Origin: a virus
Taxonomy: Duplodnaviria > Caudoviricetes
IMG/VR virus record: IMGVR_UViG_3300025128_000041
Span: 1-57,252 of that record
Reading direction: 5' to 3' (one strand)
Length of the DNA: 57,252 nt
The notes under the pieces were generated by a model that had not been told where the DNA came from, did no database searches, and worked only from the letters and a program-made list of their open reading frames with translations. Below are positions 1 through 57,252 of this stretch, in pieces. The position numbers and the translations under genes were made by a program. Within the stretch, counting starts at the first letter, position 1; each line of letters starts with the position of its first letter.

Positions 1-350
1 TATCATTAAAGTTTTCTAAAATATCAAACACAGGCCAATAACTCTTAAGGTGTTTAAACGTTATAACAACCTTATCGTCATTCCACGCTCTTCTTGCATA
101 CGGGCATGGAGACATCCCGTTATAACGGTCATCAGGCTCTTCCAGCCAATTAAAAGACCACTCTCTGATCTCCTTACGAATAGTATATTCTCGTATACTA
201 TTAGTTTTATTGGCTAAATATTCTAGCTTTGCCATAGCCTTAATATCATGTAGCTAATTTTGCTAGCCGTTCTTTCTAAAGTATTGAGTTCGAGCTGCGC
301 CGCTACCACGAGCAATTGTTTTAGGCTCACCTACTAAGCTGCCACCACTC
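1..350. repeat. Terminal overlap with 56594-57252 (allele lacking the 120-aa gene)
   Basis: 1-127 identical to 56594-56720; then scattered synonymous substitutions up to the ATG at 236/56828; 306-350 identical to the last 45 bases. Confidence 0.95.
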
Positions 351-487
351 ATCTTCTGTATTTCTTCCTGCTCAGATATAGCAATAGCCATAGCTTGTTT
401 AGGATTAGTAACCTTATCTCCTGAACCGGATTTAAGGTCACCGCTTCTAAACTCCTTCATAACTTTTTTAATCTTCTTTCCAGCCAT
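263..487 (-). CDS. Small basic phage protein, DUF6496-like
   Basis: KVMKEFRSGDLKSGSGDKVTNPKQAMAIAISE matches the pattern of this family; start overlaps the upstream stop. Confidence 0.7.
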   Translation of the reverse strand: MAGKKIKKVMKEFRSGDLKSGSGDKVTNPKQAMAIAISEQEEIQKMSGGSLVGEPKTIARGSGAARTQYFRKNG

Positions 488-723
488 TACACCGCCTTTT
501 TCAACGAGCCTTGCAGCTCCTTGCCTAGTTTTTTGATTGTCTGCTCCGACATATTAAGAAAATGTTCTAATGGCATTTTGTGCGCTATTGGTATAACGCT
601 TTTTGTTTCAAGTATTACTACATCCACATCCTGATCCAGCGATATAACTATATTGCAAGGATCGGCAGGATCAGTAAGACAAAACAAAACCGCGACCATT
701 TTTTCATCAAATTCACTAAGCAT
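487..723 (-). CDS. Hypothetical protein
   Basis: ORF coupled to both neighbours by TAATG overlaps in the late operon. Confidence 0.65.
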   Translation of the reverse strand: MLSEFDEKMVAVLFCLTDPADPCNIVISLDQDVDVVILETKSVIPIAHKMPLEHFLNMSEQTIKKLGKELQGSLKKAV

Positions 724-1124
724 TATCCAAACCTTTTCGCAACCTGCATTACAACAACGTAAACGTCACCGCTAGAGTGACCTGTTGTAGTAAACTGCAC
801 ATCGCCTGTAGTTCCAGAGGACAATGGATCTGGTAATCCAAACTCAGAAAAATCTAACGTATCAGTCCAATCAGCAGCTAATTGCCACGCAAGGTCATCA
901 GTAGAAGCGTCAAATAATATCTTTAAGCCCATACCAATGGTTTGATAATAGATTTTTTGTATAACAACAGACGAGCAAGATGCACCCGTAATACTTGGCG
1001 TTAGGGCAGAAACATCTATTTTAGTTACTGCGCTTTCACCCGTTCCATCACTGACATTAATAAACTTAAAGATGGCTGTTTTAGGGCCATCTTGAATAGT
1101 TTGGGTTGATACCGCATCAGCCAT
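723..1124 (-). CDS. Conserved virion-associated protein
   Basis: MADAVSTQTIQDG...SDGTGESAVTKIDVSAL N-terminus typical of aquatic phage head-region genes; GGAG SD. Confidence 0.7.
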   Translation of the reverse strand: MADAVSTQTIQDGPKTAIFKFINVSDGTGESAVTKIDVSALTPSITGASCSSVVIQKIYYQTIGMGLKILFDASTDDLAWQLAADWTDTLDFSEFGLPDPLSSGTTGDVQFTTTGHSSGDVYVVVMQVAKRFG

Positions 1125-1134
1125 AAATTACTCC

Positions 1135-1755
1135 CTACGATGCTACGTCGTAGCCAGTGATCTCAATCAGGAAACGTCCTGCTGTATATGCAGCATGACC
1201 TGTGCCTTGACCTACCAAGTATAAATACTGATCAGCAGCTATAGTTCCACCAGCAACCATAGTTCCTGCGGAAGCAGCACCGGCATTAATAATCTGAGTT
1301 TCTGTTAAATCACCAATGGCTGTGTCATTAACACCTGTGCCTTCAGTAGCAGAATACAAATCTATATCCGTACCACCACCAGCAGGTGTTTCGGTGCAAG
1401 TCATAGTCACACCAAATACAACGCCTTGGTTAGCCGTGGTTACTCGGCCAATAAATGCAACTCCATCACCATCTTTACCAATGATGTCGCCAGCAGTTCC
1501 ACCATCTCGCAAATCAGTAAGATCAATCATTATGGTTGTCTTAACAATATTTACATTAGTGTCAACGTCACTCTTTAAGCGATTAACTTGAGTTACATAA
1601 ACAGCAGCGGTGCCTTCAATACCAGCATCTGAAGTGGCTTCAGTAGCCATCTTGTCACCACTAGTAACTGTAATAGCGCCCGTGGTTGCATTTTTAGAAA
1701 TTTGTTGATACCCATTTTCCGAACGGACTGGGCCATTAAACGTAGTCTTAGCCAT
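1135..1755 (-). CDS. Putative head decoration/structural protein
   Basis: MAKTTFNGPVRSENG N-terminus, Thr/Gly-rich, directly downstream of the capsid gene; AGGAG SD. Confidence 0.7.
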   Translation of the reverse strand: MAKTTFNGPVRSENGYQQISKNATTGAITVTSGDKMATEATSDAGIEGTAAVYVTQVNRLKSDVDTNVNIVKTTIMIDLTDLRDGGTAGDIIGKDGDGVAFIGRVTTANQGVVFGVTMTCTETPAGGGTDIDLYSATEGTGVNDTAIGDLTETQIINAGAASAGTMVAGGTIAADQYLYLVGQGTGHAAYTAGRFLIEITGYDVAS

Positions 1756-1803
1756 GTGTGTCTCCTGTCGTGGCTAGTGTCTGTTGATTATACAACAGTC
1801 AGG

Positions 1804-1831
1804 AAAGAAAAGGGGGCGCAAAGCACCCCCC
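1804..1831 (-). terminator. Rho-independent terminator after the major capsid gene
   Basis: Minus strand GGGGGTGC-TTT-GCGCCCCC followed by TTTTCTTT, just after the capsid stop codon. Confidence 0.75.
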
Positions 1832-1837
1832 AATCCG

Positions 1838-2776
1838 TTAGCTCGATCCGGGTGATCCAAAGATTCCTAGTGGATCAGATACGCCGAAACTATAACGCTC
1901 TCGCGCCTTGTATCGAACATTACCTGTATCGAAATCACCGTCCATCGAATTCTCCAAAGCAGCTCTCTCAAAGTGCTTCATACCGTTAGGTATGTCTGTA
2001 ATCAGATACCATGAGTTAGTATCAGTCAAATAGTGATTGACTGAGTAGCCTTCTGGAATAGTTCCATTGGAACGAATTGCGTTGATGTCGTTATCCGCTG
2101 TCGCAGGTCTACCCTCCGATTGCAGAATACGAGTCGCCACAAACATATTGTTTGGGGGAACAATCAACTTTCTAGGACGAGCTGCGATCAATAGACCTCG
2201 CTCATCTTTCCAACCAGCAATAGTAATAACCGCTGCTTCGAGGGACGTTTCATTCAAGTCAGTTCCAGTGGCAGGACGATTATTGTTCTTGCCTCCGTCA
2301 ACTGTTGGGTGACCGTCACCGCCAGTTACACCATCACCAGACGCTGTGAAAAGGTTAACCCCATCACCTGACTGATATGAATTAGTGAAACCGTTGTTAA
2401 GCGGATTAGCAGCTTTGACTTGCTTAGTGTAAGCCATTGCTCTTGCTAATGCTTTGGTATAACGAGCAGACAGTGAGTCATAGAGGTTATCCTCCATAGC
2501 TTCTTCTGTAATTGCGAAACCCATTCCAATGGTTTCGTGATTATACCTAGCAGTGAAAGACTCTTGCGCAGTATCGTAACTGATAGCTGAACCTTCGTCT
2601 TTAACTGGTGCCGCAGCAAATCCACTCAACTTAACCTCTTCCTCGAATGAACGATCTGAAGATTCAGTCTCATAAATTTCTGCGTGTTCGTCTTCGTACT
2701 TATTGTACTCCAAGCCAAAAAGGGCATTAAGTCCCGGCAGGAGTTCCTTAAGCATTTGCGCTCTTGAAATAGCCAT
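1838..2776 (-). CDS. Major capsid protein (HK97 fold)
   Basis: MAISRAQMLKELLPGLNALFGLEY...DFDTGNVRYKARERYSFGVSDP signature; position after scaffold and decoration genes. Confidence 0.9.
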   Translation of the reverse strand: MAISRAQMLKELLPGLNALFGLEYNKYEDEHAEIYETESSDRSFEEEVKLSGFAAAPVKDEGSAISYDTAQESFTARYNHETIGMGFAITEEAMEDNLYDSLSARYTKALARAMAYTKQVKAANPLNNGFTNSYQSGDGVNLFTASGDGVTGGDGHPTVDGGKNNNRPATGTDLNETSLEAAVITIAGWKDERGLLIAARPRKLIVPPNNMFVATRILQSEGRPATADNDINAIRSNGTIPEGYSVNHYLTDTNSWYLITDIPNGMKHFERAALENSMDGDFDTGNVRYKARERYSFGVSDPLGIFGSPGSS

Positions 2777-2789
2777 TCTCTAATCTCCC

Positions 2790-3368
2790 TTAAACGCCAG
2801 TCGTATTAACGTACTGGTGACCAACATTGAATTTCATAATGACATCTGTATAGGTGTCATTGACTGCACTATTCGGGCCTGTCCAAAAATCATAGATTCT
2901 CAGCGGTAGCGTGTTAGTAGTTGCTACGGTGCTTCCGTCTACAGCATTCTTGCTTCGACCAATAGATGTTGAACCCGCTGTTTGTACTACAGCGAAGTTA
3001 GCGCCAATTGCTGTTTGGGCAATTGCTGCATCACTTTGCATTACAAATACAACATTAGGATCAGTAACGATATATGCCTCTGCATCGCTAGCAACCGTTG
3101 AAGCGGGCCACTGTTGATTAAAAGTCATTTGGTTAGTGCTTGGGTCTGTGTATTTACATCCCAAGAATATGCCGATAGGAGTTAAGGTTGTTGTGCCAGT
3201 ATCTTTCTCGACAGTACCAGCGGCAACTAACTTAACGAAATCGCCATAAAAAATAGCAGTAGCATAACCACTAGCTATCTTGATGTGCTGAACCTTGCCA
3301 TTAAACGAGCCACTTGCGCTCGTAGTGTTGACTGGTCTAGCACCTGAAGGGGCTGCTGTTGTAGCCAT
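2790..3368 (-). CDS. Capsid cement/decoration protein
   Basis: IASGYATAIFYGDFVKL...GIFLGCKYTDP motif; immediately upstream of the capsid gene. Confidence 0.7.
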   Translation of the reverse strand: MATTAAPSGARPVNTTSASGSFNGKVQHIKIASGYATAIFYGDFVKLVAAGTVEKDTGTTTLTPIGIFLGCKYTDPSTNQMTFNQQWPASTVASDAEAYIVTDPNVVFVMQSDAAIAQTAIGANFAVVQTAGSTSIGRSKNAVDGSTVATTNTLPLRIYDFWTGPNSAVNDTYTDVIMKFNVGHQYVNTTGV

Positions 3369-3404
3369 TAGATGTTACCTCGTTCAAACAATTTAATGCG
3401 GTTA

Positions 3405-3866
3405 CTAAGAACCACGGCCAAACGTAACACGAGTGTTTCGATCCGGTTTCAGCAAAGGCATCCGTGGATCGTTTTCTTTCATGTACGAGTTATCAACGCT
3501 CTGCATTTGTTGAGATGCTACATTTTCGTAATAACGCTGACGAGCTTCCGCAACTTCATCTGGAGCTTTACACAATAGCAATCCTCCAATTTCAACACAT
3601 CCGGGGAATCGAGATTCATGGTCTGGTATGATCTCTAACTCTGGATGGTCTTCCAACTTACAAGGTTCCCAGCCTTCTCTAAAACGCATTGATACATTAG
3701 TAGCATCACTTTGTCCCGTCATGGCAGTTCGGATATACCGAAACGTCCATCCCGGTTGAGGGGTAGGGTCAGGTAGTATTGGTGGAGGTGACCATTGCTC
3801 CATTCGCGCATTCTTATCACGCGACTCTAGTTCCCTTGGCGATCTTTCTTGAGTATCGTCTTCCAT
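3405..3866 (-). CDS. Conserved head-module protein
   Basis: WSPPPILPDP..GWTFRYIR..REGWEP..GGLLLCK motifs; lies between scaffold and decoration genes. Confidence 0.7.
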   Translation of the reverse strand: MEDDTQERSPRELESRDKNARMEQWSPPPILPDPTPQPGWTFRYIRTAMTGQSDATNVSMRFREGWEPCKLEDHPELEIIPDHESRFPGCVEIGGLLLCKAPDEVAEARQRYYENVASQQMQSVDNSYMKENDPRMPLLKPDRNTRVTFGRGS

Positions 3867-3878
3867 TAGCTAATCTCC

Positions 3879-4814
3879 TTATAATTGTGCTGCATATTGT
3901 TCATTGGTAATCCCAAGCCGTTTCGCTAACTGTACTTGCGTTTCAGATAACTTAACTTTGCGGGACTTCCTACCTGCTCGTTGAGCGGGTGCAACAACGG
4001 TGGATGTTCTTCTTTGTGTTGATTCAGACTGTTCTCTTTCAACCCCGAAGGCTTTTGGAAAACTCTCTCGAAGCGTTTTATCAATGGCTGAAAAGTATTC
4101 AGGAGAGTTTCTAACTATCCCTCTATGACCTAACATCTCATCTAAACCGTAAGCAAAACCTGTTAAGGCTTCATTTCCGGGCGCTCCAAACCAAGGGTTT
4201 TTTTGCAACCACGAAACCAGATTGGGGTCCATAGGTTGCTGTTGCGGCGCTGTCGCCGTTTGTTGTTGAGGTATCTGCTGTTCAGGCACACTCTGTTCTG
4301 GATTTACTTGAGGCTGATAGTTCTGTATATACGTTCTATCTGCCTGTATTTTTGCCATCTGCTCTTGAGCAGCAACCATCGCATCCGTATCACCTTCTTC
4401 GTGAGCTTGCTTATACGCACGCTTCGCGGTTTCTAATTCAGCTTCGGTTCGCGTCTGCACACTCTGTAGTAATGCTTGCTCGCTCCTGCCAACTAAACCT
4501 TGTAGGTGATCGTTGTGTTGTTTCTGCTGCTGTGCAAATTGAATTGCCTCATCACGCATACGCTGGGCTTCTTCTTTCTCCCTGCGTTGTTGATGGTATT
4601 CATACTTAAGACGATTAGTTCTTTTCTTAACGTTCTCATCCATGTCATCTATTTCGTCATCAAGACGAAACGGTTCGGATTGAGTTCTTAATTCTTTCTG
4701 ATCTTCAGCCGGACGATCATCAACTACCTCAACTTCTATCTCTTCGATTTCTTGAGGAACAAGATCTAATTCAGATTGAGGCTCTATAGGTTCTGGAAAT
4801 GATAATTCAGACAC
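3879..4814 (-). CDS. Capsid scaffolding protein
   Basis: Acidic coiled coil, WLQKNPWFG motif, C-terminal VKLSETQVQLAKRLGITNEQYA; position in head module. Confidence 0.7.
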   Translation of the reverse strand: MSELSFPEPIEPQSELDLVPQEIEEIEVEVVDDRPAEDQKELRTQSEPFRLDDEIDDMDENVKKRTNRLKYEYHQQRREKEEAQRMRDEAIQFAQQQKQHNDHLQGLVGRSEQALLQSVQTRTEAELETAKRAYKQAHEEGDTDAMVAAQEQMAKIQADRTYIQNYQPQVNPEQSVPEQQIPQQQTATAPQQQPMDPNLVSWLQKNPWFGAPGNEALTGFAYGLDEMLGHRGIVRNSPEYFSAIDKTLRESFPKAFGVEREQSESTQRRTSTVVAPAQRAGRKSRKVKLSETQVQLAKRLGITNEQYAAQL

Positions 4815-5220
4815 GCCTTATCCCCCTTGGATCTTCGACAACAGCTTCCACTGTGTCATCGTTAATGATACGAAACTCTTTGCCATGTATGCTTATCCGT
4901 GTTCCGCTATAAGATCGCATTAGGATAAAGTCGCCTTCTTTGCACCACGGGCCGCTTGGAAAACGTTTCTTATCCTGATAACAGTCTGGCCCCAACTTAA
5001 GAACAAACCCAACGATTGTGGCTGTTTCCTCAATCTCGATAGTCTGTCTTGCTTTAAGTATTCCGCCATCTGTTTTCTCTTCGCTTTCAGGTATACCAAT
5101 TAATATATGATACCCTGATGGTTCTGGTAGTTGTTTCGCCTTTTCTGCTTCAGACGATTCTTCTACCGCTTGTATTGTAGTTTCTGCTACTACGTCCATC
5201 TGCTTACCCTTATACACCAC
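4807..5220 (-). CDS. groES: Co-chaperonin GroES-like protein
   Basis: PSGYHILI..EEKTDGGIL..GFVLKLGPDCY..KEGDFILMRSYSGTRISIHGKEFRIINDDTVEAVV is a cpn10 pattern; start may be 5199. Confidence 0.85.
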   Translation of the reverse strand: MVYKGKQMDVVAETTIQAVEESSEAEKAKQLPEPSGYHILIGIPESEEKTDGGILKARQTIEIEETATIVGFVLKLGPDCYQDKKRFPSGPWCKEGDFILMRSYSGTRISIHGKEFRIINDDTVEAVVEDPRGIRRV

Positions 5221-5256
5221 TTAAAAGGAAGTGGTTAACCTTCGCACCCTGTAGTG

Positions 5257-5460
5257 CTAAATCTCAGTAAACGTTTTTTCGGCTACCTCCGTTATTTCAC
5301 GTTTTGCCATTTGTAAACCTTCTATCTGCCCCCTAACAACTTTATATTGCTCCATCGTTTCGATGCTTCCTGCAATTAAGGTTTCCGTTAGGCGAACTTC
5401 AGCCTCGTTTAAACGCGACAATATCAAATCTATAAACTGCGGGTCAACAAAATCTGCCAT
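5257..5460 (-). CDS. Conserved hypothetical protein after portal
   Basis: MEQYKVVRGQIEGL motif; TAATG coupling to the portal gene. Confidence 0.7.
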   Translation of the reverse strand: MADFVDPQFIDLILSRLNEAEVRLTETLIAGSIETMEQYKVVRGQIEGLQMAKREITEVAEKTFTEI

Positions 5461-8081
5461 TATCTTACGGGCTTCTTAGGGTTTGTTATCTGTTCGGCTA
5501 TCTTTCTACCAAGCTCTGCGCCAGCTTTTTTCTCGTCTGATGCAATCTTTGCTTCGCTCATTGCGTTTTTCAATAGTGAATCAGCAATGCGTGTACCTAT
5601 CTCAACACCCCTTGCTCTTTGATTTTCACTAAGTTCTTTTTCACTAGCCATGCGGTCTAGCGCAGAATCTATTGCGCTTGCTCCAAGCTTGATCCCAGTT
5701 AACTTTTCATTAGCCTCTAACTTACGTTGTTCAATTTCAGCACGCATTTCGGCTTTACGCATATCGGCTTCAATCTTACGTTGCTCATTAGCAGTACGCT
5801 CTGCCTCGTTCTGAGCTTTTGCCGTAGCCGCTTGTTCATTAATCTGAAGTTCTTTCTGCTTAAGCTGCAAGATTGGATCTGCTGCTTGCTCTTGAGCTTG
5901 CTGCTCCTGTACTTCCATTTGATCTTTCTGAAGCAATTGAGCTGCTGCTTCTGCAACCAGTGATGCAAGCTTTGCTTCGACCTCTGGCGGTAGCTCCATA
6001 TCTTCTGGAGGAAGATCCATGCCAAGCTCTTTTTGTATTTCCTGTCGGTACTGGAATGCCAGATGCTCTGCAATATGAGCAGACATTTGCGCTTGTATTG
6101 CTTCTTGATTTGGCGCTTGTCCAAGTAGCTCTAACATCTTTGGATCTTGCATCATAGACATATGCGTTTGTATATGAGCCTCGTGATCCTGATAAGCAAA
6201 CGCCTTTATCGGCTCACCATTAATAAGATCCATGTTTTCGCTAACTGGATCTTTAGGCTTCAAGTCATCCTTGTCAGGTACAATGTTTTCAGGATCTCTT
6301 ATGCCCAACGCTTCAAGCATTTGCCTATGCAATACAGGCAAGTCGTATAGTTGTGGTGCTTGCTGGGATAACTGAAGAGCTGACTGATACTGCATAATCC
6401 TTTGCGACATTGTTGCGGCATTAGGATTAGATACAGGTATTACATCAACACGGCCATCAAAGTCTTTTGTAATATCATCACGTTCGCCATAAGGCTGATA
6501 CGGATATTCAGTAGGGCCGAAGTCCTCAACAATGGTAACTAACAGCTTTAGTTCGTCCTTCATTGCTGCGTGAAGTCTGGCTTGTATTGCCGACATCACT
6601 TTCATATTTCTTTCAATCAACGCAAGCGTTGTGCCTACTGGAGCCTGATTTGACATATCCGCAGCTTTAATATCTGCCATAGATGCAAATCGTCTGGACT
6701 CTTCAGTGATTGTATTAAGTAGTTGATACAGGGTGCCGCTTGGTTCTTTGTATGGAAGGAAAGATATATTCTCTTTAATCGTTCCTCCGGGTACATCCAC
6801 ATCCCTAAATTCTCCGGGCATGATTGGCGTATCGTCAGCCTTGATCCTCATACCTCTTGCCTTTAACCCGCCCGGAAGGTTAGACAATGTTCCAGCATCT
6901 ACCAACTGCCGTAGTATAGATGTAGCAGATTTAACAAGGCCACCAATTAGATGAACCAGCCCCAGACCATAAAAGCCAAGGCCGGGGATATATTCATAAT
7001 GGACAAAATGATCTCTACGCATTTTATGCGGATCATCTTCATAATAGTTTCTTCTGATCGACAACACTGTAGACGAGCCTTTGTCGATAGTAACAACATA
7101 CGGAACTGCAATACCTGTCGGCTCTCCATCTTGTTCATCGGGGAAATCCTCAAGATCTAGCTCGACCTGAACCTCCAATAACGTATGAACGCTTTCTCCA
7201 GAAAGATAACCACTACCAATTCCTGTGCCTACAGTTTCTCCAGTGATCTCTCCGTACTTGCTTTTAATGGGATCAATTTCATTATCAGGTGAGTTTAGTT
7301 CTACATCACGATACAGGCCGCTTACCTGTAGTTTACGAATCTCATTGCTAGTCTTACGCATCAAATGCGTCATGCGGTTTGTTGTTTTAAGATCTGTTGC
7401 GCCGTTGTATACCACCATGTCTTCAGCCGGAACAAACATTGAACATGGCCTACCCATGCTGGGATCATAATAAACTTTCTTGAAAGCACTACCCGCAAGC
7501 GGTAAGGAAAACAACATCCTTTCTGTTTCGCTGCGATACTCAGCCATCTTTTCTACAATGAGATAGTTCATGTAGTTCTGTATACGGCCAGCTTGCTTTT
7601 GAATCTCGTCTGTCGCTTCGCCAATAATCTTAGTACGGGCTGGGCCAGACGCAGGGAATATTTCTGAAATTGCCTGTGATTGAAATCGGATAACGGATTC
7701 GGCTAGCAAAGGATGGTGTACACCGCAAGCTCCCGGCCACGGCTCTGTACGATCTTCGATCTTTAAACCAAGAAGGTCTAAGCCCTCCATATAGGTTTCT
7801 TCCCATTCTCTTCGGGAAGCCTTGTCATCCTCATAAGCAGAGATTAGCTCAGAGCCAATAGCGCCAAGCTCAACCTCATCAATATACTCTGCTAGGTTAG
7901 AGTCAAACTCTACTGGTAGATCTTCTGCGCTAGGATCGAAATCAATAATGACCCCACCATCGTCAGTCTCCACTGAAACCGAATCGGGGTTTTCAATTTC
8001 AACAACAAGCTCTGGCGCTTCCTGTAAACGATTTTGAATATCCGCAACCTGTAGCGGATCAAGCGATTTATCTACGGCCAT
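5460..8081 (-). CDS. Portal protein (long C-terminal coiled coil)
   Basis: 873 aa directly downstream of terL; PWPGACGVHHPLL, GSAFKKVYYD, LRQLVDAGTLSNLPGG motifs. Confidence 0.9.
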   Translation of the reverse strand: MAVDKSLDPLQVADIQNRLQEAPELVVEIENPDSVSVETDDGGVIIDFDPSAEDLPVEFDSNLAEYIDEVELGAIGSELISAYEDDKASRREWEETYMEGLDLLGLKIEDRTEPWPGACGVHHPLLAESVIRFQSQAISEIFPASGPARTKIIGEATDEIQKQAGRIQNYMNYLIVEKMAEYRSETERMLFSLPLAGSAFKKVYYDPSMGRPCSMFVPAEDMVVYNGATDLKTTNRMTHLMRKTSNEIRKLQVSGLYRDVELNSPDNEIDPIKSKYGEITGETVGTGIGSGYLSGESVHTLLEVQVELDLEDFPDEQDGEPTGIAVPYVVTIDKGSSTVLSIRRNYYEDDPHKMRRDHFVHYEYIPGLGFYGLGLVHLIGGLVKSATSILRQLVDAGTLSNLPGGLKARGMRIKADDTPIMPGEFRDVDVPGGTIKENISFLPYKEPSGTLYQLLNTITEESRRFASMADIKAADMSNQAPVGTTLALIERNMKVMSAIQARLHAAMKDELKLLVTIVEDFGPTEYPYQPYGERDDITKDFDGRVDVIPVSNPNAATMSQRIMQYQSALQLSQQAPQLYDLPVLHRQMLEALGIRDPENIVPDKDDLKPKDPVSENMDLINGEPIKAFAYQDHEAHIQTHMSMMQDPKMLELLGQAPNQEAIQAQMSAHIAEHLAFQYRQEIQKELGMDLPPEDMELPPEVEAKLASLVAEAAAQLLQKDQMEVQEQQAQEQAADPILQLKQKELQINEQAATAKAQNEAERTANEQRKIEADMRKAEMRAEIEQRKLEANEKLTGIKLGASAIDSALDRMASEKELSENQRARGVEIGTRIADSLLKNAMSEAKIASDEKKAGAELGRKIAEQITNPKKPVR

Positions 8082-8114
8082 AAATAACCTCGTGTTTTAC
8101 AGAGTTTAAACGCC

Positions 8115-9638
8115 TTAGTAATAGTTAGCAATCCTTCTAACATCGTCTACTTGCGCCTCATCGTGGTCAAGTGCAATGAATCCACCCTGCCTAAATCTAA
8201 GCAACGCCTGTGTCGATGAGTCAACTAAGTCATCATGGTCGCCCACAGGAAAGGAAGCAAACTGCTCAACCACTTCTTCTGCCCATCTCTTCTTGGGTGC
8301 CCATACAACTCCTGATGCGAAGAAGTCAGCGATAGCGTTAACTCGTGATATTTTATCATTGCCACGGGAAGGTGTGTATTCCGTTACTGGTATTCCCATC
8401 GAGCGAAGCTCGAAAATTAATGGCGCACCTGCGGCCTTGGCTTCCACGATAAACGCATCGGGTTGCCATTCCTTATACATATCAAAGGCACGCTTCTTTA
8501 ACTCAGGGAACTCTAGTCTCTCCTGTAAGGCATCAAGCAGGATAATGTTGGGAGCAGATTGTCCATCATCGTTATCGGCATAGAACACGCCCCACGTTGT
8601 ACAAGCCGAGTAGTCAGCTCGTTCGTGTTTCATAAAGGCCGTATCCCAAGACTGGATAATAAAGTGGACATAGGGAGGAGCTGATTGCTCCCACATCTGC
8701 CACCAATCCCTTTTAATGATTGCCGACTCTTCTGAGGTAGGTTGCTGTTGATACTGCGCTTCCCACTTCGCTATAGGCAATTCAGCTTTAAGCTTTTCTA
8801 ATTCTTCAACCGGCCAGTAGTCGGGCCATAGTGATCTACCTGAAGGAAGTATTGCCGGTAATTCGATGACTTCCCATTCATCCATACCCTCTCTTGTGAT
8901 AGAATCACGTAGTATCTGACCGCAAAGATCTTTCTGACTCCAACGAGTCATAACGATTATGATTGCACCTCCGGGTTGTAAACGCTGGCGAGGGCCAGAA
9001 CTAAACCACTCGTAGGTACTATCAAAGACTTTAGGATCAGCTTGCTGACCTTGTTGTTCAGAATGGGGATCGTCAATGACGAGTAGATCCGCACCACGAC
9101 CTGTGACTGCGCCACCTACACCCACGGAGAAATACTCTCCTCCCCCTGATACATCGAATCGACCAGCCGCTTTAGAGTCTGAGGTAAGTGATACGCTGGG
9201 GAATACGTTATCATACTCCTCACTGTTGATCAGGTTACGAACCATACGACCAAACCTAACAGCAAGCTCGGCGGTGTGGGATGCCATAATGATTTTCTTA
9301 TCTGGAGATCTCCCCATGATCCACGCTGGCAACAACCAAGAAGTCAACTGACTCTTACCCATACGAGGAGGCATATTAATAATTAGCCTCTTAAGCTCAC
9401 CAGAAGCGACTCTCTCGAATGCTTTAGCCATCTTGACATGATGATGCCCTTCTATAAAAGCGGGCCATACAGAAGCACAGAAGTCCAAGAACGAGTCCTG
9501 ACTCTTCTCTCTATTAACCGATACCTCTAAATCACCCATCAACTTCACTACTTGCTTACGAGTTGTCGGATCAAGAGACAATAGTTTCTCAGGAGTCAGG
9601 TTAGACTTAAGCTGTTTAAACTGTTCTTGCGTATCCAT
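8115..9638 (-). CDS. terL: Terminase large subunit
   Basis: Walker A INMPPRMGKS, Walker B LLVIDDPH, VMTRW coupling motif, nuclease SWDTA and HDDLVDS. Confidence 0.95.
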   Translation of the reverse strand: MDTQEQFKQLKSNLTPEKLLSLDPTTRKQVVKLMGDLEVSVNREKSQDSFLDFCASVWPAFIEGHHHVKMAKAFERVASGELKRLIINMPPRMGKSQLTSWLLPAWIMGRSPDKKIIMASHTAELAVRFGRMVRNLINSEEYDNVFPSVSLTSDSKAAGRFDVSGGGEYFSVGVGGAVTGRGADLLVIDDPHSEQQGQQADPKVFDSTYEWFSSGPRQRLQPGGAIIIVMTRWSQKDLCGQILRDSITREGMDEWEVIELPAILPSGRSLWPDYWPVEELEKLKAELPIAKWEAQYQQQPTSEESAIIKRDWWQMWEQSAPPYVHFIIQSWDTAFMKHERADYSACTTWGVFYADNDDGQSAPNIILLDALQERLEFPELKKRAFDMYKEWQPDAFIVEAKAAGAPLIFELRSMGIPVTEYTPSRGNDKISRVNAIADFFASGVVWAPKKRWAEEVVEQFASFPVGDHDDLVDSSTQALLRFRQGGFIALDHDEAQVDDVRRIANYY

Positions 9639-10001
9639 ATACCGCCCTATAGTATAGTTATCGCCTTGCTAATGGAAGGCAGTCCCCCCATCGGGTATAA
9701 CACCACCCGATACTGGTCGGGGGGTTCCCTAGCTCCCCGACCACTCCTCAATAAGAAGCTCGTTGTAGCCATAAGTGAGCCACGCTTACTCCGAAAGGAC
9801 GAGAATCCTTTGGCTGTCAACCATTATAACTCAGGTACGTCTTACATCCAAACTGTCAACTAACATTTAGTTAACAGAAATGGTTTTTAATTTATATATA
9901 ATTTTTGTGGGGTGTAAACCAGAAAATAAACTGTGGTTTACAGGGGTGGGGGTTTGTAAAGTGAGAGTGTTCGACTGTCAGAATTTGTATATATAGGTAT
10001 A

Positions 10002-10087
10002 CGTGGGACTCCTGCGCATAATGCGGGTGGTCCGGGGTGCTGCACAACGTGTAAACGCATCGCCCGTGGGACTCCTAGGCATAATGC
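10002..10087. repeat. Two 23-bp direct repeats CGTGGGACTCCTnnGCATAATGC
   Basis: Copies at 10002-10024 and 10065-10087, 63 bp apart, between terS and terL. Confidence 0.85.
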
Positions 10088-10090
10088 ACG

Positions 10091-10513
10091 CTAGTCCTGC
10101 GCATCATGGGATAGCAAACCGTTTAAACGATCCAATATCACCGTAGGTGAGTCTACTTGCTGCTCCACTACGTGCTGTTGCTCCACATAAAGACGGGAGG
10201 CTTTGCCTCTGTGGTGCTCTGCTTGGATAGCTGCGCTGTATTGCCCAGCAGATTTAGCCTCATCCCGAAGGGAAGCCAGCGATTCGAGGTGATCGGAGAG
10301 AGAAAGCGCTCTTTCTTCCTCCAATTCCTTAGATCTACGATCTATTAGCTCCATAACGTCCTCTCTTTTAACCAACTTACTCCCCAGCTTTGCTGGGTGA
10401 CCTGTGTATCCCGCCATACGTACCGCATCACTCTGTGTGTGGCCTTCGGCTACGTACCGAGCAAACAAGCGTTCTTTCACCGATGTATGTATATGAGGCA
10501 TAGCGCGATTCAA
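10091..10513 (-). CDS. terS: Terminase small subunit
   Basis: N-terminal HTH (KERLFARYVAEGHTQSDAVRMAGY), LRDEAKSAGQYSAAIQAEHHRGKA; upstream of terL. Confidence 0.75.
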   Translation of the reverse strand: MNRAMPHIHTSVKERLFARYVAEGHTQSDAVRMAGYTGHPAKLGSKLVKREDVMELIDRRSKELEEERALSLSDHLESLASLRDEAKSAGQYSAAIQAEHHRGKASRLYVEQQHVVEQQVDSPTVILDRLNGLLSHDAQD

Positions 10514-10559
10514 TGCAAAACTTATACGTAGTATAAAAACTTATTGGAATAAAAAATAG

Positions 10560-10591
10560 TTGACAAAGTTTAAACGATATGAGCTTAGTGT
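10560..10591 (+). promoter_or_regulatory. Candidate early promoter with GTTTAAAC in the spacer
   Basis: A-rich tract then perfect TTGACA (10560-10565); best -10 TAGTGT is at an atypical 20-bp spacing. Confidence 0.45.
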
Positions 10592-10598
10592 AATGGCA

Positions 10599-10900
10599 AC
10601 TGAGCGGCGGAGCTTCTCCATCTCCAGTAGCCCGATAGGTGTAGGCCACCTCCCCACGGATCTTGGGGTGCATCATGTTAACGGCGATGTGATGTTACAG
10701 CGAAGCTGAAAGGATGTCGGAACTGGGGCGTAGCGGTCCTTCGAGTCTCCCTCGATACCGCCAAACCAGTGGACAGCGTAGCTGAAATGTTGCGTGGCAT
10801 AGGAGATATGCCTCATGTCCGAGTAGCTAAGATTTCATCTTAGAGAGGCTTACGATAACGGTAGGCCACTACGAGATTAGATCTTGCTTGTTTTACAAGT
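10599..10900 (+). ncRNA. Candidate large structured non-coding RNA / early leader
   Basis: No convincing ORF; more than 10 hand-identified helices nested in multiway junctions (see findings). Confidence 0.6.
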
Positions 10901-10942
10901 GACAACCGTTTAAACTAGAGTTTCGCAACAAGGAGTTATCCT

Positions 10943-11572
10943 ATGGATAAGATATACAACGACCGAGAGCAGTGGTTAAACGCTGCCATCATCTTGCTCA
11001 TTAATGAGCTGTTCACACTTGCTGGAGTCCAACCGGCTGAATGGGAGTCGAAGAGATACGCAGTATCTTGTGGCTTCCCTATTGGATACAGAGGATCACG
11101 TACTGGCAAGGTGACCCTTGGTCAAGCTTTTGACCCCGCCACATCGTCTAACGGCACCGCTGAGATGTTCATCAACCCCATCATGGATGATGTGATCGAG
11201 GTACTGCTGGTGCTGCTGCACGAGATGGTTCATGTCCTAGTGGGTAACCATGAGGGACACAAGGGGCGTTTCGCAGTGGTTGCCAAGGCAATGGGTTTAA
11301 CCACCCCGCTGACGGCTTTGATGAGTGCCGAAGGCAAATACAATGCTACTGAGGAGCTTATCGCTAAGATTCGAGAGATTGCCGAAATACTCGGAGAGTA
11401 TCCACACTCGAAGGTTGACCCCCAGATGCGAAAGAAACAAGGCACCCGAATGCTTAAGATCTCTTGCACTGATTGCGGTTTTACCGCAAGAGCTTCTGCT
11501 AAATGGGTATCTTTGATACACAGCAATTCACCCTGCCCAGTGTGTTCATCAGCTACGCTGGTCACTGAGTAA
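10943..11572 (+). CDS. SprT-like zinc metalloprotease with C-terminal zinc ribbon
   Basis: LLHEMVH...GHKGRF zincin motif; C-terminal CTDC...CPVC. Confidence 0.8.
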   Translation: MDKIYNDREQWLNAAIILLINELFTLAGVQPAEWESKRYAVSCGFPIGYRGSRTGKVTLGQAFDPATSSNGTAEMFINPIMDDVIEVLLVLLHEMVHVLVGNHEGHKGRFAVVAKAMGLTTPLTALMSAEGKYNATEELIAKIREIAEILGEYPHSKVDPQMRKKQGTRMLKISCTDCGFTARASAKWVSLIHSNSPCPVCSSATLVTE

Positions 11573-11605
11573 CGTTTAAACAAATCGCAACAAGGAGAAC
11601 ATTTC

Positions 11606-12727
11606 ATGTTCGATCATTCTAACAAAATTCCACCCCATTCACTAATGAAAATCACCGATGCGCTGGAGTTAATCCAGCTTGGTGACGCTCCCAACGCCAT
11701 CCAATCATCAGCGCTTAAACTGCTAGCAGTACGCTACGGCAAAGGCACGATGACTGAGCAAGAGATGATCAACCTATGGTTGAGCGGTCCCGATGCTGGT
11801 CAACCTGTGGTTGATGAGTCAAGCATGGCAGCCGCTGTAGTACAGCTCGAAGAGACGATGACCAAGAAGATCCAGCCCCAGCTCGAAGAGATTCGAGAAC
11901 AGGTAGGCAAGACGGTCAAGACCGAGCTTACCATCACCATAGGTGACTACAGCAAAAACCTTGGCACTGAAGCCAAACACTACGTGTTCGAGAAGGTACT
12001 GATCAAGATTGCAGCACGTTTAAACGTTTACCTCCCCGGTCCTGCTGGATCCGGCAAGACTACGATTGCGGAGCAAATAGCCGAGGCGCTTGATCTTCCC
12101 TTCTATGCCTACGGTGCCATCGGCATGGCCCACGAATTCGAGGGATTTATGAACGCTCAAGGCAACTACGTTGAATCGATGCTTTACAAGGCATTCAAGA
12201 ATGGCGGGATGGTGCTGTTCGATGAGATGGACGCTTCCAACGCTAATGCGTTGCTTCGTTTAAACGCTATCCTAGCCAACAAGATCGCAGCATTCCCCAA
12301 CGGGGAGATGGTCAAGAAGCATCCAGACTTCGTAGTCATAGCAACAGGCAACACGTTTGGACATGGAGCAACAGCGCAGTACGTAGGACGTAACCCGCTA
12401 GACGGTGCAACGCTCGACCGATACGTCAACATCCCTATGGGATACGATGAGGAGCTAGAGCGCAGCATAGCTGGCAACGATGCATGGGTAGACTTTGTTC
12501 AAGCAGTGAGGCACGTAGCAGAGGAACACAAGATGCGCTACATCGTCAGCCCAAGAGCGAGCATTAACGGAGCGATACTGATCGCTGCTGGTGACAACGT
12601 GGATGACATCAAAGATGAAACCATCTTCAACAAGGGATTCAGCGAAACCGATCTTGAAAAGATCAACACTGATCCACGAGTAATCAACGCTGGAATCGCA
12701 CTTAACGACAGCCAAGCAGTAGCTTAA
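11606..12727 (+). CDS. MoxR/CbbQ/NorQ-type AAA+ ATPase
   Basis: Walker A GPAGSGKT, Walker B VLFDEMD, HPDFVVIATGNT, RNPLDGATLDRY, SPRAS. Confidence 0.9.
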   Translation: MFDHSNKIPPHSLMKITDALELIQLGDAPNAIQSSALKLLAVRYGKGTMTEQEMINLWLSGPDAGQPVVDESSMAAAVVQLEETMTKKIQPQLEEIREQVGKTVKTELTITIGDYSKNLGTEAKHYVFEKVLIKIAARLNVYLPGPAGSGKTTIAEQIAEALDLPFYAYGAIGMAHEFEGFMNAQGNYVESMLYKAFKNGGMVLFDEMDASNANALLRLNAILANKIAAFPNGEMVKKHPDFVVIATGNTFGHGATAQYVGRNPLDGATLDRYVNIPMGYDEELERSIAGNDAWVDFVQAVRHVAEEHKMRYIVSPRASINGAILIAAGDNVDDIKDETIFNKGFSETDLEKINTDPRVINAGIALNDSQAVA

Positions 12728-12738
12728 GGAGTTTAAAC

Positions 12739-13593
12739 ATGGCAAGACGCAAGCAAGGACAGACATTGACAGTCGAATCTACATACGGCGAAGTAATCGA
12801 CAAGATGCGCACTGGTGTCCTAAAGGACAACGACATGAGATCATCTAAGACTAGTGACAAGTCATTTACTGGCACCGACACATTTGATGAAGCGGTACAC
12901 CTAGCAGTCAACGGATGGGATGAGGGACGCAGCGAGCTAGCACAGAGCGCAGAGTTTGCATCGGCGCTGGTACAACAGATCGACCAGCCAACGTGGGAGT
13001 TTGCTCCTTCTGGAGCGATGCCTCACATCCCAGCGGCAGCGGCTGGAGTGCCTGACAACATGATGACCCTCTACGAGAACGACACCAATCGCAAGATGCC
13101 TATCGTGACAATGTATGTAGACATCGGAGCAACGTGGAACACTACGACCGAAGCGATGATACGAAGAGGCGGGGCAATCGTGGCTCTTGTAGACCAGATC
13201 GAAGCAAGCGGCAAGCGAGTGCAGATCGTGGCAACGAGTGCAACGGAGACTCACGGAGTGAAGTTTGATGGAGTCAACACAAGCAAGCTGATCCACAAGA
13301 TCACCATCAAGGAAGCCGGAGAGCATCTGGACATTGACAGAGTGGCATTCGCTACAGCTCACCCAGCGATGCTCAGACGGATATGGTTCAGGCTTGTGGA
13401 GATCCATGCAGATGGCATCGTGTCTGGATATGGCAACGTAGGCAAGCTTAAGGCTGAAGACATCGAGTCCAACGCAATGTATGTCCCTCCGATGTACGGA
13501 GACGATGGATACTACAGCGAAGAGGAAGCAGTCGAGACTGTTCAAGGACTCTGGAGGGAGGCGACCGAAGGGGAAACCTTTGAAGCCGCGTAA
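12739..13593 (+). CDS. Degenerate vWA-like partner of the AAA+ ATPase
   Basis: Adjacent to a MoxR-type ATPase; RRGGAIVALVDQIEASGKRVQI and AFATAHPAMLRRIWF motifs; canonical DxSxS MIDAS not evident. Confidence 0.6.
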   Translation: MARRKQGQTLTVESTYGEVIDKMRTGVLKDNDMRSSKTSDKSFTGTDTFDEAVHLAVNGWDEGRSELAQSAEFASALVQQIDQPTWEFAPSGAMPHIPAAAAGVPDNMMTLYENDTNRKMPIVTMYVDIGATWNTTTEAMIRRGGAIVALVDQIEASGKRVQIVATSATETHGVKFDGVNTSKLIHKITIKEAGEHLDIDRVAFATAHPAMLRRIWFRLVEIHADGIVSGYGNVGKLKAEDIESNAMYVPPMYGDDGYYSEEEAVETVQGLWREATEGETFEAA

Positions 13594-13617
13594 CGTTTAA
13601 ACACAAACGGATTACAC

Positions 13618-13648
13618 TTGACAACCAACTAAACAATCGGGTTACAAT
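13618..13648 (+). promoter_or_regulatory. Candidate sigma70-type promoter
   Basis: TTGACA-19bp-TACAAT in an intergenic gap. Confidence 0.5.
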
Positions 13649-13683
13649 GGTAACCTATTCGCAACCGCAACAAGGAGAACATT

Positions 13684-13923
13684 ATGTTCACTACTTATAT
13701 GACCGATGGCGAAACGCCATCAACGTGGGCCGATCACCAGATCGGAGAGGCAATAACCGAGATCATCTTCGCAGTGCGTGATGATAGCAACACGAGCCTC
13801 GAACAGAAGAAGCGCATGATTACTGCGCTGATTCGTAGGCAGAACGCTTTGCTTGACAAAGCAGAAGCTGACAGGCTTTGGGATAGCCCAGAGCATTTCT
13901 TCAGCCGAGTACCCTTGGCTTAA
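13684..13923 (+). CDS. Hypothetical early protein
   Basis: ORF with AAGGAG SD and CGCAAC motif. Confidence 0.7.
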   Translation: MFTTYMTDGETPSTWADHQIGEAITEIIFAVRDDSNTSLEQKKRMITALIRRQNALLDKAEADRLWDSPEHFFSRVPLA

Positions 13924-13968
13924 CCTTTCGCAACAACAGGGGGGGCTTGTCCCCCCAAGGAGAACACG

Positions 13969-14253
13969 ATGAAAATGGAAGTAGAACTGGAAGTGCCAGT
14001 GACCGTGACGGTCAAGGTAGAGATTGACGCTACTAAGTCAGAGATCAGAGAGCTATATGGCCTTGATCGTGATGACGATGTAGAGGATTACTACGTGGAC
14101 TATGTGAATGATCATCGACACGATGAGATCGTGGATGACATGAATTTGGATTCAATAAATGTATCTTTTGACTCCAGCGCACCATCAAGAAAAATAAAGG
14201 TGGATGTCGCTAGTCAAGATATAGATGTAACCGAGGCAGAGGAGGCACGATGA
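13969..14253 (+). CDS. Acidic hypothetical early protein
   Basis: AAGGAG SD; strongly Asp/Glu-rich. Confidence 0.7.
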   Translation: MKMEVELEVPVTVTVKVEIDATKSEIRELYGLDRDDDVEDYYVDYVNDHRHDEIVDDMNLDSINVSFDSSAPSRKIKVDVASQDIDVTEAEEAR

Positions 14254-14456
14254 GACAGATAGACATAACAGGCCAAGACGGTAACGCCTTTGCATTACTG
14301 GGGTGCGCAAGGAGTTTTGCAAAGCAACTTAATTGGGATGCCAAGGCAATCACAGAAGAGATGAAGGCGGGTGACTACGAACACCTACTCGACACGTTCG
14401 AGAAGCACTTCGGATCTTTCGTTGAATTAGTAGGGAGGGATGAAGATGACGATTAA
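14250..14456 (+). CDS. Conserved small phage protein
   Basis: ITGQDGNAFALLG...MKAGDYEHLL motif; GAGGAGG SD, ATGA overlap. Confidence 0.75.
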   Translation: MRQIDITGQDGNAFALLGCARSFAKQLNWDAKAITEEMKAGDYEHLLDTFEKHFGSFVELVGRDEDDD

Positions 14457-14652
14457 AGATTACACTGTTATCTGCGAGACAGATGAAAACTATCAGACAG
14501 AATATGTTTTTTCAGCAGAAAGTTTCCACGATTGCAGGGTTCAGGCCAAGGAACACGGGTTGATGGGCGACAAACCTCTGCGGGTAGAGCGAACAGAGAT
14601 CTACTATGGCAATTCGGGGGAGAGAACGTGGAAAACAAGCGAGGGATTTTGA
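14440..14652 (+). CDS. Hypothetical protein
   Basis: GGGAGG SD; tiles the operon. Confidence 0.6.
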   Translation: MKMTIKDYTVICETDENYQTEYVFSAESFHDCRVQAKEHGLMGDKPLRVERTEIYYGNSGERTWKTSEGF

Positions 14653-14653
14653 T

Positions 14654-14806
14654 ATGACGGTGAGTGATAAAAAAGAAACGCCGGATTGGTCGAAAGAAGA
14701 GGCTAAAGAAAATGTCAGGTCAATGTGCTCACGATGCGGCCAACCGCCTAGGGCGTATGAATGCCGGACTTGTGGCAGCACAACTCATCACTACGAGGAA
14801 TTTTAA
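14654..14806 (+). CDS. Small zinc-ribbon protein
   Basis: CSRC...CRTC; start reassigned to the ATG after the upstream stop. Confidence 0.55.
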   Translation: MTVSDKKETPDWSKEEAKENVRSMCSRCGQPPRAYECRTCGSTTHHYEEF

Positions 14807-14807
14807 T

Positions 14808-15032
14808 ATGAAGATAACGTTTAAACAGCTAACCAAATTTATTTATAACCTGCTGGGCCTATCAAGCTGGGTTCTTGCCAACTTATTTATGGGATACACA
14901 GGCTTTGTATTCATCGAGCTAGGCGACACGCTATCCACGATCATGGGTAGCTGTATGCTTGTGGCAGTCTCAGCAAGTTTTGTAATGCTGATACTGTACA
15001 CGTTTTATTTAACCAAGAAGGGAAGCGCATGA
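14808..15032 (+). CDS. Small membrane protein
   Basis: Two hydrophobic segments; GAGG SD before ATG 14808. Confidence 0.6.
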   Translation: MKITFKQLTKFIYNLLGLSSWVLANLFMGYTGFVFIELGDTLSTIMGSCMLVAVSASFVMLILYTFYLTKKGSA

Positions 15033-15241
15033 AAGTAACAAGACAATCAATGGCGAGCGGTAAAACCCGCACGAAAGATCTTCCGATAACCCCTGTTCAG
15101 TATGTAAAATACATACGAGGAGAAGGTCATGTCCAAGACATCATGCCTGACCTCCCTCCAGAGGATCGTGAGTTCCTCATCAGTGGGGTTACTCAGGAAG
15201 AGTGGGAAGAGTTATACGGTAAGAATGAAGACGATGAATGA
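15029..15241 (+). CDS. Conserved small phage protein
   Basis: VQDIMPDLPPEDREFLISGVTQEEW motif; ATGA overlap. Confidence 0.7.
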   Translation: MKVTRQSMASGKTRTKDLPITPVQYVKYIRGEGHVQDIMPDLPPEDREFLISGVTQEEWEELYGKNEDDE

Positions 15242-15262
15242 ACAACGCAGACCGGAGGATTG

Positions 15263-15565
15263 ATGGCTCGTTTAAACAAGGAAAAGAAACCCGGATTCCA
15301 CCGGCAATTTCTCACACTAACCAACGGAGTAGCACCGTTCAAGTCAGCAGACAAGGCTGGCGAAAGTAAAGAGCTTGAGGATCAGGTCCAAAAGTTCTTG
15401 GATCAAGGCGGCAAGATCGAGCAAGTGGAGGAGGGCGCAAGCAAGTACCAGCCGATCAGGAACAAGAAGCAGATGAAGGTTAGCGCAAGGGCGCACTTCA
15501 GCAACGCTCAACGTAACGCTACGGCAAAGGTTTCAAACACCAGAAACCGCAGCAAGTGGTACTAG
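15263..15565 (+). CDS. Hypothetical protein
   Basis: GGAGG SD; LEDQVQKFLDQGGKIEQV motif. Confidence 0.65.
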   Translation: MARLNKEKKPGFHRQFLTLTNGVAPFKSADKAGESKELEDQVQKFLDQGGKIEQVEEGASKYQPIRNKKQMKVSARAHFSNAQRNATAKVSNTRNRSKWY

Positions 15566-15580
15566 TAAACTAAAAAAACG

Positions 15581-15609
15581 TTGACAGTTCTAAACACCCC
15601 GCTTATTGT
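15581..15609 (+). promoter_or_regulatory. Sigma70-type promoter
   Basis: A-tract then TTGACA-17bp-TATTGT upstream of the HNH gene. Confidence 0.65.
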
Positions 15610-15637
15610 GGGGGTTCCTTCGCAACAGGAGACAAGC

Positions 15638-16057
15638 ATGGCAAACAAAAACCCTCAGTTCTGGGGTGAATCAGAGTGCAGAAACTGCGGTCTGGTTTTC
15701 CAATACCGATACACACAGAAGAATGGCTTCTATTGTTCACGGCAATGTTCTGGTGAACACATAGGTAAGGAGCGATTCCAGAAGGGTACGGACTACCGAT
15801 CACGGACTATCCGCAAGTATCTATTTAGAGAGCGCGGCAAGCGGTGCGAGGTGTGCGATCAGGTTAGGGTCGCAAAGGGGCTGGAGATTCACCACGTTGA
15901 TGGAGATCCTACCAACAACGGACGAGAAAACCTCCAAGTAATATGTTTGGAGTGTCACGAATTATCACACAACCATGACGCATCAAAGCTCTCGGCTAGT
16001 GGACGAGCTAGATGCAATAACGCAACATCGTTTAAACGTAAAGGAGAAGCAGCATGA
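15638..16057 (+). CDS. HNH endonuclease with N-terminal zinc finger
   Basis: CEVC..LEIHHVDGDPTNNGRENLQVICLECH; N-terminal CRNC..YCSRQC; AGGAG SD before ATG 15638. Confidence 0.85.
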   Translation: MANKNPQFWGESECRNCGLVFQYRYTQKNGFYCSRQCSGEHIGKERFQKGTDYRSRTIRKYLFRERGKRCEVCDQVRVAKGLEIHHVDGDPTNNGRENLQVICLECHELSHNHDASKLSASGRARCNNATSFKRKGEAA

Positions 16058-16308
16058 GAAGCATGATGGACTTAGTGGAAGAAATACAGGATGAAACCTT
16101 GAACGAATCAATCAGGCGATCATTCGATCAGTTCAGAAGACCAGAGGAATTGTACTACGCATTCCAAGCGGCAGTGGCAGCTTGCAGTGAAGCCTCTCAG
16201 GAGATCCTTGATGGATCAGATGAAGAGCTTCGTAAGTTTGTCTTAGGGTATCAGGTGGAGATGATTATTGATGCTTTCGACAAGCGCTTGAAGGAGCTTG
16301 CACAATGA
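16054..16308 (+). CDS. Hypothetical protein
   Basis: AAGGAG SD, ATGA overlap. Confidence 0.7.
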   Translation: MRSMMDLVEEIQDETLNESIRRSFDQFRRPEELYYAFQAAVAACSEASQEILDGSDEELRKFVLGYQVEMIIDAFDKRLKELAQ

Positions 16309-16493
16309 ATGTGGATGAAAAGAAAACATACAACATCACAGGTATATCAGAGGAAGAGCATCGGCTTCTGGTGCTTGCCTTAGATTACTACATCGACAGC
16401 GTGACGCAGGGTAATGATGTGCAGTGGGCGCAAACGATAGCGATGGGGGTGAGGCTTAAGCACCTACTAATGGGGACGCTTGATGAACGGTGA
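16305..16493 (+). CDS. Hypothetical protein
   Basis: AAGGAG SD, ATGA overlap. Confidence 0.65.
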   Translation: MNVDEKKTYNITGISEEEHRLLVLALDYYIDSVTQGNDVQWAQTIAMGVRLKHLLMGTLDER

Positions 16494-16671
16494 TGATCTA
16501 ACCAAGAAACTTAAGTTCTTTCTTAATCACCAGCTTGGTGAGAAGTGGGCGATCAATGCCGACATGGACATCTTGAACAACCAAGAGGGAGGAACAATAA
16601 CAATCCATGTGTGGGGTTTAAACAAGAACCCCAAACAATTCAAATCAATTCGCAACAAGGAAAACATATGA
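16483..16671 (+). CDS. Hypothetical protein
   Basis: Tiles the operon with short overlaps. Confidence 0.55.
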   Translation: MNGDDLTKKLKFFLNHQLGEKWAINADMDILNNQEGGTITIHVWGLNKNPKQFKSIRNKENI

Positions 16672-17147
16672 GTGATGTAACTTCAGCCCCGGTATTACAA
16701 GCAAACATCGTGAAAGGTAAGCCGATTCTTTTGACAGGCGGCTCTCACCTTATCGGCAATCTGAACATAAAGTATGGTGAGCTTGTGCGCTTGTTTGGGA
16801 AGCCGCAAGAGTGTGACGATAGCAAGGTTGATGTGATGTGGGAGCTTGAGTTTGAGGATAGCTACGACCTAAGTACAGGTGAGAAAGACTCAACGCTTGC
16901 ACCTACAAAGGTCAGGATCGACATACATAACTGGAAGGATGGCCCGAACTATGGCGGCTATGACGTAAGAGATATTATCAGTTGGACTATCGGGGGTAAT
17001 TACGTAAGGGATGTGTTTGTTTTAATCAGGTACTTGGAAGATGCTAACGTTGATTTTAACGCAATCGTTCCAACGTTTATGGTTGAGCAAGCCCAGAGAA
17101 CAGAAGGATTTAAGGGGTCACCAAATGGATCTGTTAAGTTCGTTTAA
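16668..17147 (+). CDS. Conserved hypothetical protein
   Basis: YGELVRLFGKP..DSKVDVMW..IHNWKDG..WTIGG motif; start reassigned to ATG 16668 after TTCGCAACAAGGA. Confidence 0.7.
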   Translation: MSDVTSAPVLQANIVKGKPILLTGGSHLIGNLNIKYGELVRLFGKPQECDDSKVDVMWELEFEDSYDLSTGEKDSTLAPTKVRIDIHNWKDGPNYGGYDVRDIISWTIGGNYVRDVFVLIRYLEDANVDFNAIVPTFMVEQAQRTEGFKGSPNGSVKFV

Positions 17148-17166
17148 ACATCAAGCCGGTCGCATT

Positions 17167-17301
17167 ATGCGATGGGTTTTAACTGCGCTTTGCGCAATGG
17201 TGTATCTGTACATTCACGAATTAGATTTTCGTGATCAGTGCAGATTGGATAAGCAATGTGTTTCGCAACATTTAAATGGAGAAAATAGCTATGACTATTA
17301 A
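17167..17301 (+). CDS. Small hydrophobic protein
   Basis: MRWVLTALCAMVYLY N-terminus; fills gap in the operon. Confidence 0.4.
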   Translation: MRWVLTALCAMVYLYIHELDFRDQCRLDKQCVSQHLNGENSYDY

Positions 17302-17470
17302 TGTAAAAGAACTTGCCACGCAAGCAAAAGAAATCGGTATGGACAACATCGTGAAGGCGCTAGAAAAGCAAGCCGCTAAGTTGAGGAAACAGGATGAGTC
17401 TTCTCAGAAGATTGCAGATCTTGTGGATTCAATACTTGAACTTGTTGACACTGATAAGGAGAAAGCATGA
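17291..17470 (+). CDS. Small coiled-coil protein
   Basis: GGAG SD preceded by TTCGCAACA. Confidence 0.6.
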   Translation: MTINVKELATQAKEIGMDNIVKALEKQAAKLRKQDESSQKIADLVDSILELVDTDKEKA

Positions 17471-17844
17471 GCAACGTAGTTAGTCTGGACGATTACCGTC
17501 CAAACCAATTCTCTAAGGATAGCGCGGTCACTAGGCCGCGCTTTAAGAACGTGCTTAAGCGTATGAATATCGGAGCTGTAACACCCAATGCGGTGGAGCA
17601 GCTTCTTCAAGCTCACGAGACAACGGCAAGAGCATACGTTGAACACCTGTTCGCTCGATTCGATTCGGGCGACTGGGGTGATGTGTGCGAGGAAGACTCC
17701 AAGATAAACGAAGAGAGCGTGTCGGATGGCTCTATGGTGATGGGTGTGTACCCGATACACCAGAACACACCAGACGTAAAGGTTTGGCTCGTCTTGGATG
17801 GTGGTCACGAAACTGCAACCGTACTAATGCCAGAGGATTACTAA
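17467..17844 (+). CDS. Plasmid/ICE-type conserved protein (GDWGD...LPEEY family)
   Basis: RFDSGDWGDVCEEDSKINE...VWLVLD..TATVLMPEDY. Confidence 0.7.
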   Translation: MSNVVSLDDYRPNQFSKDSAVTRPRFKNVLKRMNIGAVTPNAVEQLLQAHETTARAYVEHLFARFDSGDWGDVCEEDSKINEESVSDGSMVMGVYPIHQNTPDVKVWLVLDGGHETATVLMPEDY

Positions 17845-18257
17845 TGAACCTACCGCCTTGGAGCGATGCGGCTGTAGAGATGTACAAGCAAGGAAAGTCT
17901 CTTCGAGTAATCGGGGAGACGCTTGGTATGTCGATCACGCCAATACGAGAACAACTACTACTGCGTTTAAACGCTGAAGGATACTACCACCTACGATTTA
18001 ACAAGCCTGAGTCTGAAAAAACCATACGGATTAAGGATGCTTTAAGGAACGGAGATCGTGTTGCAGACATTGCGAAACAAGAAGGGTGTTCGCGCAACTG
18101 GGTTTACAAAGTAAAGAATGGTGTGCATAGGACTGTGGACAGGCGCATCAAGAATCTTGCAGACAAAGACTACATAGACAAGAAGCTTGGTATGCCAGAG
18201 ATGACACAGGAACGGCGCAGTAAAGAGATTGAAGAGATAGAGAAGTTGTTAAGGTAA
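17844..18257 (+). CDS. Tandem helix-turn-helix protein
   Basis: MYKQGKSLRVIGETLGMSITPIR and GDRVADIAKQEGCSRNWVYKV; TAATG coupling. Confidence 0.7.
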   Translation: MNLPPWSDAAVEMYKQGKSLRVIGETLGMSITPIREQLLLRLNAEGYYHLRFNKPESEKTIRIKDALRNGDRVADIAKQEGCSRNWVYKVKNGVHRTVDRRIKNLADKDYIDKKLGMPEMTQERRSKEIEEIEKLLR

Positions 18258-18467
18258 CTCGTGGGGGAAAGGGTTAGGGGGGTGGTGACCTCAGACCTAA
18301 ATTCCTTCCGCTCTCACTATAGGTATTCATATGCCTTCTCCTGAGAGCGGTTAAACCAGAAATAGGGGGGATGAAGCGCGGCCCCACGGCCTAGCTGATA
18401 GGTTTTCATGCCGCCAATCCCCTCGCTCACCACACATATTTACTTTGCAACATGATAGGAATGTAAC

Positions 18468-18893
18468 GTGAACACCCACAAGAACATGACAGGGGCTACG
18501 ATCTATGTCCTGTTTAAACAAAGCGAAATTGTTTATGTTGGACAGAGCATTAACCCTTACAGTCGGATAGGCCAACACACAAAAGACAAAGACTTTGATC
18601 ACTTCAGAGTTATGCCTTGCCTGAAAAATCGCATGACCTATTGGGAAGATTATTTAATCTACAAGTACCAGCCCAAGTACAATGTTCTGGGAAAGAAGAA
18701 AGGCAACCGCGCAATTAAACAAGTGGCTAAAGAAGATCCGAGGATCGAGTACGAGTGTGAGCCGTTGTTCATCAACAATTCTCACAACATAGGCTATAGT
18801 TATGTGTCATCCACAGGGTCACGGTTAGTGATTGATAGTGGTCGCACCTTTCAATCCAATGTCTTGATGATCAGCGATCCGATACGTGCATGA
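18468..18893 (+). CDS. GIY-YIG nuclease-domain protein
   Basis: IYVLF..IVYVGQSINPYSRIGQH..EDYLIYKYQPKYN. Confidence 0.75.
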   Translation: MNTHKNMTGATIYVLFKQSEIVYVGQSINPYSRIGQHTKDKDFDHFRVMPCLKNRMTYWEDYLIYKYQPKYNVLGKKKGNRAIKQVAKEDPRIEYECEPLFINNSHNIGYSYVSSTGSRLVIDSGRTFQSNVLMISDPIRA

Positions 18894-18944
18894 TACGTGC
18901 ATGAGTTGAGGACAACTTATACGATCTACAACTTTTCTTGTAGC

Positions 18945-19113
18945 GTTTAAACGGAGCACTATTCATTACACCACGAGTCACAACAATACTGCTGTTGGTC
19001 ATAGCGCTTCCGTCACAATACCACCCGTCACAATAACACCGCTGTTGGTCATCAGTTTAAACGGCGCACATCTCATTACACCGCAGGTCATAATAATACC
19101 GCTGTTGGTCATA
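18945..19113. repeat. Imperfect direct-repeat cluster, candidate replication origin
   Basis: ~59-bp unit at 18945 and 19055; GCTGTTGGTCAT at 18991, 19041, 19101; several GTCAYAA(T/C)A submotifs. Confidence 0.8.
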
Positions 19114-19157
19114 ATTTATTGTGAAGGGTTGGCTCAAATAAAATTATGAGTAGCTCA

Positions 19158-20867
19158 TTAGCCTGTCATGTTGTGACCAGTGTAGTAAGTTCCATCTTTA
19201 TAGTTGTACTTCAAGTCAACCGTTCCCACCATACCGCTTTGCTTAAAGCGTATCTTCTTCACATGGATTCGGATGTCATTAGAGTCTGGCGTGAAGTCCC
19301 TCTCAACAATCAGGATGTTGTCAGCTTTGTTATAAAAGTTAGCTGACCCCGCTATGTCATAAGGCTCTGGTACAGGGAACGTTCCATCTGCATTACGTCT
19401 TAGCTTTGCGGGGTGAGCAACCAGCCACACATGGCACTCGTTATTTGCCGCCCACCTCTTTAGCTTCGCTAGCATCTGAGAAACGTATTCGGTTTCTGTC
19501 CACCCGCTAGGCCGCTTATGCTCAAACTCATTATATGGATCAAGGACTAACCCTCTTACCTTTGAGTACCTCTGCACGCAAGCAGTAGCATTGTCTAAAC
19601 ACCAATCTATAGTCGGAGCCTCATCGTCCGATCTGATCCAGTAATAATGGTTGCCTATGAATGAAATTGCATTGGCCCATTCACCATCATCCATCTCTCC
19701 TCCAGCAAATGTTTTCCAAGCTGGCTTCCCCACATACTTGGCAGCAATTTTATTGATGTGATCATCAACAGGATTCTCGAATGAGCAAACAGCAAATCTC
19801 CAGTCATGGTCTTTAGCTAGGTTTAAACAGATCTGATCTAGGAATTCTGACTTGCCAACTCCGGGTGCGCCGGAAACTATCGTGAGTTCTCCGGGCCTTA
19901 CCCTGTAGTTCTGACTAAGGGCAGAGATTCCAACATCAATACCCATCCGAACATCACCCTTCAATAATGCGTAAGCATCTTCCACATAGTTACGTGTTTC
20001 TTGTAACGCTTTAAGCGGCCAAGGCTCTGCGCTATCAACAAACTCTGCTAACTTTTCCTTTCCATACCCGACCAATACATCATTAGGATCTTTGCATCCT
20101 TCGGGCCACACCACTCTCCAACATCTTGACCTACCCAACCTACGCGCCAGCTCATTGCGCATGATAAGACCAACCTCGTCACCATCATTCAATAAAACTA
20201 TTCGTTTAAACGTTGACAGCGAATCGTTTAGCTCATCGATCCACGGGATCTTGTGATCACTTGCTCCATCAGGTAGTGAGATAACGTTAGTAAATCCCGC
20301 TTCCATAACTGACAGCGCATCAACCTCGCCCTCTGTTATGATCAGCGTTTCGTTTTCTGGATCGACTAAGTTCCATAGGTATGGCAAACGAGATCCGTTT
20401 TTTACCTGAGTAAACTGCTTATCAATCGTGCGAAACTTAACGTTAATTGTTTTGCCATCAGCATCTCGATGAACAAAGGCGATTGCCTTCTTGTTCTCAC
20501 CATTAATGAATGCCTCTCCAGCCTCAACTCCCGCCAAGTCTGTTATCTCTTTAGATATTCCTCTCTTCTCAAACCATTGAGCTATCTTATCGTTAATCCC
20601 TTGAAGCTCTGGTATCTTGGGTTTCTCTTTCTGTTTAAACGGACTGTTGTTCATAGTGTTTCTCCATACATTCCCTTCCCAATCACAGTGATGGCAGCGC
20701 CATTGCGCACCCTCAAAATCTATTGACATGGAAAGGCAATACTCGTTGCGATTTTTCTTGCGTGTGTGTGAACATTGGGGGCAAAGCATTTTCTTCTGCC
20801 CCTCGTTTAAGTCTGTAGGATTAAAGCCCTCAGATGTAAGCTTGTCCCAAAAGTCTGGCGCACTCAC
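19158..20867 (-). CDS. Primase-helicase, T7 gp4/Twinkle-like
   Basis: Zinc-binding CPQC..CHHC, TOPRIM ITEGEVDALS and DGD, SF4 Walker A GAPGVGKS, LDPYN, VAHPAK. Confidence 0.92.
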   Translation of the reverse strand: MSAPDFWDKLTSEGFNPTDLNEGQKKMLCPQCSHTRKKNRNEYCLSMSIDFEGAQWRCHHCDWEGNVWRNTMNNSPFKQKEKPKIPELQGINDKIAQWFEKRGISKEITDLAGVEAGEAFINGENKKAIAFVHRDADGKTINVKFRTIDKQFTQVKNGSRLPYLWNLVDPENETLIITEGEVDALSVMEAGFTNVISLPDGASDHKIPWIDELNDSLSTFKRIVLLNDGDEVGLIMRNELARRLGRSRCWRVVWPEGCKDPNDVLVGYGKEKLAEFVDSAEPWPLKALQETRNYVEDAYALLKGDVRMGIDVGISALSQNYRVRPGELTIVSGAPGVGKSEFLDQICLNLAKDHDWRFAVCSFENPVDDHINKIAAKYVGKPAWKTFAGGEMDDGEWANAISFIGNHYYWIRSDDEAPTIDWCLDNATACVQRYSKVRGLVLDPYNEFEHKRPSGWTETEYVSQMLAKLKRWAANNECHVWLVAHPAKLRRNADGTFPVPEPYDIAGSANFYNKADNILIVERDFTPDSNDIRIHVKKIRFKQSGMVGTVDLKYNYKDGTYYTGHNMTG

Positions 20868-21139
20868 GGTGCTGTCTGAAAGACTGTTCTCCCAGACTCA
20901 GTAACCCTTCGGCCTAAGTCATCTCGATCAAGATCTCGCGCTGTCTTAGCGTCCATCTTGGTTAGATAAGCTGACGTACTTATGTACCAGCGCTTACGTG
21001 TCTTGGGATCAGCATCGTATGTCAGCCAGTCATCCCTCGATTGAAGCACTGCATCTAAGTTCGGTATGTTTTTGAAAGCCTTTTGCCAACGTGTGTAGTC
21101 GGCCTCGTTAAGTTTGATTGTGTTCCCTTTGAACATCAT
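20864..21139 (-). CDS. Hypothetical replication-linked protein
   Basis: AGGAGG SD with TTCGCAAC motif; coupled to the primase-helicase gene. Confidence 0.65.
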   Translation of the reverse strand: MMFKGNTIKLNEADYTRWQKAFKNIPNLDAVLQSRDDWLTYDADPKTRKRWYISTSAYLTKMDAKTARDLDRDDLGRRVTESGRTVFQTAP

Positions 21140-21572
21140 TTCCTCCTGTTGCGAATTGAAAATGGTCGAGGTTCCAGTGTACTACTGGTTCCTGATCTTG
21201 TGAATCGTTTCTGTCATTTCTTCCACCCCATTCTATAGAATCTGGCGGTGTGCTTAAGTCAAGGAACCCTATTGATCCGCATGACCACTTCACAATAAGT
21301 ATTACATCCTTGCCTGTTGCAGTCATAAGCATCTTTGCATTGGCTAGTTTCATTGCCGACAATATGTATGTTGAAAATGTCCCGCACTTATGCGTCCGTA
21401 CTTTAATCTCTGCAAACCCCTCAACCTTCCCTTGCTCGTTCAAGAAGGTGTAGTCGATTGGGTATTGCCTTGGGTTAGCTTTCGCTTCCACTCCCCAGAG
21501 TTCCGAAACCCTTTCGGCAAGCTCTGATTCGTTCTTGCGATCCTTGTCGGATTCATATATCGGTCTACTCAT
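21108..21572 (-). CDS. PD-(D/E)xK-fold nuclease-like protein
   Basis: YPIDY...FAEIKVR motif; GAGGAG SD. Confidence 0.65.
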   Translation of the reverse strand: MSRPIYESDKDRKNESELAERVSELWGVEAKANPRQYPIDYTFLNEQGKVEGFAEIKVRTHKCGTFSTYILSAMKLANAKMLMTATGKDVILIVKWSCGSIGFLDLSTPPDSIEWGGRNDRNDSQDQEPVVHWNLDHFQFATGGNDVQREHNQT

Positions 21573-21881
21573 ATCAGCTCCTCAGTTGCTTATATTTATA
21601 GATAGTTGATTAGATCGGTTGGTGAGAGAAGGACGCTCCCCCCAAACCCCCCACGTTAAAACATGGAGAAGATGGAAAGATCATCCCACTAGATCGGTCG
21701 GAGCCGAGCATGGACATTACCAGTAATTTATAACGCGGATTCTGGTCTTACCCCCTTCCGCTGATTCCTTGCTTTTATTAAAATACACACATACACTTGA
21801 TCGCGCAACCCCTACTAAATTTATACTGTATCGTGTTGCACTCCTTTGTTGCGAAAGGAACGGCCCTGTCCATAGTTCACC

Positions 21882-22300
21882 TCAGTTAATTATGGGCGGG
21901 GTCAACCCTTCGACATCATCACCATCTTCATCAAAGTCTATCTCCTCTATAATCACTTCAGCCCTTGGCGAGATCTTATCAAGGAACCTAGCGCACGAGA
22001 TTACTTTCACCTGTCTATCGTTTTCGTAGACTAGTCCTTGCAGTGCATCTAGGATCACCGATGGATCTAAATCCTGCCTCCTGCTTGGATAGTAAATTGC
22101 GGCGGAGAAAGCCAAGTCACCCTCAAGCATTTTGTTTAAACGAGGCACTTGCATTTGCAAATCTTTCTCGAACTGCAACGCCTTCTTTGATTTTATAAAC
22201 CGCGGCTTCCCACCAAACGTAACAAGTCTTCTGCTGTTTGCCTTTGATGCAACCTCACCATGAATTATATGCTTGACCTTTCTTTTTATTCGTGTTTCTA
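21882..22300 (-). CDS. rusA: RusA-like Holliday junction resolvase (start uncertain)
   Basis: GEVASKANSRR..RRQDLD..ILDALQGLVYENDRQV..PRAEVII. Confidence 0.75.
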
Positions 22301-22332
22301 TCGTACACCTACCTTTCGCAACAGGGTTATCA

Positions 22333-23202
22333 ATGCAATACACTAACAAGTTAAATCTGCCCGCGCCAATAGTTGAAGCTGTTAAGCGCGACACCTATTC
22401 AAAAGGCAAGGCAAGTTACTCAGCCACCGGCCTACTCAGGCCACCACAAATGGCAGCTCTCTATGACAGTTATTCAGACTTCATATCAAAGGATGTGTCT
22501 CAGGAGCTGTGGACGCTGTTTGGGAGCGCTGTTCATCTTATCCTTGAAGGTACCAAGGCTCCAGAATACGTCACTGAGGAGCGCTTATACTGCTCTGTAG
22601 AGGGTGTTCGGTTATCTGGGCAGATAGATGTTCAACACATACAGCCTGATGGTTCGAGGGTATTGCAAGACTACAAGACACGAAAGGCATACGGAGTAAT
22701 GAACAACGACTCCGATGAGAAGCAACTAAACATCTACCGCTACATTGCAATGCAGAATGACATTGAGGTGAGTGGTCTACAGGTAATCAACCTGATCAAA
22801 GATTGGTCGCGCCACGAAGCAGAGCGCAGGGAAGGATACCCGCCCAATGACATATACATACAGGACGTACCAATTTGGTCAGACCAAAAGATCAAATCGT
22901 TTGTAGAGGAACGCATACGCTTGCACGAGGATGCAGCTAAAGGCAATGCGATTCTTTGCACAGACGATGAGAGATGGCTGCGTGACGAGAAGTTCGCAGT
23001 TATGAAGGAAGGAAGAAAGCGTGCGGTTCGCGTGTTTGATTCTATGAAAGAAGCAGAGGTCTTTATCACTGCGCAGAAAGATGCCGACAAACATATTGTC
23101 GATCACCGTAGGGGTCAGCCCACAAGGTGTATGTCGTTTTGCGATGTCAGAGATTTCTGTCCACAATTCGCAACGTTTAAACAGGAGAATACTTTTGAGT
23201 GA
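22333..23202 (+). CDS. PD-(D/E)xK Cas4-like exonuclease
   Basis: GSAVHLILE, LSGQIDV, LQDYKT, QLNIY, C-terminal RCMSFCDVRDFCPQF. Confidence 0.8.
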   Translation: MQYTNKLNLPAPIVEAVKRDTYSKGKASYSATGLLRPPQMAALYDSYSDFISKDVSQELWTLFGSAVHLILEGTKAPEYVTEERLYCSVEGVRLSGQIDVQHIQPDGSRVLQDYKTRKAYGVMNNDSDEKQLNIYRYIAMQNDIEVSGLQVINLIKDWSRHEAERREGYPPNDIYIQDVPIWSDQKIKSFVEERIRLHEDAAKGNAILCTDDERWLRDEKFAVMKEGRKRAVRVFDSMKEAEVFITAQKDADKHIVDHRRGQPTRCMSFCDVRDFCPQFATFKQENTFE

Positions 23203-23950
23203 TAACAAACTTCTTGAAGCAATCGGCTTCATGGAATCCTTGCCGGACTCGGACAAGGTGGATATTGGCGGGAAGCTATACGCACAGGTTACTACTCGTG
23301 TCGTTGCATTCCGCAAAGCTTACGGAGATCAAGGCCGAATAACGACAACGATTCATGTGTCTAACGAGAATCGCGTACAGATAGAGGCTCGCATCTACGT
23401 CAGGGATGGCAACACTTGGCACTTAATCGCTAATGATTGGGCCGAGGAGTTTAGGTCTGATGGATTTATCAACAAGAAATCAGCAACGGAAAACTGTGCT
23501 ACATCAGCAATAGGTAGGGCGTTAGCCGCTTGTGGTTTGGGTGGCGGCGAATACGCATCAGGTGATGAGGTAGAGTACGCCAAGACAGACAAGGCTGAGA
23601 TCGGATCTGGCAAGGCCAAGGTTGAGAAGAAGGAACCCGCTGCAAAAAAGACTGAAGAGGCAAAGCCAACGCCTAAAGAAGTACAGGCAGAGGAACCCAA
23701 GACAGAGGAACCCAAGGCAGAAGAGAAGCAAGAAAAGGTAGCGTCTTCTGAGTGGCCGACTAAACTTAGGACGCAGCTCAACGCACTTAAGGCGATGCAC
23801 ACACATCACCAGATGGTGTACCACGTAAAGGAACACGCAGAGGAATGGAAGAAAACATACGGCGGCACACCCGCTTATGATTCATTTGTCGGCGAGATAA
23901 CCGCGCTGATTCAAGCGCAACAAGAACTAGAAAATAAGGAGAGTTTTTAA
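23195..23950 (+). CDS. Rad52/Sak-like ssDNA annealing protein
   Basis: GKLYAQVTTRV..AEEFR..INKKSATENCATSAIGRALAACG; TTG start 7 nt after AGGAG. Confidence 0.7.
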   Translation: MSDNKLLEAIGFMESLPDSDKVDIGGKLYAQVTTRVVAFRKAYGDQGRITTTIHVSNENRVQIEARIYVRDGNTWHLIANDWAEEFRSDGFINKKSATENCATSAIGRALAACGLGGGEYASGDEVEYAKTDKAEIGSGKAKVEKKEPAAKKTEEAKPTPKEVQAEEPKTEEPKAEEKQEKVASSEWPTKLRTQLNALKAMHTHHQMVYHVKEHAEEWKKTYGGTPAYDSFVGEITALIQAQQELENKESF

Positions 23951-24192
23951 TGGCTTACGAAATCCGAGAACTGGACTGTAATTTGTTTCCTAATGATAGG
24001 AAGCAAGAGTCTTGGCACGCTGACTTCAACGGAAAGTTGCTAGTCAATGGCAAATACTACTACGTAAACCTTATGGATAAGCGAGAAGACCCGCAGTCCA
24101 AGGTATCTTTTAGGCTGACACTTAAAGAATCTGGAGAACCGAAGCAAGCCCCACGATCTAGCGGTTTTGAATCGGATGATTTAGGATTATGA
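23950..24192 (+). CDS. Small ssDNA-binding protein (putative)
   Basis: LFPNDRK..ADFNGKLLVNG..SFRL pattern, acidic tail DDLGL; follows the annealase. Confidence 0.6.
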   Translation: MAYEIRELDCNLFPNDRKQESWHADFNGKLLVNGKYYYVNLMDKREDPQSKVSFRLTLKESGEPKQAPRSSGFESDDLGL

Positions 24193-24449
24193 GTAGGGTA
24201 AAAGGATATGCGATGGATCTTGAAACCACACTGGAAAAGGCCGAGGTAATTAGCCTCGATGCTAGGAGACTTGCAAATCGTGTAGGGATACACATTGATA
24301 CGCAAGTTGAAAACAACCTTGATTCAGAATCATTGGTGGAAATAGACAAGCGTTTAAACGATCTACTTCAAAGCGTTGAAGACCTGAAGCAGATTAACGA
24401 TAAGCTAAAAGATCTAGTCGATGACATCGAACGAAAAGGATTGGTCTAA
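24189..24449 (+). CDS. Hypothetical coiled-coil protein
   Basis: ATGA overlap; tiles the operon. Confidence 0.6.
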   Translation: MSRVKGYAMDLETTLEKAEVISLDARRLANRVGIHIDTQVENNLDSESLVEIDKRLNDLLQSVEDLKQINDKLKDLVDDIERKGLV

Positions 24450-24717
24450 CAAAGTACGCAGCCAGAGATACCTTGCACACGTAAGGGATCATGGCTGCTT
24501 AATCTGTCAACGCCCAGCACAAGCACACCATTTAACGTTCACCGATAAGGACAACCTTAGAGGCATGAGGCGCACGAGTGATGCAGACACAGTACCTCTG
24601 TGTGACGATCATCACAGGCATCTCCATGCTTATGGGAACGAGCAACGTTGGTGGGCTATGCAGGGCATAGATCCTTTAATGTTTACAACCGCAACATGGA
24701 GCGAATTTAATGAGTGA
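24421..24717 (+). CDS. DUF968/Ref-like HNH-type protein
   Basis: YLAHVRDHGCLIC..AHHL..DADTVPLCDDHHRHLH. Confidence 0.75.
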   Translation: MTSNEKDWSNKVRSQRYLAHVRDHGCLICQRPAQAHHLTFTDKDNLRGMRRTSDADTVPLCDDHHRHLHAYGNEQRWWAMQGIDPLMFTTATWSEFNE

Positions 24718-25024
24718 AAACAATTACCCGATAACCCAAGAGGAATACAACCAAATCGAGGAAGAGTTTGGCGACTACCGATTCAACCAGTATTGCATCC
24801 TAGTAAGACAGGAAGACGGTGGTATCGGAGTCTTTGGGGAGTTTCAAGACCCAAAGGATGCCGCAGATTACTACAAATATTTCTTAAGCCACGCCATAGA
24901 AGAGAAGGATGTGACCATCCAAATGCTGACTATGGTTTCTCGTTTAAACGATGAGGGCAACGCTTACCAGTTTGATATGGATTTTATGAACCATAACAAA
25001 GATGATGGAGAAGATGATGAGTGA
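24710..25024 (+). CDS. Acidic hypothetical protein
   Basis: GGAG SD; tiles the operon. Confidence 0.6.
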   Translation: MSENNYPITQEEYNQIEEEFGDYRFNQYCILVRQEDGGIGVFGEFQDPKDAADYYKYFLSHAIEEKDVTIQMLTMVSRLNDEGNAYQFDMDFMNHNKDDGEDDE

Positions 25025-25469
25025 TGCAGATAGAATTGCCGAACACTTCGAGGCAAAGAAGTATGCGTACCGACAGTCGAGAGATGGCATGGTGCTTTCT
25101 TTTATCTTACACCCAGACGATGTGCCTAACGAACTAGCCACGGCAAAAATCGGACAACGATATATGATAGCCTGTGCGCAGATAGGTGAGGATGAGAGGC
25201 CGGTTGTGAAAGCAGCAGTTACCAAAGGTGAACGAGCTATGGCTAGGGCCAACTTAATTTGCCGAGAACAAACCTTTCAAGGATGGGTACGTTTAAACAA
25301 CGAACGTGAAGGCTGGGTTGCCGACACCCCTAATGACGAAGAGCTTGCATCAAATGTAATCAGATCTGTTTGTGGTATTGAGTCACGAAAAGAACTGCTC
25401 ACTGATGAAGAAGCTCAAGAGAAACTTAAATCTTTTCTCGCGTTCTTTGAAGACGAGGTGAAGGCATGA
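25014..25469 (+). CDS. Conserved hypothetical protein
   Basis: FEAKKYAYRQSRDG..LHPDDVP..GQRYM motif; exact start among several Met codons uncertain. Confidence 0.65.
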   Translation: MMSDADRIAEHFEAKKYAYRQSRDGMVLSFILHPDDVPNELATAKIGQRYMIACAQIGEDERPVVKAAVTKGERAMARANLICREQTFQGWVRLNNEREGWVADTPNDEELASNVIRSVCGIESRKELLTDEEAQEKLKSFLAFFEDEVKA

Positions 25470-25741
25470 GCTGGTATACCGAGAAGATAAGAAGACTGCG
25501 CAATGATCAAGGTATGTCTTTACAGGTTCTCGCAGACAAAGCAGGAACTACCAAGTCATATTTAAGTCAGGTCGAGAGAGGCCATAGGAAGCCCAGCTTT
25601 GAGATTGTTGAGCAAATAGCTACCGCTCTAGGTGCTAGCGTATCAATCCAGCTAGAGGCTCCAGAGCCGCCACGAGCTATGGCTCCGAATCGTCCTCGCC
25701 GCCGCTCGATTGCGAGTCAGTTTCTGAATAATACTGAATAA
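25466..25741 (+). CDS. XRE/Cro-CI family HTH regulator
   Basis: IRRLRNDQGMSLQVLADKAGTTKSYLSQVERGHRKPS. Confidence 0.9.
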   Translation: MSWYTEKIRRLRNDQGMSLQVLADKAGTTKSYLSQVERGHRKPSFEIVEQIATALGASVSIQLEAPEPPRAMAPNRPRRRSIASQFLNNTE

Positions 25742-26081
25742 TACTTTTCGTTTGTCTTAGGTAACGCTTGATCTCTGCCATGTTGTAGGAGAGATTCTCA
25801 TAACCTTTAGAGGTCAAGCTGTACCAAACGTTCATTGGTGCCTCACCTTTCTCAAGATCGTCTAAATACTCTTGCATAATTGCTGGTGTCAGAACCGTCC
25901 ACTCAACAGGCATTGCAGATATTGCTCCCGGTGGTGGCGGATGATACATCGGAGCTTCCTTCACCACAGTTACAACTTCCACAGGCTTTACCTCTGTGGG
26001 TTTAAACGACCCGCCCCCTAATAAACTACACCCTGATAGTAAACTAAGAACTAGTCCGACTAATGTTGCGACCATTTTCAT
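25677..26081 (-). CDS. Outer-membrane spanin-like lipoprotein
   Basis: Signal peptide with lipobox LSGC, Pro-rich segment; overlaps the upstream i-spanin-like gene. Confidence 0.65.
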   Translation of the reverse strand: MKMVATLVGLVLSLLSGCSLLGGGSFKPTEVKPVEVVTVVKEAPMYHPPPPGAISAMPVEWTVLTPAIMQEYLDDLEKGEAPMNVWYSLTSKGYENLSYNMAEIKRYLRQTKSIIQYYSETDSQSSGGEDDSEP

Positions 26082-26484
26082 AAAATGTTTCCGGGTTGGT
26101 TATATCGGTGAGATCTGCCATTACCCGCTTCGTCCCCTTGTTGATTATGTTTTCTATTAGCTTTGGTTTCTTAAGACCCAGCACATTTATATCGTGCTTG
26201 GCGAACTTTTTTCTGATGTTCTCAACCTCGATCTGTGCTTGTTGGTTCTCATCACTTAACCTTTCTATTTGCTCAACCATTCTCTGTTGATTGTCGATGG
26301 TTTGTTTTAGGTTTTCATTTTGAGATTCAATTGTTCTTTCTAAAAGGTTTTGATTCTGTATTGATTGTTCAAGTTGCAAATGAAACGACTTAATCTCTGC
26401 CTGAGACTTATCGTAATACATCTTAAAAGCCCCAGCCGTAATGATTAAAATTGCCCCCAACCCTGCGCTTAACTTAAGCCCCAT
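26044..26484 (-). CDS. Inner-membrane spanin-like protein
   Basis: N-terminal TM followed by a long coiled coil. Confidence 0.65.
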   Translation of the reverse strand: MGLKLSAGLGAILIITAGAFKMYYDKSQAEIKSFHLQLEQSIQNQNLLERTIESQNENLKQTIDNQQRMVEQIERLSDENQQAQIEVENIRKKFAKHDINVLGLKKPKLIENIINKGTKRVMADLTDITNPETFYENGRNISRTSS

Positions 26485-26485
26485 A

Positions 26486-26797
26486 TTAAGATCCTTTCTT
26501 CCATTTCTTAGATGATGACTTAGTTTTGCTAGGACTCCACTTTACTTTATCTGCCCAGTAAGCTGCTGACATCTTCCCTTTCTTAATGTTTTTACCATGC
26601 CTTGATTTAAACGCTTTGCGTTGTCCGACTGTCTGGTTAGTCTTGACACCCTGCTGCCCAAAGCGAATGGTCTTTACCTTGTCACCCTCTTTTGCCACGA
26701 CAACATGGGATTTCTTAGGATGGTTAGGTGTACGCTTGGGCTTGTTAAACCCGCTGACTCCAGCCCTAGATAGTCGAGGATCTTTCTTAGATGGCAT
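26486..26797 (-). CDS. Lys-rich basic protein
   Basis: KSHVVVAKEGDKVKTIRFGQQG..FKSRH..SAAYWADKVKW conserved pattern. Confidence 0.75.
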   Translation of the reverse strand: MPSKKDPRLSRAGVSGFNKPKRTPNHPKKSHVVVAKEGDKVKTIRFGQQGVKTNQTVGQRKAFKSRHGKNIKKGKMSAAYWADKVKWSPSKTKSSSKKWKKGS

Positions 26798-27054
26798 TAT
26801 TTTTTCCTATGAGATCTTGTTTTTGTGGCAATCTTCTTGGGCTGCGCACTGTGCTGCTTACCTTTTTTAGTGTCGGCTCGCTTCTTTTTAGTTGTAGCTG
26901 CATACTCTTTAGAAGACAAAGACTTGATTGCTTTTTCTGGTAGATACCGTTCTCCCGTGGCTTTAGATCCCTGAGTCGATGGCTTGCCTGACTTAGTTCG
27001 CCACTTTTGTTTTGTCCATTTCTTTAAAGACTTTTGTGATTTCTTTAAAGCCAT
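26797..27054 (-). CDS. Lys-rich basic protein, DUF5872-like
   Basis: SLKKWTKQKWRTKSGKPS..GERYLP. Confidence 0.75.
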   Translation of the reverse strand: MALKKSQKSLKKWTKQKWRTKSGKPSTQGSKATGERYLPEKAIKSLSSKEYAATTKKKRADTKKGKQHSAQPKKIATKTRSHRKK

Positions 27055-27245
27055 TAGTTTTTATAACCTCCACCTTTGGCTTTGTATTGTTTGGCAAGCA
27101 TCTGTGCTTTTCGAGCTGACCACTGACCAGACTTACCACCTTTCGATCCTGCCTTGATCTTATTAAACAGCGTCTTCCTCATGGCTGGCTTAGTGTAATT
27201 ACCAGCTTGATTTACTTTAGATTTTGCTTTCTTTTTTTCTGCCAT
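27054..27245 (-). CDS. Lys-rich basic protein
   Basis: NYTKPAMRK..KGGKSGQWSARKAQMLAKQYKAKGGGY. Confidence 0.75.
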   Translation of the reverse strand: MAEKKKAKSKVNQAGNYTKPAMRKTLFNKIKAGSKGGKSGQWSARKAQMLAKQYKAKGGGYKN

Positions 27246-27247
27246 GT

Positions 27248-27454
27248 TTAAACTAAAACGTTAATATTAGTCGGGGATTTTCCCGATTGAAGTTGTATCT
27301 TATTATTTTTAGCCACATAAAGTGTAGTGTTTAATTGCTCCACTTTCTGCTTACGTTCTTCAACCTGAAGATCATCCATTAACCTTTGATACTTCTGCTC
27401 TGCTACCTGCCGCCAAGCTATTTGGTTGGCAGGGTTTGTTGATCCTACATCCAT
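27248..27454 (-). CDS. Hypothetical protein
   Basis: AGGAG SD; tiles the late operon. Confidence 0.6.
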   Translation of the reverse strand: MDVGSTNPANQIAWRQVAEQKYQRLMDDLQVEERKQKVEQLNTTLYVAKNNKIQLQSGKSPTNINVLV

Positions 27455-27462
27455 AACTTCTC

Positions 27463-27927
27463 CTAGGGTTTAAACATCAAGATAGCTAGACCAACTACAA
27501 TTCCAGCGGCAACCAAGCCTGTAATTATAATCACTGTTATTAATATAATACGTTGGACTAACTCTGCCCGTTGTTTTTTCTGCTGGGCCAGCATCTCCAT
27601 GTGTCGCTTGCGTTTTGCTGCTTGGTCAGCCTTGGCTTTCACATAGGTTGTGTGAAGAGCCGGATCGACCACTATGAGCATATTCTCAAGATCCTTTTCG
27701 TACCGCTCTTGCTGCCTACGCATCATAGAAATTTTGAGCAGATCACTATGGCTGACATTAACAAACTTTTCTCTTTCATTTTTCTCAAGATCATCCAAGC
27801 CCTGACCAAAATCAAGGATAGCAGACATAACTCTTTGCGCCCCGCCTTGAGCTTCACTGGCACTTTCTATTAATTTGCCAATTTGGTTTAGGATTGCCGC
27901 AGCCGCAGCTACGCTTTCGATAATCAT
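27463..27927 (-). CDS. Membrane-anchored protein
   Basis: C-terminal TM helix; GGAG SD. Confidence 0.65.
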   Translation of the reverse strand: MIIESVAAAAAILNQIGKLIESASEAQGGAQRVMSAILDFGQGLDDLEKNEREKFVNVSHSDLLKISMMRRQQERYEKDLENMLIVVDPALHTTYVKAKADQAAKRKRHMEMLAQQKKQRAELVQRIILITVIIITGLVAAGIVVGLAILMFKP

Positions 27928-27940
27928 GACTCACTCCCGA

Positions 27941-28261
27941 TTATGGTTTGCGAGACATATAAGCGGTAGCTCCGAAATACAACCCTATGATCGAGGCTTG
28001 AGAAAGAAAAAGCATATCCGAAAGAGATGAGAGGGTACTAAGTCGCTCCTCTGGTACGAAAGGAAGCAATGGTAAAAGAGAATAAAGTACCATAGAAGCC
28101 ATAGCTACCCACGCTATACGCCTTTGTGAATCTTGTTTCTCTTCCCTAAGATCTAGCTCGATCATCTGAGTAGCACGCTCTAATTCTTCATCGCTTACTG
28201 TGCCATCGTTATCGATGTCATACTTAGCCCAGACAGAATCATGCTGAAGTTTCTTTGTCAT
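27941..28261 (-). CDS. Holin-like protein with EF-hand loop
   Basis: DIDNDGTVSDEE loop followed by two TM helices; lysis region. Confidence 0.55.
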   Translation of the reverse strand: MTKKLQHDSVWAKYDIDNDGTVSDEELERATQMIELDLREEKQDSQRRIAWVAMASMVLYSLLPLLPFVPEERLSTLSSLSDMLFLSQASIIGLYFGATAYMSRKP

Positions 28262-28366
28262 ACCCTCTCCTTATCTTGGAGCTTGTAATACGCAAGATAA
28301 TCTTCCCACCGAACAAATCTTTTTTCTTCAGCAATATAGAATAAACTTTCATACACTTTCACAACA

Positions 28367-28594
28367 TCAGTCCCAAAACTTTTGATTAACGCCAGCCATT
28401 ACTGGCTTGCAATATGCCGTTATGTTGTGCTGTTTAATTCCTCCTCTACACCTAGAGTCTCTACAGTTATGCTCTATCCAGTAGGCAAACTGTTGACAAC
28501 GATGTATATCCCTAAACAGCATACTATCGGCTCCTTCTACCACATTACCTTCGATAACCGTTATTAGCATAAAAGCTAAAACTGCACCTTTCAT
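28367..28594 (-). CDS. Small secreted/Cys-containing protein
   Basis: Hydrophobic N-terminus, FRDIHRC..ITAYCKP. Confidence 0.55.
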   Translation of the reverse strand: MKGAVLAFMLITVIEGNVVEGADSMLFRDIHRCQQFAYWIEHNCRDSRCRGGIKQHNITAYCKPVMAGVNQKFWD

Positions 28595-29064
28595 TCAAAT
28601 TGTGTATAAGATTTACCGTCAAAGACTAAGGATTCGTTTCTGTTTTCTCCTGCTGATACATACGAAACATGAATCCACCCACTGTTGGGATCTATCCCGT
28701 CATAAAACTCTAAGATAAGCTGGTCATAATCCAAGTTATCTTTAATCCAGAACGCAACCTCTTCGTTGTCTACGCTTGGTAACTCAAAATCAATCGCCTG
28801 TCCTTTGCAGTGCTGGCTGTTAGGGTTGCCCCCAACCTCTGCATTCAGATCAGGGCAGCGATACCCACTGTTAGGTATAAAAGGTACGCCATAGTGAACC
28901 CTGACCGGCTCAACCACATACTCTAACACGCGCTTTAGGTTTTCAAGATGCTCGCCTGTAGCCATATTGTCTATGCCTTTACGAGTAGCTGTCTCGCTAC
29001 GGCAACATTCAGCTAATGTAAAATGATCACTTAATTTAGTCACTGAAACGCTCTTTATCGTCAA
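28591..29064 (-). CDS. Endolysin, peptidase M15A family
   Basis: LSDHFTLAE, SGYRC..LN..VGG..SQHCKGQAIDF, WIHVSY; start may be GTG 29043. Confidence 0.85.
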   Translation of the reverse strand: MTIKSVSVTKLSDHFTLAECCRSETATRKGIDNMATGEHLENLKRVLEYVVEPVRVHYGVPFIPNSGYRCPDLNAEVGGNPNSQHCKGQAIDFELPSVDNEEVAFWIKDNLDYDQLILEFYDGIDPNSGWIHVSYVSAGENRNESLVFDGKSYTQFE

Positions 29065-32000
29065 TTCGTCTTATAACTCCACGAGTAATTGCGCCAGCAT
29101 TTGTTAATGCCCTCTGCATCTCATCGTATTCAGACAACGTTTGTTGGTAATTTTGCATTCGCCTTCTGCGCTCTGCGGGAGTAATGCTTTGATCTCTAGC
29201 TATCCTTTTAATGTTACTTGTAACTTTACTTCTCTCTCTGTCAATGTAATACAAAGACACCCTGATTTGTTCCGGGTCAATATTGATAACGTTTAAACCA
29301 ATCATTCGCAACAGTGCCTGATTAACCGAGTCAGGCTCAAGACCTGTGGGCTTTCTAGTTCCCGATGTTGCATCAAACAATTTTTTAACTGCGCCATAGT
29401 CTGTGTTTAAAAACCCCGGCAGTATGTATTGGTTTGCCGCCCAATAAAAAGCATCAGTTAATTTGCCTCTATTATAAAACGGCCTTTCTTCTGCGTTTGC
29501 AATCCACCAAGGATCATGCGCATTAACTATTGGTTGCTCGGTAAATGGATCTTTGTTGTAAAGAACCCCGCTTACTAAAGACCAAGCCGGACCACCAAAC
29601 ATACCAAATGTTGAAGTCACATCTGACAGCTCAAATCCACCTTGAGTGTAGTCTCGTTTTCCAGCAACAGCTTTTCCTGCATCTATCATTTTAGAGCCTA
29701 TGCCAGTAAACGCACCCCACGGATATAAAAAGCTAGTATCTAAAAACTTTAATCGGCCCTTATCATCTCTATAAGGAAGAGGCATTAGTCCGGGGTTGCC
29801 CCTCAAGTAATCAGGAACAGACGCTTTAATCGCTTCGTACTCATCATCGTCTATGTCAAATGCAGACATCATTAAATGTGGCATTGCATAAGAAAGAGCA
29901 ACATATGGCGCGAATTTAAGCGGGTTATTAATAGCAGTCTTCATTAAGACCGGAAGAACCTTGTACTGGAAAGTAATAAAAGGAATACCAAAAGGGCTAG
30001 TCCTTGTCTTCCTAACCCAGCCGGGAACGTCAGAGTAATCAAATAAATACTCTTGCGCTCTAAGAAACGCATCGTCTGCGCTTAACCCTTCACGCTCCAT
30101 GACATCAATGGCAATCGCTGTCTTGCCCATAACCTCTATGTTCTGATACATATTAGATGCTTTGGTAGCCAGCTTTCCCCAAGCCTTTAGCTTTAACCAC
30201 CCGTACAAACCTAAATCTTTTGCATCTACACCCCCAAGAAAATCCATAATGTCATCTGACATCTTTACTAGTTCTTGGTCGGCAAATGATGACTGCGTTA
30301 CACCGCGCTCAACCAATGCCATGTAATGCCTAGCATTATCATAGTCACGGTTGTTGTATGCGCGTATCTCCCCAATAGCTTCAACCATCCTTGGCAACAC
30401 CTTATAAAAAGGTATGCCAGATAGGTGCATGAGAATCATATTACTGAATGTGTTCCGCGCAATCGTTGGGGGGTTAAGAGGAACCTTTATTGTTTTCCAA
30501 ACAGCAACAGATTTCTTAAACAAGCTATCCATCTGAACAACTGTGGTATCACCTACATTTGCAATCGCACTAGAAGCAACTACGTCTTCATATATTTCAT
30601 CTCTAACTAATCGACCAGCAAGCATCCCAAACTTGCGACCAGCCGGAACACGTTTAAACCCTCTGAAGTATTTTGTTCCAGCGGTTTTAAGCTGTTCATC
30701 TTCTAGCTTAGTTACATCTATTCCGTCATTTGCATCTGCATACTCTTTATATTTTGCTGTTGCAGCAGCCTCCATACGATCCGCTTCTGCGTTTAAACGC
30801 TCTGACTTTTCAGGAGATAAACCTTTTTCTGCTTCTGCTATTTTGCGTAACGTGTCAGCCTCGTTACTTAACCAGAACGCGCTTACTTGTTTTGTTTTTC
30901 CATTAACATCTTCATATGAAACAAGAAACATATCATCAGGGCTTGTCCAATTTTCGTTTTCACTTACAGCATTAAGAAAGTTAATTAACTCTAAATCTCT
31001 TATAGATCTTTGCATTGCTCTTGAAGCCAAAAATGCTGGATCTTGTTCTGCTATTTCCCCAAGAAGTTCTCTTGATGCTTCTGGTAGGTTCTTGCTTCTT
31101 TCTTTAAGGTACTCAAGAGCTTTGCCTGACGGATCTTCAATGATGTGCTTAAGGTAAAGCCTTGGAAGATATGACCTTTGATTCTCCATATAAGTCTGAG
31201 GAGACATTAATCCTTTAGCAACTAACTCTGCGCCAACGTTTTCTATAACGTCTTTTGCTTTAGCGGATGCTTTAGCAGCTCTTGGATCTAAAGCGTTCAG
31301 CGCATCAAATGCAGTCTGCTCTCCTATCGAATCACCAGTAGTCATATAGGTATAAATAGCATTGCGAATTAACGCATTGCTTTCTCTGGCTTGAGCGCCA
31401 ACACCTTTAGCTAAATACTTATTCCCTATTTCATCTCTTAAATACTTAGCAGCATTTTCTGCCTGTGCAATAAGCCCTCTAAACTCCCCGCGCTTAAGAT
31501 AATATTCTCGTTTTTGTGGAAGATCTTTAAGGGTATTAAAGAACGGTATTGAATCAATAAATTCCGTTATTGATTGCCTTCCCGTCTTACTCATCTCATT
31601 TCGTGATGCAACCCCTGCGTTTGTAGCAGTATTGCGATCATCTTGCTTTGCCATCTGGTAAATGGCGTAAGGCTCTGATCTCCAAGACGCGCCCTCATCA
31701 CGCATCTCATCAGTAACTTCAAACAAAGGAAGTGAGTTAGTAATCGCAGACTTGCGAATTAAATACTGATCTCTTTTATCTTCAGCTAAATCTAGTATTT
31801 GCTGATCTAAGCCAAACACTTCATCTGGATCTACATCAGGATTTGCTCTAGTTGCTATATCCTCAACAAGCATTTCTTTTGAGGCCAATTCTTTTCTAGT
31901 TTCTCTTTCTGCCGGTATAAGCCTTTCGCCTTCCCATTCCAATTCTTTAATGTTGGTTATAATTGCTTGTTGATCTGCATCAGCATCGCCTATGTATAAG

Positions 32001-35000
32001 ATAGATCCTTGGTTATCATTACGCACCTTGCTTTCTTTTTTCTTTATTGTAGAACCAAGAGCTTTAGCCAAGGCTTTGGGCATCATGCGGTCATATATGT
32101 TGGTAAAGCCAGAACCCACAGGATAATCCACCGCGCCATCTGCCCTACGTTTTGCGTCTGATATTGCTTTAGCTATGTCAGCATCATCTAATATACGCGA
32201 TCTATTAACTGCATCTTCTGAGTCTTCTTGCCCAGAATTTATTCCTTCCCTTAAACTCATCAACTCATCGGTTTTACTGTTAATAAAATCCATGACGTTA
32301 TCAATCGCAATCTCTCTACCGGGGAAGCTAGCCATTTCGTCTTCAACAAGTTTAAACAGCCCGGTTCCCAAGAAATCATCCAGCATCCCACCTGCCGAAT
32401 TGTCAGCGAGATCTAATGGTTTGTACTTACCAAATAAATAGGTGCCTCTATGTATGGATTCTTGTGCGCCGGTAGCCATATCAAACACTGGAACCGTATA
32501 AGAAACTCGATACGCATTAACTAATTCTGGATAAAGCTCTGCTAAAGATTCCTGCATTGAAAGCCGTGGAATTATTCTGGGATCTATGTTTTCTAGTGTT
32601 CTATTTTCAGCGTCATATCCCTCAACTATCTTAATTGAATCTATATCAATAGATGTTTTGTTGGGTAGGTCTTCAAATGTTTTTGCTAATATAAGCAGCG
32701 TGTCTTTTTTAGCCTGTTCTTTGTCTGGATACTGTTTCAGTAGTTGGTCAATGTATTCAGGCTCTAATGGGCCAAGCTCTTCTGCTTCATAAACAAATCC
32801 TTGCTCATCTATTTCTGGAGCATCCTTCATAAGCAGATCTATATTAGCTTCTACTTTTTGCTGAATGTAAGAAGTAGGAATATCGGCGTAATACAAACCC
32901 TTATCGCCGTCTTTAATTAAATTGGAAGCTTCTAGTTTGCTGATTCCATAAATAGACTCTAAGTCTCCAGTGTCAAATGAAAATCTCATTACAGGATTAC
33001 CAGAAGCATCAAACGCTGATGATACTTTATGCGGCATAGAAGAATTCCCATCGTCAAGAATCACTGTCTCTGCTACTGCTATACCATCAATGTGGTTTTT
33101 AAAGTTACCTCTATATCTTTCTAATTGAAGCTCGCTGTTAGACACTGCTATATGGCTATACCCACCATTAATTGCCATCCTAGTAATACCGTTCATGGCA
33201 AACGCCATTCTTTGATCTTCATTTTTTAATGGCATATTAGGAAGAATAGGCCCATAAACTTGATCTTTGTATGAAGGCGCATTCTGCTTAACTAAGTTCT
33301 TTTCATCCCTAGATAGCTTGTCGAAATCAGGCTCACTAATCCTTCCTTCTTTAAACAAATCAAAAGCTGCCATCCTTTTCATAATGGATTGTGCTTCTTG
33401 GTGTAGATCTGATTGTATTTCTTCCACGATCAGTATCTTTTTCTGATCACCATTTTCGTCAGTTACATACACATCGGACAAACGTATGTGCATTATCGGA
33501 TTAACAGTATCTCTGAAATGCGCGTGAACATACTGACCAGTTGCAGTTAACCCTCCAGCGCCTTGCTTCCACTTTGTATGTTGTTCTTGATCTACCTTAG
33601 TAGATGACGCAAGAGGCGCGGATATAATCACTTCTCTGTAGTTTAATGAGTTATCTTCTAAATAGTTATGTAACGCTGACCTTCTATTTTCAGGGTTTTC
33701 AAGAGCATCGCTTAATGCAAGATTCCTAGCCCCGGTAGATGTGTATGGCAAATATGTCCCACCATAATCCGGCCCCATTTCCATGCCGCTTCCCGGCTCT
33801 ATAGACATTTCCGTGTCACCAACATCCGGCATACGCATATGACGATCTGTCATACCAAAGCCTAACTTCATTCGTCTTAAGGCAACCGTTGCTGCTTGAG
33901 GCGAAGCCAAGTCTTTTGCTTTAGCTAGCTGCTTTTGCATATGCTTGGTTCTTCTTGGCCTAGCCAAGTTCAGGTTATAGTCATCTTTAGCTTTTTCTAA
34001 TATGTTTAAATAGTGCATCGGCATATCTAATGAAGGTATAGACGCTTCGTGTTTACCAATGCCATCGTTATAATTGGATGGGTTTTTAAATGCACTCATT
34101 AATGAGTTAGCGCTTGGATACGAAAGCCACATTTCTGCAATGTTTCCAGAAGTAAGCTCATTGGCTGGGCTAGCTAAATCTTTTCTAAGCTGTCTTTTTA
34201 TTGGAGCATAGTATTGATTTGCGAGTTCTTTATATTCTGGAACAGTAATTTTGCCATCAAACAATTCTTCAAAAAGCTGAAAATCTACAGCTTGTGATTC
34301 ATCAAGAAGCTTTGCCAGCTCTGGCGAAAACATTGACTTGACATCTTTATTTTTACTTCCTTTTGTTTGCGCGTCATATACATAACGAATAGTGTTACCT
34401 ACAAACGCAGAACTAATTGCAGGGTTCATAAGTAACCTGCCCATATTCTTTTTGATTTCTGCTTCACGGTCATCTAGAAACGCAAGGGCAACTTTGTTTT
34501 CATTCGTTGGATCGCTCATTGAATCTAACGGAGTGCCGTAAATATTAACTTCTATTAACACTTCGTTTTCTTCAATCTCTTCAATAAGCTGACTAGCAGA
34601 CACTTTTACATTCTCGCCTCCTTTAAGCTTTTGATCCTCAAGAAACTGAACGATTCCAGAGTCTTCTATCTCTGCTAGCTTAACGTCTTTAGTAAGAAAC
34701 CCTTCCAACGACCCATCTTCATTCCTTCTAATCCAGTCATTAGCTGGCTTAGACCCCCCGGCTTTATTAATTTTATCCTTAAGAACTGAGTACATCATCG
34801 GTCTAACAAAGTCAGACTGAGCAATTCTAGCTGTTGCATCACCCTGCTTAACCATAGCTAAAGGCGTTGTTCCACTCATGCCCTTCTTATCAGACATTCT
34901 TCTTGGCGCTCTAGCTCCTGCCCTTCCCTGTCTTATTGACTCGAATACTTCTTCAAGCTCCATAATAACTTCGCCATCAAACGCAGACTTAAGCTGTTTA

Positions 35001-38000
35001 AACAGGTTAATAATTTTATTAAATATTCTGCGTAGCGGCGGAGTAAATTCTCCGGGTATCTTCCCAGTAACATCTAAGCCACGGTTGTACAGCGCAGAAG
35101 CATACGCAACCAGCTCATCAATCTGTTTATCTGGCGGGATAATCTCAATAGCATTGGCGTACTTTCTATCACCCAAATGTTTGCGAACAATGCTTTGAAG
35201 CCTTGGTATATTAGCCCTTAAGGAATCCATCTCTTTATCATTAAGATAACGATTACGCATTAAGAAGTGAGTTGCCTCGTGATACGCCCTGTTTTCTGGG
35301 TCTAAAAATCCATCTTGAGCTGATACAGCAACTACGTTTCCTATCTGAAGGCCCAAGGCTTCTTCTTTTGGGATTACTTGTCCGTTATGCTCAACCATTG
35401 TCAAAGCGTCTGGCATCGACAATGGCCTACTAAATATTTGATCCGCAATCACTAGGTTTGCTTCGGGGGCTATAGACTTAACTATTCTGCTTACCCTAGT
35501 TTGCTGATTCATATCCATTCTAATTGGCTTGGTAGAGCGTAATATTACTGGCTGTCCACCAACCTCTGTTCCTTCTACCCCAACCACAGGCACAGCTTCT
35601 TCTACAGCCGCACCCTGTATTCGCATAAAGTCTGGATCGGCATCAAAGATTAAGTTTTGGATTTCATCTGACCCAGATATTTCTTCTATAGCGGTAAATA
35701 CATCTATACTTGGGTTGTCTGCTTTTAACGTTCTGTACTGATCTGCTGCAACTTTATATATATTTGCAATCGCGCTCTTGCCAATACCTTGAGGCAACAG
35801 CTCCTCTATACTTTCTCTAACAGCTCCAAGCTCATCTGTAGTAGGTTCGTTTTCGTTGCGAGATTCTTTGTTATAAAACTTAACGGGTATTTCTATACCG
35901 CTAAACTCTTGGCCTATGTTGTCTAAAGCTGTATTAACATCTAGCTTAGAAGCACTACGCTCGTCTACAACTTTGCCGTCTTGATCTAATATTTGTATAT
36001 CATATTTCTTTGAACGCTTATTATATTTAGGCTTCATAAGCGTTAAGGTCTGAGGAGCCTCGTCTTCTACTACCTCTTCAACAAGATCCTCTGTTACTTC
36101 TTCAACGACTGGCTGTGTTTCTTGAGGTACAACCGTAGGTACAGTAAATACTTCCTCGTTACGCTTCCTAGCAGCCTCACCACGCTTCTTAACTTCTTCG
36201 GCTACCTTACTACCACGGCTACGAAGTTCAGCCTCTGACACGCCCGGAAAAGCCGCCTTGAGTTCTTCGATAATACTTGCATCTTTCTTTGACTTATTGA
36301 CACCGTCTCTAACAATGTAAAGCGCCTTATCAGAAAGCGACTCAAACTCTGGAGTTTCATCTCTATATCTAGGCTTTGAGTTCTCTACATCTTGCGAATA
36401 AAATTCTGTTGGAGCAGCTTCTTCTTCTACTACTTCTTCAACAACGCTTTCACCAATAGGAACAACGTTAGGTTTGCGTCCACTAACGTAATAATCATTA
36501 GGAACTATAAACCCAAACTCTTTGGCATAATCATTAATTGCAGAGTCTGCATCAGTGGCATACAACGTTGCACCAGCCATTGTCTTGTAGCCAAACTCAT
36601 TGTTTTTATCTGGTCTGCTTTTGTCTACAACAACAACTCTATACCTAGCTTCAATGTTTTGTTCGGGAATCGCGTCTTGTATTTTTTCAGGCTTTAAAAG
36701 CTGATAAACAGGTTGTCGCTTTGTTTCCTCTTCAGTTTTGCTATCTAGCTCATCAGCTCTCTGAGATACTTTTTCTTGCTCTTCCTTGTCAAGCTTCCTG
36801 TTTAGTTTAATACTTCTAGCTTGCTCGATAACCGCTATATTTTCTTCTGGCGTAAGACCTTCAATTAGGTCATCTGCCTTTACCTTCTTTTTACCTTTAG
36901 CTTTGCGAAGCTCATCAACACGCTCGACACCAATTGCCTTAGATATAGCTGTAAGTTTTTCTCCCGCAGTTAGGTTGAATCGTTTAAACAGTTCTTGTAG
37001 GTTTGTGCTTTCTTGGATGTCTTTTAATGCTTGATCTTTTCTTGCTTGCCCTACTTCATCAACAGCATCTTTGGTTGGAGCTTTTGGATCAAAGTAAGTT
37101 TCAGTAAGTTTATCTCCACCTATCTCTGCTAAATTATCATTGATGTCATCCGCATATTGTCCAGAATCAATCTTGCTTTGTTTGTCAGCACTTCTTAATT
37201 CATCCTCTGCTCTAGGATCTACATCCGCAACCTCAAATCCTCTGCGATCAAGCTCCATACCAATAGCTGTTAAGTCATACAACTCCCTTGCGTTTAAACG
37301 GCTTAGATCTGTTTGCTCGTTAGCTTCTGTTTGGCTTATTTCACCATTAGCAACTCTTTCTTTTAGGTCATCAGTTAATACTATGTCATGTCCTAACTGT
37401 CTAAGCTGCTCTGGCTCCAAAGTTCCAAGCTCTACACCGCCAATCTTGTATTTGCCGGGAGACGATAGCGACTGATTGCTAGCAAAAGAATATCCATCTT
37501 GATTTGGATGGCTATCTAATGGCAGAGATAAGACAACACCATCTTCATCAATAACTTCTGCAACACCCTCTTCTTCGTTTACCCTAGAAATCGTGACATC
37601 TATCTGCTCACCATTAGCATCGTAAGCAGGAACAATATCTCCGCTAAGAATTTTCTCTTCAAGTAATGTTGTGTCCACAACTTCAATTGGATCAGCTTCA
37701 GAGTATTCTTTCTGAACATCCTTATCACTTCTTGAGGGCTTGCTTGGAGTACGTTTGCCTATAACTAGATCAAGTATTGCTGCTGCGCCAGCACCATACC
37801 CAAAATCAGAAAGCATACTATCGCCAATAGGACGCTCTGGATCATAGTTATATTTAGCGGCAAGTTCTTGCAACACCCCTGACAACGCTTCTTGTGCGCC
37901 CTCACCTGTAGCATTTGCGCCTAATCCAGTTACTCTTCTTAATATTTCATTCTTTATTGGATTGGCAAGCTCTTTACCAAAACCTCTTAATATCATTTCT

Positions 38001-38842
38001 GGGCCAATAAGTTCTAATGCACCTATCGGTATGCCCCACATTATAGCTTGATTTCTTTGACCTATTGTGTAATCACCGCCAGCATCTTTATATGCTTTCA
38101 TCATCTGGCTTGCCTGACCTGACCCGGAACCAACAGCAGCAGCTCCTTGTAAGCCTCTAAATCCTATAGCCAAACCTTTAGCTCTTTTAGCTGCATTTGC
38201 ATATTGAGCGCCTTGAGTCATTAAACTAGCAGCTTTCCCGGCTTGACCAATAGCTCCAATAGCGGGAGCCATAATTGTTAGCATACTACCAACAGCTTCG
38301 CCTAACTTACCTACAACTGTTCGTTCATTACCTACCCATTCACGAGCTTCATTTAGATTCTTAAATGTTTCTGATGTTTCAGGATCTATAAGATCTTCAT
38401 ACCCAGCAACATTTGCTGCTACATCGGCTATAGAAAATAAACCCTCACCTATAGAAATAGCTGACTGTGCGCCGCCGCGACCAATACCTCTCGTAAATGC
38501 CCAAAATGGATTATCTGATTCATCTAACTCCTCAACGGTAGTAGCAGGATCTGCTATAACACCTGATGGAGCGCCGGAAAATAAATCCATTGCTGTTAAA
38601 TCTTCTCTCGGTGTTAACTGAGGAGGAGAAGGCATAGCTTGTGGGTAGAGTATTGGGTCTGGTTGCGGCTGTGGTTGCGGCATACCTGTGTAACTACCAA
38701 GTATGCTTCCGGGTTCTATCTCAGGAACCTCATAAAATTGAGGAGTTGCCTGTCTAGGGGTTATATAATTTACACCCCTAGATAAAGGCTGGCCTTGAAG
38801 CCTACTAATTAATGCCTCTAGCCTTTCTTCTTGTGTCGCCAT
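29036..38842 (-). CDS. Giant internal virion/ejection protein, polyvalent-like (3268 aa)
   Basis: Last gene of the ejection cluster; HEATH zincin motif, HIR...EEIQSD motif, helical C-terminal region with PFITFQYK. Confidence 0.75.
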   Translation of the reverse strand: MATQEERLEALISRLQGQPLSRGVNYITPRQATPQFYEVPEIEPGSILGSYTGMPQPQPQPDPILYPQAMPSPPQLTPREDLTAMDLFSGAPSGVIADPATTVEELDESDNPFWAFTRGIGRGGAQSAISIGEGLFSIADVAANVAGYEDLIDPETSETFKNLNEAREWVGNERTVVGKLGEAVGSMLTIMAPAIGAIGQAGKAASLMTQGAQYANAAKRAKGLAIGFRGLQGAAAVGSGSGQASQMMKAYKDAGGDYTIGQRNQAIMWGIPIGALELIGPEMILRGFGKELANPIKNEILRRVTGLGANATGEGAQEALSGVLQELAAKYNYDPERPIGDSMLSDFGYGAGAAAILDLVIGKRTPSKPSRSDKDVQKEYSEADPIEVVDTTLLEEKILSGDIVPAYDANGEQIDVTISRVNEEEGVAEVIDEDGVVLSLPLDSHPNQDGYSFASNQSLSSPGKYKIGGVELGTLEPEQLRQLGHDIVLTDDLKERVANGEISQTEANEQTDLSRLNARELYDLTAIGMELDRRGFEVADVDPRAEDELRSADKQSKIDSGQYADDINDNLAEIGGDKLTETYFDPKAPTKDAVDEVGQARKDQALKDIQESTNLQELFKRFNLTAGEKLTAISKAIGVERVDELRKAKGKKKVKADDLIEGLTPEENIAVIEQARSIKLNRKLDKEEQEKVSQRADELDSKTEEETKRQPVYQLLKPEKIQDAIPEQNIEARYRVVVVDKSRPDKNNEFGYKTMAGATLYATDADSAINDYAKEFGFIVPNDYYVSGRKPNVVPIGESVVEEVVEEEAAPTEFYSQDVENSKPRYRDETPEFESLSDKALYIVRDGVNKSKKDASIIEELKAAFPGVSEAELRSRGSKVAEEVKKRGEAARKRNEEVFTVPTVVPQETQPVVEEVTEDLVEEVVEDEAPQTLTLMKPKYNKRSKKYDIQILDQDGKVVDERSASKLDVNTALDNIGQEFSGIEIPVKFYNKESRNENEPTTDELGAVRESIEELLPQGIGKSAIANIYKVAADQYRTLKADNPSIDVFTAIEEISGSDEIQNLIFDADPDFMRIQGAAVEEAVPVVGVEGTEVGGQPVILRSTKPIRMDMNQQTRVSRIVKSIAPEANLVIADQIFSRPLSMPDALTMVEHNGQVIPKEEALGLQIGNVVAVSAQDGFLDPENRAYHEATHFLMRNRYLNDKEMDSLRANIPRLQSIVRKHLGDRKYANAIEIIPPDKQIDELVAYASALYNRGLDVTGKIPGEFTPPLRRIFNKIINLFKQLKSAFDGEVIMELEEVFESIRQGRAGARAPRRMSDKKGMSGTTPLAMVKQGDATARIAQSDFVRPMMYSVLKDKINKAGGSKPANDWIRRNEDGSLEGFLTKDVKLAEIEDSGIVQFLEDQKLKGGENVKVSASQLIEEIEENEVLIEVNIYGTPLDSMSDPTNENKVALAFLDDREAEIKKNMGRLLMNPAISSAFVGNTIRYVYDAQTKGSKNKDVKSMFSPELAKLLDESQAVDFQLFEELFDGKITVPEYKELANQYYAPIKRQLRKDLASPANELTSGNIAEMWLSYPSANSLMSAFKNPSNYNDGIGKHEASIPSLDMPMHYLNILEKAKDDYNLNLARPRRTKHMQKQLAKAKDLASPQAATVALRRMKLGFGMTDRHMRMPDVGDTEMSIEPGSGMEMGPDYGGTYLPYTSTGARNLALSDALENPENRRSALHNYLEDNSLNYREVIISAPLASSTKVDQEQHTKWKQGAGGLTATGQYVHAHFRDTVNPIMHIRLSDVYVTDENGDQKKILIVEEIQSDLHQEAQSIMKRMAAFDLFKEGRISEPDFDKLSRDEKNLVKQNAPSYKDQVYGPILPNMPLKNEDQRMAFAMNGITRMAINGGYSHIAVSNSELQLERYRGNFKNHIDGIAVAETVILDDGNSSMPHKVSSAFDASGNPVMRFSFDTGDLESIYGISKLEASNLIKDGDKGLYYADIPTSYIQQKVEANIDLLMKDAPEIDEQGFVYEAEELGPLEPEYIDQLLKQYPDKEQAKKDTLLILAKTFEDLPNKTSIDIDSIKIVEGYDAENRTLENIDPRIIPRLSMQESLAELYPELVNAYRVSYTVPVFDMATGAQESIHRGTYLFGKYKPLDLADNSAGGMLDDFLGTGLFKLVEDEMASFPGREIAIDNVMDFINSKTDELMSLREGINSGQEDSEDAVNRSRILDDADIAKAISDAKRRADGAVDYPVGSGFTNIYDRMMPKALAKALGSTIKKKESKVRNDNQGSILYIGDADADQQAIITNIKELEWEGERLIPAERETRKELASKEMLVEDIATRANPDVDPDEVFGLDQQILDLAEDKRDQYLIRKSAITNSLPLFEVTDEMRDEGASWRSEPYAIYQMAKQDDRNTATNAGVASRNEMSKTGRQSITEFIDSIPFFNTLKDLPQKREYYLKRGEFRGLIAQAENAAKYLRDEIGNKYLAKGVGAQARESNALIRNAIYTYMTTGDSIGEQTAFDALNALDPRAAKASAKAKDVIENVGAELVAKGLMSPQTYMENQRSYLPRLYLKHIIEDPSGKALEYLKERSKNLPEASRELLGEIAEQDPAFLASRAMQRSIRDLELINFLNAVSENENWTSPDDMFLVSYEDVNGKTKQVSAFWLSNEADTLRKIAEAEKGLSPEKSERLNAEADRMEAAATAKYKEYADANDGIDVTKLEDEQLKTAGTKYFRGFKRVPAGRKFGMLAGRLVRDEIYEDVVASSAIANVGDTTVVQMDSLFKKSVAVWKTIKVPLNPPTIARNTFSNMILMHLSGIPFYKVLPRMVEAIGEIRAYNNRDYDNARHYMALVERGVTQSSFADQELVKMSDDIMDFLGGVDAKDLGLYGWLKLKAWGKLATKASNMYQNIEVMGKTAIAIDVMEREGLSADDAFLRAQEYLFDYSDVPGWVRKTRTSPFGIPFITFQYKVLPVLMKTAINNPLKFAPYVALSYAMPHLMMSAFDIDDDEYEAIKASVPDYLRGNPGLMPLPYRDDKGRLKFLDTSFLYPWGAFTGIGSKMIDAGKAVAGKRDYTQGGFELSDVTSTFGMFGGPAWSLVSGVLYNKDPFTEQPIVNAHDPWWIANAEERPFYNRGKLTDAFYWAANQYILPGFLNTDYGAVKKLFDATSGTRKPTGLEPDSVNQALLRMIGLNVINIDPEQIRVSLYYIDRERSKVTSNIKRIARDQSITPAERRRRMQNYQQTLSEYDEMQRALTNAGAITRGVIRRIDDKERFSD

Positions 38843-41025
38843 TAAAGACTTAACGCTTCAGTAAATGTTTCTGGATCTAAGTAAGGATACCGTTTAATAA
38901 GCTGCTTAAGAGCTAAATTTGGATTTTGAGAGTTAGCAATTTCGGCAAGCTCTGGGCCAAACTTTCTCATTAATTGCCTAGAGCCAATCATTTCTTTTGG
39001 CTCATCTCTATACTGTTGATCTAAAACTCTAAATGCTTCAGCAGATCTTTGCATATCATCTAATATCGGATTAGCTTGTGTTCTTAATTGCTTGTCAACC
39101 TTGCTTAAATCTTTAACTAAGTCTTTTAATCCTTGGTTAATAGCCATTTGTGCGCCGGGAACATATAGCTCTGCATATCCCGTTTCAAGAGCAAGTGAAA
39201 GTTTTGCTTGTTTAGGTAAAATTTCCATTGACTTAGACATATCGTCATAATCATTTACTGTTTTACTCCAATCCTTAATAGCATCTCTTCTGTCATCTCT
39301 AGCTTGATTGATTTGCTCGGCATTAAGTTTTTGGGTTTCTTGCGCATCCTTGCCAAGCTTATGCAGCATATCAATTTTCTTCCAACGCTCTGTATCCATC
39401 TTGTTTGCGTAATTTAATTTAAGAGTATTCAGATTGTTTTCTGTTGTTTGCAGTAAAGTTTTCTCTCTATAAATCTCATCAGATCTATTCTTATCAAGTT
39501 TAAACTGCGTATTAGCTTTTTGTTGTTCTCTGTTATAAGCATCCATAGCGTGCTTATACATTTCTTTTTGCTCTTGACCTGTCATCTTCTGCATAACACC
39601 TGCCGCACCGCCAAAGCCTTGCGACAACGCTGTAAGAAAATCAGGACTTTTAGAACCTGCTGCATTAAAAAATGCTGCGGCCACGCCATAATTTGTTTGC
39701 TCTTTAAGACGCTTCTTTATATTTTCTCTGCTTGGAAAATCTTTCTCAAGCTCTTTCATTTTATTTAAGTGACCCTGAAGTCTGTCACCAGATGCTTTTT
39801 CTTGCGCTGTTAATTGTTCCAACCTCTTTGTATCTGCGGCTTGTATTTTTCTGCCAATTCCCTTTGTTATAGAAAGAGAATCCAAATCAAAGCCCGGAGT
39901 TGTCGGCTGTTCAGTAAGCGCGTCCGTTAATGGTTTAGATTCGTCTTGAAAAAGAACTGGGAAAACTTCGGATCGTGCTAACTCAGTAACAGTAGGCGTA
40001 CTTACAACACCAGATGGCGGCTTCCCAGCTTGCGCATTTGCTTGATTAATTTTAGCGTTTGTCTGCTGCATCTGTCTTTCAATTAAATCTGTATACCTTG
40101 TATTACTGGGTATAACACCACTAGAAACATCCATGCCTTGAGGTATAAATGCTGTTGCTGTTTGTCCGGGCGGCGCATTAGGATCTAATAAATCTTTTCT
40201 AATAGTTCCTTTTTGAAGCTGAGAACCGCTAAATAATTTAGACGCAGCCTGTTGTCTTGCAGCTTCTACTGCGGCATCAGCGGCATCTTGAGCTGTACCT
40301 TTTCTTGGGGGAGGACTAATAAACCCTTTTGCTCCACGCCCACTTAACAGTGGTTGTTGAGGTTGATTAAACTGTTGATATGCTAGTTGTGCTTCCCTAG
40401 AAAATGGCTTTTGCATAATGTCTTCATACTCTTTGCCAAGAAGCTGTAACTGATCTACTTGCATCGGCATTTGATCAACATACATATCTTGCTGTACATC
40501 AACTAACTCATATGGATTGTATCCATAATACTGCGTAAGCGCGTCTGCATAGCCTTGAGGAACGCCATAAGGCCCACCAACCGTCCCAGAACTACTGGCA
40601 AACTTTCTAACTAATCCACCAAACCTAGCTTGAGCTATACCCATATTTGCGCCAGCAAACTCTGGAGGCATACTTGCATCTTGATTAAGCATTGCCATAG
40701 CTGGATCGCCTTGATACATATCAGGCTGCATACCCACAGGAGGTAATGGCTGCTGCGCCACTTGTTGTGACATCTGTTGTGGCATCTGTTGTGGCATTTG
40801 TTGTTGTTGCGGAGCAGCTCTCTGTAGCAATTGATCTATTACAGGAGGTTGTTCCTGCATATTTTGTTGCTGTGCATCCTGACGTATATCTTCTCTTGCC
40901 TTCATCTCAGTAGCTGCAAGAAGGCTCTCTATTCCACCTCCTCCTTGACCAACAACTTGTGCAAGCATATCGTCAGACATACCCTCAGTACGCTCTGCAA
41001 TCTTTAACAACTGTTCCATTGCCAT
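38842..41025 (-). CDS. Internal virion/ejection protein
   Basis: Gln/Met-rich low complexity plus coiled coil; position in the ejection cluster. Confidence 0.6.
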   Translation of the reverse strand: MAMEQLLKIAERTEGMSDDMLAQVVGQGGGGIESLLAATEMKAREDIRQDAQQQNMQEQPPVIDQLLQRAAPQQQQMPQQMPQQMSQQVAQQPLPPVGMQPDMYQGDPAMAMLNQDASMPPEFAGANMGIAQARFGGLVRKFASSSGTVGGPYGVPQGYADALTQYYGYNPYELVDVQQDMYVDQMPMQVDQLQLLGKEYEDIMQKPFSREAQLAYQQFNQPQQPLLSGRGAKGFISPPPRKGTAQDAADAAVEAARQQAASKLFSGSQLQKGTIRKDLLDPNAPPGQTATAFIPQGMDVSSGVIPSNTRYTDLIERQMQQTNAKINQANAQAGKPPSGVVSTPTVTELARSEVFPVLFQDESKPLTDALTEQPTTPGFDLDSLSITKGIGRKIQAADTKRLEQLTAQEKASGDRLQGHLNKMKELEKDFPSRENIKKRLKEQTNYGVAAAFFNAAGSKSPDFLTALSQGFGGAAGVMQKMTGQEQKEMYKHAMDAYNREQQKANTQFKLDKNRSDEIYREKTLLQTTENNLNTLKLNYANKMDTERWKKIDMLHKLGKDAQETQKLNAEQINQARDDRRDAIKDWSKTVNDYDDMSKSMEILPKQAKLSLALETGYAELYVPGAQMAINQGLKDLVKDLSKVDKQLRTQANPILDDMQRSAEAFRVLDQQYRDEPKEMIGSRQLMRKFGPELAEIANSQNPNLALKQLIKRYPYLDPETFTEALSL

Positions 41026-41039
41026 TGTTTAAACGCTCC

Positions 41040-42674
41040 TTATCCCTGCCTACCGCGACCAAGCGCTAATGCGCCTAATCCAAGATTAGCCATCTGCCCT
41101 AATCTACTTGGGGCTGGTGATGTCACTGTTTGTCTTGCGTCTGCCGGTATTGGATTTATGTTTTGCTTCATAAGGTTAGAGTAGTAAGCCAACATTTCCT
41201 TCGGATAATCACGCTGCCTTATAAAGTCTTGATACGCCATGTCTAAGCCACGTTGCGTTAATGCTCTCATGTCTTGACCAGATTGTGCTAACGCGCCCAT
41301 TCTCTGTAGATCCATAGCTTGCTCAGTCTTATCAAGATCAACCCCATATTTCGAAGCAGCATCTCTTCTAGCAAGAGCAGCGGCATAGGCTCTTTGGTTA
41401 GCCATTGAGGTTCTAATATCCTGATCTCCTCTGGCTCTAGCAGCCTGATCTGACGCTATAGCAGCTCTTAATCCTTGTTCGCCACTAGCTCTCATCGCCG
41501 CATCTTCCATCTGCTGACTTCTTAATGTTTGCTCACCAGCAGCTCGCCTTGAAAGATCTTGATATTGCTGGGCTGTCAATCCTAATTTAGCTGCCTGTTG
41601 AGCCGATTGATCTGCATATTGTTGTGCTGACAAATCCATTTGCCCAGCCGCTCTAGCCGCTGCATCACTAGCAATTTGAGCCTGAATATCTTGCGCCCCC
41701 GCAGCTTGACCAAACCGAGCTGTTGCTTCTTGAGCGCGTGTAGCCATTTGCGCCCTAGCCCTTTCAGCAGCATCCCTTGCAGTGTCTGCTCCAAACGCCA
41801 TTTGTGCGCGAGTTCTTTCCGCCTGATCACGTAACTGCTGGACACGAAGATCGCGATCTATATCTCTTGATGATGCTGACAATGCTTGTTGATATGCTTG
41901 ATCTAATGCAGATGCCTCTATATCTGCTGTGCCTTCATCAAACGCCGTTTGCGCCGTTTGTTGTTGTAATAACCCTCTTCCCCCAAATGCAGAAGCTCCA
42001 CCTGCCGCGGTATCTTGTGCTTGCTGTTGCGCTCTTCTTTCTTGAAATCCTTTTTGCCTTCTTGCTAATTGCCTATCAAGAACCCGCTCTGTGTACGGGT
42101 TCATGTAGTCATCTATGTTTGTTATAGAGCGTTCAGCTTCAAATTGCCCGGGTGCATATGTAGATTGTATTTCTCCGGGCTGGTAATCAGACCCTATATT
42201 TGCCCCTTGAAATGATGAGGTTATTTGTCCGGGCTGATAGCTAGATGTAAAATCCCTAGCTCCGTATCCAGAAGAAAAATCTGCTCCGCCATATCCAGAA
42301 CCAAAAGATCCAGCCGTAGGAGAATACGCAGAAGTTATTGTTCCCGGCGCATAATTACTGCCTACACCAAGATAGTCAGTACCTGCTACTGGTGATCCTG
42401 TTTGCCCAGCTAGGTTACCAAAATATGTTTTAGCTCCAGTTACTCCCGGTAAATTTCTTTGAGCAATTGCTTGAACGCCAGTAAATGCCGCTTGCTCTTG
42501 AGGATTAAATCCAGCTAATCGTTGACCGCCATATGGTATGTAATCTTCTTGTAGCAAAGCATCTGCTAATTGCATTTGCTTTCTTAAATAAGGTCTAAAC
42601 TCTTCAGGTATATTGTGCTGTACTACTTCACTGGTTTGGTCTACCTTTTGTGTGCCGCCACTTTTACGACCCAT
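41040..42674 (-). CDS. DNA transfer/pilot-like internal virion protein
   Basis: MGRKSGG..QT N-terminus, PYGGQRLAGF, YMNPYTERV, Ala/Gln helical repeats; GGAGG SD before ATG 42674. Confidence 0.65.
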   Translation of the reverse strand: MGRKSGGTQKVDQTSEVVQHNIPEEFRPYLRKQMQLADALLQEDYIPYGGQRLAGFNPQEQAAFTGVQAIAQRNLPGVTGAKTYFGNLAGQTGSPVAGTDYLGVGSNYAPGTITSAYSPTAGSFGSGYGGADFSSGYGARDFTSSYQPGQITSSFQGANIGSDYQPGEIQSTYAPGQFEAERSITNIDDYMNPYTERVLDRQLARRQKGFQERRAQQQAQDTAAGGASAFGGRGLLQQQTAQTAFDEGTADIEASALDQAYQQALSASSRDIDRDLRVQQLRDQAERTRAQMAFGADTARDAAERARAQMATRAQEATARFGQAAGAQDIQAQIASDAAARAAGQMDLSAQQYADQSAQQAAKLGLTAQQYQDLSRRAAGEQTLRSQQMEDAAMRASGEQGLRAAIASDQAARARGDQDIRTSMANQRAYAAALARRDAASKYGVDLDKTEQAMDLQRMGALAQSGQDMRALTQRGLDMAYQDFIRQRDYPKEMLAYYSNLMKQNINPIPADARQTVTSPAPSRLGQMANLGLGALALGRGRQG

Positions 42675-43170
42675 TCGCAACCTCCTTTAACATATCACCT
42701 GAATCAAATTCAAAAAGGTCTACAGCTTCTTCATCTTCCTCTTGATCCTGATAGCCTATCTCTCTTGTCATTGTTACAAATTCTTTTTTAAAGCCTCTTT
42801 TTTTCCACGTTTTTTCAAACGCTACCGCTGTGTTTGTTTCCAAACCATCAACGTTTAGCTCTCTGCCAAAATCTTCTAATGCTTCTAATGCTTGATCGCC
42901 CCACTCATTAACCCTTAAGCCGCTTAATGTATTTAGGTCTAAGTAAGTCTTGCGTGGGTAATAAGAAACAGAACATATAAAAAATGCAATAATGTTTTCA
43001 TCTTCTTTTACAACCCAAAGAAAACACGGTTGCTCTACAATCTGATCAAATATATCTGCTGTTACATATCTTCCATAGCTTCGCTTTTGAAGATTATCAG
43101 CATGATGTTTTATATCAGGCCAGACAGACAACACATCTTCTTTCTTTACCATTTCAATAACAAACGACAT
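42664..43170 (-). CDS. GNAT-like protein in the ejection cluster
   Basis: YYPRKTYLDL..LSG..EW..LEDFGRELNVDGLE..WKKRGFK pattern. Confidence 0.5.
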   Translation of the reverse strand: MSFVIEMVKKEDVLSVWPDIKHHADNLQKRSYGRYVTADIFDQIVEQPCFLWVVKEDENIIAFFICSVSYYPRKTYLDLNTLSGLRVNEWGDQALEALEDFGRELNVDGLETNTAVAFEKTWKKRGFKKEFVTMTREIGYQDQEEDEEAVDLFEFDSGDMLKEVANGS

Positions 43171-43538
43171 TAGATTTGTAAATCCAACATTATGTCTTCT
43201 GGTGTTTCTTGTAGCTCTTCGGGCTGAAGCTCTGTATTTGTTTTCATCATTCTAATATTGGCAATCATCTCATCTAATAATTCACCACCGCGCTCAGAGC
43301 TACCATCACCTATATGTGACACAACATCAGCGGGTACAACGTATTCGTCCCTAGACAATAATATAGGCTCAACACCTTCTATTGTTGCCGGAACAAAATC
43401 ATCCATGCCACCACCAGACCCATCAACCATTCCTTCAAAGTATGGTTCTTGAATAACTAAAGGGCCACCATTATCAAACCCTCTTGGGTAAGGGCTTAAA
43501 GGCATTGGACTGCGTAAGTTGTTTAAACGTCTATTCAT
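43170..43538 (-). CDS. Small protein with tape-measure C-terminal-like (D-x-x-PA..LS-x-x-EYV) domain
   Basis: FDNGG..GSGGGMDDFVPA..LLSRDEYVVPADVV. Confidence 0.7.
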   Translation of the reverse strand: MNRRLNNLRSPMPLSPYPRGFDNGGPLVIQEPYFEGMVDGSGGGMDDFVPATIEGVEPILLSRDEYVVPADVVSHIGDGSSERGGELLDEMIANIRMMKTNTELQPEELQETPEDIMLDLQI

Positions 43539-43539
43539 A

Positions 43540-45606
43540 CTATATCATAAACCTAAAGTCTTGATTCATGCCCATGCCGCCATAGCCAGCGCCCCTTGTA
43601 GGCATTGTTGTAGGTGAATACATTGGTGTTTGGGCAATAGATTCATACGGATTGAGGTTAGCTCCTGATATTGAAGACATATCTAAACCATTTCCTCCAA
43701 CATAACCCGTTTCTGCCATATCAAAACCACCAGCATTAGTAAATGTTCTTGGATCAAATGTCGGCTGTATATTAGCTCCTGATACTGAAGGCATATCGAA
43801 AAGTCTTCCTCCAGCATTTACTGATGGGCCTGTATTAACTGGCTCTACATAGTTAGGGTTTCTTCCTCCTATACCGCCTCTTCGGGGCTTATTAGCAGTG
43901 CCAAATGCCTCTCTTAAAGATTGCATTCCAGTAGCTTGTTTCCCTCTATCATCTACAGTTCCATATGAAACCGGCATAAACGTTTCAGAAGGCATAGCTG
44001 ATTCCATGCCATAATTAAGACCCATTTGATTTTCCATTCCTACAGGCATTGCAAAATCTTCCATGCCAAGATTACGAAACATTTGATTTCCCATTTCTAC
44101 AGGCATTCCATAATCTTCCATGCCGCTCATTTCTGGAGAAGCTGTTGCTGCTGGAACTGCCGAAGCTGCTGGCGTAACAGGGTCAGGAGCAAATCTCCCG
44201 CCAAACGCTGTAAGGGTTGGATCTGGGCCATATGTAGCAGCGCCGCTATAATAATCAGGATAATAGCTTTCAATCATGCCCGGAGCGCCTTCTAATCCAA
44301 TTGAAGCTAAATCCATTCCGGGGCCAAAACCAATACCAGCTCCAATGTTACTAAGGTTCGGCATTGTTCTTGTTGGCTGTGCTGCTATCTGCTGAAATCT
44401 ACTTTGACCCGAATCTACAGCATTTGTTGTAGGTGTTGATAAATTAAAATCTTCCATGTTGACAGGAGCAGGGCCATATATATCTGTTCCGCTAAAGTCA
44501 AAACTAGGGGGAGCCGTTATCTGATCAAACCCTCTAAGGCCAGAAAGATTTATAGGCTTATCAACTGTGCCACCTTCTTCAAATTGCCTTAAATGACCGC
44601 CAGTCTTTGCTACAGGTATAGCTTTGAACGGATTAGCAAAGTAATCGAACTCGCCGCTTGTGCCAGCATCGTAGCCCATACCGGGCATTTGTATTCCTCT
44701 ATCGCTAGGGCGCACTTCTTGATAAAAAGGATCTTCGTCCTCTTCTTCCATATCACCGCCACCATAGTCATACATGGCAACAGCATCGTCTGCAATCATT
44801 CCTTGCATTGCCGGAATAGCAACATCAGTTATGCCCATACTTCCAATAGCATCCCCTATACTAAAATCACTAGCTGGAGGAGTAACGTTAGATACTAAGC
44901 CGGGGCCAGACCACTGCTGCCCACTGATGGGATCGAAATCTCCAATATTTGGTTGCGGAGCTAGATCTGCTGCGAAAGCTTGCCCATCAGCTCCAGCAAG
45001 AGCGCTTCCGGGAACTGGAGGGCCACCCTGTAAAGCAAGCGCGTTTTGAACAGTACCGGCTTCTGGTGTTATTTGTGATCCAGCATCAGCTCCTAGCCCA
45101 GCTCCTTCACCAAGACCGCTCATCATTTTTCCTGCAATGTGTCCTGTAACACCGCCTATAACTCCGGTCTTTAAACCTTCCATAAGATCGCCGGTTTGAA
45201 TAGCAGTAGTTGTTCCTGAAGCAAGAGCGCCAGCCACCGTAGGATTCATTGTGCCAAGAGATAACATTTTACCAAGTGTTGCAAGCTTTCCAGCGCCAGC
45301 AGCTCCTGCTGCTGCTCCTGCCGCCCCACTCGCCGCAGCCGTTCCACCCGCCGCTGCTCCTGCTGCCGCTGATGCCGCTGCTGCTTTAGTTATCATTGAT
45401 GCAATTATTGAAGCCAGCATACCAAACGCTTCTGGTTGTCCGGTTTGTGGATTGCGAGTTAATCCGCCGGGAGCCATCTGGTTCAATACCTGAACCTCGG
45501 TTGGATTCATATGAACCATCATTGAATCGCCATAGCGACCTTGACTGGCTAAACGATTAGCCTGTCTTTCCATAGGCGCTTGTTGCGGCTTAAAAGAACT
45601 GTTCAT
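43540..45606 (-). CDS. Internal virion protein, Gly/Met/Ala-rich
   Basis: N-terminal GRYGDSMMVHMNPTE..NPQTGQPEAF domain followed by low-complexity sequence. Confidence 0.65.
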   Translation of the reverse strand: MNSSFKPQQAPMERQANRLASQGRYGDSMMVHMNPTEVQVLNQMAPGGLTRNPQTGQPEAFGMLASIIASMITKAAAASAAAGAAAGGTAAASGAAGAAAGAAGAGKLATLGKMLSLGTMNPTVAGALASGTTTAIQTGDLMEGLKTGVIGGVTGHIAGKMMSGLGEGAGLGADAGSQITPEAGTVQNALALQGGPPVPGSALAGADGQAFAADLAPQPNIGDFDPISGQQWSGPGLVSNVTPPASDFSIGDAIGSMGITDVAIPAMQGMIADDAVAMYDYGGGDMEEEDEDPFYQEVRPSDRGIQMPGMGYDAGTSGEFDYFANPFKAIPVAKTGGHLRQFEEGGTVDKPINLSGLRGFDQITAPPSFDFSGTDIYGPAPVNMEDFNLSTPTTNAVDSGQSRFQQIAAQPTRTMPNLSNIGAGIGFGPGMDLASIGLEGAPGMIESYYPDYYSGAATYGPDPTLTAFGGRFAPDPVTPAASAVPAATASPEMSGMEDYGMPVEMGNQMFRNLGMEDFAMPVGMENQMGLNYGMESAMPSETFMPVSYGTVDDRGKQATGMQSLREAFGTANKPRRGGIGGRNPNYVEPVNTGPSVNAGGRLFDMPSVSGANIQPTFDPRTFTNAGGFDMAETGYVGGNGLDMSSISGANLNPYESIAQTPMYSPTTMPTRGAGYGGMGMNQDFRFMI

Positions 45607-45640
45607 ACAACCTCCATAATATGCAAGCGTTTAAACACTT

Positions 45641-45976
45641 TTATAATACCTCAAGTATTGAGACAAATATATCAAAGTAGTTAGAAGCTCCTGCTGTCAT
45701 TCTTAATTTATCTTTTGATTCCAAAACTATTACTTCGCCGTTCTCTAAATACGCTTGTCGTGTCTCAGCGCCAATAGAGGCGGTCTTTTCAAACTCTGTT
45801 GTAGCATCTGCGCTGCTATCATAAATATGTACAATCAAAGATGAAGCTGTACTCGCGTTAGTATTGTACGCGCTAATCGTTTTAAGTATTGCAGTCTTTC
45901 CTTGAGGCACCTCATATATATCTGCAATAGACGTTCCATCTAATGTTTTGATCGCATTTATATATGTGCTAGGCAT
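45641..45976 (-). CDS. Small tail/virion protein
   Basis: IYEVP..TAILKTI..IVLESKDKLR beta-rich pattern; start reassigned by TAATG coupling. Confidence 0.65.
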   Translation of the reverse strand: MPSTYINAIKTLDGTSIADIYEVPQGKTAILKTISAYNTNASTASSLIVHIYDSSADATTEFEKTASIGAETRQAYLENGEVIVLESKDKLRMTAGASNYFDIFVSILEVL

Positions 45977-46146
45977 TACGACATAAACCACGCATTTGCA
46001 GCAGAATCAGATTCAACCTCTGTTGGCGATGGTATTAGCTCAAATATTAATCTCAATTGATTAATAAGCCTTTGCATATACTGCTCGTCATACTCAGCGG
46101 TAGGAAACTCAAGCGGTAATCTAAACTCTGCGCCTTCGCTACTCAT
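45976..46146 (-). CDS. 56-aa conserved protein (absent from the ORF track)
   Basis: Hand translation MSSEGAEFRLPLEFPTAEYDEQYMQRLINQLRLIF...AWFMS; coupled to both neighbours. Confidence 0.7.
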   Translation of the reverse strand: MSSEGAEFRLPLEFPTAEYDEQYMQRLINQLRLIFELIPSPTEVESDSAANAWFMS

Positions 46147-47999
46147 CGCCTACCATCCTGTCTTACATCCAACCTAACATCGCCTAACCGCCAAGCATTA
46201 TCTACATCTGTGCTTTCCATTCTTACACGCATCTGCCTACCTCTGGCCCTTACATTAGATACGCCATAGTTAGTTGAGTTTGTTACAGTTGTTGATGATT
46301 CAGTAGATAATGTTCCTGTTGCATCACTCCGAGACTTAAGACTGTATGTAATTTCTGGCGAATCATTACTACCTATAAACTCTACATCTGGCAATAAACG
46401 CCTAACAAAAGCAAAATGATCTCCATCATCTATATCAAAATCAGCCGTTTCTAAATACGCAGTCATTGCTGATCCATCTGCGTTATAACCTGTTTCATGG
46501 TTATATACATAACCAGTGCCGCTAGATGTGATAGTTGCCAATGGTACACTTGATGTAGCGCCAGCATCATCCCAAGCTGTTCTTTCTAGGCTTCCAATAG
46601 ACCATGCTTTTTCTACATAGTTATAAGTAACAAAGCTATCTATTGTCGTAGATTCTCCAGTGCAGTAAAACCAACCGACCTCATTAAAAGCCGTATTAGT
46701 AAACCCAAACACTTGTTCTGCTTGTTGTTGATTTAGGTTATCAAATACATAACCAAGAACAGTACATGGAAGAGTTTGAGCTGCGCCCGTATAGATGTAG
46801 AAATTACGGCGATCCATAAAATAAACTACGTTATTAGCATTAACCGCAGCTTTAGGGGAAATCATGCTAATACCTTCTGTTATTAGCGTAGACTTAAATA
46901 TGAATGGTGCGCCAATAAATCTAAGGCTATACAAAGCAACATCAGTCCAAACCAATACTTCTTGCCTTCCTCTAACTGCGCCAATTATTTCTGATCCAGC
47001 AGAAAGCCTTAAATCACCAGCGGTGTTTGTAGTCAAGGGTGTCCATTGAGCGGCATTGCCCTGATCGCACCACCTAATCTGCATTAAATCTATATTGCTT
47101 CCGCCAAAAGGCGTGCATCCAATAGCCAACACATGACGATCTTGAGTGGATACTATAGCGTTTAAACACTCTGAGGGAGGGTTAGAAGCCCCAGATAAAC
47201 TTGATAATGGGACAGCTCTATTTGTTGGATTAGTTGCATCCCAATAATAAAGTCCTCCAGATCTAACGTTAGCAATAAAGTCTTCTCCAAAGTTATCTAT
47301 ATCCCACAACCTTAAGGAGTTAACCATTCCTGATTCTGAATTACCCCACGTACCCCCGCTGTAAGTACCAGAACCCCACCCTGTTCCAGCAACAGCAATA
47401 TCTAATCCAATACTTATTTGATATGCACCAACAGTAGAGCCGCCACCATTTCCTGAGTCACTGGCGTTAGCGGTAACCGTATCTCCTGATGTGTCTTTTG
47501 CAGTAATTGTATAGGTATTAGTGCTAGCTATTGTTGCAATTTCATACTCTTGATTAAGAACAGAGGCTGTAACCAAACCGCCTAAAGTAGCGGCTCCGCT
47601 AAATGTAACAAAGTCTCCCTTGACGGCACCATGAGAAGAGTCTGTTACTGTTAATGTTGATGATCCATTAGTGGCTGCAAAGGTAACATCTCCAGCAGAT
47701 GTTGTAGTTCTTAAAGGCGTTACATCTGTAAAAGAATCCCCTAGCACTTGATACAGCTTTTTACTAGTACCAAGAGCTATATATCTTTGGTTACTTAAAT
47801 TAACCCATTGGTGTATTTTTCTACAAATACCAATAAATGTAGATGTTGATTCATTATATTTTTTTGCCCATCCGCCCATTTTTTCTGCGCGGCCAGAACG
47901 CCATCTAATAAATGACGCATCATAAAAAGCACCTTCATTATTATAGGCGGTGCCTTCTCTCTTTATTCCTGCTTGAAAATTAAATCTTTTTAATGGCAT
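46143..47999 (-). CDS. Tail nozzle / packaged-DNA stabilisation protein
   Basis: 618 aa beta-rich; IRWRSGRAEKMGGW, IRWCDQ, RARGRQ..WRLG..DGRR. Confidence 0.7.
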   Translation of the reverse strand: MPLKRFNFQAGIKREGTAYNNEGAFYDASFIRWRSGRAEKMGGWAKKYNESTSTFIGICRKIHQWVNLSNQRYIALGTSKKLYQVLGDSFTDVTPLRTTTSAGDVTFAATNGSSTLTVTDSSHGAVKGDFVTFSGAATLGGLVTASVLNQEYEIATIASTNTYTITAKDTSGDTVTANASDSGNGGGSTVGAYQISIGLDIAVAGTGWGSGTYSGGTWGNSESGMVNSLRLWDIDNFGEDFIANVRSGGLYYWDATNPTNRAVPLSSLSGASNPPSECLNAIVSTQDRHVLAIGCTPFGGSNIDLMQIRWCDQGNAAQWTPLTTNTAGDLRLSAGSEIIGAVRGRQEVLVWTDVALYSLRFIGAPFIFKSTLITEGISMISPKAAVNANNVVYFMDRRNFYIYTGAAQTLPCTVLGYVFDNLNQQQAEQVFGFTNTAFNEVGWFYCTGESTTIDSFVTYNYVEKAWSIGSLERTAWDDAGATSSVPLATITSSGTGYVYNHETGYNADGSAMTAYLETADFDIDDGDHFAFVRRLLPDVEFIGSNDSPEITYSLKSRSDATGTLSTESSTTVTNSTNYGVSNVRARGRQMRVRMESTDVDNAWRLGDVRLDVRQDGRR

Positions 48000-48002
48000 A
48001 AC

Positions 48003-48266
48003 TTACTTTAATATTACAGTTACCCAACCAGCTAAAGCGGTTGTAAGAACAGTGCCTACAACCAACCAAGCCACCTTTTCCCACCTAGCAGCATGAGCCT
48101 TACTAGCTTCTTTAAGCTCTCTAAGCTCAACAGTGCATTCAGCCCAACGCTCACCACATTCTTTTTCATGCTTTGCAATACGCTCTAATGCCTTTAAAGC
48201 CAGTGCTGTAGGTGTGGTTGGCTTAACAGCTTTTGCTGCCTTAGTCTGAGCTTTCTTTGCTGGCAT
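48003..48266 (-). CDS. Small membrane protein
   Basis: HEKECGERW coiled coil and C-terminal TM. Confidence 0.6.
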   Translation of the reverse strand: MPAKKAQTKAAKAVKPTTPTALALKALERIAKHEKECGERWAECTVELRELKEASKAHAARWEKVAWLVVGTVLTTALAGWVTVILK

Positions 48267-48462
48267 CTTTCTTGATCTCGGCTTGCTTTACATTCGCACT
48301 TGATTGTTTTGCCTTGCCTATATTCAATGCCGCAATCTCCACTATCTTGTATAGCCTTCCAATCAGGGCATCGTCTTTTGGAGTTTCGGTCAAACTGCAT
48401 ACAATGCTAGCAATACAAACAATAGATGTTACAACCGTAATAATATTTGTAAGCGCTTCCAT
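48241..48462 (-). CDS. Holin-like protein
   Basis: N-terminal TM then TETPKDD..LYKIVEIAALNIGKAK. Confidence 0.55.
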   Translation of the reverse strand: MEALTNIITVVTSIVCIASIVCSLTETPKDDALIGRLYKIVEIAALNIGKAKQSSANVKQAEIKKDASKESSD

Positions 48463-48692
48463 TACTGTTGCTCCGCATTAGCTGCTTCTAGCTGCTGCGA
48501 ATACCAATTAAACGCCGCTACATAGGTATCAAGCTGCTTTTGGTTTGCGTTAATTACATTGGTGATCTGCCCAATCTCTTCTCTAAGCTCCTCCATACGA
48601 GAATTTAACATCTCAGGATTAGGGGGAAGCTGAACAACCTCTTCTTCTGGAGCCGTAACTGTAACTGTGTCTTCTTTAATGTCTTGTTCCAT
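48462..48692 (-). CDS. Small coiled-coil protein
   Basis: Tiles the operon. Confidence 0.6.
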   Translation of the reverse strand: MEQDIKEDTVTVTAPEEEVVQLPPNPEMLNSRMEELREEIGQITNVINANQKQLDTYVAAFNWYSQQLEAANAEQQ

Positions 48693-49380
48693 CTTCTTCT
48701 ACCTTCCATACATTTAAGTTTGCAGCGACTGTACGCCGTTCTCCTTCACCCTCAAAGGGGTAAACCATATGTGTTAACCAACTAGGAAACATTAATAGTT
48801 TTCCTACCTCTGGCTTGATAATAAAGCTCTGTGGGGGCGCTAACCGCTCCACATCTAATAAACTATTACGGCCATAGCTAAAGGCCAGACAACCATCTGC
48901 ATTACCACTGGAGTTATATAAGCTGTACTCAGGAGATCCCGCTGTAGGCTGATCTAGGATTTGTTGCGGTACTTTTGTCCATGTGGTGCAGGAGACTCCC
49001 ATAATCGTTTTAGTACCATGATCATGAATAGGATTGTAGTCGCCCATATAAGAATGAACACTCCAAAGCTCATCAGTCATTACCTCCCGATTACCTGTTA
49101 ACGCATTACCAGAAGCAACACAAAACTGCTTCACATAATCCATCGCCAACCCTTGAATCATCGTGTTGAAGTCACTCATCTCTTCACATAAATGATCCAT
49201 CGTAAGCTGCTGTCCGTGACCTATCTGGCCTACTAACGTACCCGCATGACTCTTACGCTCCTCTGCAACCATCAGCTTATCGAGATAAGCGTTTAGATCA
49301 CCCACCATATTCTCAGGTAGCTGAGTCTCCAGCATAAAAACTGCTGGCAGCGTGTGGTATGTATAGGGTTGCGGTTCCAT
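48676..49380 (-). CDS. 2OG-Fe(II) oxygenase
   Basis: DYNPIHDH, LLMFPSWLTHMVYPF, ERRTVAAN. Confidence 0.85.
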   Translation of the reverse strand: MEPQPYTYHTLPAVFMLETQLPENMVGDLNAYLDKLMVAEERKSHAGTLVGQIGHGQQLTMDHLCEEMSDFNTMIQGLAMDYVKQFCVASGNALTGNREVMTDELWSVHSYMGDYNPIHDHGTKTIMGVSCTTWTKVPQQILDQPTAGSPEYSLYNSSGNADGCLAFSYGRNSLLDVERLAPPQSFIIKPEVGKLLMFPSWLTHMVYPFEGEGERRTVAANLNVWKVEEDGTRH

Positions 49381-49721
49381 TAGCTAGGTATCACAAAAGA
49401 GTTATTAGGAACAGGAACTTTAGGCGGGTTTGTAATTACTGAGTCATACTGACTTGCAAATATCTCATCCCACTGGGCCGTTGGGCAAAGATCCTCTAAC
49501 TCTTTCTTAGTCCACTCGCCTTCAGCTTTAGGAGTAAAGTTAGTAGTAGTTGATCCATCTGGATTAGGGTATGTTGCATTAACAAATAGAGTCTTCTCAT
49601 TTTCATAATAATCAGCCTCACCTTCAGTACCTTGCTCATATTTCATAGAAAGGTTCCAAGCCACAACCTTTCCTCCTTCATTGGAAGGAATTGCTCCGAT
49701 TAAAGTCTTTTTAACAGCCAT
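49380..49721 (-). CDS. Tail-fibre-associated protein
   Basis: Directly downstream of the tail fibre; AAGGAG SD. Confidence 0.55.
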   Translation of the reverse strand: MAVKKTLIGAIPSNEGGKVVAWNLSMKYEQGTEGEADYYENEKTLFVNATYPNPDGSTTTNFTPKAEGEWTKKELEDLCPTAQWDEIFASQYDSVITNPPKVPVPNNSFVIPS

Positions 49722-49723
49722 CT

Positions 49724-52672
49724 TTAGTCTCCTTTAAGTTTTTCGACTTCAGCCGAAAGTTCTTGAATTGCTTTAATTAACATGGGTATAACTGCTGTTG
49801 GCCCTACCCTCTGCCTTCCATCAGCCTCATCTTCTGACCACATATCAAACCCATCTTTTAATGATGAATGCTTGTCTATAGCCTCTTTTACTTCTTGAGC
49901 AATAAAACCGTGTTGGTATTCGTCACTGTTATAGCGGTTTTCTGAATCCGCTACATGAGCATTTAACTCTTCGGGTATATCTTTTTCTTTACGATACCTA
50001 AATGTTCTAGGTCTAAGATCATTAATAAAAGATAACCCAACTACTTCGTCTTCAATTTCTTCTTTAATTCGTTCGTCAGAAGGATTAGCCCAAGTAGTGC
50101 CTCCCATAGAACAATTCGTATCAGTTGTGCCGTTACCGAAAACGAAAGTGTTGTTCCCAGTTCCAGTAACCTCTTGTCCCATAACTATTTCATTAGACAC
50201 GGTTGCTGAACTAGTACGAGCAGCCTGACCAATAACTACGTTAGCAGCCCCTGTGGTAAGCAAAACGCTAGAGTTTCCCGCAGAAGATCCTATGAGAATA
50301 TTGTTGTCCCCAGTTGTTAGATTTGAACCACAACTACCTCCTATTGCTATATTATTAACAGCCGAAGTAGCTTGCCACATAGCAGCATAACCAATTCCTA
50401 CGTTATGCTCACCTGTAAGAGCTTTTTGTGCGCCGTAGCCAAGGGCAGTGTTATAGGAAGCTGTTGTATTAGCTAAAAGAGTTTGATAACCAATAGCGAC
50501 ATTAGCTAACCCAGTGGTATTAGCTCTTAATGCCTCTAACCCCATTGCTACGTTATAATAACCTGTAGTGTTACTAAACATAGAGTCAAATCCCATAGAG
50601 GTGTTGTTTGCGCCATTGTTACTATATAAGGCTCTAAAACCAACCGCCGTACCAGCATCTGCCGTAGTATTTGTATACAACGCCTGATGACCAATAGCGG
50701 TCATGCGATCACCTGTTGTGTTACCACTAAGGGCGGTAACGCCTACAGCTACATTGTAATCAGCGGTTGTGTTGCTTTGCAGAGCAGCAGAACCTACAGC
50801 CACATTAGCTGTTCCAGTAGTGTTTGCGTAAAGTGCCAACCTTGCAAGGGCGGTGTTGTTATCAGCGGTGGTATTGCTGTATAAGGCTTTGTAGCCAACA
50901 GCGGTGTTTTCTTGACCTGTGGTGTTTTGTTTAAATGCCTCTGAGCCAGCGGTTGTGTTGTAACCACCTGTAGTAGTATTTTCCATCGAGCCATAACCCA
51001 GAGAGGTGTTGTCACTAGCTGTGGTGTTAGCGTACAACGCATTCATACCCAAGCCTGTGTTATTCCCACCCGTAGTGGTGCTTAACAATGCCTGAGATCC
51101 CACCGCAGTATTCTGAGTGGCTGTCGTGTTGGCCGTTAAAGCAGTATATCCAACTGATGTGTTGTTATTTCCCGTGGTGTTAGCTTTTCCAGCACGAAAA
51201 CCAACAGCAACACCACCTGTTCCTGATGTGTTCCCGCTTAATGTCTCATGACCTACCCCTGTGTTGCCACTTACAGTAGTTTGAGCATCTAACGAACCAT
51301 AACCAATTGCTACATTGTTGCCGCCCGTGGTTAATGCGTCACCAGAGTTAGCTCCAACTAATACGTTAGTTTCACCTGTTGTTATATGATCTCCAGCAAC
51401 GTAACCAATTGCTACGTTCCCACCATTTCCCGTAGTGACCCGTAACAACGCATCTTTACCAACAGCTACGTTAGCAGTTGAAGTAGTGGCTGCACTTAAC
51501 GCATAGTCACCTAATGCAGTGTTAAAAGTACCAGTGGTCAGGGCATCTCCAGCCCTGTGGCCCATAATTGTGTTTTGTGCGCCCGTTGTTATTGAACCGC
51601 CAGCATTAAAACCAACCGCTGTATTAAATCCACCTGCAGTGGCTGAAACCAAAGCACTTGAACCAACCGCTGTGTTTTTATCTGCTGTAGTAGCTGCACT
51701 TAAAGCAACAGTGCCTACTGCCACGTTGTCAGCACCAGTTGTCAAAGCATCTCCTGCACCATAGCCCACCGCTGTGTTATTGTCTGCGGTGGTGGCTGCC
51801 GAAAGTGCTACATATCCAACAGCAACATTCGATGTGCCAGTGGTGTTAGCACCTAAAGCACCATGTCCAATAGCTGTGTTGTTGTTTGCGGTTGTATTGG
51901 CATCTAACGCACCCCCTCCAACAGCAACATTACTTATACCTGTAGTGTTTGCCGTTAAAGCCTGATATCCAACAGCAACATTTTGACCATCAGAACCAGC
52001 GTCTTGTACTTTAAGAGCTTCAAACCCAACTGCGACAGCTCTGCCAGCAGCATCTTCTGTAAGAAGTGCGCTAGAACCAATAGCTACATTATATGATCCA
52101 CCAGTTAAAGCTCCACCAGCGTTGTCGCCAATCAAGGTATTATCAGACCCAGTAGTTAGAGCATCGCCAGAAGCTTCGCCTATAGCCACATTATCTGTAC
52201 CTGTGGTAAGTCCTGTGCCAAACGCACCGCTACCCAGCCCTACATTGCCTGTACCGCCTAGTACGTCTAGGACATCAGTGACCGCTGCACCAGAACCGCC
52301 ACCATCGGTAGCCACCATGCGGATACCGCCGTTTGGTATGACCACATTTGCGCCTGTTCCTGCGGTTAGTGTAACCGTATCGCCAGCGGAGTTTTGTACT
52401 ACCCATACGTTAGAAAGAGTATTTGGAGCTAACGTGACCGTACAAGCCTGTGAGAGAGATCCTGTGAGGGTAAGGGCCATCGAGCGAAAGGCATCACTAG
52501 ATCCATCTGCCATCGTTATGGTAGCGGTACTAGCGTCCGAAAGAGCCTCGCTTCCTGTCCCGAATTTTTCAGCGATTAGCTCCAAATTAGTATTTGTGCT
52601 TGTTCCCCAAGTTCCCGATTCATCGCCAGTGGCGATCTCTTTTAATCTTAAGTCATTAACGTAAGTTGCCAT
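49724..52672 (-). CDS. Tail fibre with ~14-aa repeats and peptidase S74 intramolecular chaperone
   Basis: Many N(T/V)AVG..AL..NTT repeats; C-terminal SDERIKEEI..GFIAQEV..LIKAIQEL. Confidence 0.9.
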   Translation of the reverse strand: MATYVNDLRLKEIATGDESGTWGTSTNTNLELIAEKFGTGSEALSDASTATITMADGSSDAFRSMALTLTGSLSQACTVTLAPNTLSNVWVVQNSAGDTVTLTAGTGANVVIPNGGIRMVATDGGGSGAAVTDVLDVLGGTGNVGLGSGAFGTGLTTGTDNVAIGEASGDALTTGSDNTLIGDNAGGALTGGSYNVAIGSSALLTEDAAGRAVAVGFEALKVQDAGSDGQNVAVGYQALTANTTGISNVAVGGGALDANTTANNNTAIGHGALGANTTGTSNVAVGYVALSAATTADNNTAVGYGAGDALTTGADNVAVGTVALSAATTADKNTAVGSSALVSATAGGFNTAVGFNAGGSITTGAQNTIMGHRAGDALTTGTFNTALGDYALSAATTSTANVAVGKDALLRVTTGNGGNVAIGYVAGDHITTGETNVLVGANSGDALTTGGNNVAIGYGSLDAQTTVSGNTGVGHETLSGNTSGTGGVAVGFRAGKANTTGNNNTSVGYTALTANTTATQNTAVGSQALLSTTTGGNNTGLGMNALYANTTASDNTSLGYGSMENTTTGGYNTTAGSEAFKQNTTGQENTAVGYKALYSNTTADNNTALARLALYANTTGTANVAVGSAALQSNTTADYNVAVGVTALSGNTTGDRMTAIGHQALYTNTTADAGTAVGFRALYSNNGANNTSMGFDSMFSNTTGYYNVAMGLEALRANTTGLANVAIGYQTLLANTTASYNTALGYGAQKALTGEHNVGIGYAAMWQATSAVNNIAIGGSCGSNLTTGDNNILIGSSAGNSSVLLTTGAANVVIGQAARTSSATVSNEIVMGQEVTGTGNNTFVFGNGTTDTNCSMGGTTWANPSDERIKEEIEDEVVGLSFINDLRPRTFRYRKEKDIPEELNAHVADSENRYNSDEYQHGFIAQEVKEAIDKHSSLKDGFDMWSEDEADGRQRVGPTAVIPMLIKAIQELSAEVEKLKGD

Positions 52673-53374
52673 TTATGCTACCTCTTTCCAGTCTGCTGTC
52701 TGGCTATCGTCAATAGCCGTCCAATTTGGTGTTTGACTTGTACTAACTGCTGACCAGCTCGCCGTTTGTGAATCATCAACCAAGCTCCAAATGTTTGGAG
52801 TCGTTGTTGAAACTGTAATTGAATTTCCTGTGACCCCAACAACGGAGTCACCATTGATGCTAACGCTTGCGGTATACGCTGTAAGCGCCGTACTACTAAC
52901 CGTAACTGTATTGCTTGTGATAAGCGTAATAGTTCCAACCGAAACTGTTGCAGCGTTTCCTGTCGGGGATACTGTTGCTGTCCCTGTAGCTGTAACCGAT
53001 CCCAGCCCAACTGTACCAGCGTTACCACTTGGCGATACATTTGCATCAGCCGATACCGAAACCGATCCAACGGATACTGTAGCCGCGCTTCCGCTTGGTG
53101 ATACATTTGCCGTACCCGTGACACTAACCGAACCAACGCTCCCAGTAACAGAATTACCAGAAGGAGAGACATCCGCATCAGCGGATACAGATACTGAGCC
53201 GACAGAGACTGTCGCCGAGTTGCCAGTAAGCGTAACATTTGCATCCGCGCTGACTGAGACAGAGCCGACAGACGTTGTACTAGCCGGGAATGCAGACCCA
53301 TTGCCCCACGTTCCGTCTCCCCATCCGTGAGAGGACGAATTCCATCCATCAAATGCAACTTTAACATCTGCCAC
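52673..53374 (-). CDS. Virion protein with ~20-aa Ser/Val repeats
   Basis: Repeated VSVGSVSVSADANVSPSGN; GWGDGTWG N-terminus. Confidence 0.7.
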   Translation of the reverse strand: MADVKVAFDGWNSSSHGWGDGTWGNGSAFPASTTSVGSVSVSADANVTLTGNSATVSVGSVSVSADADVSPSGNSVTGSVGSVSVTGTANVSPSGSAATVSVGSVSVSADANVSPSGNAGTVGLGSVTATGTATVSPTGNAATVSVGTITLITSNTVTVSSTALTAYTASVSINGDSVVGVTGNSITVSTTTPNIWSLVDDSQTASWSAVSTSQTPNWTAIDDSQTADWKEVA

Positions 53375-53382
53375 ATTATGCC

Positions 53383-53859
53383 TTACGCAATCCTGATTAT
53401 CGCGTTACTTGCATCTGCTGTTGGAAATGCAATGGTAAAGTCACCGCTTGTTGAAGTCTTGTCTGCGCCAAAGTCCAAGACAACTACGGCTCTGTTAGCT
53501 GATCCTGCTGTAGTAGAGGAATTATAAATCAACGCCCCTCTTGCCGTAATTGAACTGCTTGACCAAGTGCTGTCGGCAAAATCGGTTAATGCTGTTGTAC
53601 CTGATGAACTTGGAGTTACATTAGTAAGTGTATTACCGCCAGCGGTATACCCTGTGCCTGTAGCAGAAACCTCGTTAGTCGTTGCATAAGCCGTAGTAGA
53701 CGCTGACATAGTTGCACTACTAGTATACAAAGCAATCTTAAACGTATTGCCTGTACCTGTGGTAGTGGTCGTTCCTCCACCAGAACCGTTCTGAAAATTA
53801 TGAATTCCTTGCAACAGCTCAGATTTAAAGCTCGTGGACACAGCTTGGGTGATAGCCAA
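53383..53859 (-). CDS. Conserved virion structural protein
   Basis: MAITQAVSTSFKSELL..FKIALYT..GYTAGG..TARGALIYN..VLDFGADK. Confidence 0.75.
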   Translation of the reverse strand: MAITQAVSTSFKSELLQGIHNFQNGSGGGTTTTTGTGNTFKIALYTSSATMSASTTAYATTNEVSATGTGYTAGGNTLTNVTPSSSGTTALTDFADSTWSSSSITARGALIYNSSTTAGSANRAVVVLDFGADKTSTSGDFTIAFPTADASNAIIRIA

Positions 53860-53860
53860 T

Positions 53861-54151
53861 TTATAGTCTCCTTATAATATCAGCCATATCTTCATGGCCC
53901 TGTTTACTCAGCATATTATGCAATGTTGTTTGATTGCTTAATATTGCATCCTGACACGCCTGTACTATTACATAATACATACGCTGTTTAAACGCTTCTG
54001 CTTGCGCTTTTAATACTGGATCAGTTCCTTCGGATATGCTAATAATCTTTTCACAAGCTCTTTTCGCAATTTCTTCTGGAGTAAAACCTCTATGCTCTGT
54101 GGTTTCTACGCTTACACTGCCTGATGACATACCTACGTCCATTGTAAACAT
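53861..54151 (-). CDS. Conserved hypothetical protein
   Basis: TTEHRGFTPEE..KIISIS..QAEAFK. Confidence 0.65.
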   Translation of the reverse strand: MFTMDVGMSSGSVSVETTEHRGFTPEEIAKRACEKIISISEGTDPVLKAQAEAFKQRMYYVIVQACQDAILSNQTTLHNMLSKQGHEDMADIIRRL

Positions 54152-54792
54152 CAGCTAGTCCTCATCTTGATTTGGCCTGTACGGTACGCATCAGTTCGAT
54201 CATAACCGTCTGCTTCTAACTTTAATTGCCCTAAAGATGTATCAAATTGATTTTGATATAATTGAATTACATCAGGCTCGCCTTTCATAAATATATAAGC
54301 TTGCACTAACGCTCCATACAACAAGGCATTATCTGCATTAGTTCCAAGCCAGCTTGTTCCATCTCCCGCTGTAGTAATAGATGTTGGTTTATAAAAGTAA
54401 TGAAGCTCTGCCGTATAGTTTGATCCGGGCGTAGGGCCAATTATAAATGTTGTGTCATCAAACAAAGCATAATACTTAGGAACACCTGTAGTAGCGCTTA
54501 CAGGATAAAGCTCACGCATATAGTTAACATCTTTAAATATCAAATACTCATAACCAGAATCATTAATCGCCAATGAATATGGAAACAAAAAGTCTGAAGG
54601 AGTTGATAGATAAGCACTACTAGATGTTAACGTTCCAGTAACATTCTTTCTGAAGTTAGGAAGCTGAACCGTTCTTAGTATCGTTTCTTCTGCTGAAACA
54701 ACAAAACGTGCAATGTTATTGCTAAAGGTTGTCTCAGTATTTTCAGTATAATCTTTAATTGCTTGAGTTAATGTAGTATATGTCCACGCCAT
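54151..54792 (-). CDS. Head-tail adaptor / tail tubular A-like protein
   Basis: TYTTLTQAIKDYTEN, GVPKYYA, GPTP..Y..ELHY, LLYGAL. Confidence 0.7.
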   Translation of the reverse strand: MAWTYTTLTQAIKDYTENTETTFSNNIARFVVSAEETILRTVQLPNFRKNVTGTLTSSSAYLSTPSDFLFPYSLAINDSGYEYLIFKDVNYMRELYPVSATTGVPKYYALFDDTTFIIGPTPGSNYTAELHYFYKPTSITTAGDGTSWLGTNADNALLYGALVQAYIFMKGEPDVIQLYQNQFDTSLGQLKLEADGYDRTDAYRTGQIKMRTS

Positions 54793-55136
54793 TATGATGT
54801 ACTCACTGTTACGTTTCCGGCTTTAACGTGTATATCCAAACCAACAGTCCTGCTACCAAGCTCGCTTATACCACCACCAACAGGATCAAAAGCAAACATT
54901 CTTCTTGAATCAGATAACGCTTTAGGCGGTCTTGGATTTCTAAGAGCTTGAGGATCTGAAATACTCATTCGGCCTAATTCATATTGAGGGTTATCTTTAT
55001 CAAGCTGATCATAACCAACCCTAAAACCAGTATCCCTTCCATCCCTAATTAATGGGACTAAATCACTTAGCTTGTATCTAAAGCCAGTTATATCGCAATA
55101 TCCAAAAGCATACTTGCCGCTAGCATAGATACTCAT
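54792..55136 (-). CDS. Conserved neck-region protein
   Basis: YASGKYAFGYCDITGFRYKL..DPQALRNPRP. Confidence 0.65.
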   Translation of the reverse strand: MSIYASGKYAFGYCDITGFRYKLSDLVPLIRDGRDTGFRVGYDQLDKDNPQYELGRMSISDPQALRNPRPPKALSDSRRMFAFDPVGGGISELGSRTVGLDIHVKAGNVTVSTS

Positions 55137-55828
55137 ACTGTTCTATAGCCTCCCGGCGTAAAGAACAATGATGACTTATCACGATCTGCATCAGCCGCTA
55201 ATGACCATTGCTCTTCATATACCTGCTTTAACATAGGTATTCTATCTGCCGACTCTGGCTTTTTAAGGCTAATTTGATAAGCAAGTCCGGCAACCATACA
55301 TGGCAAATACCTAGCAGGTATATCTACATTATTAGTTGCAGGGCTACCTGTGTCTTCAACCCTTTGCAAATAATAATAAACCAGTGTGTATGTAGCCGTT
55401 GAATCAGGCACAGGCCAAAGGTTCATTGATATTGCTGCCGGATCTTTTTCCAACCAATACTGCAAAGGCTTAGATGACGATAGCTTGTTTGTTAAATGAG
55501 CAAACTGACTAACTGATATTCTAGTTAGCATTTGATCTGTCTGCTTACTAGTATCACCAGCATCGGTTCTTATAAACGCCTCTACAATATCCAACACATC
55601 GCCATCAAAGGTATACCTTGCGGTTCCAGATGTTATTGCTTGAGTGCCTTCTTGAATTGTCCAAAGGTTTAAACCTCTATTTTGCCATTCAAGAAATAAC
55701 AGATCCAAGCTGCGTCTAGCTGTTCTATAGTCATAACCGCTCTTCGCTTCCAACCCAGCACGCTCAAACGACTCTTCGACTATATCTCCAAGATCTAAAT
55801 TAAATGTGTAGGTTCCGCTAGTAGCCAT
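55133..55828 (-). CDS. Head-tail adaptor-like protein
   Basis: EESFERAG..TARRSLDLLFLEWQNRGLNLW..LWPVPD..LPCMVAGLAY. Confidence 0.7.
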   Translation of the reverse strand: MATSGTYTFNLDLGDIVEESFERAGLEAKSGYDYRTARRSLDLLFLEWQNRGLNLWTIQEGTQAITSGTARYTFDGDVLDIVEAFIRTDAGDTSKQTDQMLTRISVSQFAHLTNKLSSSKPLQYWLEKDPAAISMNLWPVPDSTATYTLVYYYLQRVEDTGSPATNNVDIPARYLPCMVAGLAYQISLKKPESADRIPMLKQVYEEQWSLAADADRDKSSLFFTPGGYRTV

Positions 55829-55831
55829 ACT

Positions 55832-56050
55832 TTACTTCTTCGTGGTTTTTTTAGCTGGAGCTTTTTTAACAGCAGGTTCTTTTTTAGGCTCTGCTTTTTT
55901 AGGAGCTAATGCCTTTAGCGCTGCATCTGCTTCCTTCTTTGTATAAGGCCCAACATCCACAACTTCGTCTTCAGCATTTGCAATTTGATATACAGGATCT
56001 CCTGTAAGCAAGCTGTAGCCATTTTCAACTACCTTTAGTTTATCAGCCAT
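55832..56050 (-). CDS. Small protein with Lys/Ala/Pro tail
   Basis: GGAGG SD; KKAEPKKEPAVKKAPAKKTTKK tail. Confidence 0.65.
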   Translation of the reverse strand: MADKLKVVENGYSLLTGDPVYQIANAEDEVVDVGPYTKKEADAALKALAPKKAEPKKEPAVKKAPAKKTTKK

Positions 56051-56062
56051 AATTCCTCCGAA

Positions 56063-56197
56063 TTACTTCTTAGGTCGTTTCTTTTTGTTGACTCCAACCT
56101 TCTTCATTGGCTTGCCAACCATTCTACCGCCCCGCATAGCCTTAGGCCGCTTCTTCTTGTTCACCCCAACTTTCTTCATTGGCTTCTTTCCGGGCAT
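56063..56197 (-). CDS. 44-aa very basic protein with internal duplication (absent from the ORF track)
   Basis: Hand translation MPGKKPMKKVGVNKKKRPKAMRGGRMVGKPMKKVGVNKKKRPKK; AAGGA SD. Confidence 0.75.
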   Translation of the reverse strand: MPGKKPMKKVGVNKKKRPKAMRGGRMVGKPMKKVGVNKKKRPKK

Positions 56198-56198
56198 C

Positions 56199-56828
56199 TT
56201 AATTTTCCTTAAGTTGTTTATAAAACTGTTCTCTTAATTCAAAGATATGAGATGGCTCTGAATCTTTAAACATGGCTTCATAATATCCAGTAGGCTTTAA
56301 CTTGTAAGCGGCTTCTTGCAACTTATCAAGCCTTTGGATGAATATCATGGCATATATCTCTTCTTCATCTGGCGGGATTAAAAGACTGCTTGTGTCATAC
56401 TTAACAGGAGCATCATCTTCATAATCAAGCATTCCTTCATGCTCTTCATCATCTGGATGAAAACCCATTACCCAAAGATTCTTATCACCAAATGCACCAT
56501 TAGCTATTCCATGATTAATGCCAATTAATCTTTGATGAAACTCTTCAGGCTCTTCTTGATACTGCGTATCTGCAATAATCGTTAAGTCTTTGTTATCATT
56601 AAAGTTTTCTAAAATATCAAACACAGGCCAATAACTCTTAAGGTGTTTAAACGTTATAACAACCTTATCGTCATTCCACGCTCTTCTTGCATACGGGCAT
56701 GGAGACATCCCGTTATAACGATCATCAGGCTCTTCTAGCCAGTTAAAAGACCACTCTCTGATCTCCTTACGAATAGTATATTCCCGTATACTATTTGTTT
56801 TATTAGCTAGGTATTCGAGCTTTGCCAT
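56199..56828 (-). CDS. DUF1415-like protein
   Basis: PCPYARRAW, VMGFHPD, IFIQRLDKL; start set at MAKLEY, the point where the two alleles converge. Confidence 0.6.
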   Translation of the reverse strand: MAKLEYLANKTNSIREYTIRKEIREWSFNWLEEPDDRYNGMSPCPYARRAWNDDKVVITFKHLKSYWPVFDILENFNDNKDLTIIADTQYQEEPEEFHQRLIGINHGIANGAFGDKNLWVMGFHPDDEEHEGMLDYEDDAPVKYDTSSLLIPPDEEEIYAMIFIQRLDKLQEAAYKLKPTGYYEAMFKDSEPSHIFELREQFYKQLKEN

Positions 56829-57165
56829 AACCACGATGCGATTTAACCGGCCCACCAGCCTTCATCATTGGCGGTCTTTCGACTTCAGTAAAAGCAGGTC
56901 TTGCTTTGGCTATTGCAGGCATTTTATATCCTCCTAATAGCTTATTAGTCCCACTTCCTCTCTCTCCCCTTCTAGATTGCCTTGTAAACTCTTCACTAGA
57001 TGGGATTGAACGATCAGAATAAATTCTTCCAAAATTTGTCGGATCTCTTAAATCTCTTCTACTTTGCTTAGTTCTTCCAGCAACAGCCCTCTCCGAAGCG
57101 CTTAAGGTTTTTATCTCGCCCCTTGCTTTATCTTCTTTAAGAGCATTTGATTCATACTCAGACAT
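56803..57165 (-). CDS. Accessory 120-aa basic protein present in only one allele
   Basis: TAATG coupling to the upstream gene; absent from the equivalent site at 237-262. Confidence 0.7.
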   Translation of the reverse strand: MSEYESNALKEDKARGEIKTLSASERAVAGRTKQSRRDLRDPTNFGRIYSDRSIPSSEEFTRQSRRGERGSGTNKLLGGYKMPAIAKARPAFTEVERPPMMKAGGPVKSHRGYGKARIPS

Positions 57166-57252
57166 TAACCATTCTTCCTGAAATATTGAGTACGAGCTGC
57201 ACCGCTTCCACGAGCAATTGTTTTAGGCTCACCTACTAAGCTGCCACCACTC

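What the first reader, a model, noticed from the sequence alone, without database searches (positions are those of the whole stretch)
52..56652. Genome-wide highly iterated palindrome GTTTAAAC (often CGTTTAAACG)
Seen, by manual count: GTTTAAAC starts at 52 (=56645), 5407, 8104, 9614, 10121, 10568, 10908, 11574, 12018, 12258, 12731, 13595, 14819, 15270, 16030, 16616, 17142, 17965, 18512, 18945, 19055, 19821, 20204, 20633, 22134, 23175, 24352, 24942, 25291, 26000, 27246, 27468, 29291, 30652, 30791, 32350, 34996, 36982, 37292, 39498, 41027, 43521, 45629, 47160, 53986 and 55667. That is ~46 unique sites; a rough base-composition estimate gives ~1-2. About 12 extend to the 10-mer CGTTTAAACG. 26 lie in 10.1-26.0 kb (early/replication arm). 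Many sit at functional junctions: in a promoter spacer (10568), just after stop codons (8104, 11574, 13595), between SD and ATG (12731, 41027) and heading both origin-like repeats. Inside genes the site is read in different frames (RLN, FKQ/FKR), so selection acts on the DNA rather than the protein. Established: this is the PmeI site, and phages normally avoid palindromes; analogues are cyanobacterial HIP1 and mycobacteriophage stoperators. Inference: a dispersed binding-site system for a phage HTH (25466-25741 or 17844-18257) or for a host DNA-binding/methylating protein, used to coat, silence, protect or organise the incoming genome. I recognised no phage methyltransferase.
Basis: partly seen in the sequence, partly recalled or inferred. 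Interest (0 to 1): 0.88.

Follow-up and report, generated by a model that had tools for sequence, protein, structure and literature searches.

The report
Phage-wide GTTTAAAC word tied to SprT-like protein
This marine phage has written the eight-letter palindrome GTTTAAAC into almost every place its genes allow, and the word travels through unrelated phages together with one small zinc-protease-like protein that is probably its reader, a pairing I found described in no paper.

Summary
GTTTAAAC occurs 47 times (46 unique; the contig repeats its first 659 bases) against 1.0 +/- 0.9 in dinucleotide shuffles. There are 33 copies inside genes against 3.6 +/- 1.7 in synonymous-codon shuffles. The genome is near saturation: 33 of 40 codon-compatible positions carry the word.

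The trait belongs to a clade. TerL relatives at 72% identity or more have it; those at 69% or less do not.

It tracks one gene, window 10943-11572. This encodes a 209-aa SprT/Spartan-like HExxH protein with a C-terminal zinc ribbon, predicted to form a homodimer.
- Among TerL-selected loci: 20 rich with the gene, 12 poor without it, 0 discordant.
- It is the only window protein shared with all five cultured phages tested.
- Methylophilales phage Venkman has 34 copies.
- Arthrobacter phage Reedo and Streptomyces phage UNTPL carry the one-letter variant GTGTAAAC 28 and 39 times.
- Klebsiella phage KA2-1 has only 7 copies. Bordetella phage MW2 has none, and its homolog lacks the ribbon.

Best reading: dispersed docking sites for this phage protein. 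What the protein does there is inferred. No binding was shown.

This scan's earlier notes reached the same pairing on other genomes. I found no paper on it.

The parts
52..56652 (.). 46 unique dispersed GTTTAAAC sites (47 listed; 52 and 56645 are one site). Flanks are preferred as YGTTTAAACR. 26 sites lie in the early arm, 10121-26007.
   Evidence: Left flank C 25, T 10; right flank G 22, A 17. 33 sites inside genes against 3.6 in codon shuffles. 33 of 40 codon-compatible positions are filled. Early-arm spacing is regular: CV 0.51 against 0.94 for random placement, with 0 of 5000 simulations as low.
10943..11572 (+). Candidate reader: a 209-aa SprT/Spartan-like zinc metalloprotease-like protein. 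It has an invariant basic segment (R163, K165, Q166, T168, R169) and a four-cysteine ribbon (C175, C178, C198, C201). It is the first gene of the early operon.
   Evidence: - Invariant H93, E94, H97, H106 in 23 sequences.
- Fold hit to the human SPRTN SprT domain 6mdx_A: Z 7.2, rmsd 3.9, 102 residues aligned. Foldseek 6mdw E 8.6e-3.
- One homolog carries PF10263.
- GenBank homologs are annotated 'SprT-like protease'.
- Homodimer prediction: 0.71 against a best control of 0.00.
- Co-occurrence with the word.
11606..12727 (+). AAA_5 (MoxR/CobS-like) ATPase that follows the SprT-like gene in this marine group.
   Evidence: Pfam AAA_5 2.8e-12; phrog_249. A homolog is present in 57 of 93 loci that were gathered by p209 homology or that carry a p209 homolog, many of them truncated. 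It has no match in the five cultured phages.
12739..13593 (+). DUF7192 protein, the third gene of the same module.
   Evidence: Pfam DUF7192 5.1e-41. Present in 54 of 93 loci. No match in the five cultured phages.
10560..10921 (+). Upstream region of the SprT-like gene. It holds TTGACA at 10560 with the 10568 site 2 nt behind it, a stretch of about 340 nt without an ORF, and the 10908 site in the spacer of a promoter-like TTTACA-18-TAGAGT.
   Evidence: The promoter call is no better than chance (1 found against 0.8 in shuffles).
18945..19113 (.). Three direct repeats of about 55 nt in the convergent intergenic gap. Units 1 and 3 begin with GTTTAAACGG.
   Evidence: identity to the reference unit 63% and 83%.

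Best explanation
GTTTAAAC (YGTTTAAACR) is a DNA-level address written across the phage chromosome. It is most likely read by the phage's own early protein at 10943-11572, a dimeric SprT/Spartan-like zinc-metalloprotease-like protein. The proposed DNA-reading part is its conserved KKQ-xTR segment and C-terminal zinc ribbon.

Shown here:
- The word is real and is selected at the DNA level almost to saturation.
- It has reshaped protein sequences.
- It is a heritable trait of a clade.
- Across unrelated phages it, or a one-letter variant, co-occurs with this one protein family.

Inferred:
- The protein binds the word as a symmetric dimer.
- My preferred mechanism is that the array spreads a DNA-dependent protease along the phage DNA, about every 0.6 kb in the early arm. 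In this marine group the neighbouring AAA+ and DUF7192 proteins may help. The protease would then remove or cut host proteins that sit on incoming or replicating phage DNA.
- This mechanism is by analogy with SPRTN/Wss1 and with the plasmid anti-restriction protein ArdC. It is the least certain step.
For: (1) Over-representation against every null: 46 against 1.0, 1.1-3.9, and 33 against 3.6 in codon shuffles.

(2) Saturation. 17 of 20 xxG-TTT-AAA-Cxx positions and 16 of 20 [CGRS]-L-N positions are filled. By region this is 17 of 18 in the early arm and 16 of 22 elsewhere.

(3) Selection reaches the proteins. Compatible peptides run at 3.83 per 1000 aa (early arm) and 1.66 (rest), against 0.55 in the sister phage G005, where 0 of 10 are filled. 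The tripeptide RLN occurs 13 times against 3.2 expected.

(4) Clade trait. Whole relatives G001-G004 hold 38, 40, 28 and 36 sites; G005 holds 0. Some sites keep their position across proteins only 35-45% identical (window 5407, 10121, 25291, 29291, 34996), while many others turn over.

(5) Pairing with the gene:
- TerL-selected loci that cover the gene's position: 20 rich with the gene, 12 poor without, 0 discordant.
- The profile is found in G001 and G003. It is not found in G005 (100% complete), DSL-LC04 or HTVC027P.
- A scan of IMG/VR for three close sites, blind to genes, listed 80 loci. The 13 with a homolog include most of the loci with the highest dispersed density, among them phages whose TerL is only 37-39% identical or that share nothing else with the window.
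- Of 80 loci chosen by the protein, 47 are rich in the exact word. Most of the rest are enriched for GTTTAAA or GTTTAAAT.

(6) Cultured phages. The SprT-like gene is the only window protein shared with all five. Venkman has 34 sites, 32 of them in the first 19 kb, next to the gene. Reedo has GTGTAAAC 28 times (0.8 expected) and UNTPL 39 times.

(7) MW2, which has no iterated word, encodes a homolog without KKQ-xTR and without the four cysteines (n = 1).

(8) A palindromic site fits a predicted symmetric homodimer. Score 0.71, best of 3 controls 0.00. The mark was reached by 20 of 30 proteins solved as pairs of one chain and by 1 of 23 solved as single chains. The runs share at least 75% of contacts and the partner pLDDT is 86. 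My own alignment was used, so these counts hold only roughly.

(9) The non-palindromic variants occur in both orientations: Reedo 8 and 20, UNTPL 23 and 16, and GTTTAAAT in both strands relative to genes. This argues against a signal that depends on the direction of transcription or replication.

(10) Precedent. The ArdC paper (PMC7213743, passages read) reports a DNA-binding metalloprotease domain structurally closest to Spartan 6MDW, needed to pass a recipient's hsdRMS restriction system.
Against: - No binding was tested.
- Within the window's own family, the 20/12/0 table reflects one evolutionary split. Five other genes split the same way.
- There is no general autoregulatory signature. 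Only 30 of 75 loci have RTTTAAAY within 450 bp upstream of the gene, a density of 1.01 per kb against 0.78 elsewhere. The tandem clusters next to the gene in 13 loci were selected by a search that required clusters.
- The pairing is not all-or-none. 33 of 80 protein-selected loci lack strong enrichment for the exact word, and KA2-1 has only 7 copies.
- Four motif-dense fragments (20-48% complete) showed no homolog in the whole record. A fifth did.
- Pfam gives no SprT hit for the window protein itself at E <= 0.01. The fold match is middling: Z 7.2, in the range the tool calls common.
- I found no simple residue-to-letter code between ribbon sequence and word.
- The AAA+ and DUF7192 genes are absent from the cultured phages. 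They cannot be required for the pairing, and nothing here shows that they act with the protease.
Confidence: 0.5

Rival explanations
1. Same reader, different job. The SprT-like protein is mainly a regulator. Bound at sites every ~0.6 kb in the early arm, it blocks RNA polymerase and shuts early genes off as it accumulates. This would be a stoperator-like timer in a lytic phage.
For: - 26 of 46 sites lie in the early arm, with regular spacing.
- In Venkman, 32 of 34 sites lie in the first 19 kb beside the gene.
- One site lies in the spacer of a promoter-like element just upstream of the gene.
- The gene is first in the early operon.
Against: - The late arm is saturated too, with 16 of 22 positions filled. 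The difference in density comes from the number of compatible peptides.
- The HExxH...H residues are invariant in 23 sequences, which a pure DNA binder would not need.
- There is no general enrichment upstream of the gene.
Confidence: 0.15
2. The word is read by something else: a host protein, or a small phage protein that I did not recognise. The SprT-like gene merely travels in the same early module.
For:
- Five other genes share the clade split.
- The pairing is imperfect.
Against: - The SprT-like gene is the only window protein shared with the five cultured phages.
- Their hosts span Actinobacteria and Proteobacteria, so a single host reader is unlikely.
- The immediate neighbours of the gene differ in each cultured phage.
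- G005, with the same heavy palindrome avoidance, has no sites.
- No host-wide enrichment was seen in 301 genomes of one order. None of the 80 listed prokaryotic loci with site clusters showed it either: at most 4 of 16 500-bp bins held a site, and none had a homolog.
Confidence: 0.2
3. The sites are replication or recombination signals, such as priming sites, secondary origins or hot spots. The phage would need them because, as far as scanned, it encodes a primase-helicase and a PD-(D/E)XK exonuclease but no DNA polymerase.
For: - Two sites head iteron-like ~55-nt repeats next to the primase-helicase gene.
- Tandem clusters of 3-6 sites occur in 13 related loci.
- No polymerase was found among the 40 proteins scanned.
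Against: - G005 has homologs of the same primase-helicase (33% identity) and exonuclease (37% identity), and no sites.
- Reedo has its own DNA polymerase I and still carries 28 copies of the variant word.
- Saturation of every codon-compatible position is not expected of origins.
Confidence: 0.08
4. A mutational or repair drive (biased gene conversion or very-short-patch-like repair) turns near-cognate words into GTTTAAAC without any benefit per site.
For: Near-saturation. Clade-specific HNH/DUF968 and PD-(D/E)XK genes are present.
Against: - One-mismatch neighbours are not swept out: 21 in the window against 34 in G005.
- Protein sequences have been reshaped to allow more sites.
- Some sites are kept in place across deep divergence.
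- The HNH gene has no match in the cultured phages.
Confidence: 0.04
5. The sites relate to restriction-modification. They would be PmeI-type targets kept because they are methylated or otherwise protected.
For: The word is the PmeI recognition sequence (recalled, not from a call). The genome is otherwise under extreme palindrome avoidance: 24 of 64 hexamer palindromes are absent.
Against: - Restriction pressure predicts avoidance, not a 40-fold excess.
- No methyltransferase was found among the 40 proteins scanned.
- Protection does not explain positive selection for more sites.
Confidence: 0.03

Closest known systems
Stoperators of Cluster A mycobacteriophages (L5 gp71 / Bxb1 gp69 immunity repressor). 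Recalled from my own knowledge; no paper read here.
   Same: Dozens of copies of one short word are dispersed through a phage genome, inside and between genes. They are read by one phage-encoded DNA-binding protein.
   Different: As I recall them, stoperators are asymmetric 13-14-bp sites, oriented with transcription, and read by the repressor of a temperate phage to silence the prophage. Here the word is an 8-10-bp palindrome, and its variants lie in both orientations. It fills nearly every codon-compatible position. It is shared by unrelated phages of different phyla. The candidate reader has an invariant metalloprotease motif. I saw no integrase or repressor in the window among the proteins scanned.
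HIP1 (GCGATCGC) and alternate highly iterated palindromes of cyanobacterial chromosomes (Elhai 2015). Recalled; not read here.
   Same: An exact 8-bp palindrome is over-represented by one to two orders of magnitude, genome-wide, in all permitted reading frames, and the function is unexplained.
   Different: HIP1 is a property of host chromosomes and is linked (as recalled) to orphan methyltransferases. Here the word is a property of phage genomes and tracks a phage protein. CGATCG is absent from the window. No methyltransferase was found among the proteins scanned. No host-wide enrichment was seen where tested.
SPRTN/Wss1 DNA-dependent metalloproteases and plasmid ArdC (PMC7213743, passages read)
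   Same: An HExxH zincin core with a third histidine, as in SPRTN. The best fold match is the SPRTN SprT domain. There is a zinc-binding DNA-contacting part next to the protease. ArdC shows that a mobile element can use such a domain against host restriction.
   Different: As far as I know, SPRTN and ArdC bind single-stranded or junction DNA without sequence specificity. Here a specific duplex palindrome is implied, with a genome-wide array of it. No protease activity or substrate is known for the phage protein.
KorA operator of IncP plasmids (GTTTAGCTAAAC). Recalled.
   Same: The outer half-sites GTTTA/TAAAC resemble the phage word.
   Different: It is a 12-bp operator at a handful of promoters, read by an HTH repressor. 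No relation was tested.

Membership tests
SprT-like / Spartan / Wss1 metalloprotease (for the protein at 10943-11572) | HExxH with a third zinc ligand a few residues downstream | tested here: met
   H93, E94, H97 and H106 are invariant in 23 aligned sequences and are kept in all 38 sequences aligned.
SprT-like / Spartan / Wss1 metalloprotease (for the protein at 10943-11572) | Sequence match to Pfam SprT-like (PF10263) | tested here: inconclusive
   No Pfam family at E <= 0.01 for the window protein. One of the 120 listed homologs (P0112) carries PF10263. GenBank depositors name homologs 'SprT-like protease'.
SprT-like / Spartan / Wss1 metalloprotease (for the protein at 10943-11572) | Fold of the SprT metalloprotease sub-domain | tested here: inconclusive
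   The model has pLDDT 78.8. The best of 48,161 chains is SPRTN 6mdx_A (Z 7.2, rmsd 3.9, 102 aligned), followed by minigluzincins at Z 6.3-6.5 and Wss1 at Z 4.9. Foldseek gives 6mdw at E 8.6e-3. The tool warns that a Z under 8 is common.
SprT-like / Spartan / Wss1 metalloprotease (for the protein at 10943-11572) | DNA-dependent protease activity | not testable with these tools
   Needs a purified protein assay.
Stoperator array | Asymmetric site with a fixed orientation relative to transcription | tested here: not met
   The site is a palindrome. The non-palindromic variants lie in both orientations: Reedo 8 and 20, UNTPL 23 and 16, and GTTTAAAT on both strands relative to genes. The feature itself is recalled.
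   No integrase or CI-like repressor was identified among the 40 proteins scanned. One HTH_3 protein (25466-25741) exists but does not track the word.
HIP1-type highly iterated palindrome | An exact 8-bp palindrome, far over-represented, in every permitted frame | tested here: met
HIP1-type highly iterated palindrome | A property of the cellular chromosome | tested here: not met
   In 301 genomes of one order the word reached at most 87 copies in 3.7 Mb and was mostly rarer than its reversed control. The 80 listed prokaryotic loci with clusters showed only local tandems. The true host is unknown, so this test is limited.
HIP1-type highly iterated palindrome | A cognate orphan methyltransferase | tested here: not met
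   No methyltransferase family was found among the 40 window proteins scanned. About 40 genes were not scanned.
Iteron origin with adjacent initiator | A tandem cluster of sites next to the gene of the binding protein | tested here: not met
   In the window the closest pair of sites is 110 bp apart, and only single sites lie upstream of the gene. Clusters lie near the gene in 13 relatives that were picked by a cluster search, but not in general: 30 of 75 loci have any site within 450 bp.

The most novel reading that the evidence does not exclude
A sequence-addressed protease system. The phage marks its own chromosome with a saturating array of one palindrome. A dimeric SprT-like metalloprotease, helped here by a MoxR-type AAA+ and a DUF7192 partner, is tethered and switched on only on phage DNA. 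There it strips or destroys host DNA-bound proteins such as restriction complexes, silencers and roadblocks. Word and reader move together between unrelated phages as a portable two-part module.
Probability: 0.25. Interest if true: 0.95.

Novelty: categorically new. Interest (0 to 1): 0.86.

Why it matters
If the pairing holds, many phages of marine, freshwater and soil bacteria carry a two-part system that nobody has described. One part is a short DNA word, selected so strongly that it shapes codon choice and even protein sequences. The other is a protease-like protein that reads it.

This would matter in four ways:
- It gives function to a widespread 'SprT-like protease' annotation: 159 GenBank phage records.
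- It offers a tractable model for the long-unexplained highly iterated palindromes.
- It points to a possible new route of anti-defence or chromosome management.
- It warns annotators that codon and peptide usage in these phages is constrained by DNA-level selection.

Cultured systems exist for direct tests: Methylophilales phage Venkman, Arthrobacter Cluster AZ-type phage Reedo and Streptomyces phage UNTPL.

Tried and rejected
Tried without result, or rejected:

- megablast of window 1-20000 against GenBank phages: no match.
- HNH/DUF968 (24421-24717) and the 155-aa protein (25002-25469): they split with the clade but have no match in the cultured phages.
- Autoregulation by sites upstream of the SprT-like gene: not general.
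- Orientation bias of variant words: none that is strict.
- Depletion of one-mismatch neighbours: not seen.
- Spacing over the whole genome and in the late arm is not more regular than random (CV 1.02 and 0.77). Only the early arm is regular.
- A residue-to-letter code in the ribbon: none that I could see.
- PDB sequence search with the profile: nothing below E 0.1.
- Relatives of the protein in 185,579 prokaryotic species genomes: the pattern scan found none. The patterns were narrow, so this is weak.
The 80 listed are local tandems.
- Sequencing runs: 20 runs of 15 studies hold the stretch or part of it. All are kept as contigs, so molecule ends, nicks and methylation could not be seen. No RNA holder is listed.
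- In one search, none of the 40 listed variable positions falls in a site. However, 340 further positions were not shown and only about 0.5 would be expected, so this says nothing.
- Literature:
  - 'GTTTAAAC' with 'phage': 20 papers, 19 listed, all cloning or unrelated by title and abstract.
  - The variant words: 1,422 papers, 15 listed, none on phages.
  - 'SprT-like', 'phage', 'MoxR': 120 papers, 15 listed; I read only the listing.
  - Supplements were closed and may hold motif tables that I could not see.
- Rfam: only Mu-gpT-DE at 1753-1804.

Full report
**1. The observation**

The window is a complete, circularly permuted phage contig. Its first 659 bases recur from 56594, so the unique length is 56,593 bp, and it is the only contig of its assembly.

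Sites 52 and 56645 are one site.

Chance gives far fewer:
- 100 dinucleotide-preserving shuffles average 1.00 (sd 0.93, maximum 4).
- Markov models of order 0 to 4 expect 1.1 to 3.9.
- Shuffling synonymous codons within each gene gives 3.6 +/- 1.7 (maximum 9 in 500) against the 33 sites that lie wholly inside genes.

The word is the commonest 8-mer in the genome, and 46 of the 64 TTTAAA lie inside it. The flanks are biased to YGTTTAAACR: C 25 and T 10 on the left, G 22 and A 17 on the right. CGTTTAAACG occurs 12 times.

This stands out against the opposite trend for other palindromes: 24 of the 64 hexamer palindromes are absent altogether.

**2. How strong the selection is**

One frame of the word reads GTT TAA, a stop, so only two frames are possible in genes. 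Both are used.

I counted the places where the protein sequence would allow the word by synonymous choice alone:
- 17 of 20 xxG-TTT-AAA-Cxx positions carry it.
- 16 of 20 [CGRS]-Leu-Asn positions carry it.
- By region this is 17 of 18 in the early arm and 16 of 22 elsewhere.

The higher density in the early arm (26 of 46 sites in 16 kb) comes from more compatible peptides, 3.83 against 1.66 per 1000 residues. It does not come from a higher fill rate.

In the sister phage G005 such peptides are much rarer, at 0.55 per 1000, and none of its 10 is filled. The tripeptide RLN occurs 13 times where 3.2 are expected. Selection on the DNA word has therefore reached into the amino-acid sequences.

About 14 sites lie in the 7% of the genome that is intergenic. 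In two genes the TAA of the word is the stop codon.

In the early arm the sites are spaced more evenly than chance: CV 0.51 against 0.94, with 0 of 5000 simulations as low and gaps of 110-1501 bp. This is not so in the late arm or over the whole genome.

**3. What the phage is**

The gene order and the matches to portal, large terminase, primase-helicase and virion proteins place it near Pelagibacter phages HTVC027P and HTVC023P, phage DSL-LC04 and 023Pt_psg01. TerL identity to these is 52-59%.

It is common in marine metagenomes. 20 runs of 15 studies hold the stretch or part of it, and 10 of them hold half of its words or more. Near-identical contigs from four studies cover 8001-28000. The word is therefore not an assembly or ligation artefact.

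**4. A clade trait**

Among 80 IMG/VR loci found through TerL, those with TerL at 72% identity or more almost all have GTTTAAAC as their top 8-mer palindrome. Density is 0.3-1.5 per kb across G+C of 0.37-0.51. Loci at 69% or less have none or one.

Whole relatives hold 38, 40, 28 and 36 sites (G001-G004). G005, 100% complete, holds 0. G005 shares the heavy palindrome avoidance (31 hexamer palindromes absent), while HTVC027P and DSL-LC04 do not.

Some window sites are kept at the homologous position in all or most relatives, although the proteins there are only 35-45% identical (5407, 10121, 25291, 29291, 34996). Many others are specific to a lineage. Thus some sites are held in place while others turn over.

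**5. Which gene goes with the word**

Six window genes are present in G001-G004 and have no match in G005, DSL-LC04 or HTVC027P:
- 10943-11572
- 11606-12727
- 12739-13593
- 20864-21139
- 24421-24717
- 25002-25469

To break this tie I searched IMG/VR for three copies of the word within short gaps, without reference to any gene. Of the 80 loci listed, most are local tandem arrays. The 13 that encode a homolog of 10943-11572 include most of the loci with the highest dispersed density. Among them are phages whose TerL is only 37-39% identical to the window's, and contigs that share no other protein with it.

Going the other way, I took 80 loci chosen by the protein. Of these, 47 are rich in the exact word. 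Most of the rest are enriched for GTTTAAA or CGTTTAA, mainly as GTTTAAAT next to GTTTAAAC, with no strand bias relative to genes.

Further support:
- In TerL-selected loci that cover the gene's position the table is 20 rich with the gene, 12 poor without, 0 discordant. This is one phylogenetic split.
- A profile of the family finds the gene in G001 and G003, and not in G005, DSL-LC04 or HTVC027P.

**6. Cultured phages**

GenBank holds 159 phage records with a homolog, mostly annotated 'SprT-like protease': Arthrobacter 70, Microbacterium 43, and others.

I took five of them:

| Phage | Iterated word |
|---|---|
| Methylophilales phage Venkman | 34 GTTTAAAC in 38.6 kb, 32 in the first 19 kb, where the gene is gp1 |
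| Klebsiella phage KA2-1 | 7 GTTTAAAC (0.7 expected) |
| Arthrobacter phage Reedo | GTGTAAAC 28 times (0.8 expected) |
| Streptomyces phage UNTPL | GTGTAAAC 39 times in a 68% G+C genome |
| Bordetella phage MW2 | no related word |

The SprT-like protein is the only window protein with a match in all five. Its neighbours differ in each.

The MW2 homolog is the one that lacks the KKQ-xTR segment and the four cysteines.

**7. The protein**

In 23 aligned sequences the following are invariant:
- H93, E94, H97 and H106
- a basic segment: R163, K165, Q166, T168, R169
- C175, C178, C198 and C201

The AlphaFold model (pLDDT 78.8) is closest to the SprT domain of human SPRTN (6mdx_A: Z 7.2, rmsd 3.9, 102 aligned). 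Minigluzincins and Wss1 come next. Foldseek gives 6mdw at E 8.6e-3. These scores are middling.

Pfam gives no hit for the window protein itself, although one homolog carries PF10263.

Two copies are predicted to pair symmetrically. The contacts run through residues 42-50, 63-82 and 155-162, which are conserved blocks that were disordered in the monomer model. Details of the prediction:
- Score 0.71, best of 3 controls 0.00.
- The mark was reached by 20 of 30 proteins solved as pairs of one chain and by 1 of 23 solved as single chains.
- The runs agree in at least 75% of contacts, and the partner pLDDT is 86.
- My own alignment was used.

A symmetric dimer fits a palindromic site. The prediction supports this but does not show it.

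**8. Against a host signature**

- The profile's patterns found no relative in the prokaryotic genome collection.
- Clusters of the word in prokaryotic genomes are local tandems without the gene.
- In 301 genomes of the order of a Zoogloea MAG the word reaches at most 87 copies in 3.7 Mb, and in most it is rarer than its reversed control. Three of these genomes are flagged unpublished.
- I chose that order because the window's tail fibre is 39-44% identical to a protein of Venkman, whose host is a Methylophilales strain. I could not check that this family was in the sample.

**9. What speaks against my reading**

- Nothing here shows binding.
- The site is not generally enriched upstream of the gene: 30 of 75 loci, at 1.01 against 0.78 per kb.
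- 33 of 80 protein-selected loci are not rich in the exact word.
- Four dense fragments showed no homolog in records that are 20-48% complete.
- I could not read a recognition code from the ribbon.
- The AAA_5 ATPase and the DUF7192 protein follow the gene in 57 and 54 of 93 loci, but they are absent from the cultured phages. Any joint action is a guess.

**10. Mechanism**

I commit to the following. The word is a docking address for the phage's dimeric SprT-like protein.

Most likely, the array places a DNA-dependent protease along the phage chromosome to remove host proteins bound to it. This is modelled on SPRTN/Wss1 and on ArdC, a plasmid protein with a Spartan-like metalloprotease domain that is needed to pass a recipient's hsdRMS system (PMC7213743, passages read).

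Three points fit:
- A per-site benefit is suggested by the saturation.
- The gene's place at the head of the early operon fits an early role.
- The catalytic residues are invariant.

A timer that blocks early transcription is the main alternative for the same reader.

**11. Novelty**

My searches found no paper on the word in phages or on its variants. The SprT-like, phage and MoxR search gave only genome descriptions by title.

Earlier notes of this scan, on other genomes, describe the same word and the same pairing. I reached the pairing, before reading them, and tested it here on independent loci. Those notes are not independent evidence.

Noticed in passing
whole window; relatives G001-G005: Extreme avoidance of hexamer palindromes. 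24 of 64 are absent from the window and 24-31 from G001-G005. Only 4 and 2 are absent from HTVC027P and DSL-LC04. This suggests hosts rich in 6-bp restriction systems.
   Followed up: partly
window 18945-19113: Three direct repeats of about 55 nt with GTCACAAYA sub-repeats, in the convergent gap behind the primase-helicase gene. Two units start with GTTTAAACGG. This is a possible origin of replication.
   Followed up: partly
window 10599-10900: A G+C-rich stretch of about 340 nt without an ORF, between TTGACA (10560) and the SprT-like gene. Another note of this scan (e1-6236926) proposes a structured leader RNA. Rfam found nothing there.
   Followed up: no
window 1753-1804 (-): Rfam Mu-gpT-DE RNA, 60.6 bits (gathering score 49), just downstream of the major capsid gene.
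   Followed up: no
window 49724-52672 (-): The tail fibre or spike protein is 39-44% identical over 440-720 residues to a protein of Methylophilales phage Venkman. Two further proteins (28591-29064 and 54151-54792) also match. This is a hint that the host is an OM43-like methylotroph.
   Followed up: partly
window, all genes scanned: No DNA polymerase family was found among the 40 proteins scanned. A primase-helicase (19158-20867) and PD-(D/E)XK nucleases (21108-21572, 22273-23202) are present. About 40 genes were not scanned.
   Followed up: partly
window 15260-15565, 15581-16057, 18468-18893: An early protein has a SutA RNA-polymerase-binding domain. There are two homing-endonuclease-like genes, HNH_3 and GIY-YIG.
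   Followed up: no
L001 against the window: L001's TerL is 93% identical to the window's, but its SprT-like protein is only 53% identical. The word is the same.
   Followed up: no
window 29036-38842 (-): A single 3268-aa ORF. Relatives match only 6-50% of its length. It carries 7 of the sites. Its domains were not scanned.
   Followed up: no
16 in-frame sites of the type xGT TTA AAC: In this frame the word contains U UUA AAC, which I recall as a classic -1 frameshift slippery heptamer. Whether any of the sites causes frameshifting was not examined (for the count).
   Followed up: no
L266, L271 (distant homologs, 38-40% identity): Loci with the most distant homologs show other over-represented words: ACCTACA 10 times and AGTCTCC 8 times, against 0.3 expected. 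These could be unrelated repeats or a shifted address.
   Followed up: no

Follow-up and report, generated by a model that had tools for sequence, protein, structure and literature searches.

The gap between the small terminase gene and the first early gene of an uncultured marine phage raises the question of whether it encodes an RNA and, if so, what that RNA might do. We addressed this in a virus record (IMGVR_UViG_3300025128_000041; Duplodnaviria, Caudoviricetes), the whole 57,252-nucleotide stretch of which is called the window here and is about 96% complete. An earlier note, made from the sequence alone, had proposed a multi-junction structured RNA of about 300 nt in this gap, and the observation held: positions 10596-10886 on the + strand are a conserved, strand-specific structured RNA, which related phages keep through compensating mutations and which matches no known RNA family.

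Sequence and folding of the intergenic region

The element lies in the divergent gap between the terminase small subunit gene (10091-10513, - strand; Terminase_2, E 4.8e-05, 24.5 bits, just under the curated cut-off of 26.1) and the first gene of a rightward module. This module holds a SprT-like zinc-ribbon protein of 209 aa (10943-11572, + strand; PHROG 6361, with phage relatives annotated as SprT-like protease), a MoxR/CobS-like AAA ATPase, DUF7192, small ORFs, an HNH protein and an HTH protein, whereas the structural genes and the primase-helicase are on the other strand. The first 127 bases of the window (1-127) recur exactly at 56594-56720, indicating that the record is terminally redundant or a circular assembly, although it is classed as linear. 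All of the motifs and coordinates listed in the earlier note were present, although three details of its description needed correction, as described below.

We first searched for known RNA families, a comparison that the note had named as a test. None of the 4227 families of Rfam 15 reached its gathering threshold in this region, and positions 10400-11000 gave 0 matches even at E<=10. The only match in the whole window was Mu-gpT-DE (RF03012; 60.6 bits, above its gathering score) at 1753-1804 on the - strand, downstream of a capsid-region gene. When the loci of six relatives were searched at E<=5, only two matches to miRNA families were detected, with 24 bits against gathering scores of 64 and 100. 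One of them, in the viral locus L002, lies outside the element and the other, in L027 (1709-1769), lies downstream of the core. ARAGORN found 0 tRNA or tmRNA genes in the whole window, and a DNA similarity search against 50,697 deposited phage records gave no match.

We then compared the folding energy with shuffled sequences, since energy no better than shuffles had been set out as grounds for rejection. The + strand gave -108.5 kcal/mol (z -2.53, 1 of 100 shuffles as good) and the - strand gave z -1.16 (14 of 100), while two relatives gave z -1.65 (L021, 6 of 100) and z -4.03 (L004, 0 of 100). Folding energy alone is thus only moderate evidence, and the weight of the case is comparative.

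Homologues and covariation

To obtain homologues, we used the SprT-like protein as an anchor (206 homologues) and retrieved 80 viral loci. As a result, nhmmer found the element upstream of the SprT-like gene in 27 of 81 viral loci (L002-L028). A motif pattern added 22 true viral hits of 25, the other three (L094, L100 and L106) being chance matches, and also gave 11 true hits among the first 120 metagenome stretches. None of the first 120 stretches from genome contigs was real by nhmmer, but neither of these two scans ran through its collection, so absence from cellular genomes is not shown. The sequences fall into three groups of uncultured marine phages: group A (the window, L002, L128, L207 and L222), group B (L004-L006, L162 and L224) and group C (about 20 distinct sequences).

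Since MAFFT and RNAalifold on all groups together misaligned the variable arms, we built a covariance model, R1, on group C with a hand-derived structure and let it align the rest. R1 matched the window (43.4 bits, E 6e-10) and groups A and B over its whole length, giving 35 matches in 38 sources, 29 of them distinct. In contrast, R1 hit 0 of 54 other SprT-bearing viral loci (L029-L082) and 0 of 5 of their whole records, three of them at least 95% complete. Among simple core motifs, only the short word ACGGCGG turned up, in 4 of these 54 loci. R1 also found nothing in the whole records of the cultured phages nearest by large terminase, DSL-LC04 (58.8% identity) and HTVC027P (54.3%) (0 of 2).

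Covariation among homologues, the next point on which the proposal could have failed, was decisive. On the shared core, 97.1% of 1505 cells pair, against 83.1% when shuffled and 26-47% when the partners are slid. Furthermore, 30 of 56 pairs change on both sides, against 17.1 in shuffles and 4-8 in slid controls, and the covariation score is 0.344, against 0.119 and 0.02-0.06, respectively. None of 500 shuffles reached any observed value. The alignment was fitted to the structure of the model and the sequences form three clades, so the shuffle counts overstate significance, but the slid controls and the variety of pair types are less exposed to that; for example, one pair of the long arm reads G-U, U-G, G-C and C-G. 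Within group A alone (5 sequences, full-length structure), 98.2% of cells pair and 5 pairs change on both sides, against 0 in all slid controls. Seven of the 56 core pairs are mostly G-U or U-G and would be mismatches on the other strand, so the + strand is the folded one, as the note had inferred from G-U pairs, and the fold z-scores of the two strands agree.

The core is 97.9% identical between the window and L002, while the flanking genes are 85.1% (SprT), 88.4% (terS) and 88.7% (AAA gene) identical, pointing to selection at the nucleotide level. We also examined whether the antisense ORF 10428-10676 is the conserved feature, a result that would have counted against the RNA. L002 has no counterpart of this ORF, and differs by a 2-nt deletion, a 1-nt insertion and a 1-nt deletion inside the small window ORFs of this region (40-82 aa). 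Groups B and C carry large indels. Thus, on neither strand was an open frame found to be kept in relatives with substitutions that respect codons.

Architecture of the RNA

The RNA spans about 291 nt (10596-10886, +), its 5' end being predicted from the promoter and its 3' end taken from where the group-A relatives stop being alignable, since downstream of ...GATCTTGC (10886) they carry unrelated sequence. In the 5' domain (10599-10628), a helix not listed in the earlier note, P1 (ACTG 10599-10602 with CAGT 10625-10628), encloses the hairpin H0 (GGAG-CTT-CTCC, 10609-10619). P1 reads ACTG/CAGT, ACAG/CTGT and ACGG/CCGT in group A, CCAAGC/GCTTGG in group B and ATCGACGG/CCGACGAT in group C, and H0 reads TGACC/GGTCA or TGGGC/GCCCA in group C.

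The core multi-way junction (10632-10720) is closed by P2 (CCGAT 10632-10636 with GTCGG 10716-10720), which varies only by C-G/U-G and A-U/G-U changes. It holds HA (AGGTG/CACCT, 10637-10651; stem nearly invariant, loop TAGGC), HB (CCCCA/TGGGG, 10652-10668; 4 of 5 pairs with two-sided changes), HC (CATCAT/GTGATG, 10671-10694; 7 of 8 pairs with two-sided changes, invariant loop ACGGCG at 10681-10686) and the variable hairpin HD (CAGC-GAA-GCTG, 10698-10708), which has 4 bp here, is absent in group B and is a 40-nt arm in group C. The joining strand AAAGGATGTCGG (10709-10720) is nearly invariant, its fourth base being T in 2 group-C members. A scan of all column pairs for pseudoknots gave only short stacks of 3-4 pairs that track the three clades, and a CCCA/UGGG pairing between the H0 loop and the strand after HD exists only in group C and is thus not claimed.

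The long arm P3 (10722-10770) consists of the base ACTGG/CCAGT, GCGGT/ACCGC and TCGAG/CTCGA, with a conserved asymmetric internal loop (GGCGTA opposite CAAA). Its base helix has 5 of 6 pairs with two-sided changes, reading CTCTGT/ACAGAG in group B and GGCGGT/ATCGTC, GGCGTT/AGCGTC or GGCGCT/AGCGTT in group C, whereas the outer part differs in length and shape between groups and the tip is variable. In the next domain, P4 (10771-10820), GGACA/TGTCC encloses GCGTAGC-TGAAAT-GTTGCGT (P4a; GCGTAGC 10776-10782 with GTTGCGT 10789-10795) and GGCATA-GGAGA-TATGCC (P4b, 10796-10812). Within group A, two-sided changes occur in 2 pairs of P4, 1 of P4a and 1 of P4b, and RNAalifold predicts the same fold. The second copy of the CAGC-GNA-GCTG module of the note falls here (CAGC-GTA-GCTG, 10774-10784), but this hairpin shares its C and A with the GGACA/TGTCC helix, and the substitutions in relatives are better explained by the latter together with P4a.

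Finally, the 3' three-way junction (GTAG/CTAC, 10823-10872) encloses CTAAGAT-TTC-ATCTTAG and GGCTTAC-GATAACG-GTAGGCC, and is followed by the small hairpin GAGAT-TAG-ATCTT (10873-10885). These stems never vary in the 5 group-A sequences, the differences falling in loops and joining strands, and by our direct reading group B has the same layout with different stem sequences (GGTG/CACT, AACAATAT/ATATTGTT and GCTTTCAC/GTGAGAGC). The loop-only changes and the shared layout support the junction, but the minimum-energy fold prefers an alternative long-range pairing here, so this part is the least certain. Indeed, the window has two copies each of AGAT and ATCTT (10873-10885 with 10827-10843), and the 3' part can fold either as two local hairpins or as a nested long-range helix, which may be a conformational switch, although no covariation supports it.

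Genomic context and expression

Upstream of the RNA lies a predicted early promoter (10560-10589, +), with the -35 TTGACA (10560-10565), GTTTAAAC in the spacer (10568-10575) and a weak -10 CTTAGT (10584-10589) after 18 nt, from which the predicted start is near G10596. A promoter scan did not call this site in the window itself, but in group C it called TTGACA-18-CATAGT with 10 of 12 matches. The element is always preceded by TAGTTGACA...GTTTAAAC and a -10-like hexamer 18 nt after the -35, and the -35/GTTTAAAC block is conserved in all three RNA groups and in RNA-less relatives. The note had also described GTTTAAAC as bracketing the element (10568 and 10908), but this 8-bp palindrome occurs 47 times in the window against 1.3 expected from base composition, spread over coding and intergenic DNA about every 1.2 kb (for example at 10568, 10908, 11574, 12731 and 13595), so its flanking position is not special to the element. 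Relatives have 48 (genome G001), 38 (G002, 42 kb), 29 (G006) and 13 (G003, G004) copies. The palindrome is unexplained and may be a site for a phage DNA-binding, modifying or nicking protein.

Relatives with the same SprT-like operon but no RNA have the TTGACA-GTTTAAAC-(-10) promoter only about 50-78 nt upstream of the SprT-like gene, followed by a shared AATCGCAAC leader and the ribosome-binding site (RBS). RNA-bearing phages keep the same promoter and the same leader with the RNA in between, one copy per genome; the RNA therefore looks like a module inserted into the 5' leader of the early operon in one clade. In the window, the region after the RNA (10892-10942) holds a second promoter-like site, TTTACA-18-TAGAGT (10892-10921; 9 of 12 matches), with GTTTAAAC at 10908-10915, the shared leader TCGCAAC (10923-10929) and the RBS AAGGAG (10930-10935).

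What follows the RNA varies. SprT follows directly in the window, L222, group B and part of group C, whereas in L002, L128, L207 (3 of 5 group-A members) and part of group C the RNA is followed by an extra small ORF whose RBS starts about 8 nt after it. These inserted ORFs, such as that at 1468-1737 of L002, differ between close relatives, so the 3' edge of the RNA (10886) is a mosaic junction. In group C, a covarying, terminator-like hairpin with a U-rich tail ends the RNA just before the RBS. In L021, two such hairpins (2153-2175 and 2426-2451), each followed by TTGTGTTCA, lie after the RNA and after an inserted ORF just before SprT, and look like a repeated intercistronic element of group-C phages. 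No such site follows the RNA in the window, and no convincing intergenic one was found in its operon.

We next looked for transcription, the absence of which had likewise been named as a reason to drop the proposal. Of three public runs that hold parts of the stretch, one is a seawater metatranscriptome, and its only contig on 10300-11700 is 218 nt long at depth 9.35, covering 10636-10854 and nothing on terS or SprT. This is a weak hint that the RNA is made and outlasts its neighbours, since it is one contig in one run, from contigs rather than reads, and DNA carry-over cannot be excluded. The other two runs are of unknown kind, hold only pieces and were not used as expression evidence. The interpretation in the earlier note, an early-expressed ncRNA or cis leader of no known family, is thus supported by the covariation on the + strand, the position directly downstream of a conserved promoter, the lack of an Rfam match, the non-conservation of the antisense ORF and this contig, while none of the functions it listed (put-like antiterminator, decoy, ribozyme) was tested.

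Possible function

The analysis itself establishes the fold of the core, its strand, its position between the conserved early promoter and the shared TCGCAAC and RBS leader, its single copy per genome and its restriction to one clade, while everything on how the RNA acts is inference. We consider that the region encodes a new family of large structured RNA (about 0.9 for a real functional RNA), made as the first part of the rightward early transcript of a marine tailed phage distantly related by its large terminase to HTVC023P-type pelagiphages. The six parts of its fold, in a row, are a 5' stem-loop domain, a four- or five-way junction with nearly invariant loop and joining nucleotides (TAGGC, ACGGCG and the strand AAAGGAUGUCGG), a long arm with a conserved internal loop, a second junction domain, a 3' three-way junction and a small terminal hairpin.

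Our best guess, at a probability of only about 0.38 (0.35-0.4), is that the RNA acts in cis on the transcript or on the polymerase that makes it, setting how much transcription or expression proceeds into the early genes by processive antitermination or attenuation, like the put or EAR elements. The promoter-proximal position on the operon's strand, the group-C hairpins, past which downstream genes need read-through, and the immediate RBS favour this reading. As for terminators to be read through, they are present in group C after the RNA and before SprT but not convincingly in the window, which leaves this feature undecided; neither RNA-dependent read-through nor binding to the elongating polymerase was assayed. 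Against this reading, relatives that lack the RNA run the same operon from the same promoter, so the RNA is not needed for basic expression, and, with no terminator-like site after the RNA in the window and a second promoter-like site before SprT, in this phage the RNA could be its own transcription unit. The window's own -10 is also weak, and the scan did not call the promoter. Known RNA antiterminators are several times smaller and simpler, and a multi-domain RNA of 290-400 nt is more than that job seems to need. The contig confined to the RNA fits a stable released RNA at least as well.

Nearly as likely, and equally tentative, is a stable, trans-acting immediate-early ncRNA, released from or terminated ahead of the early mRNA, which would bind a host or phage protein as a scaffold or as a decoy or sponge for a defence or takeover target. 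In addition to the contig, the terminator-like hairpin ending the RNA in group C and the second promoter-like site following it in the window, its size, many domains and invariant loops resemble protein- or ligand-binding ncRNAs more than simple leaders. It is also the first sequence transcribed from the early promoter and an accessory module of one clade, as counter-defence genes often are. However, no partner was identified: a presence/absence comparison of window proteins between 2 RNA-bearing and 3 RNA-less genomes gave many clade-specific ORFs and no single candidate. One contig cannot show ends or abundance, and in 3 of 5 group-A members and in group B no terminator-like site separates the RNA from the next RBS.

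A riboswitch-like sensor, with the core junction as an aptamer for a small molecule or a protein and the 3' hairpins as the expression platform gating the early operon, is unlikely. The conserved, covarying fold is present, with a junction closed by the short, G-U-rich P2, nearly invariant joining nucleotides (AAAGGAUG) and invariant loops, although a fold alone does not make an aptamer, and the group-C hairpin before the RBS and the alternative 3' pairings could fit a platform. However, no riboswitch family matches, about 150-200 nt of further structured domains lie between the core and the putative platform, and no covariation-supported mutually exclusive helices were found; ligand binding was not examined. 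Since the gene that follows is SprT-like, an 89-aa ORF or other small ORFs depending on the phage, there is no consistent association with one pathway and no metabolic logic is apparent.

A self-cleaving or otherwise catalytic ribozyme processing the 5' end of the early transcript is still less likely. The junction and loop nucleotides stay invariant across relatives whose SprT proteins are only about 56% identical, and several small ribozyme classes occur in phage contexts, but no ribozyme family matches in Rfam, nothing in the data indicates a cleavage site, and the metatranscriptome contig runs uninterrupted through 10636-10854. Least likely is a DNA-level element (a packaging site, a replication origin or hairpin promoters), which the location next to terS, the co-occurrence of this terS type with the RNA-bearing clade and several 3-nt hairpin loops might suggest, because wobble pairs make the fold strand-specific, compensatory changes preserve pairing rather than sequence, the position between a sigma-70-type promoter and the RBS is conserved, an RNA-library contig covers it, and the 3268-aa virion-size protein (29036-38842, - strand; relatives share about 43% identity over roughly half of it), considered as a virion RNA polymerase that would have favoured hairpin promoters, gave no Pfam or PHROG match at all.

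Comparison with known RNAs

Like the put RNAs of phage HK022 and the EAR RNA of Bacillus, which are RNA-only processive antitermination elements, this RNA lies in cis at the head of a long operon directly downstream of the promoter, with terminator-like hairpins between it and downstream genes in group C. It is several times larger, with six domains, shows no sequence or model similarity to them, and the same operon exists without it in relatives. With riboswitch and attenuator leaders that have multi-way-junction aptamers, it shares the 5' leader position, the junction with invariant joining nucleotides closed by a short helix and, in group C, the terminator-like hairpin before the RBS, but it has long extra domains between the junction and the RBS, the downstream gene is not constant and no ligand is suggested.

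Among large orphan structured ncRNAs of bacteria and phages (GOLLD, ROOL, HEARO, raiA and OLE), it shares a multi-domain form with strong covariation, no assigned function and carriage by phages as an accessory element. It matches none of their Rfam models, is smaller than GOLLD or ROOL, and has a fixed promoter-proximal position in an operon rather than being a free-standing gene. The phi29 pRNA is also a phage-encoded structured RNA of a few hundred bases made from an early promoter, and the present RNA lies next to packaging genes, but this phage has a terS/terL terminase, no similarity or evidence of a role in packaging was found, and the RNA is oriented away from terS, into the early operon.

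Literature searches on HTVC023P and on structured RNAs in phages found no mention of this RNA. Candidate structured RNAs predicted from IMG/VR (Fremin et al. 2023, PMC10690425) come from the same kind of source, uncultured viral contigs, and rest on the same kind of evidence, covariation upstream of genes. The text examined mentions neither SprT nor this context and gives a mean candidate length of 67 bases, although, without the supplementary candidate lists, a fragment of this RNA among the 8495 candidates cannot be excluded. At best, the RNA works like put or EAR or like a riboswitch leader, but it is a member of none of these, having in common with them only its position and a conserved fold. 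We regard it as a new RNA class by sequence and fold, whose function could still turn out to be analogous to a known mechanism.

Large, well-folded RNAs of unknown function are rare, and past examples such as riboswitches, OLE, GOLLD/ROOL and HEARO have repeatedly led to new biochemistry. The present RNA has a consensus with strong covariation, a fixed genetic position as the first thing transcribed from the predicted early promoter, natural with/without comparisons among closely related phages and a size that suits structure determination. It is possible, although doubtful on the present evidence, that it is a new class of large phage RNA with an activity of its own, acquired as a mobile leader module by one clade of abundant marine phages. 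As the very first product of infection, it would then either reprogramme the host RNA polymerase that transcribes it, as an RNA-only antiterminator far more elaborate than put, or act as an RNA decoy or enzyme against a host factor. Since it occurs in uncultured marine phages related to abundant pelagiphage types, it may bear on how such phages take over their hosts.
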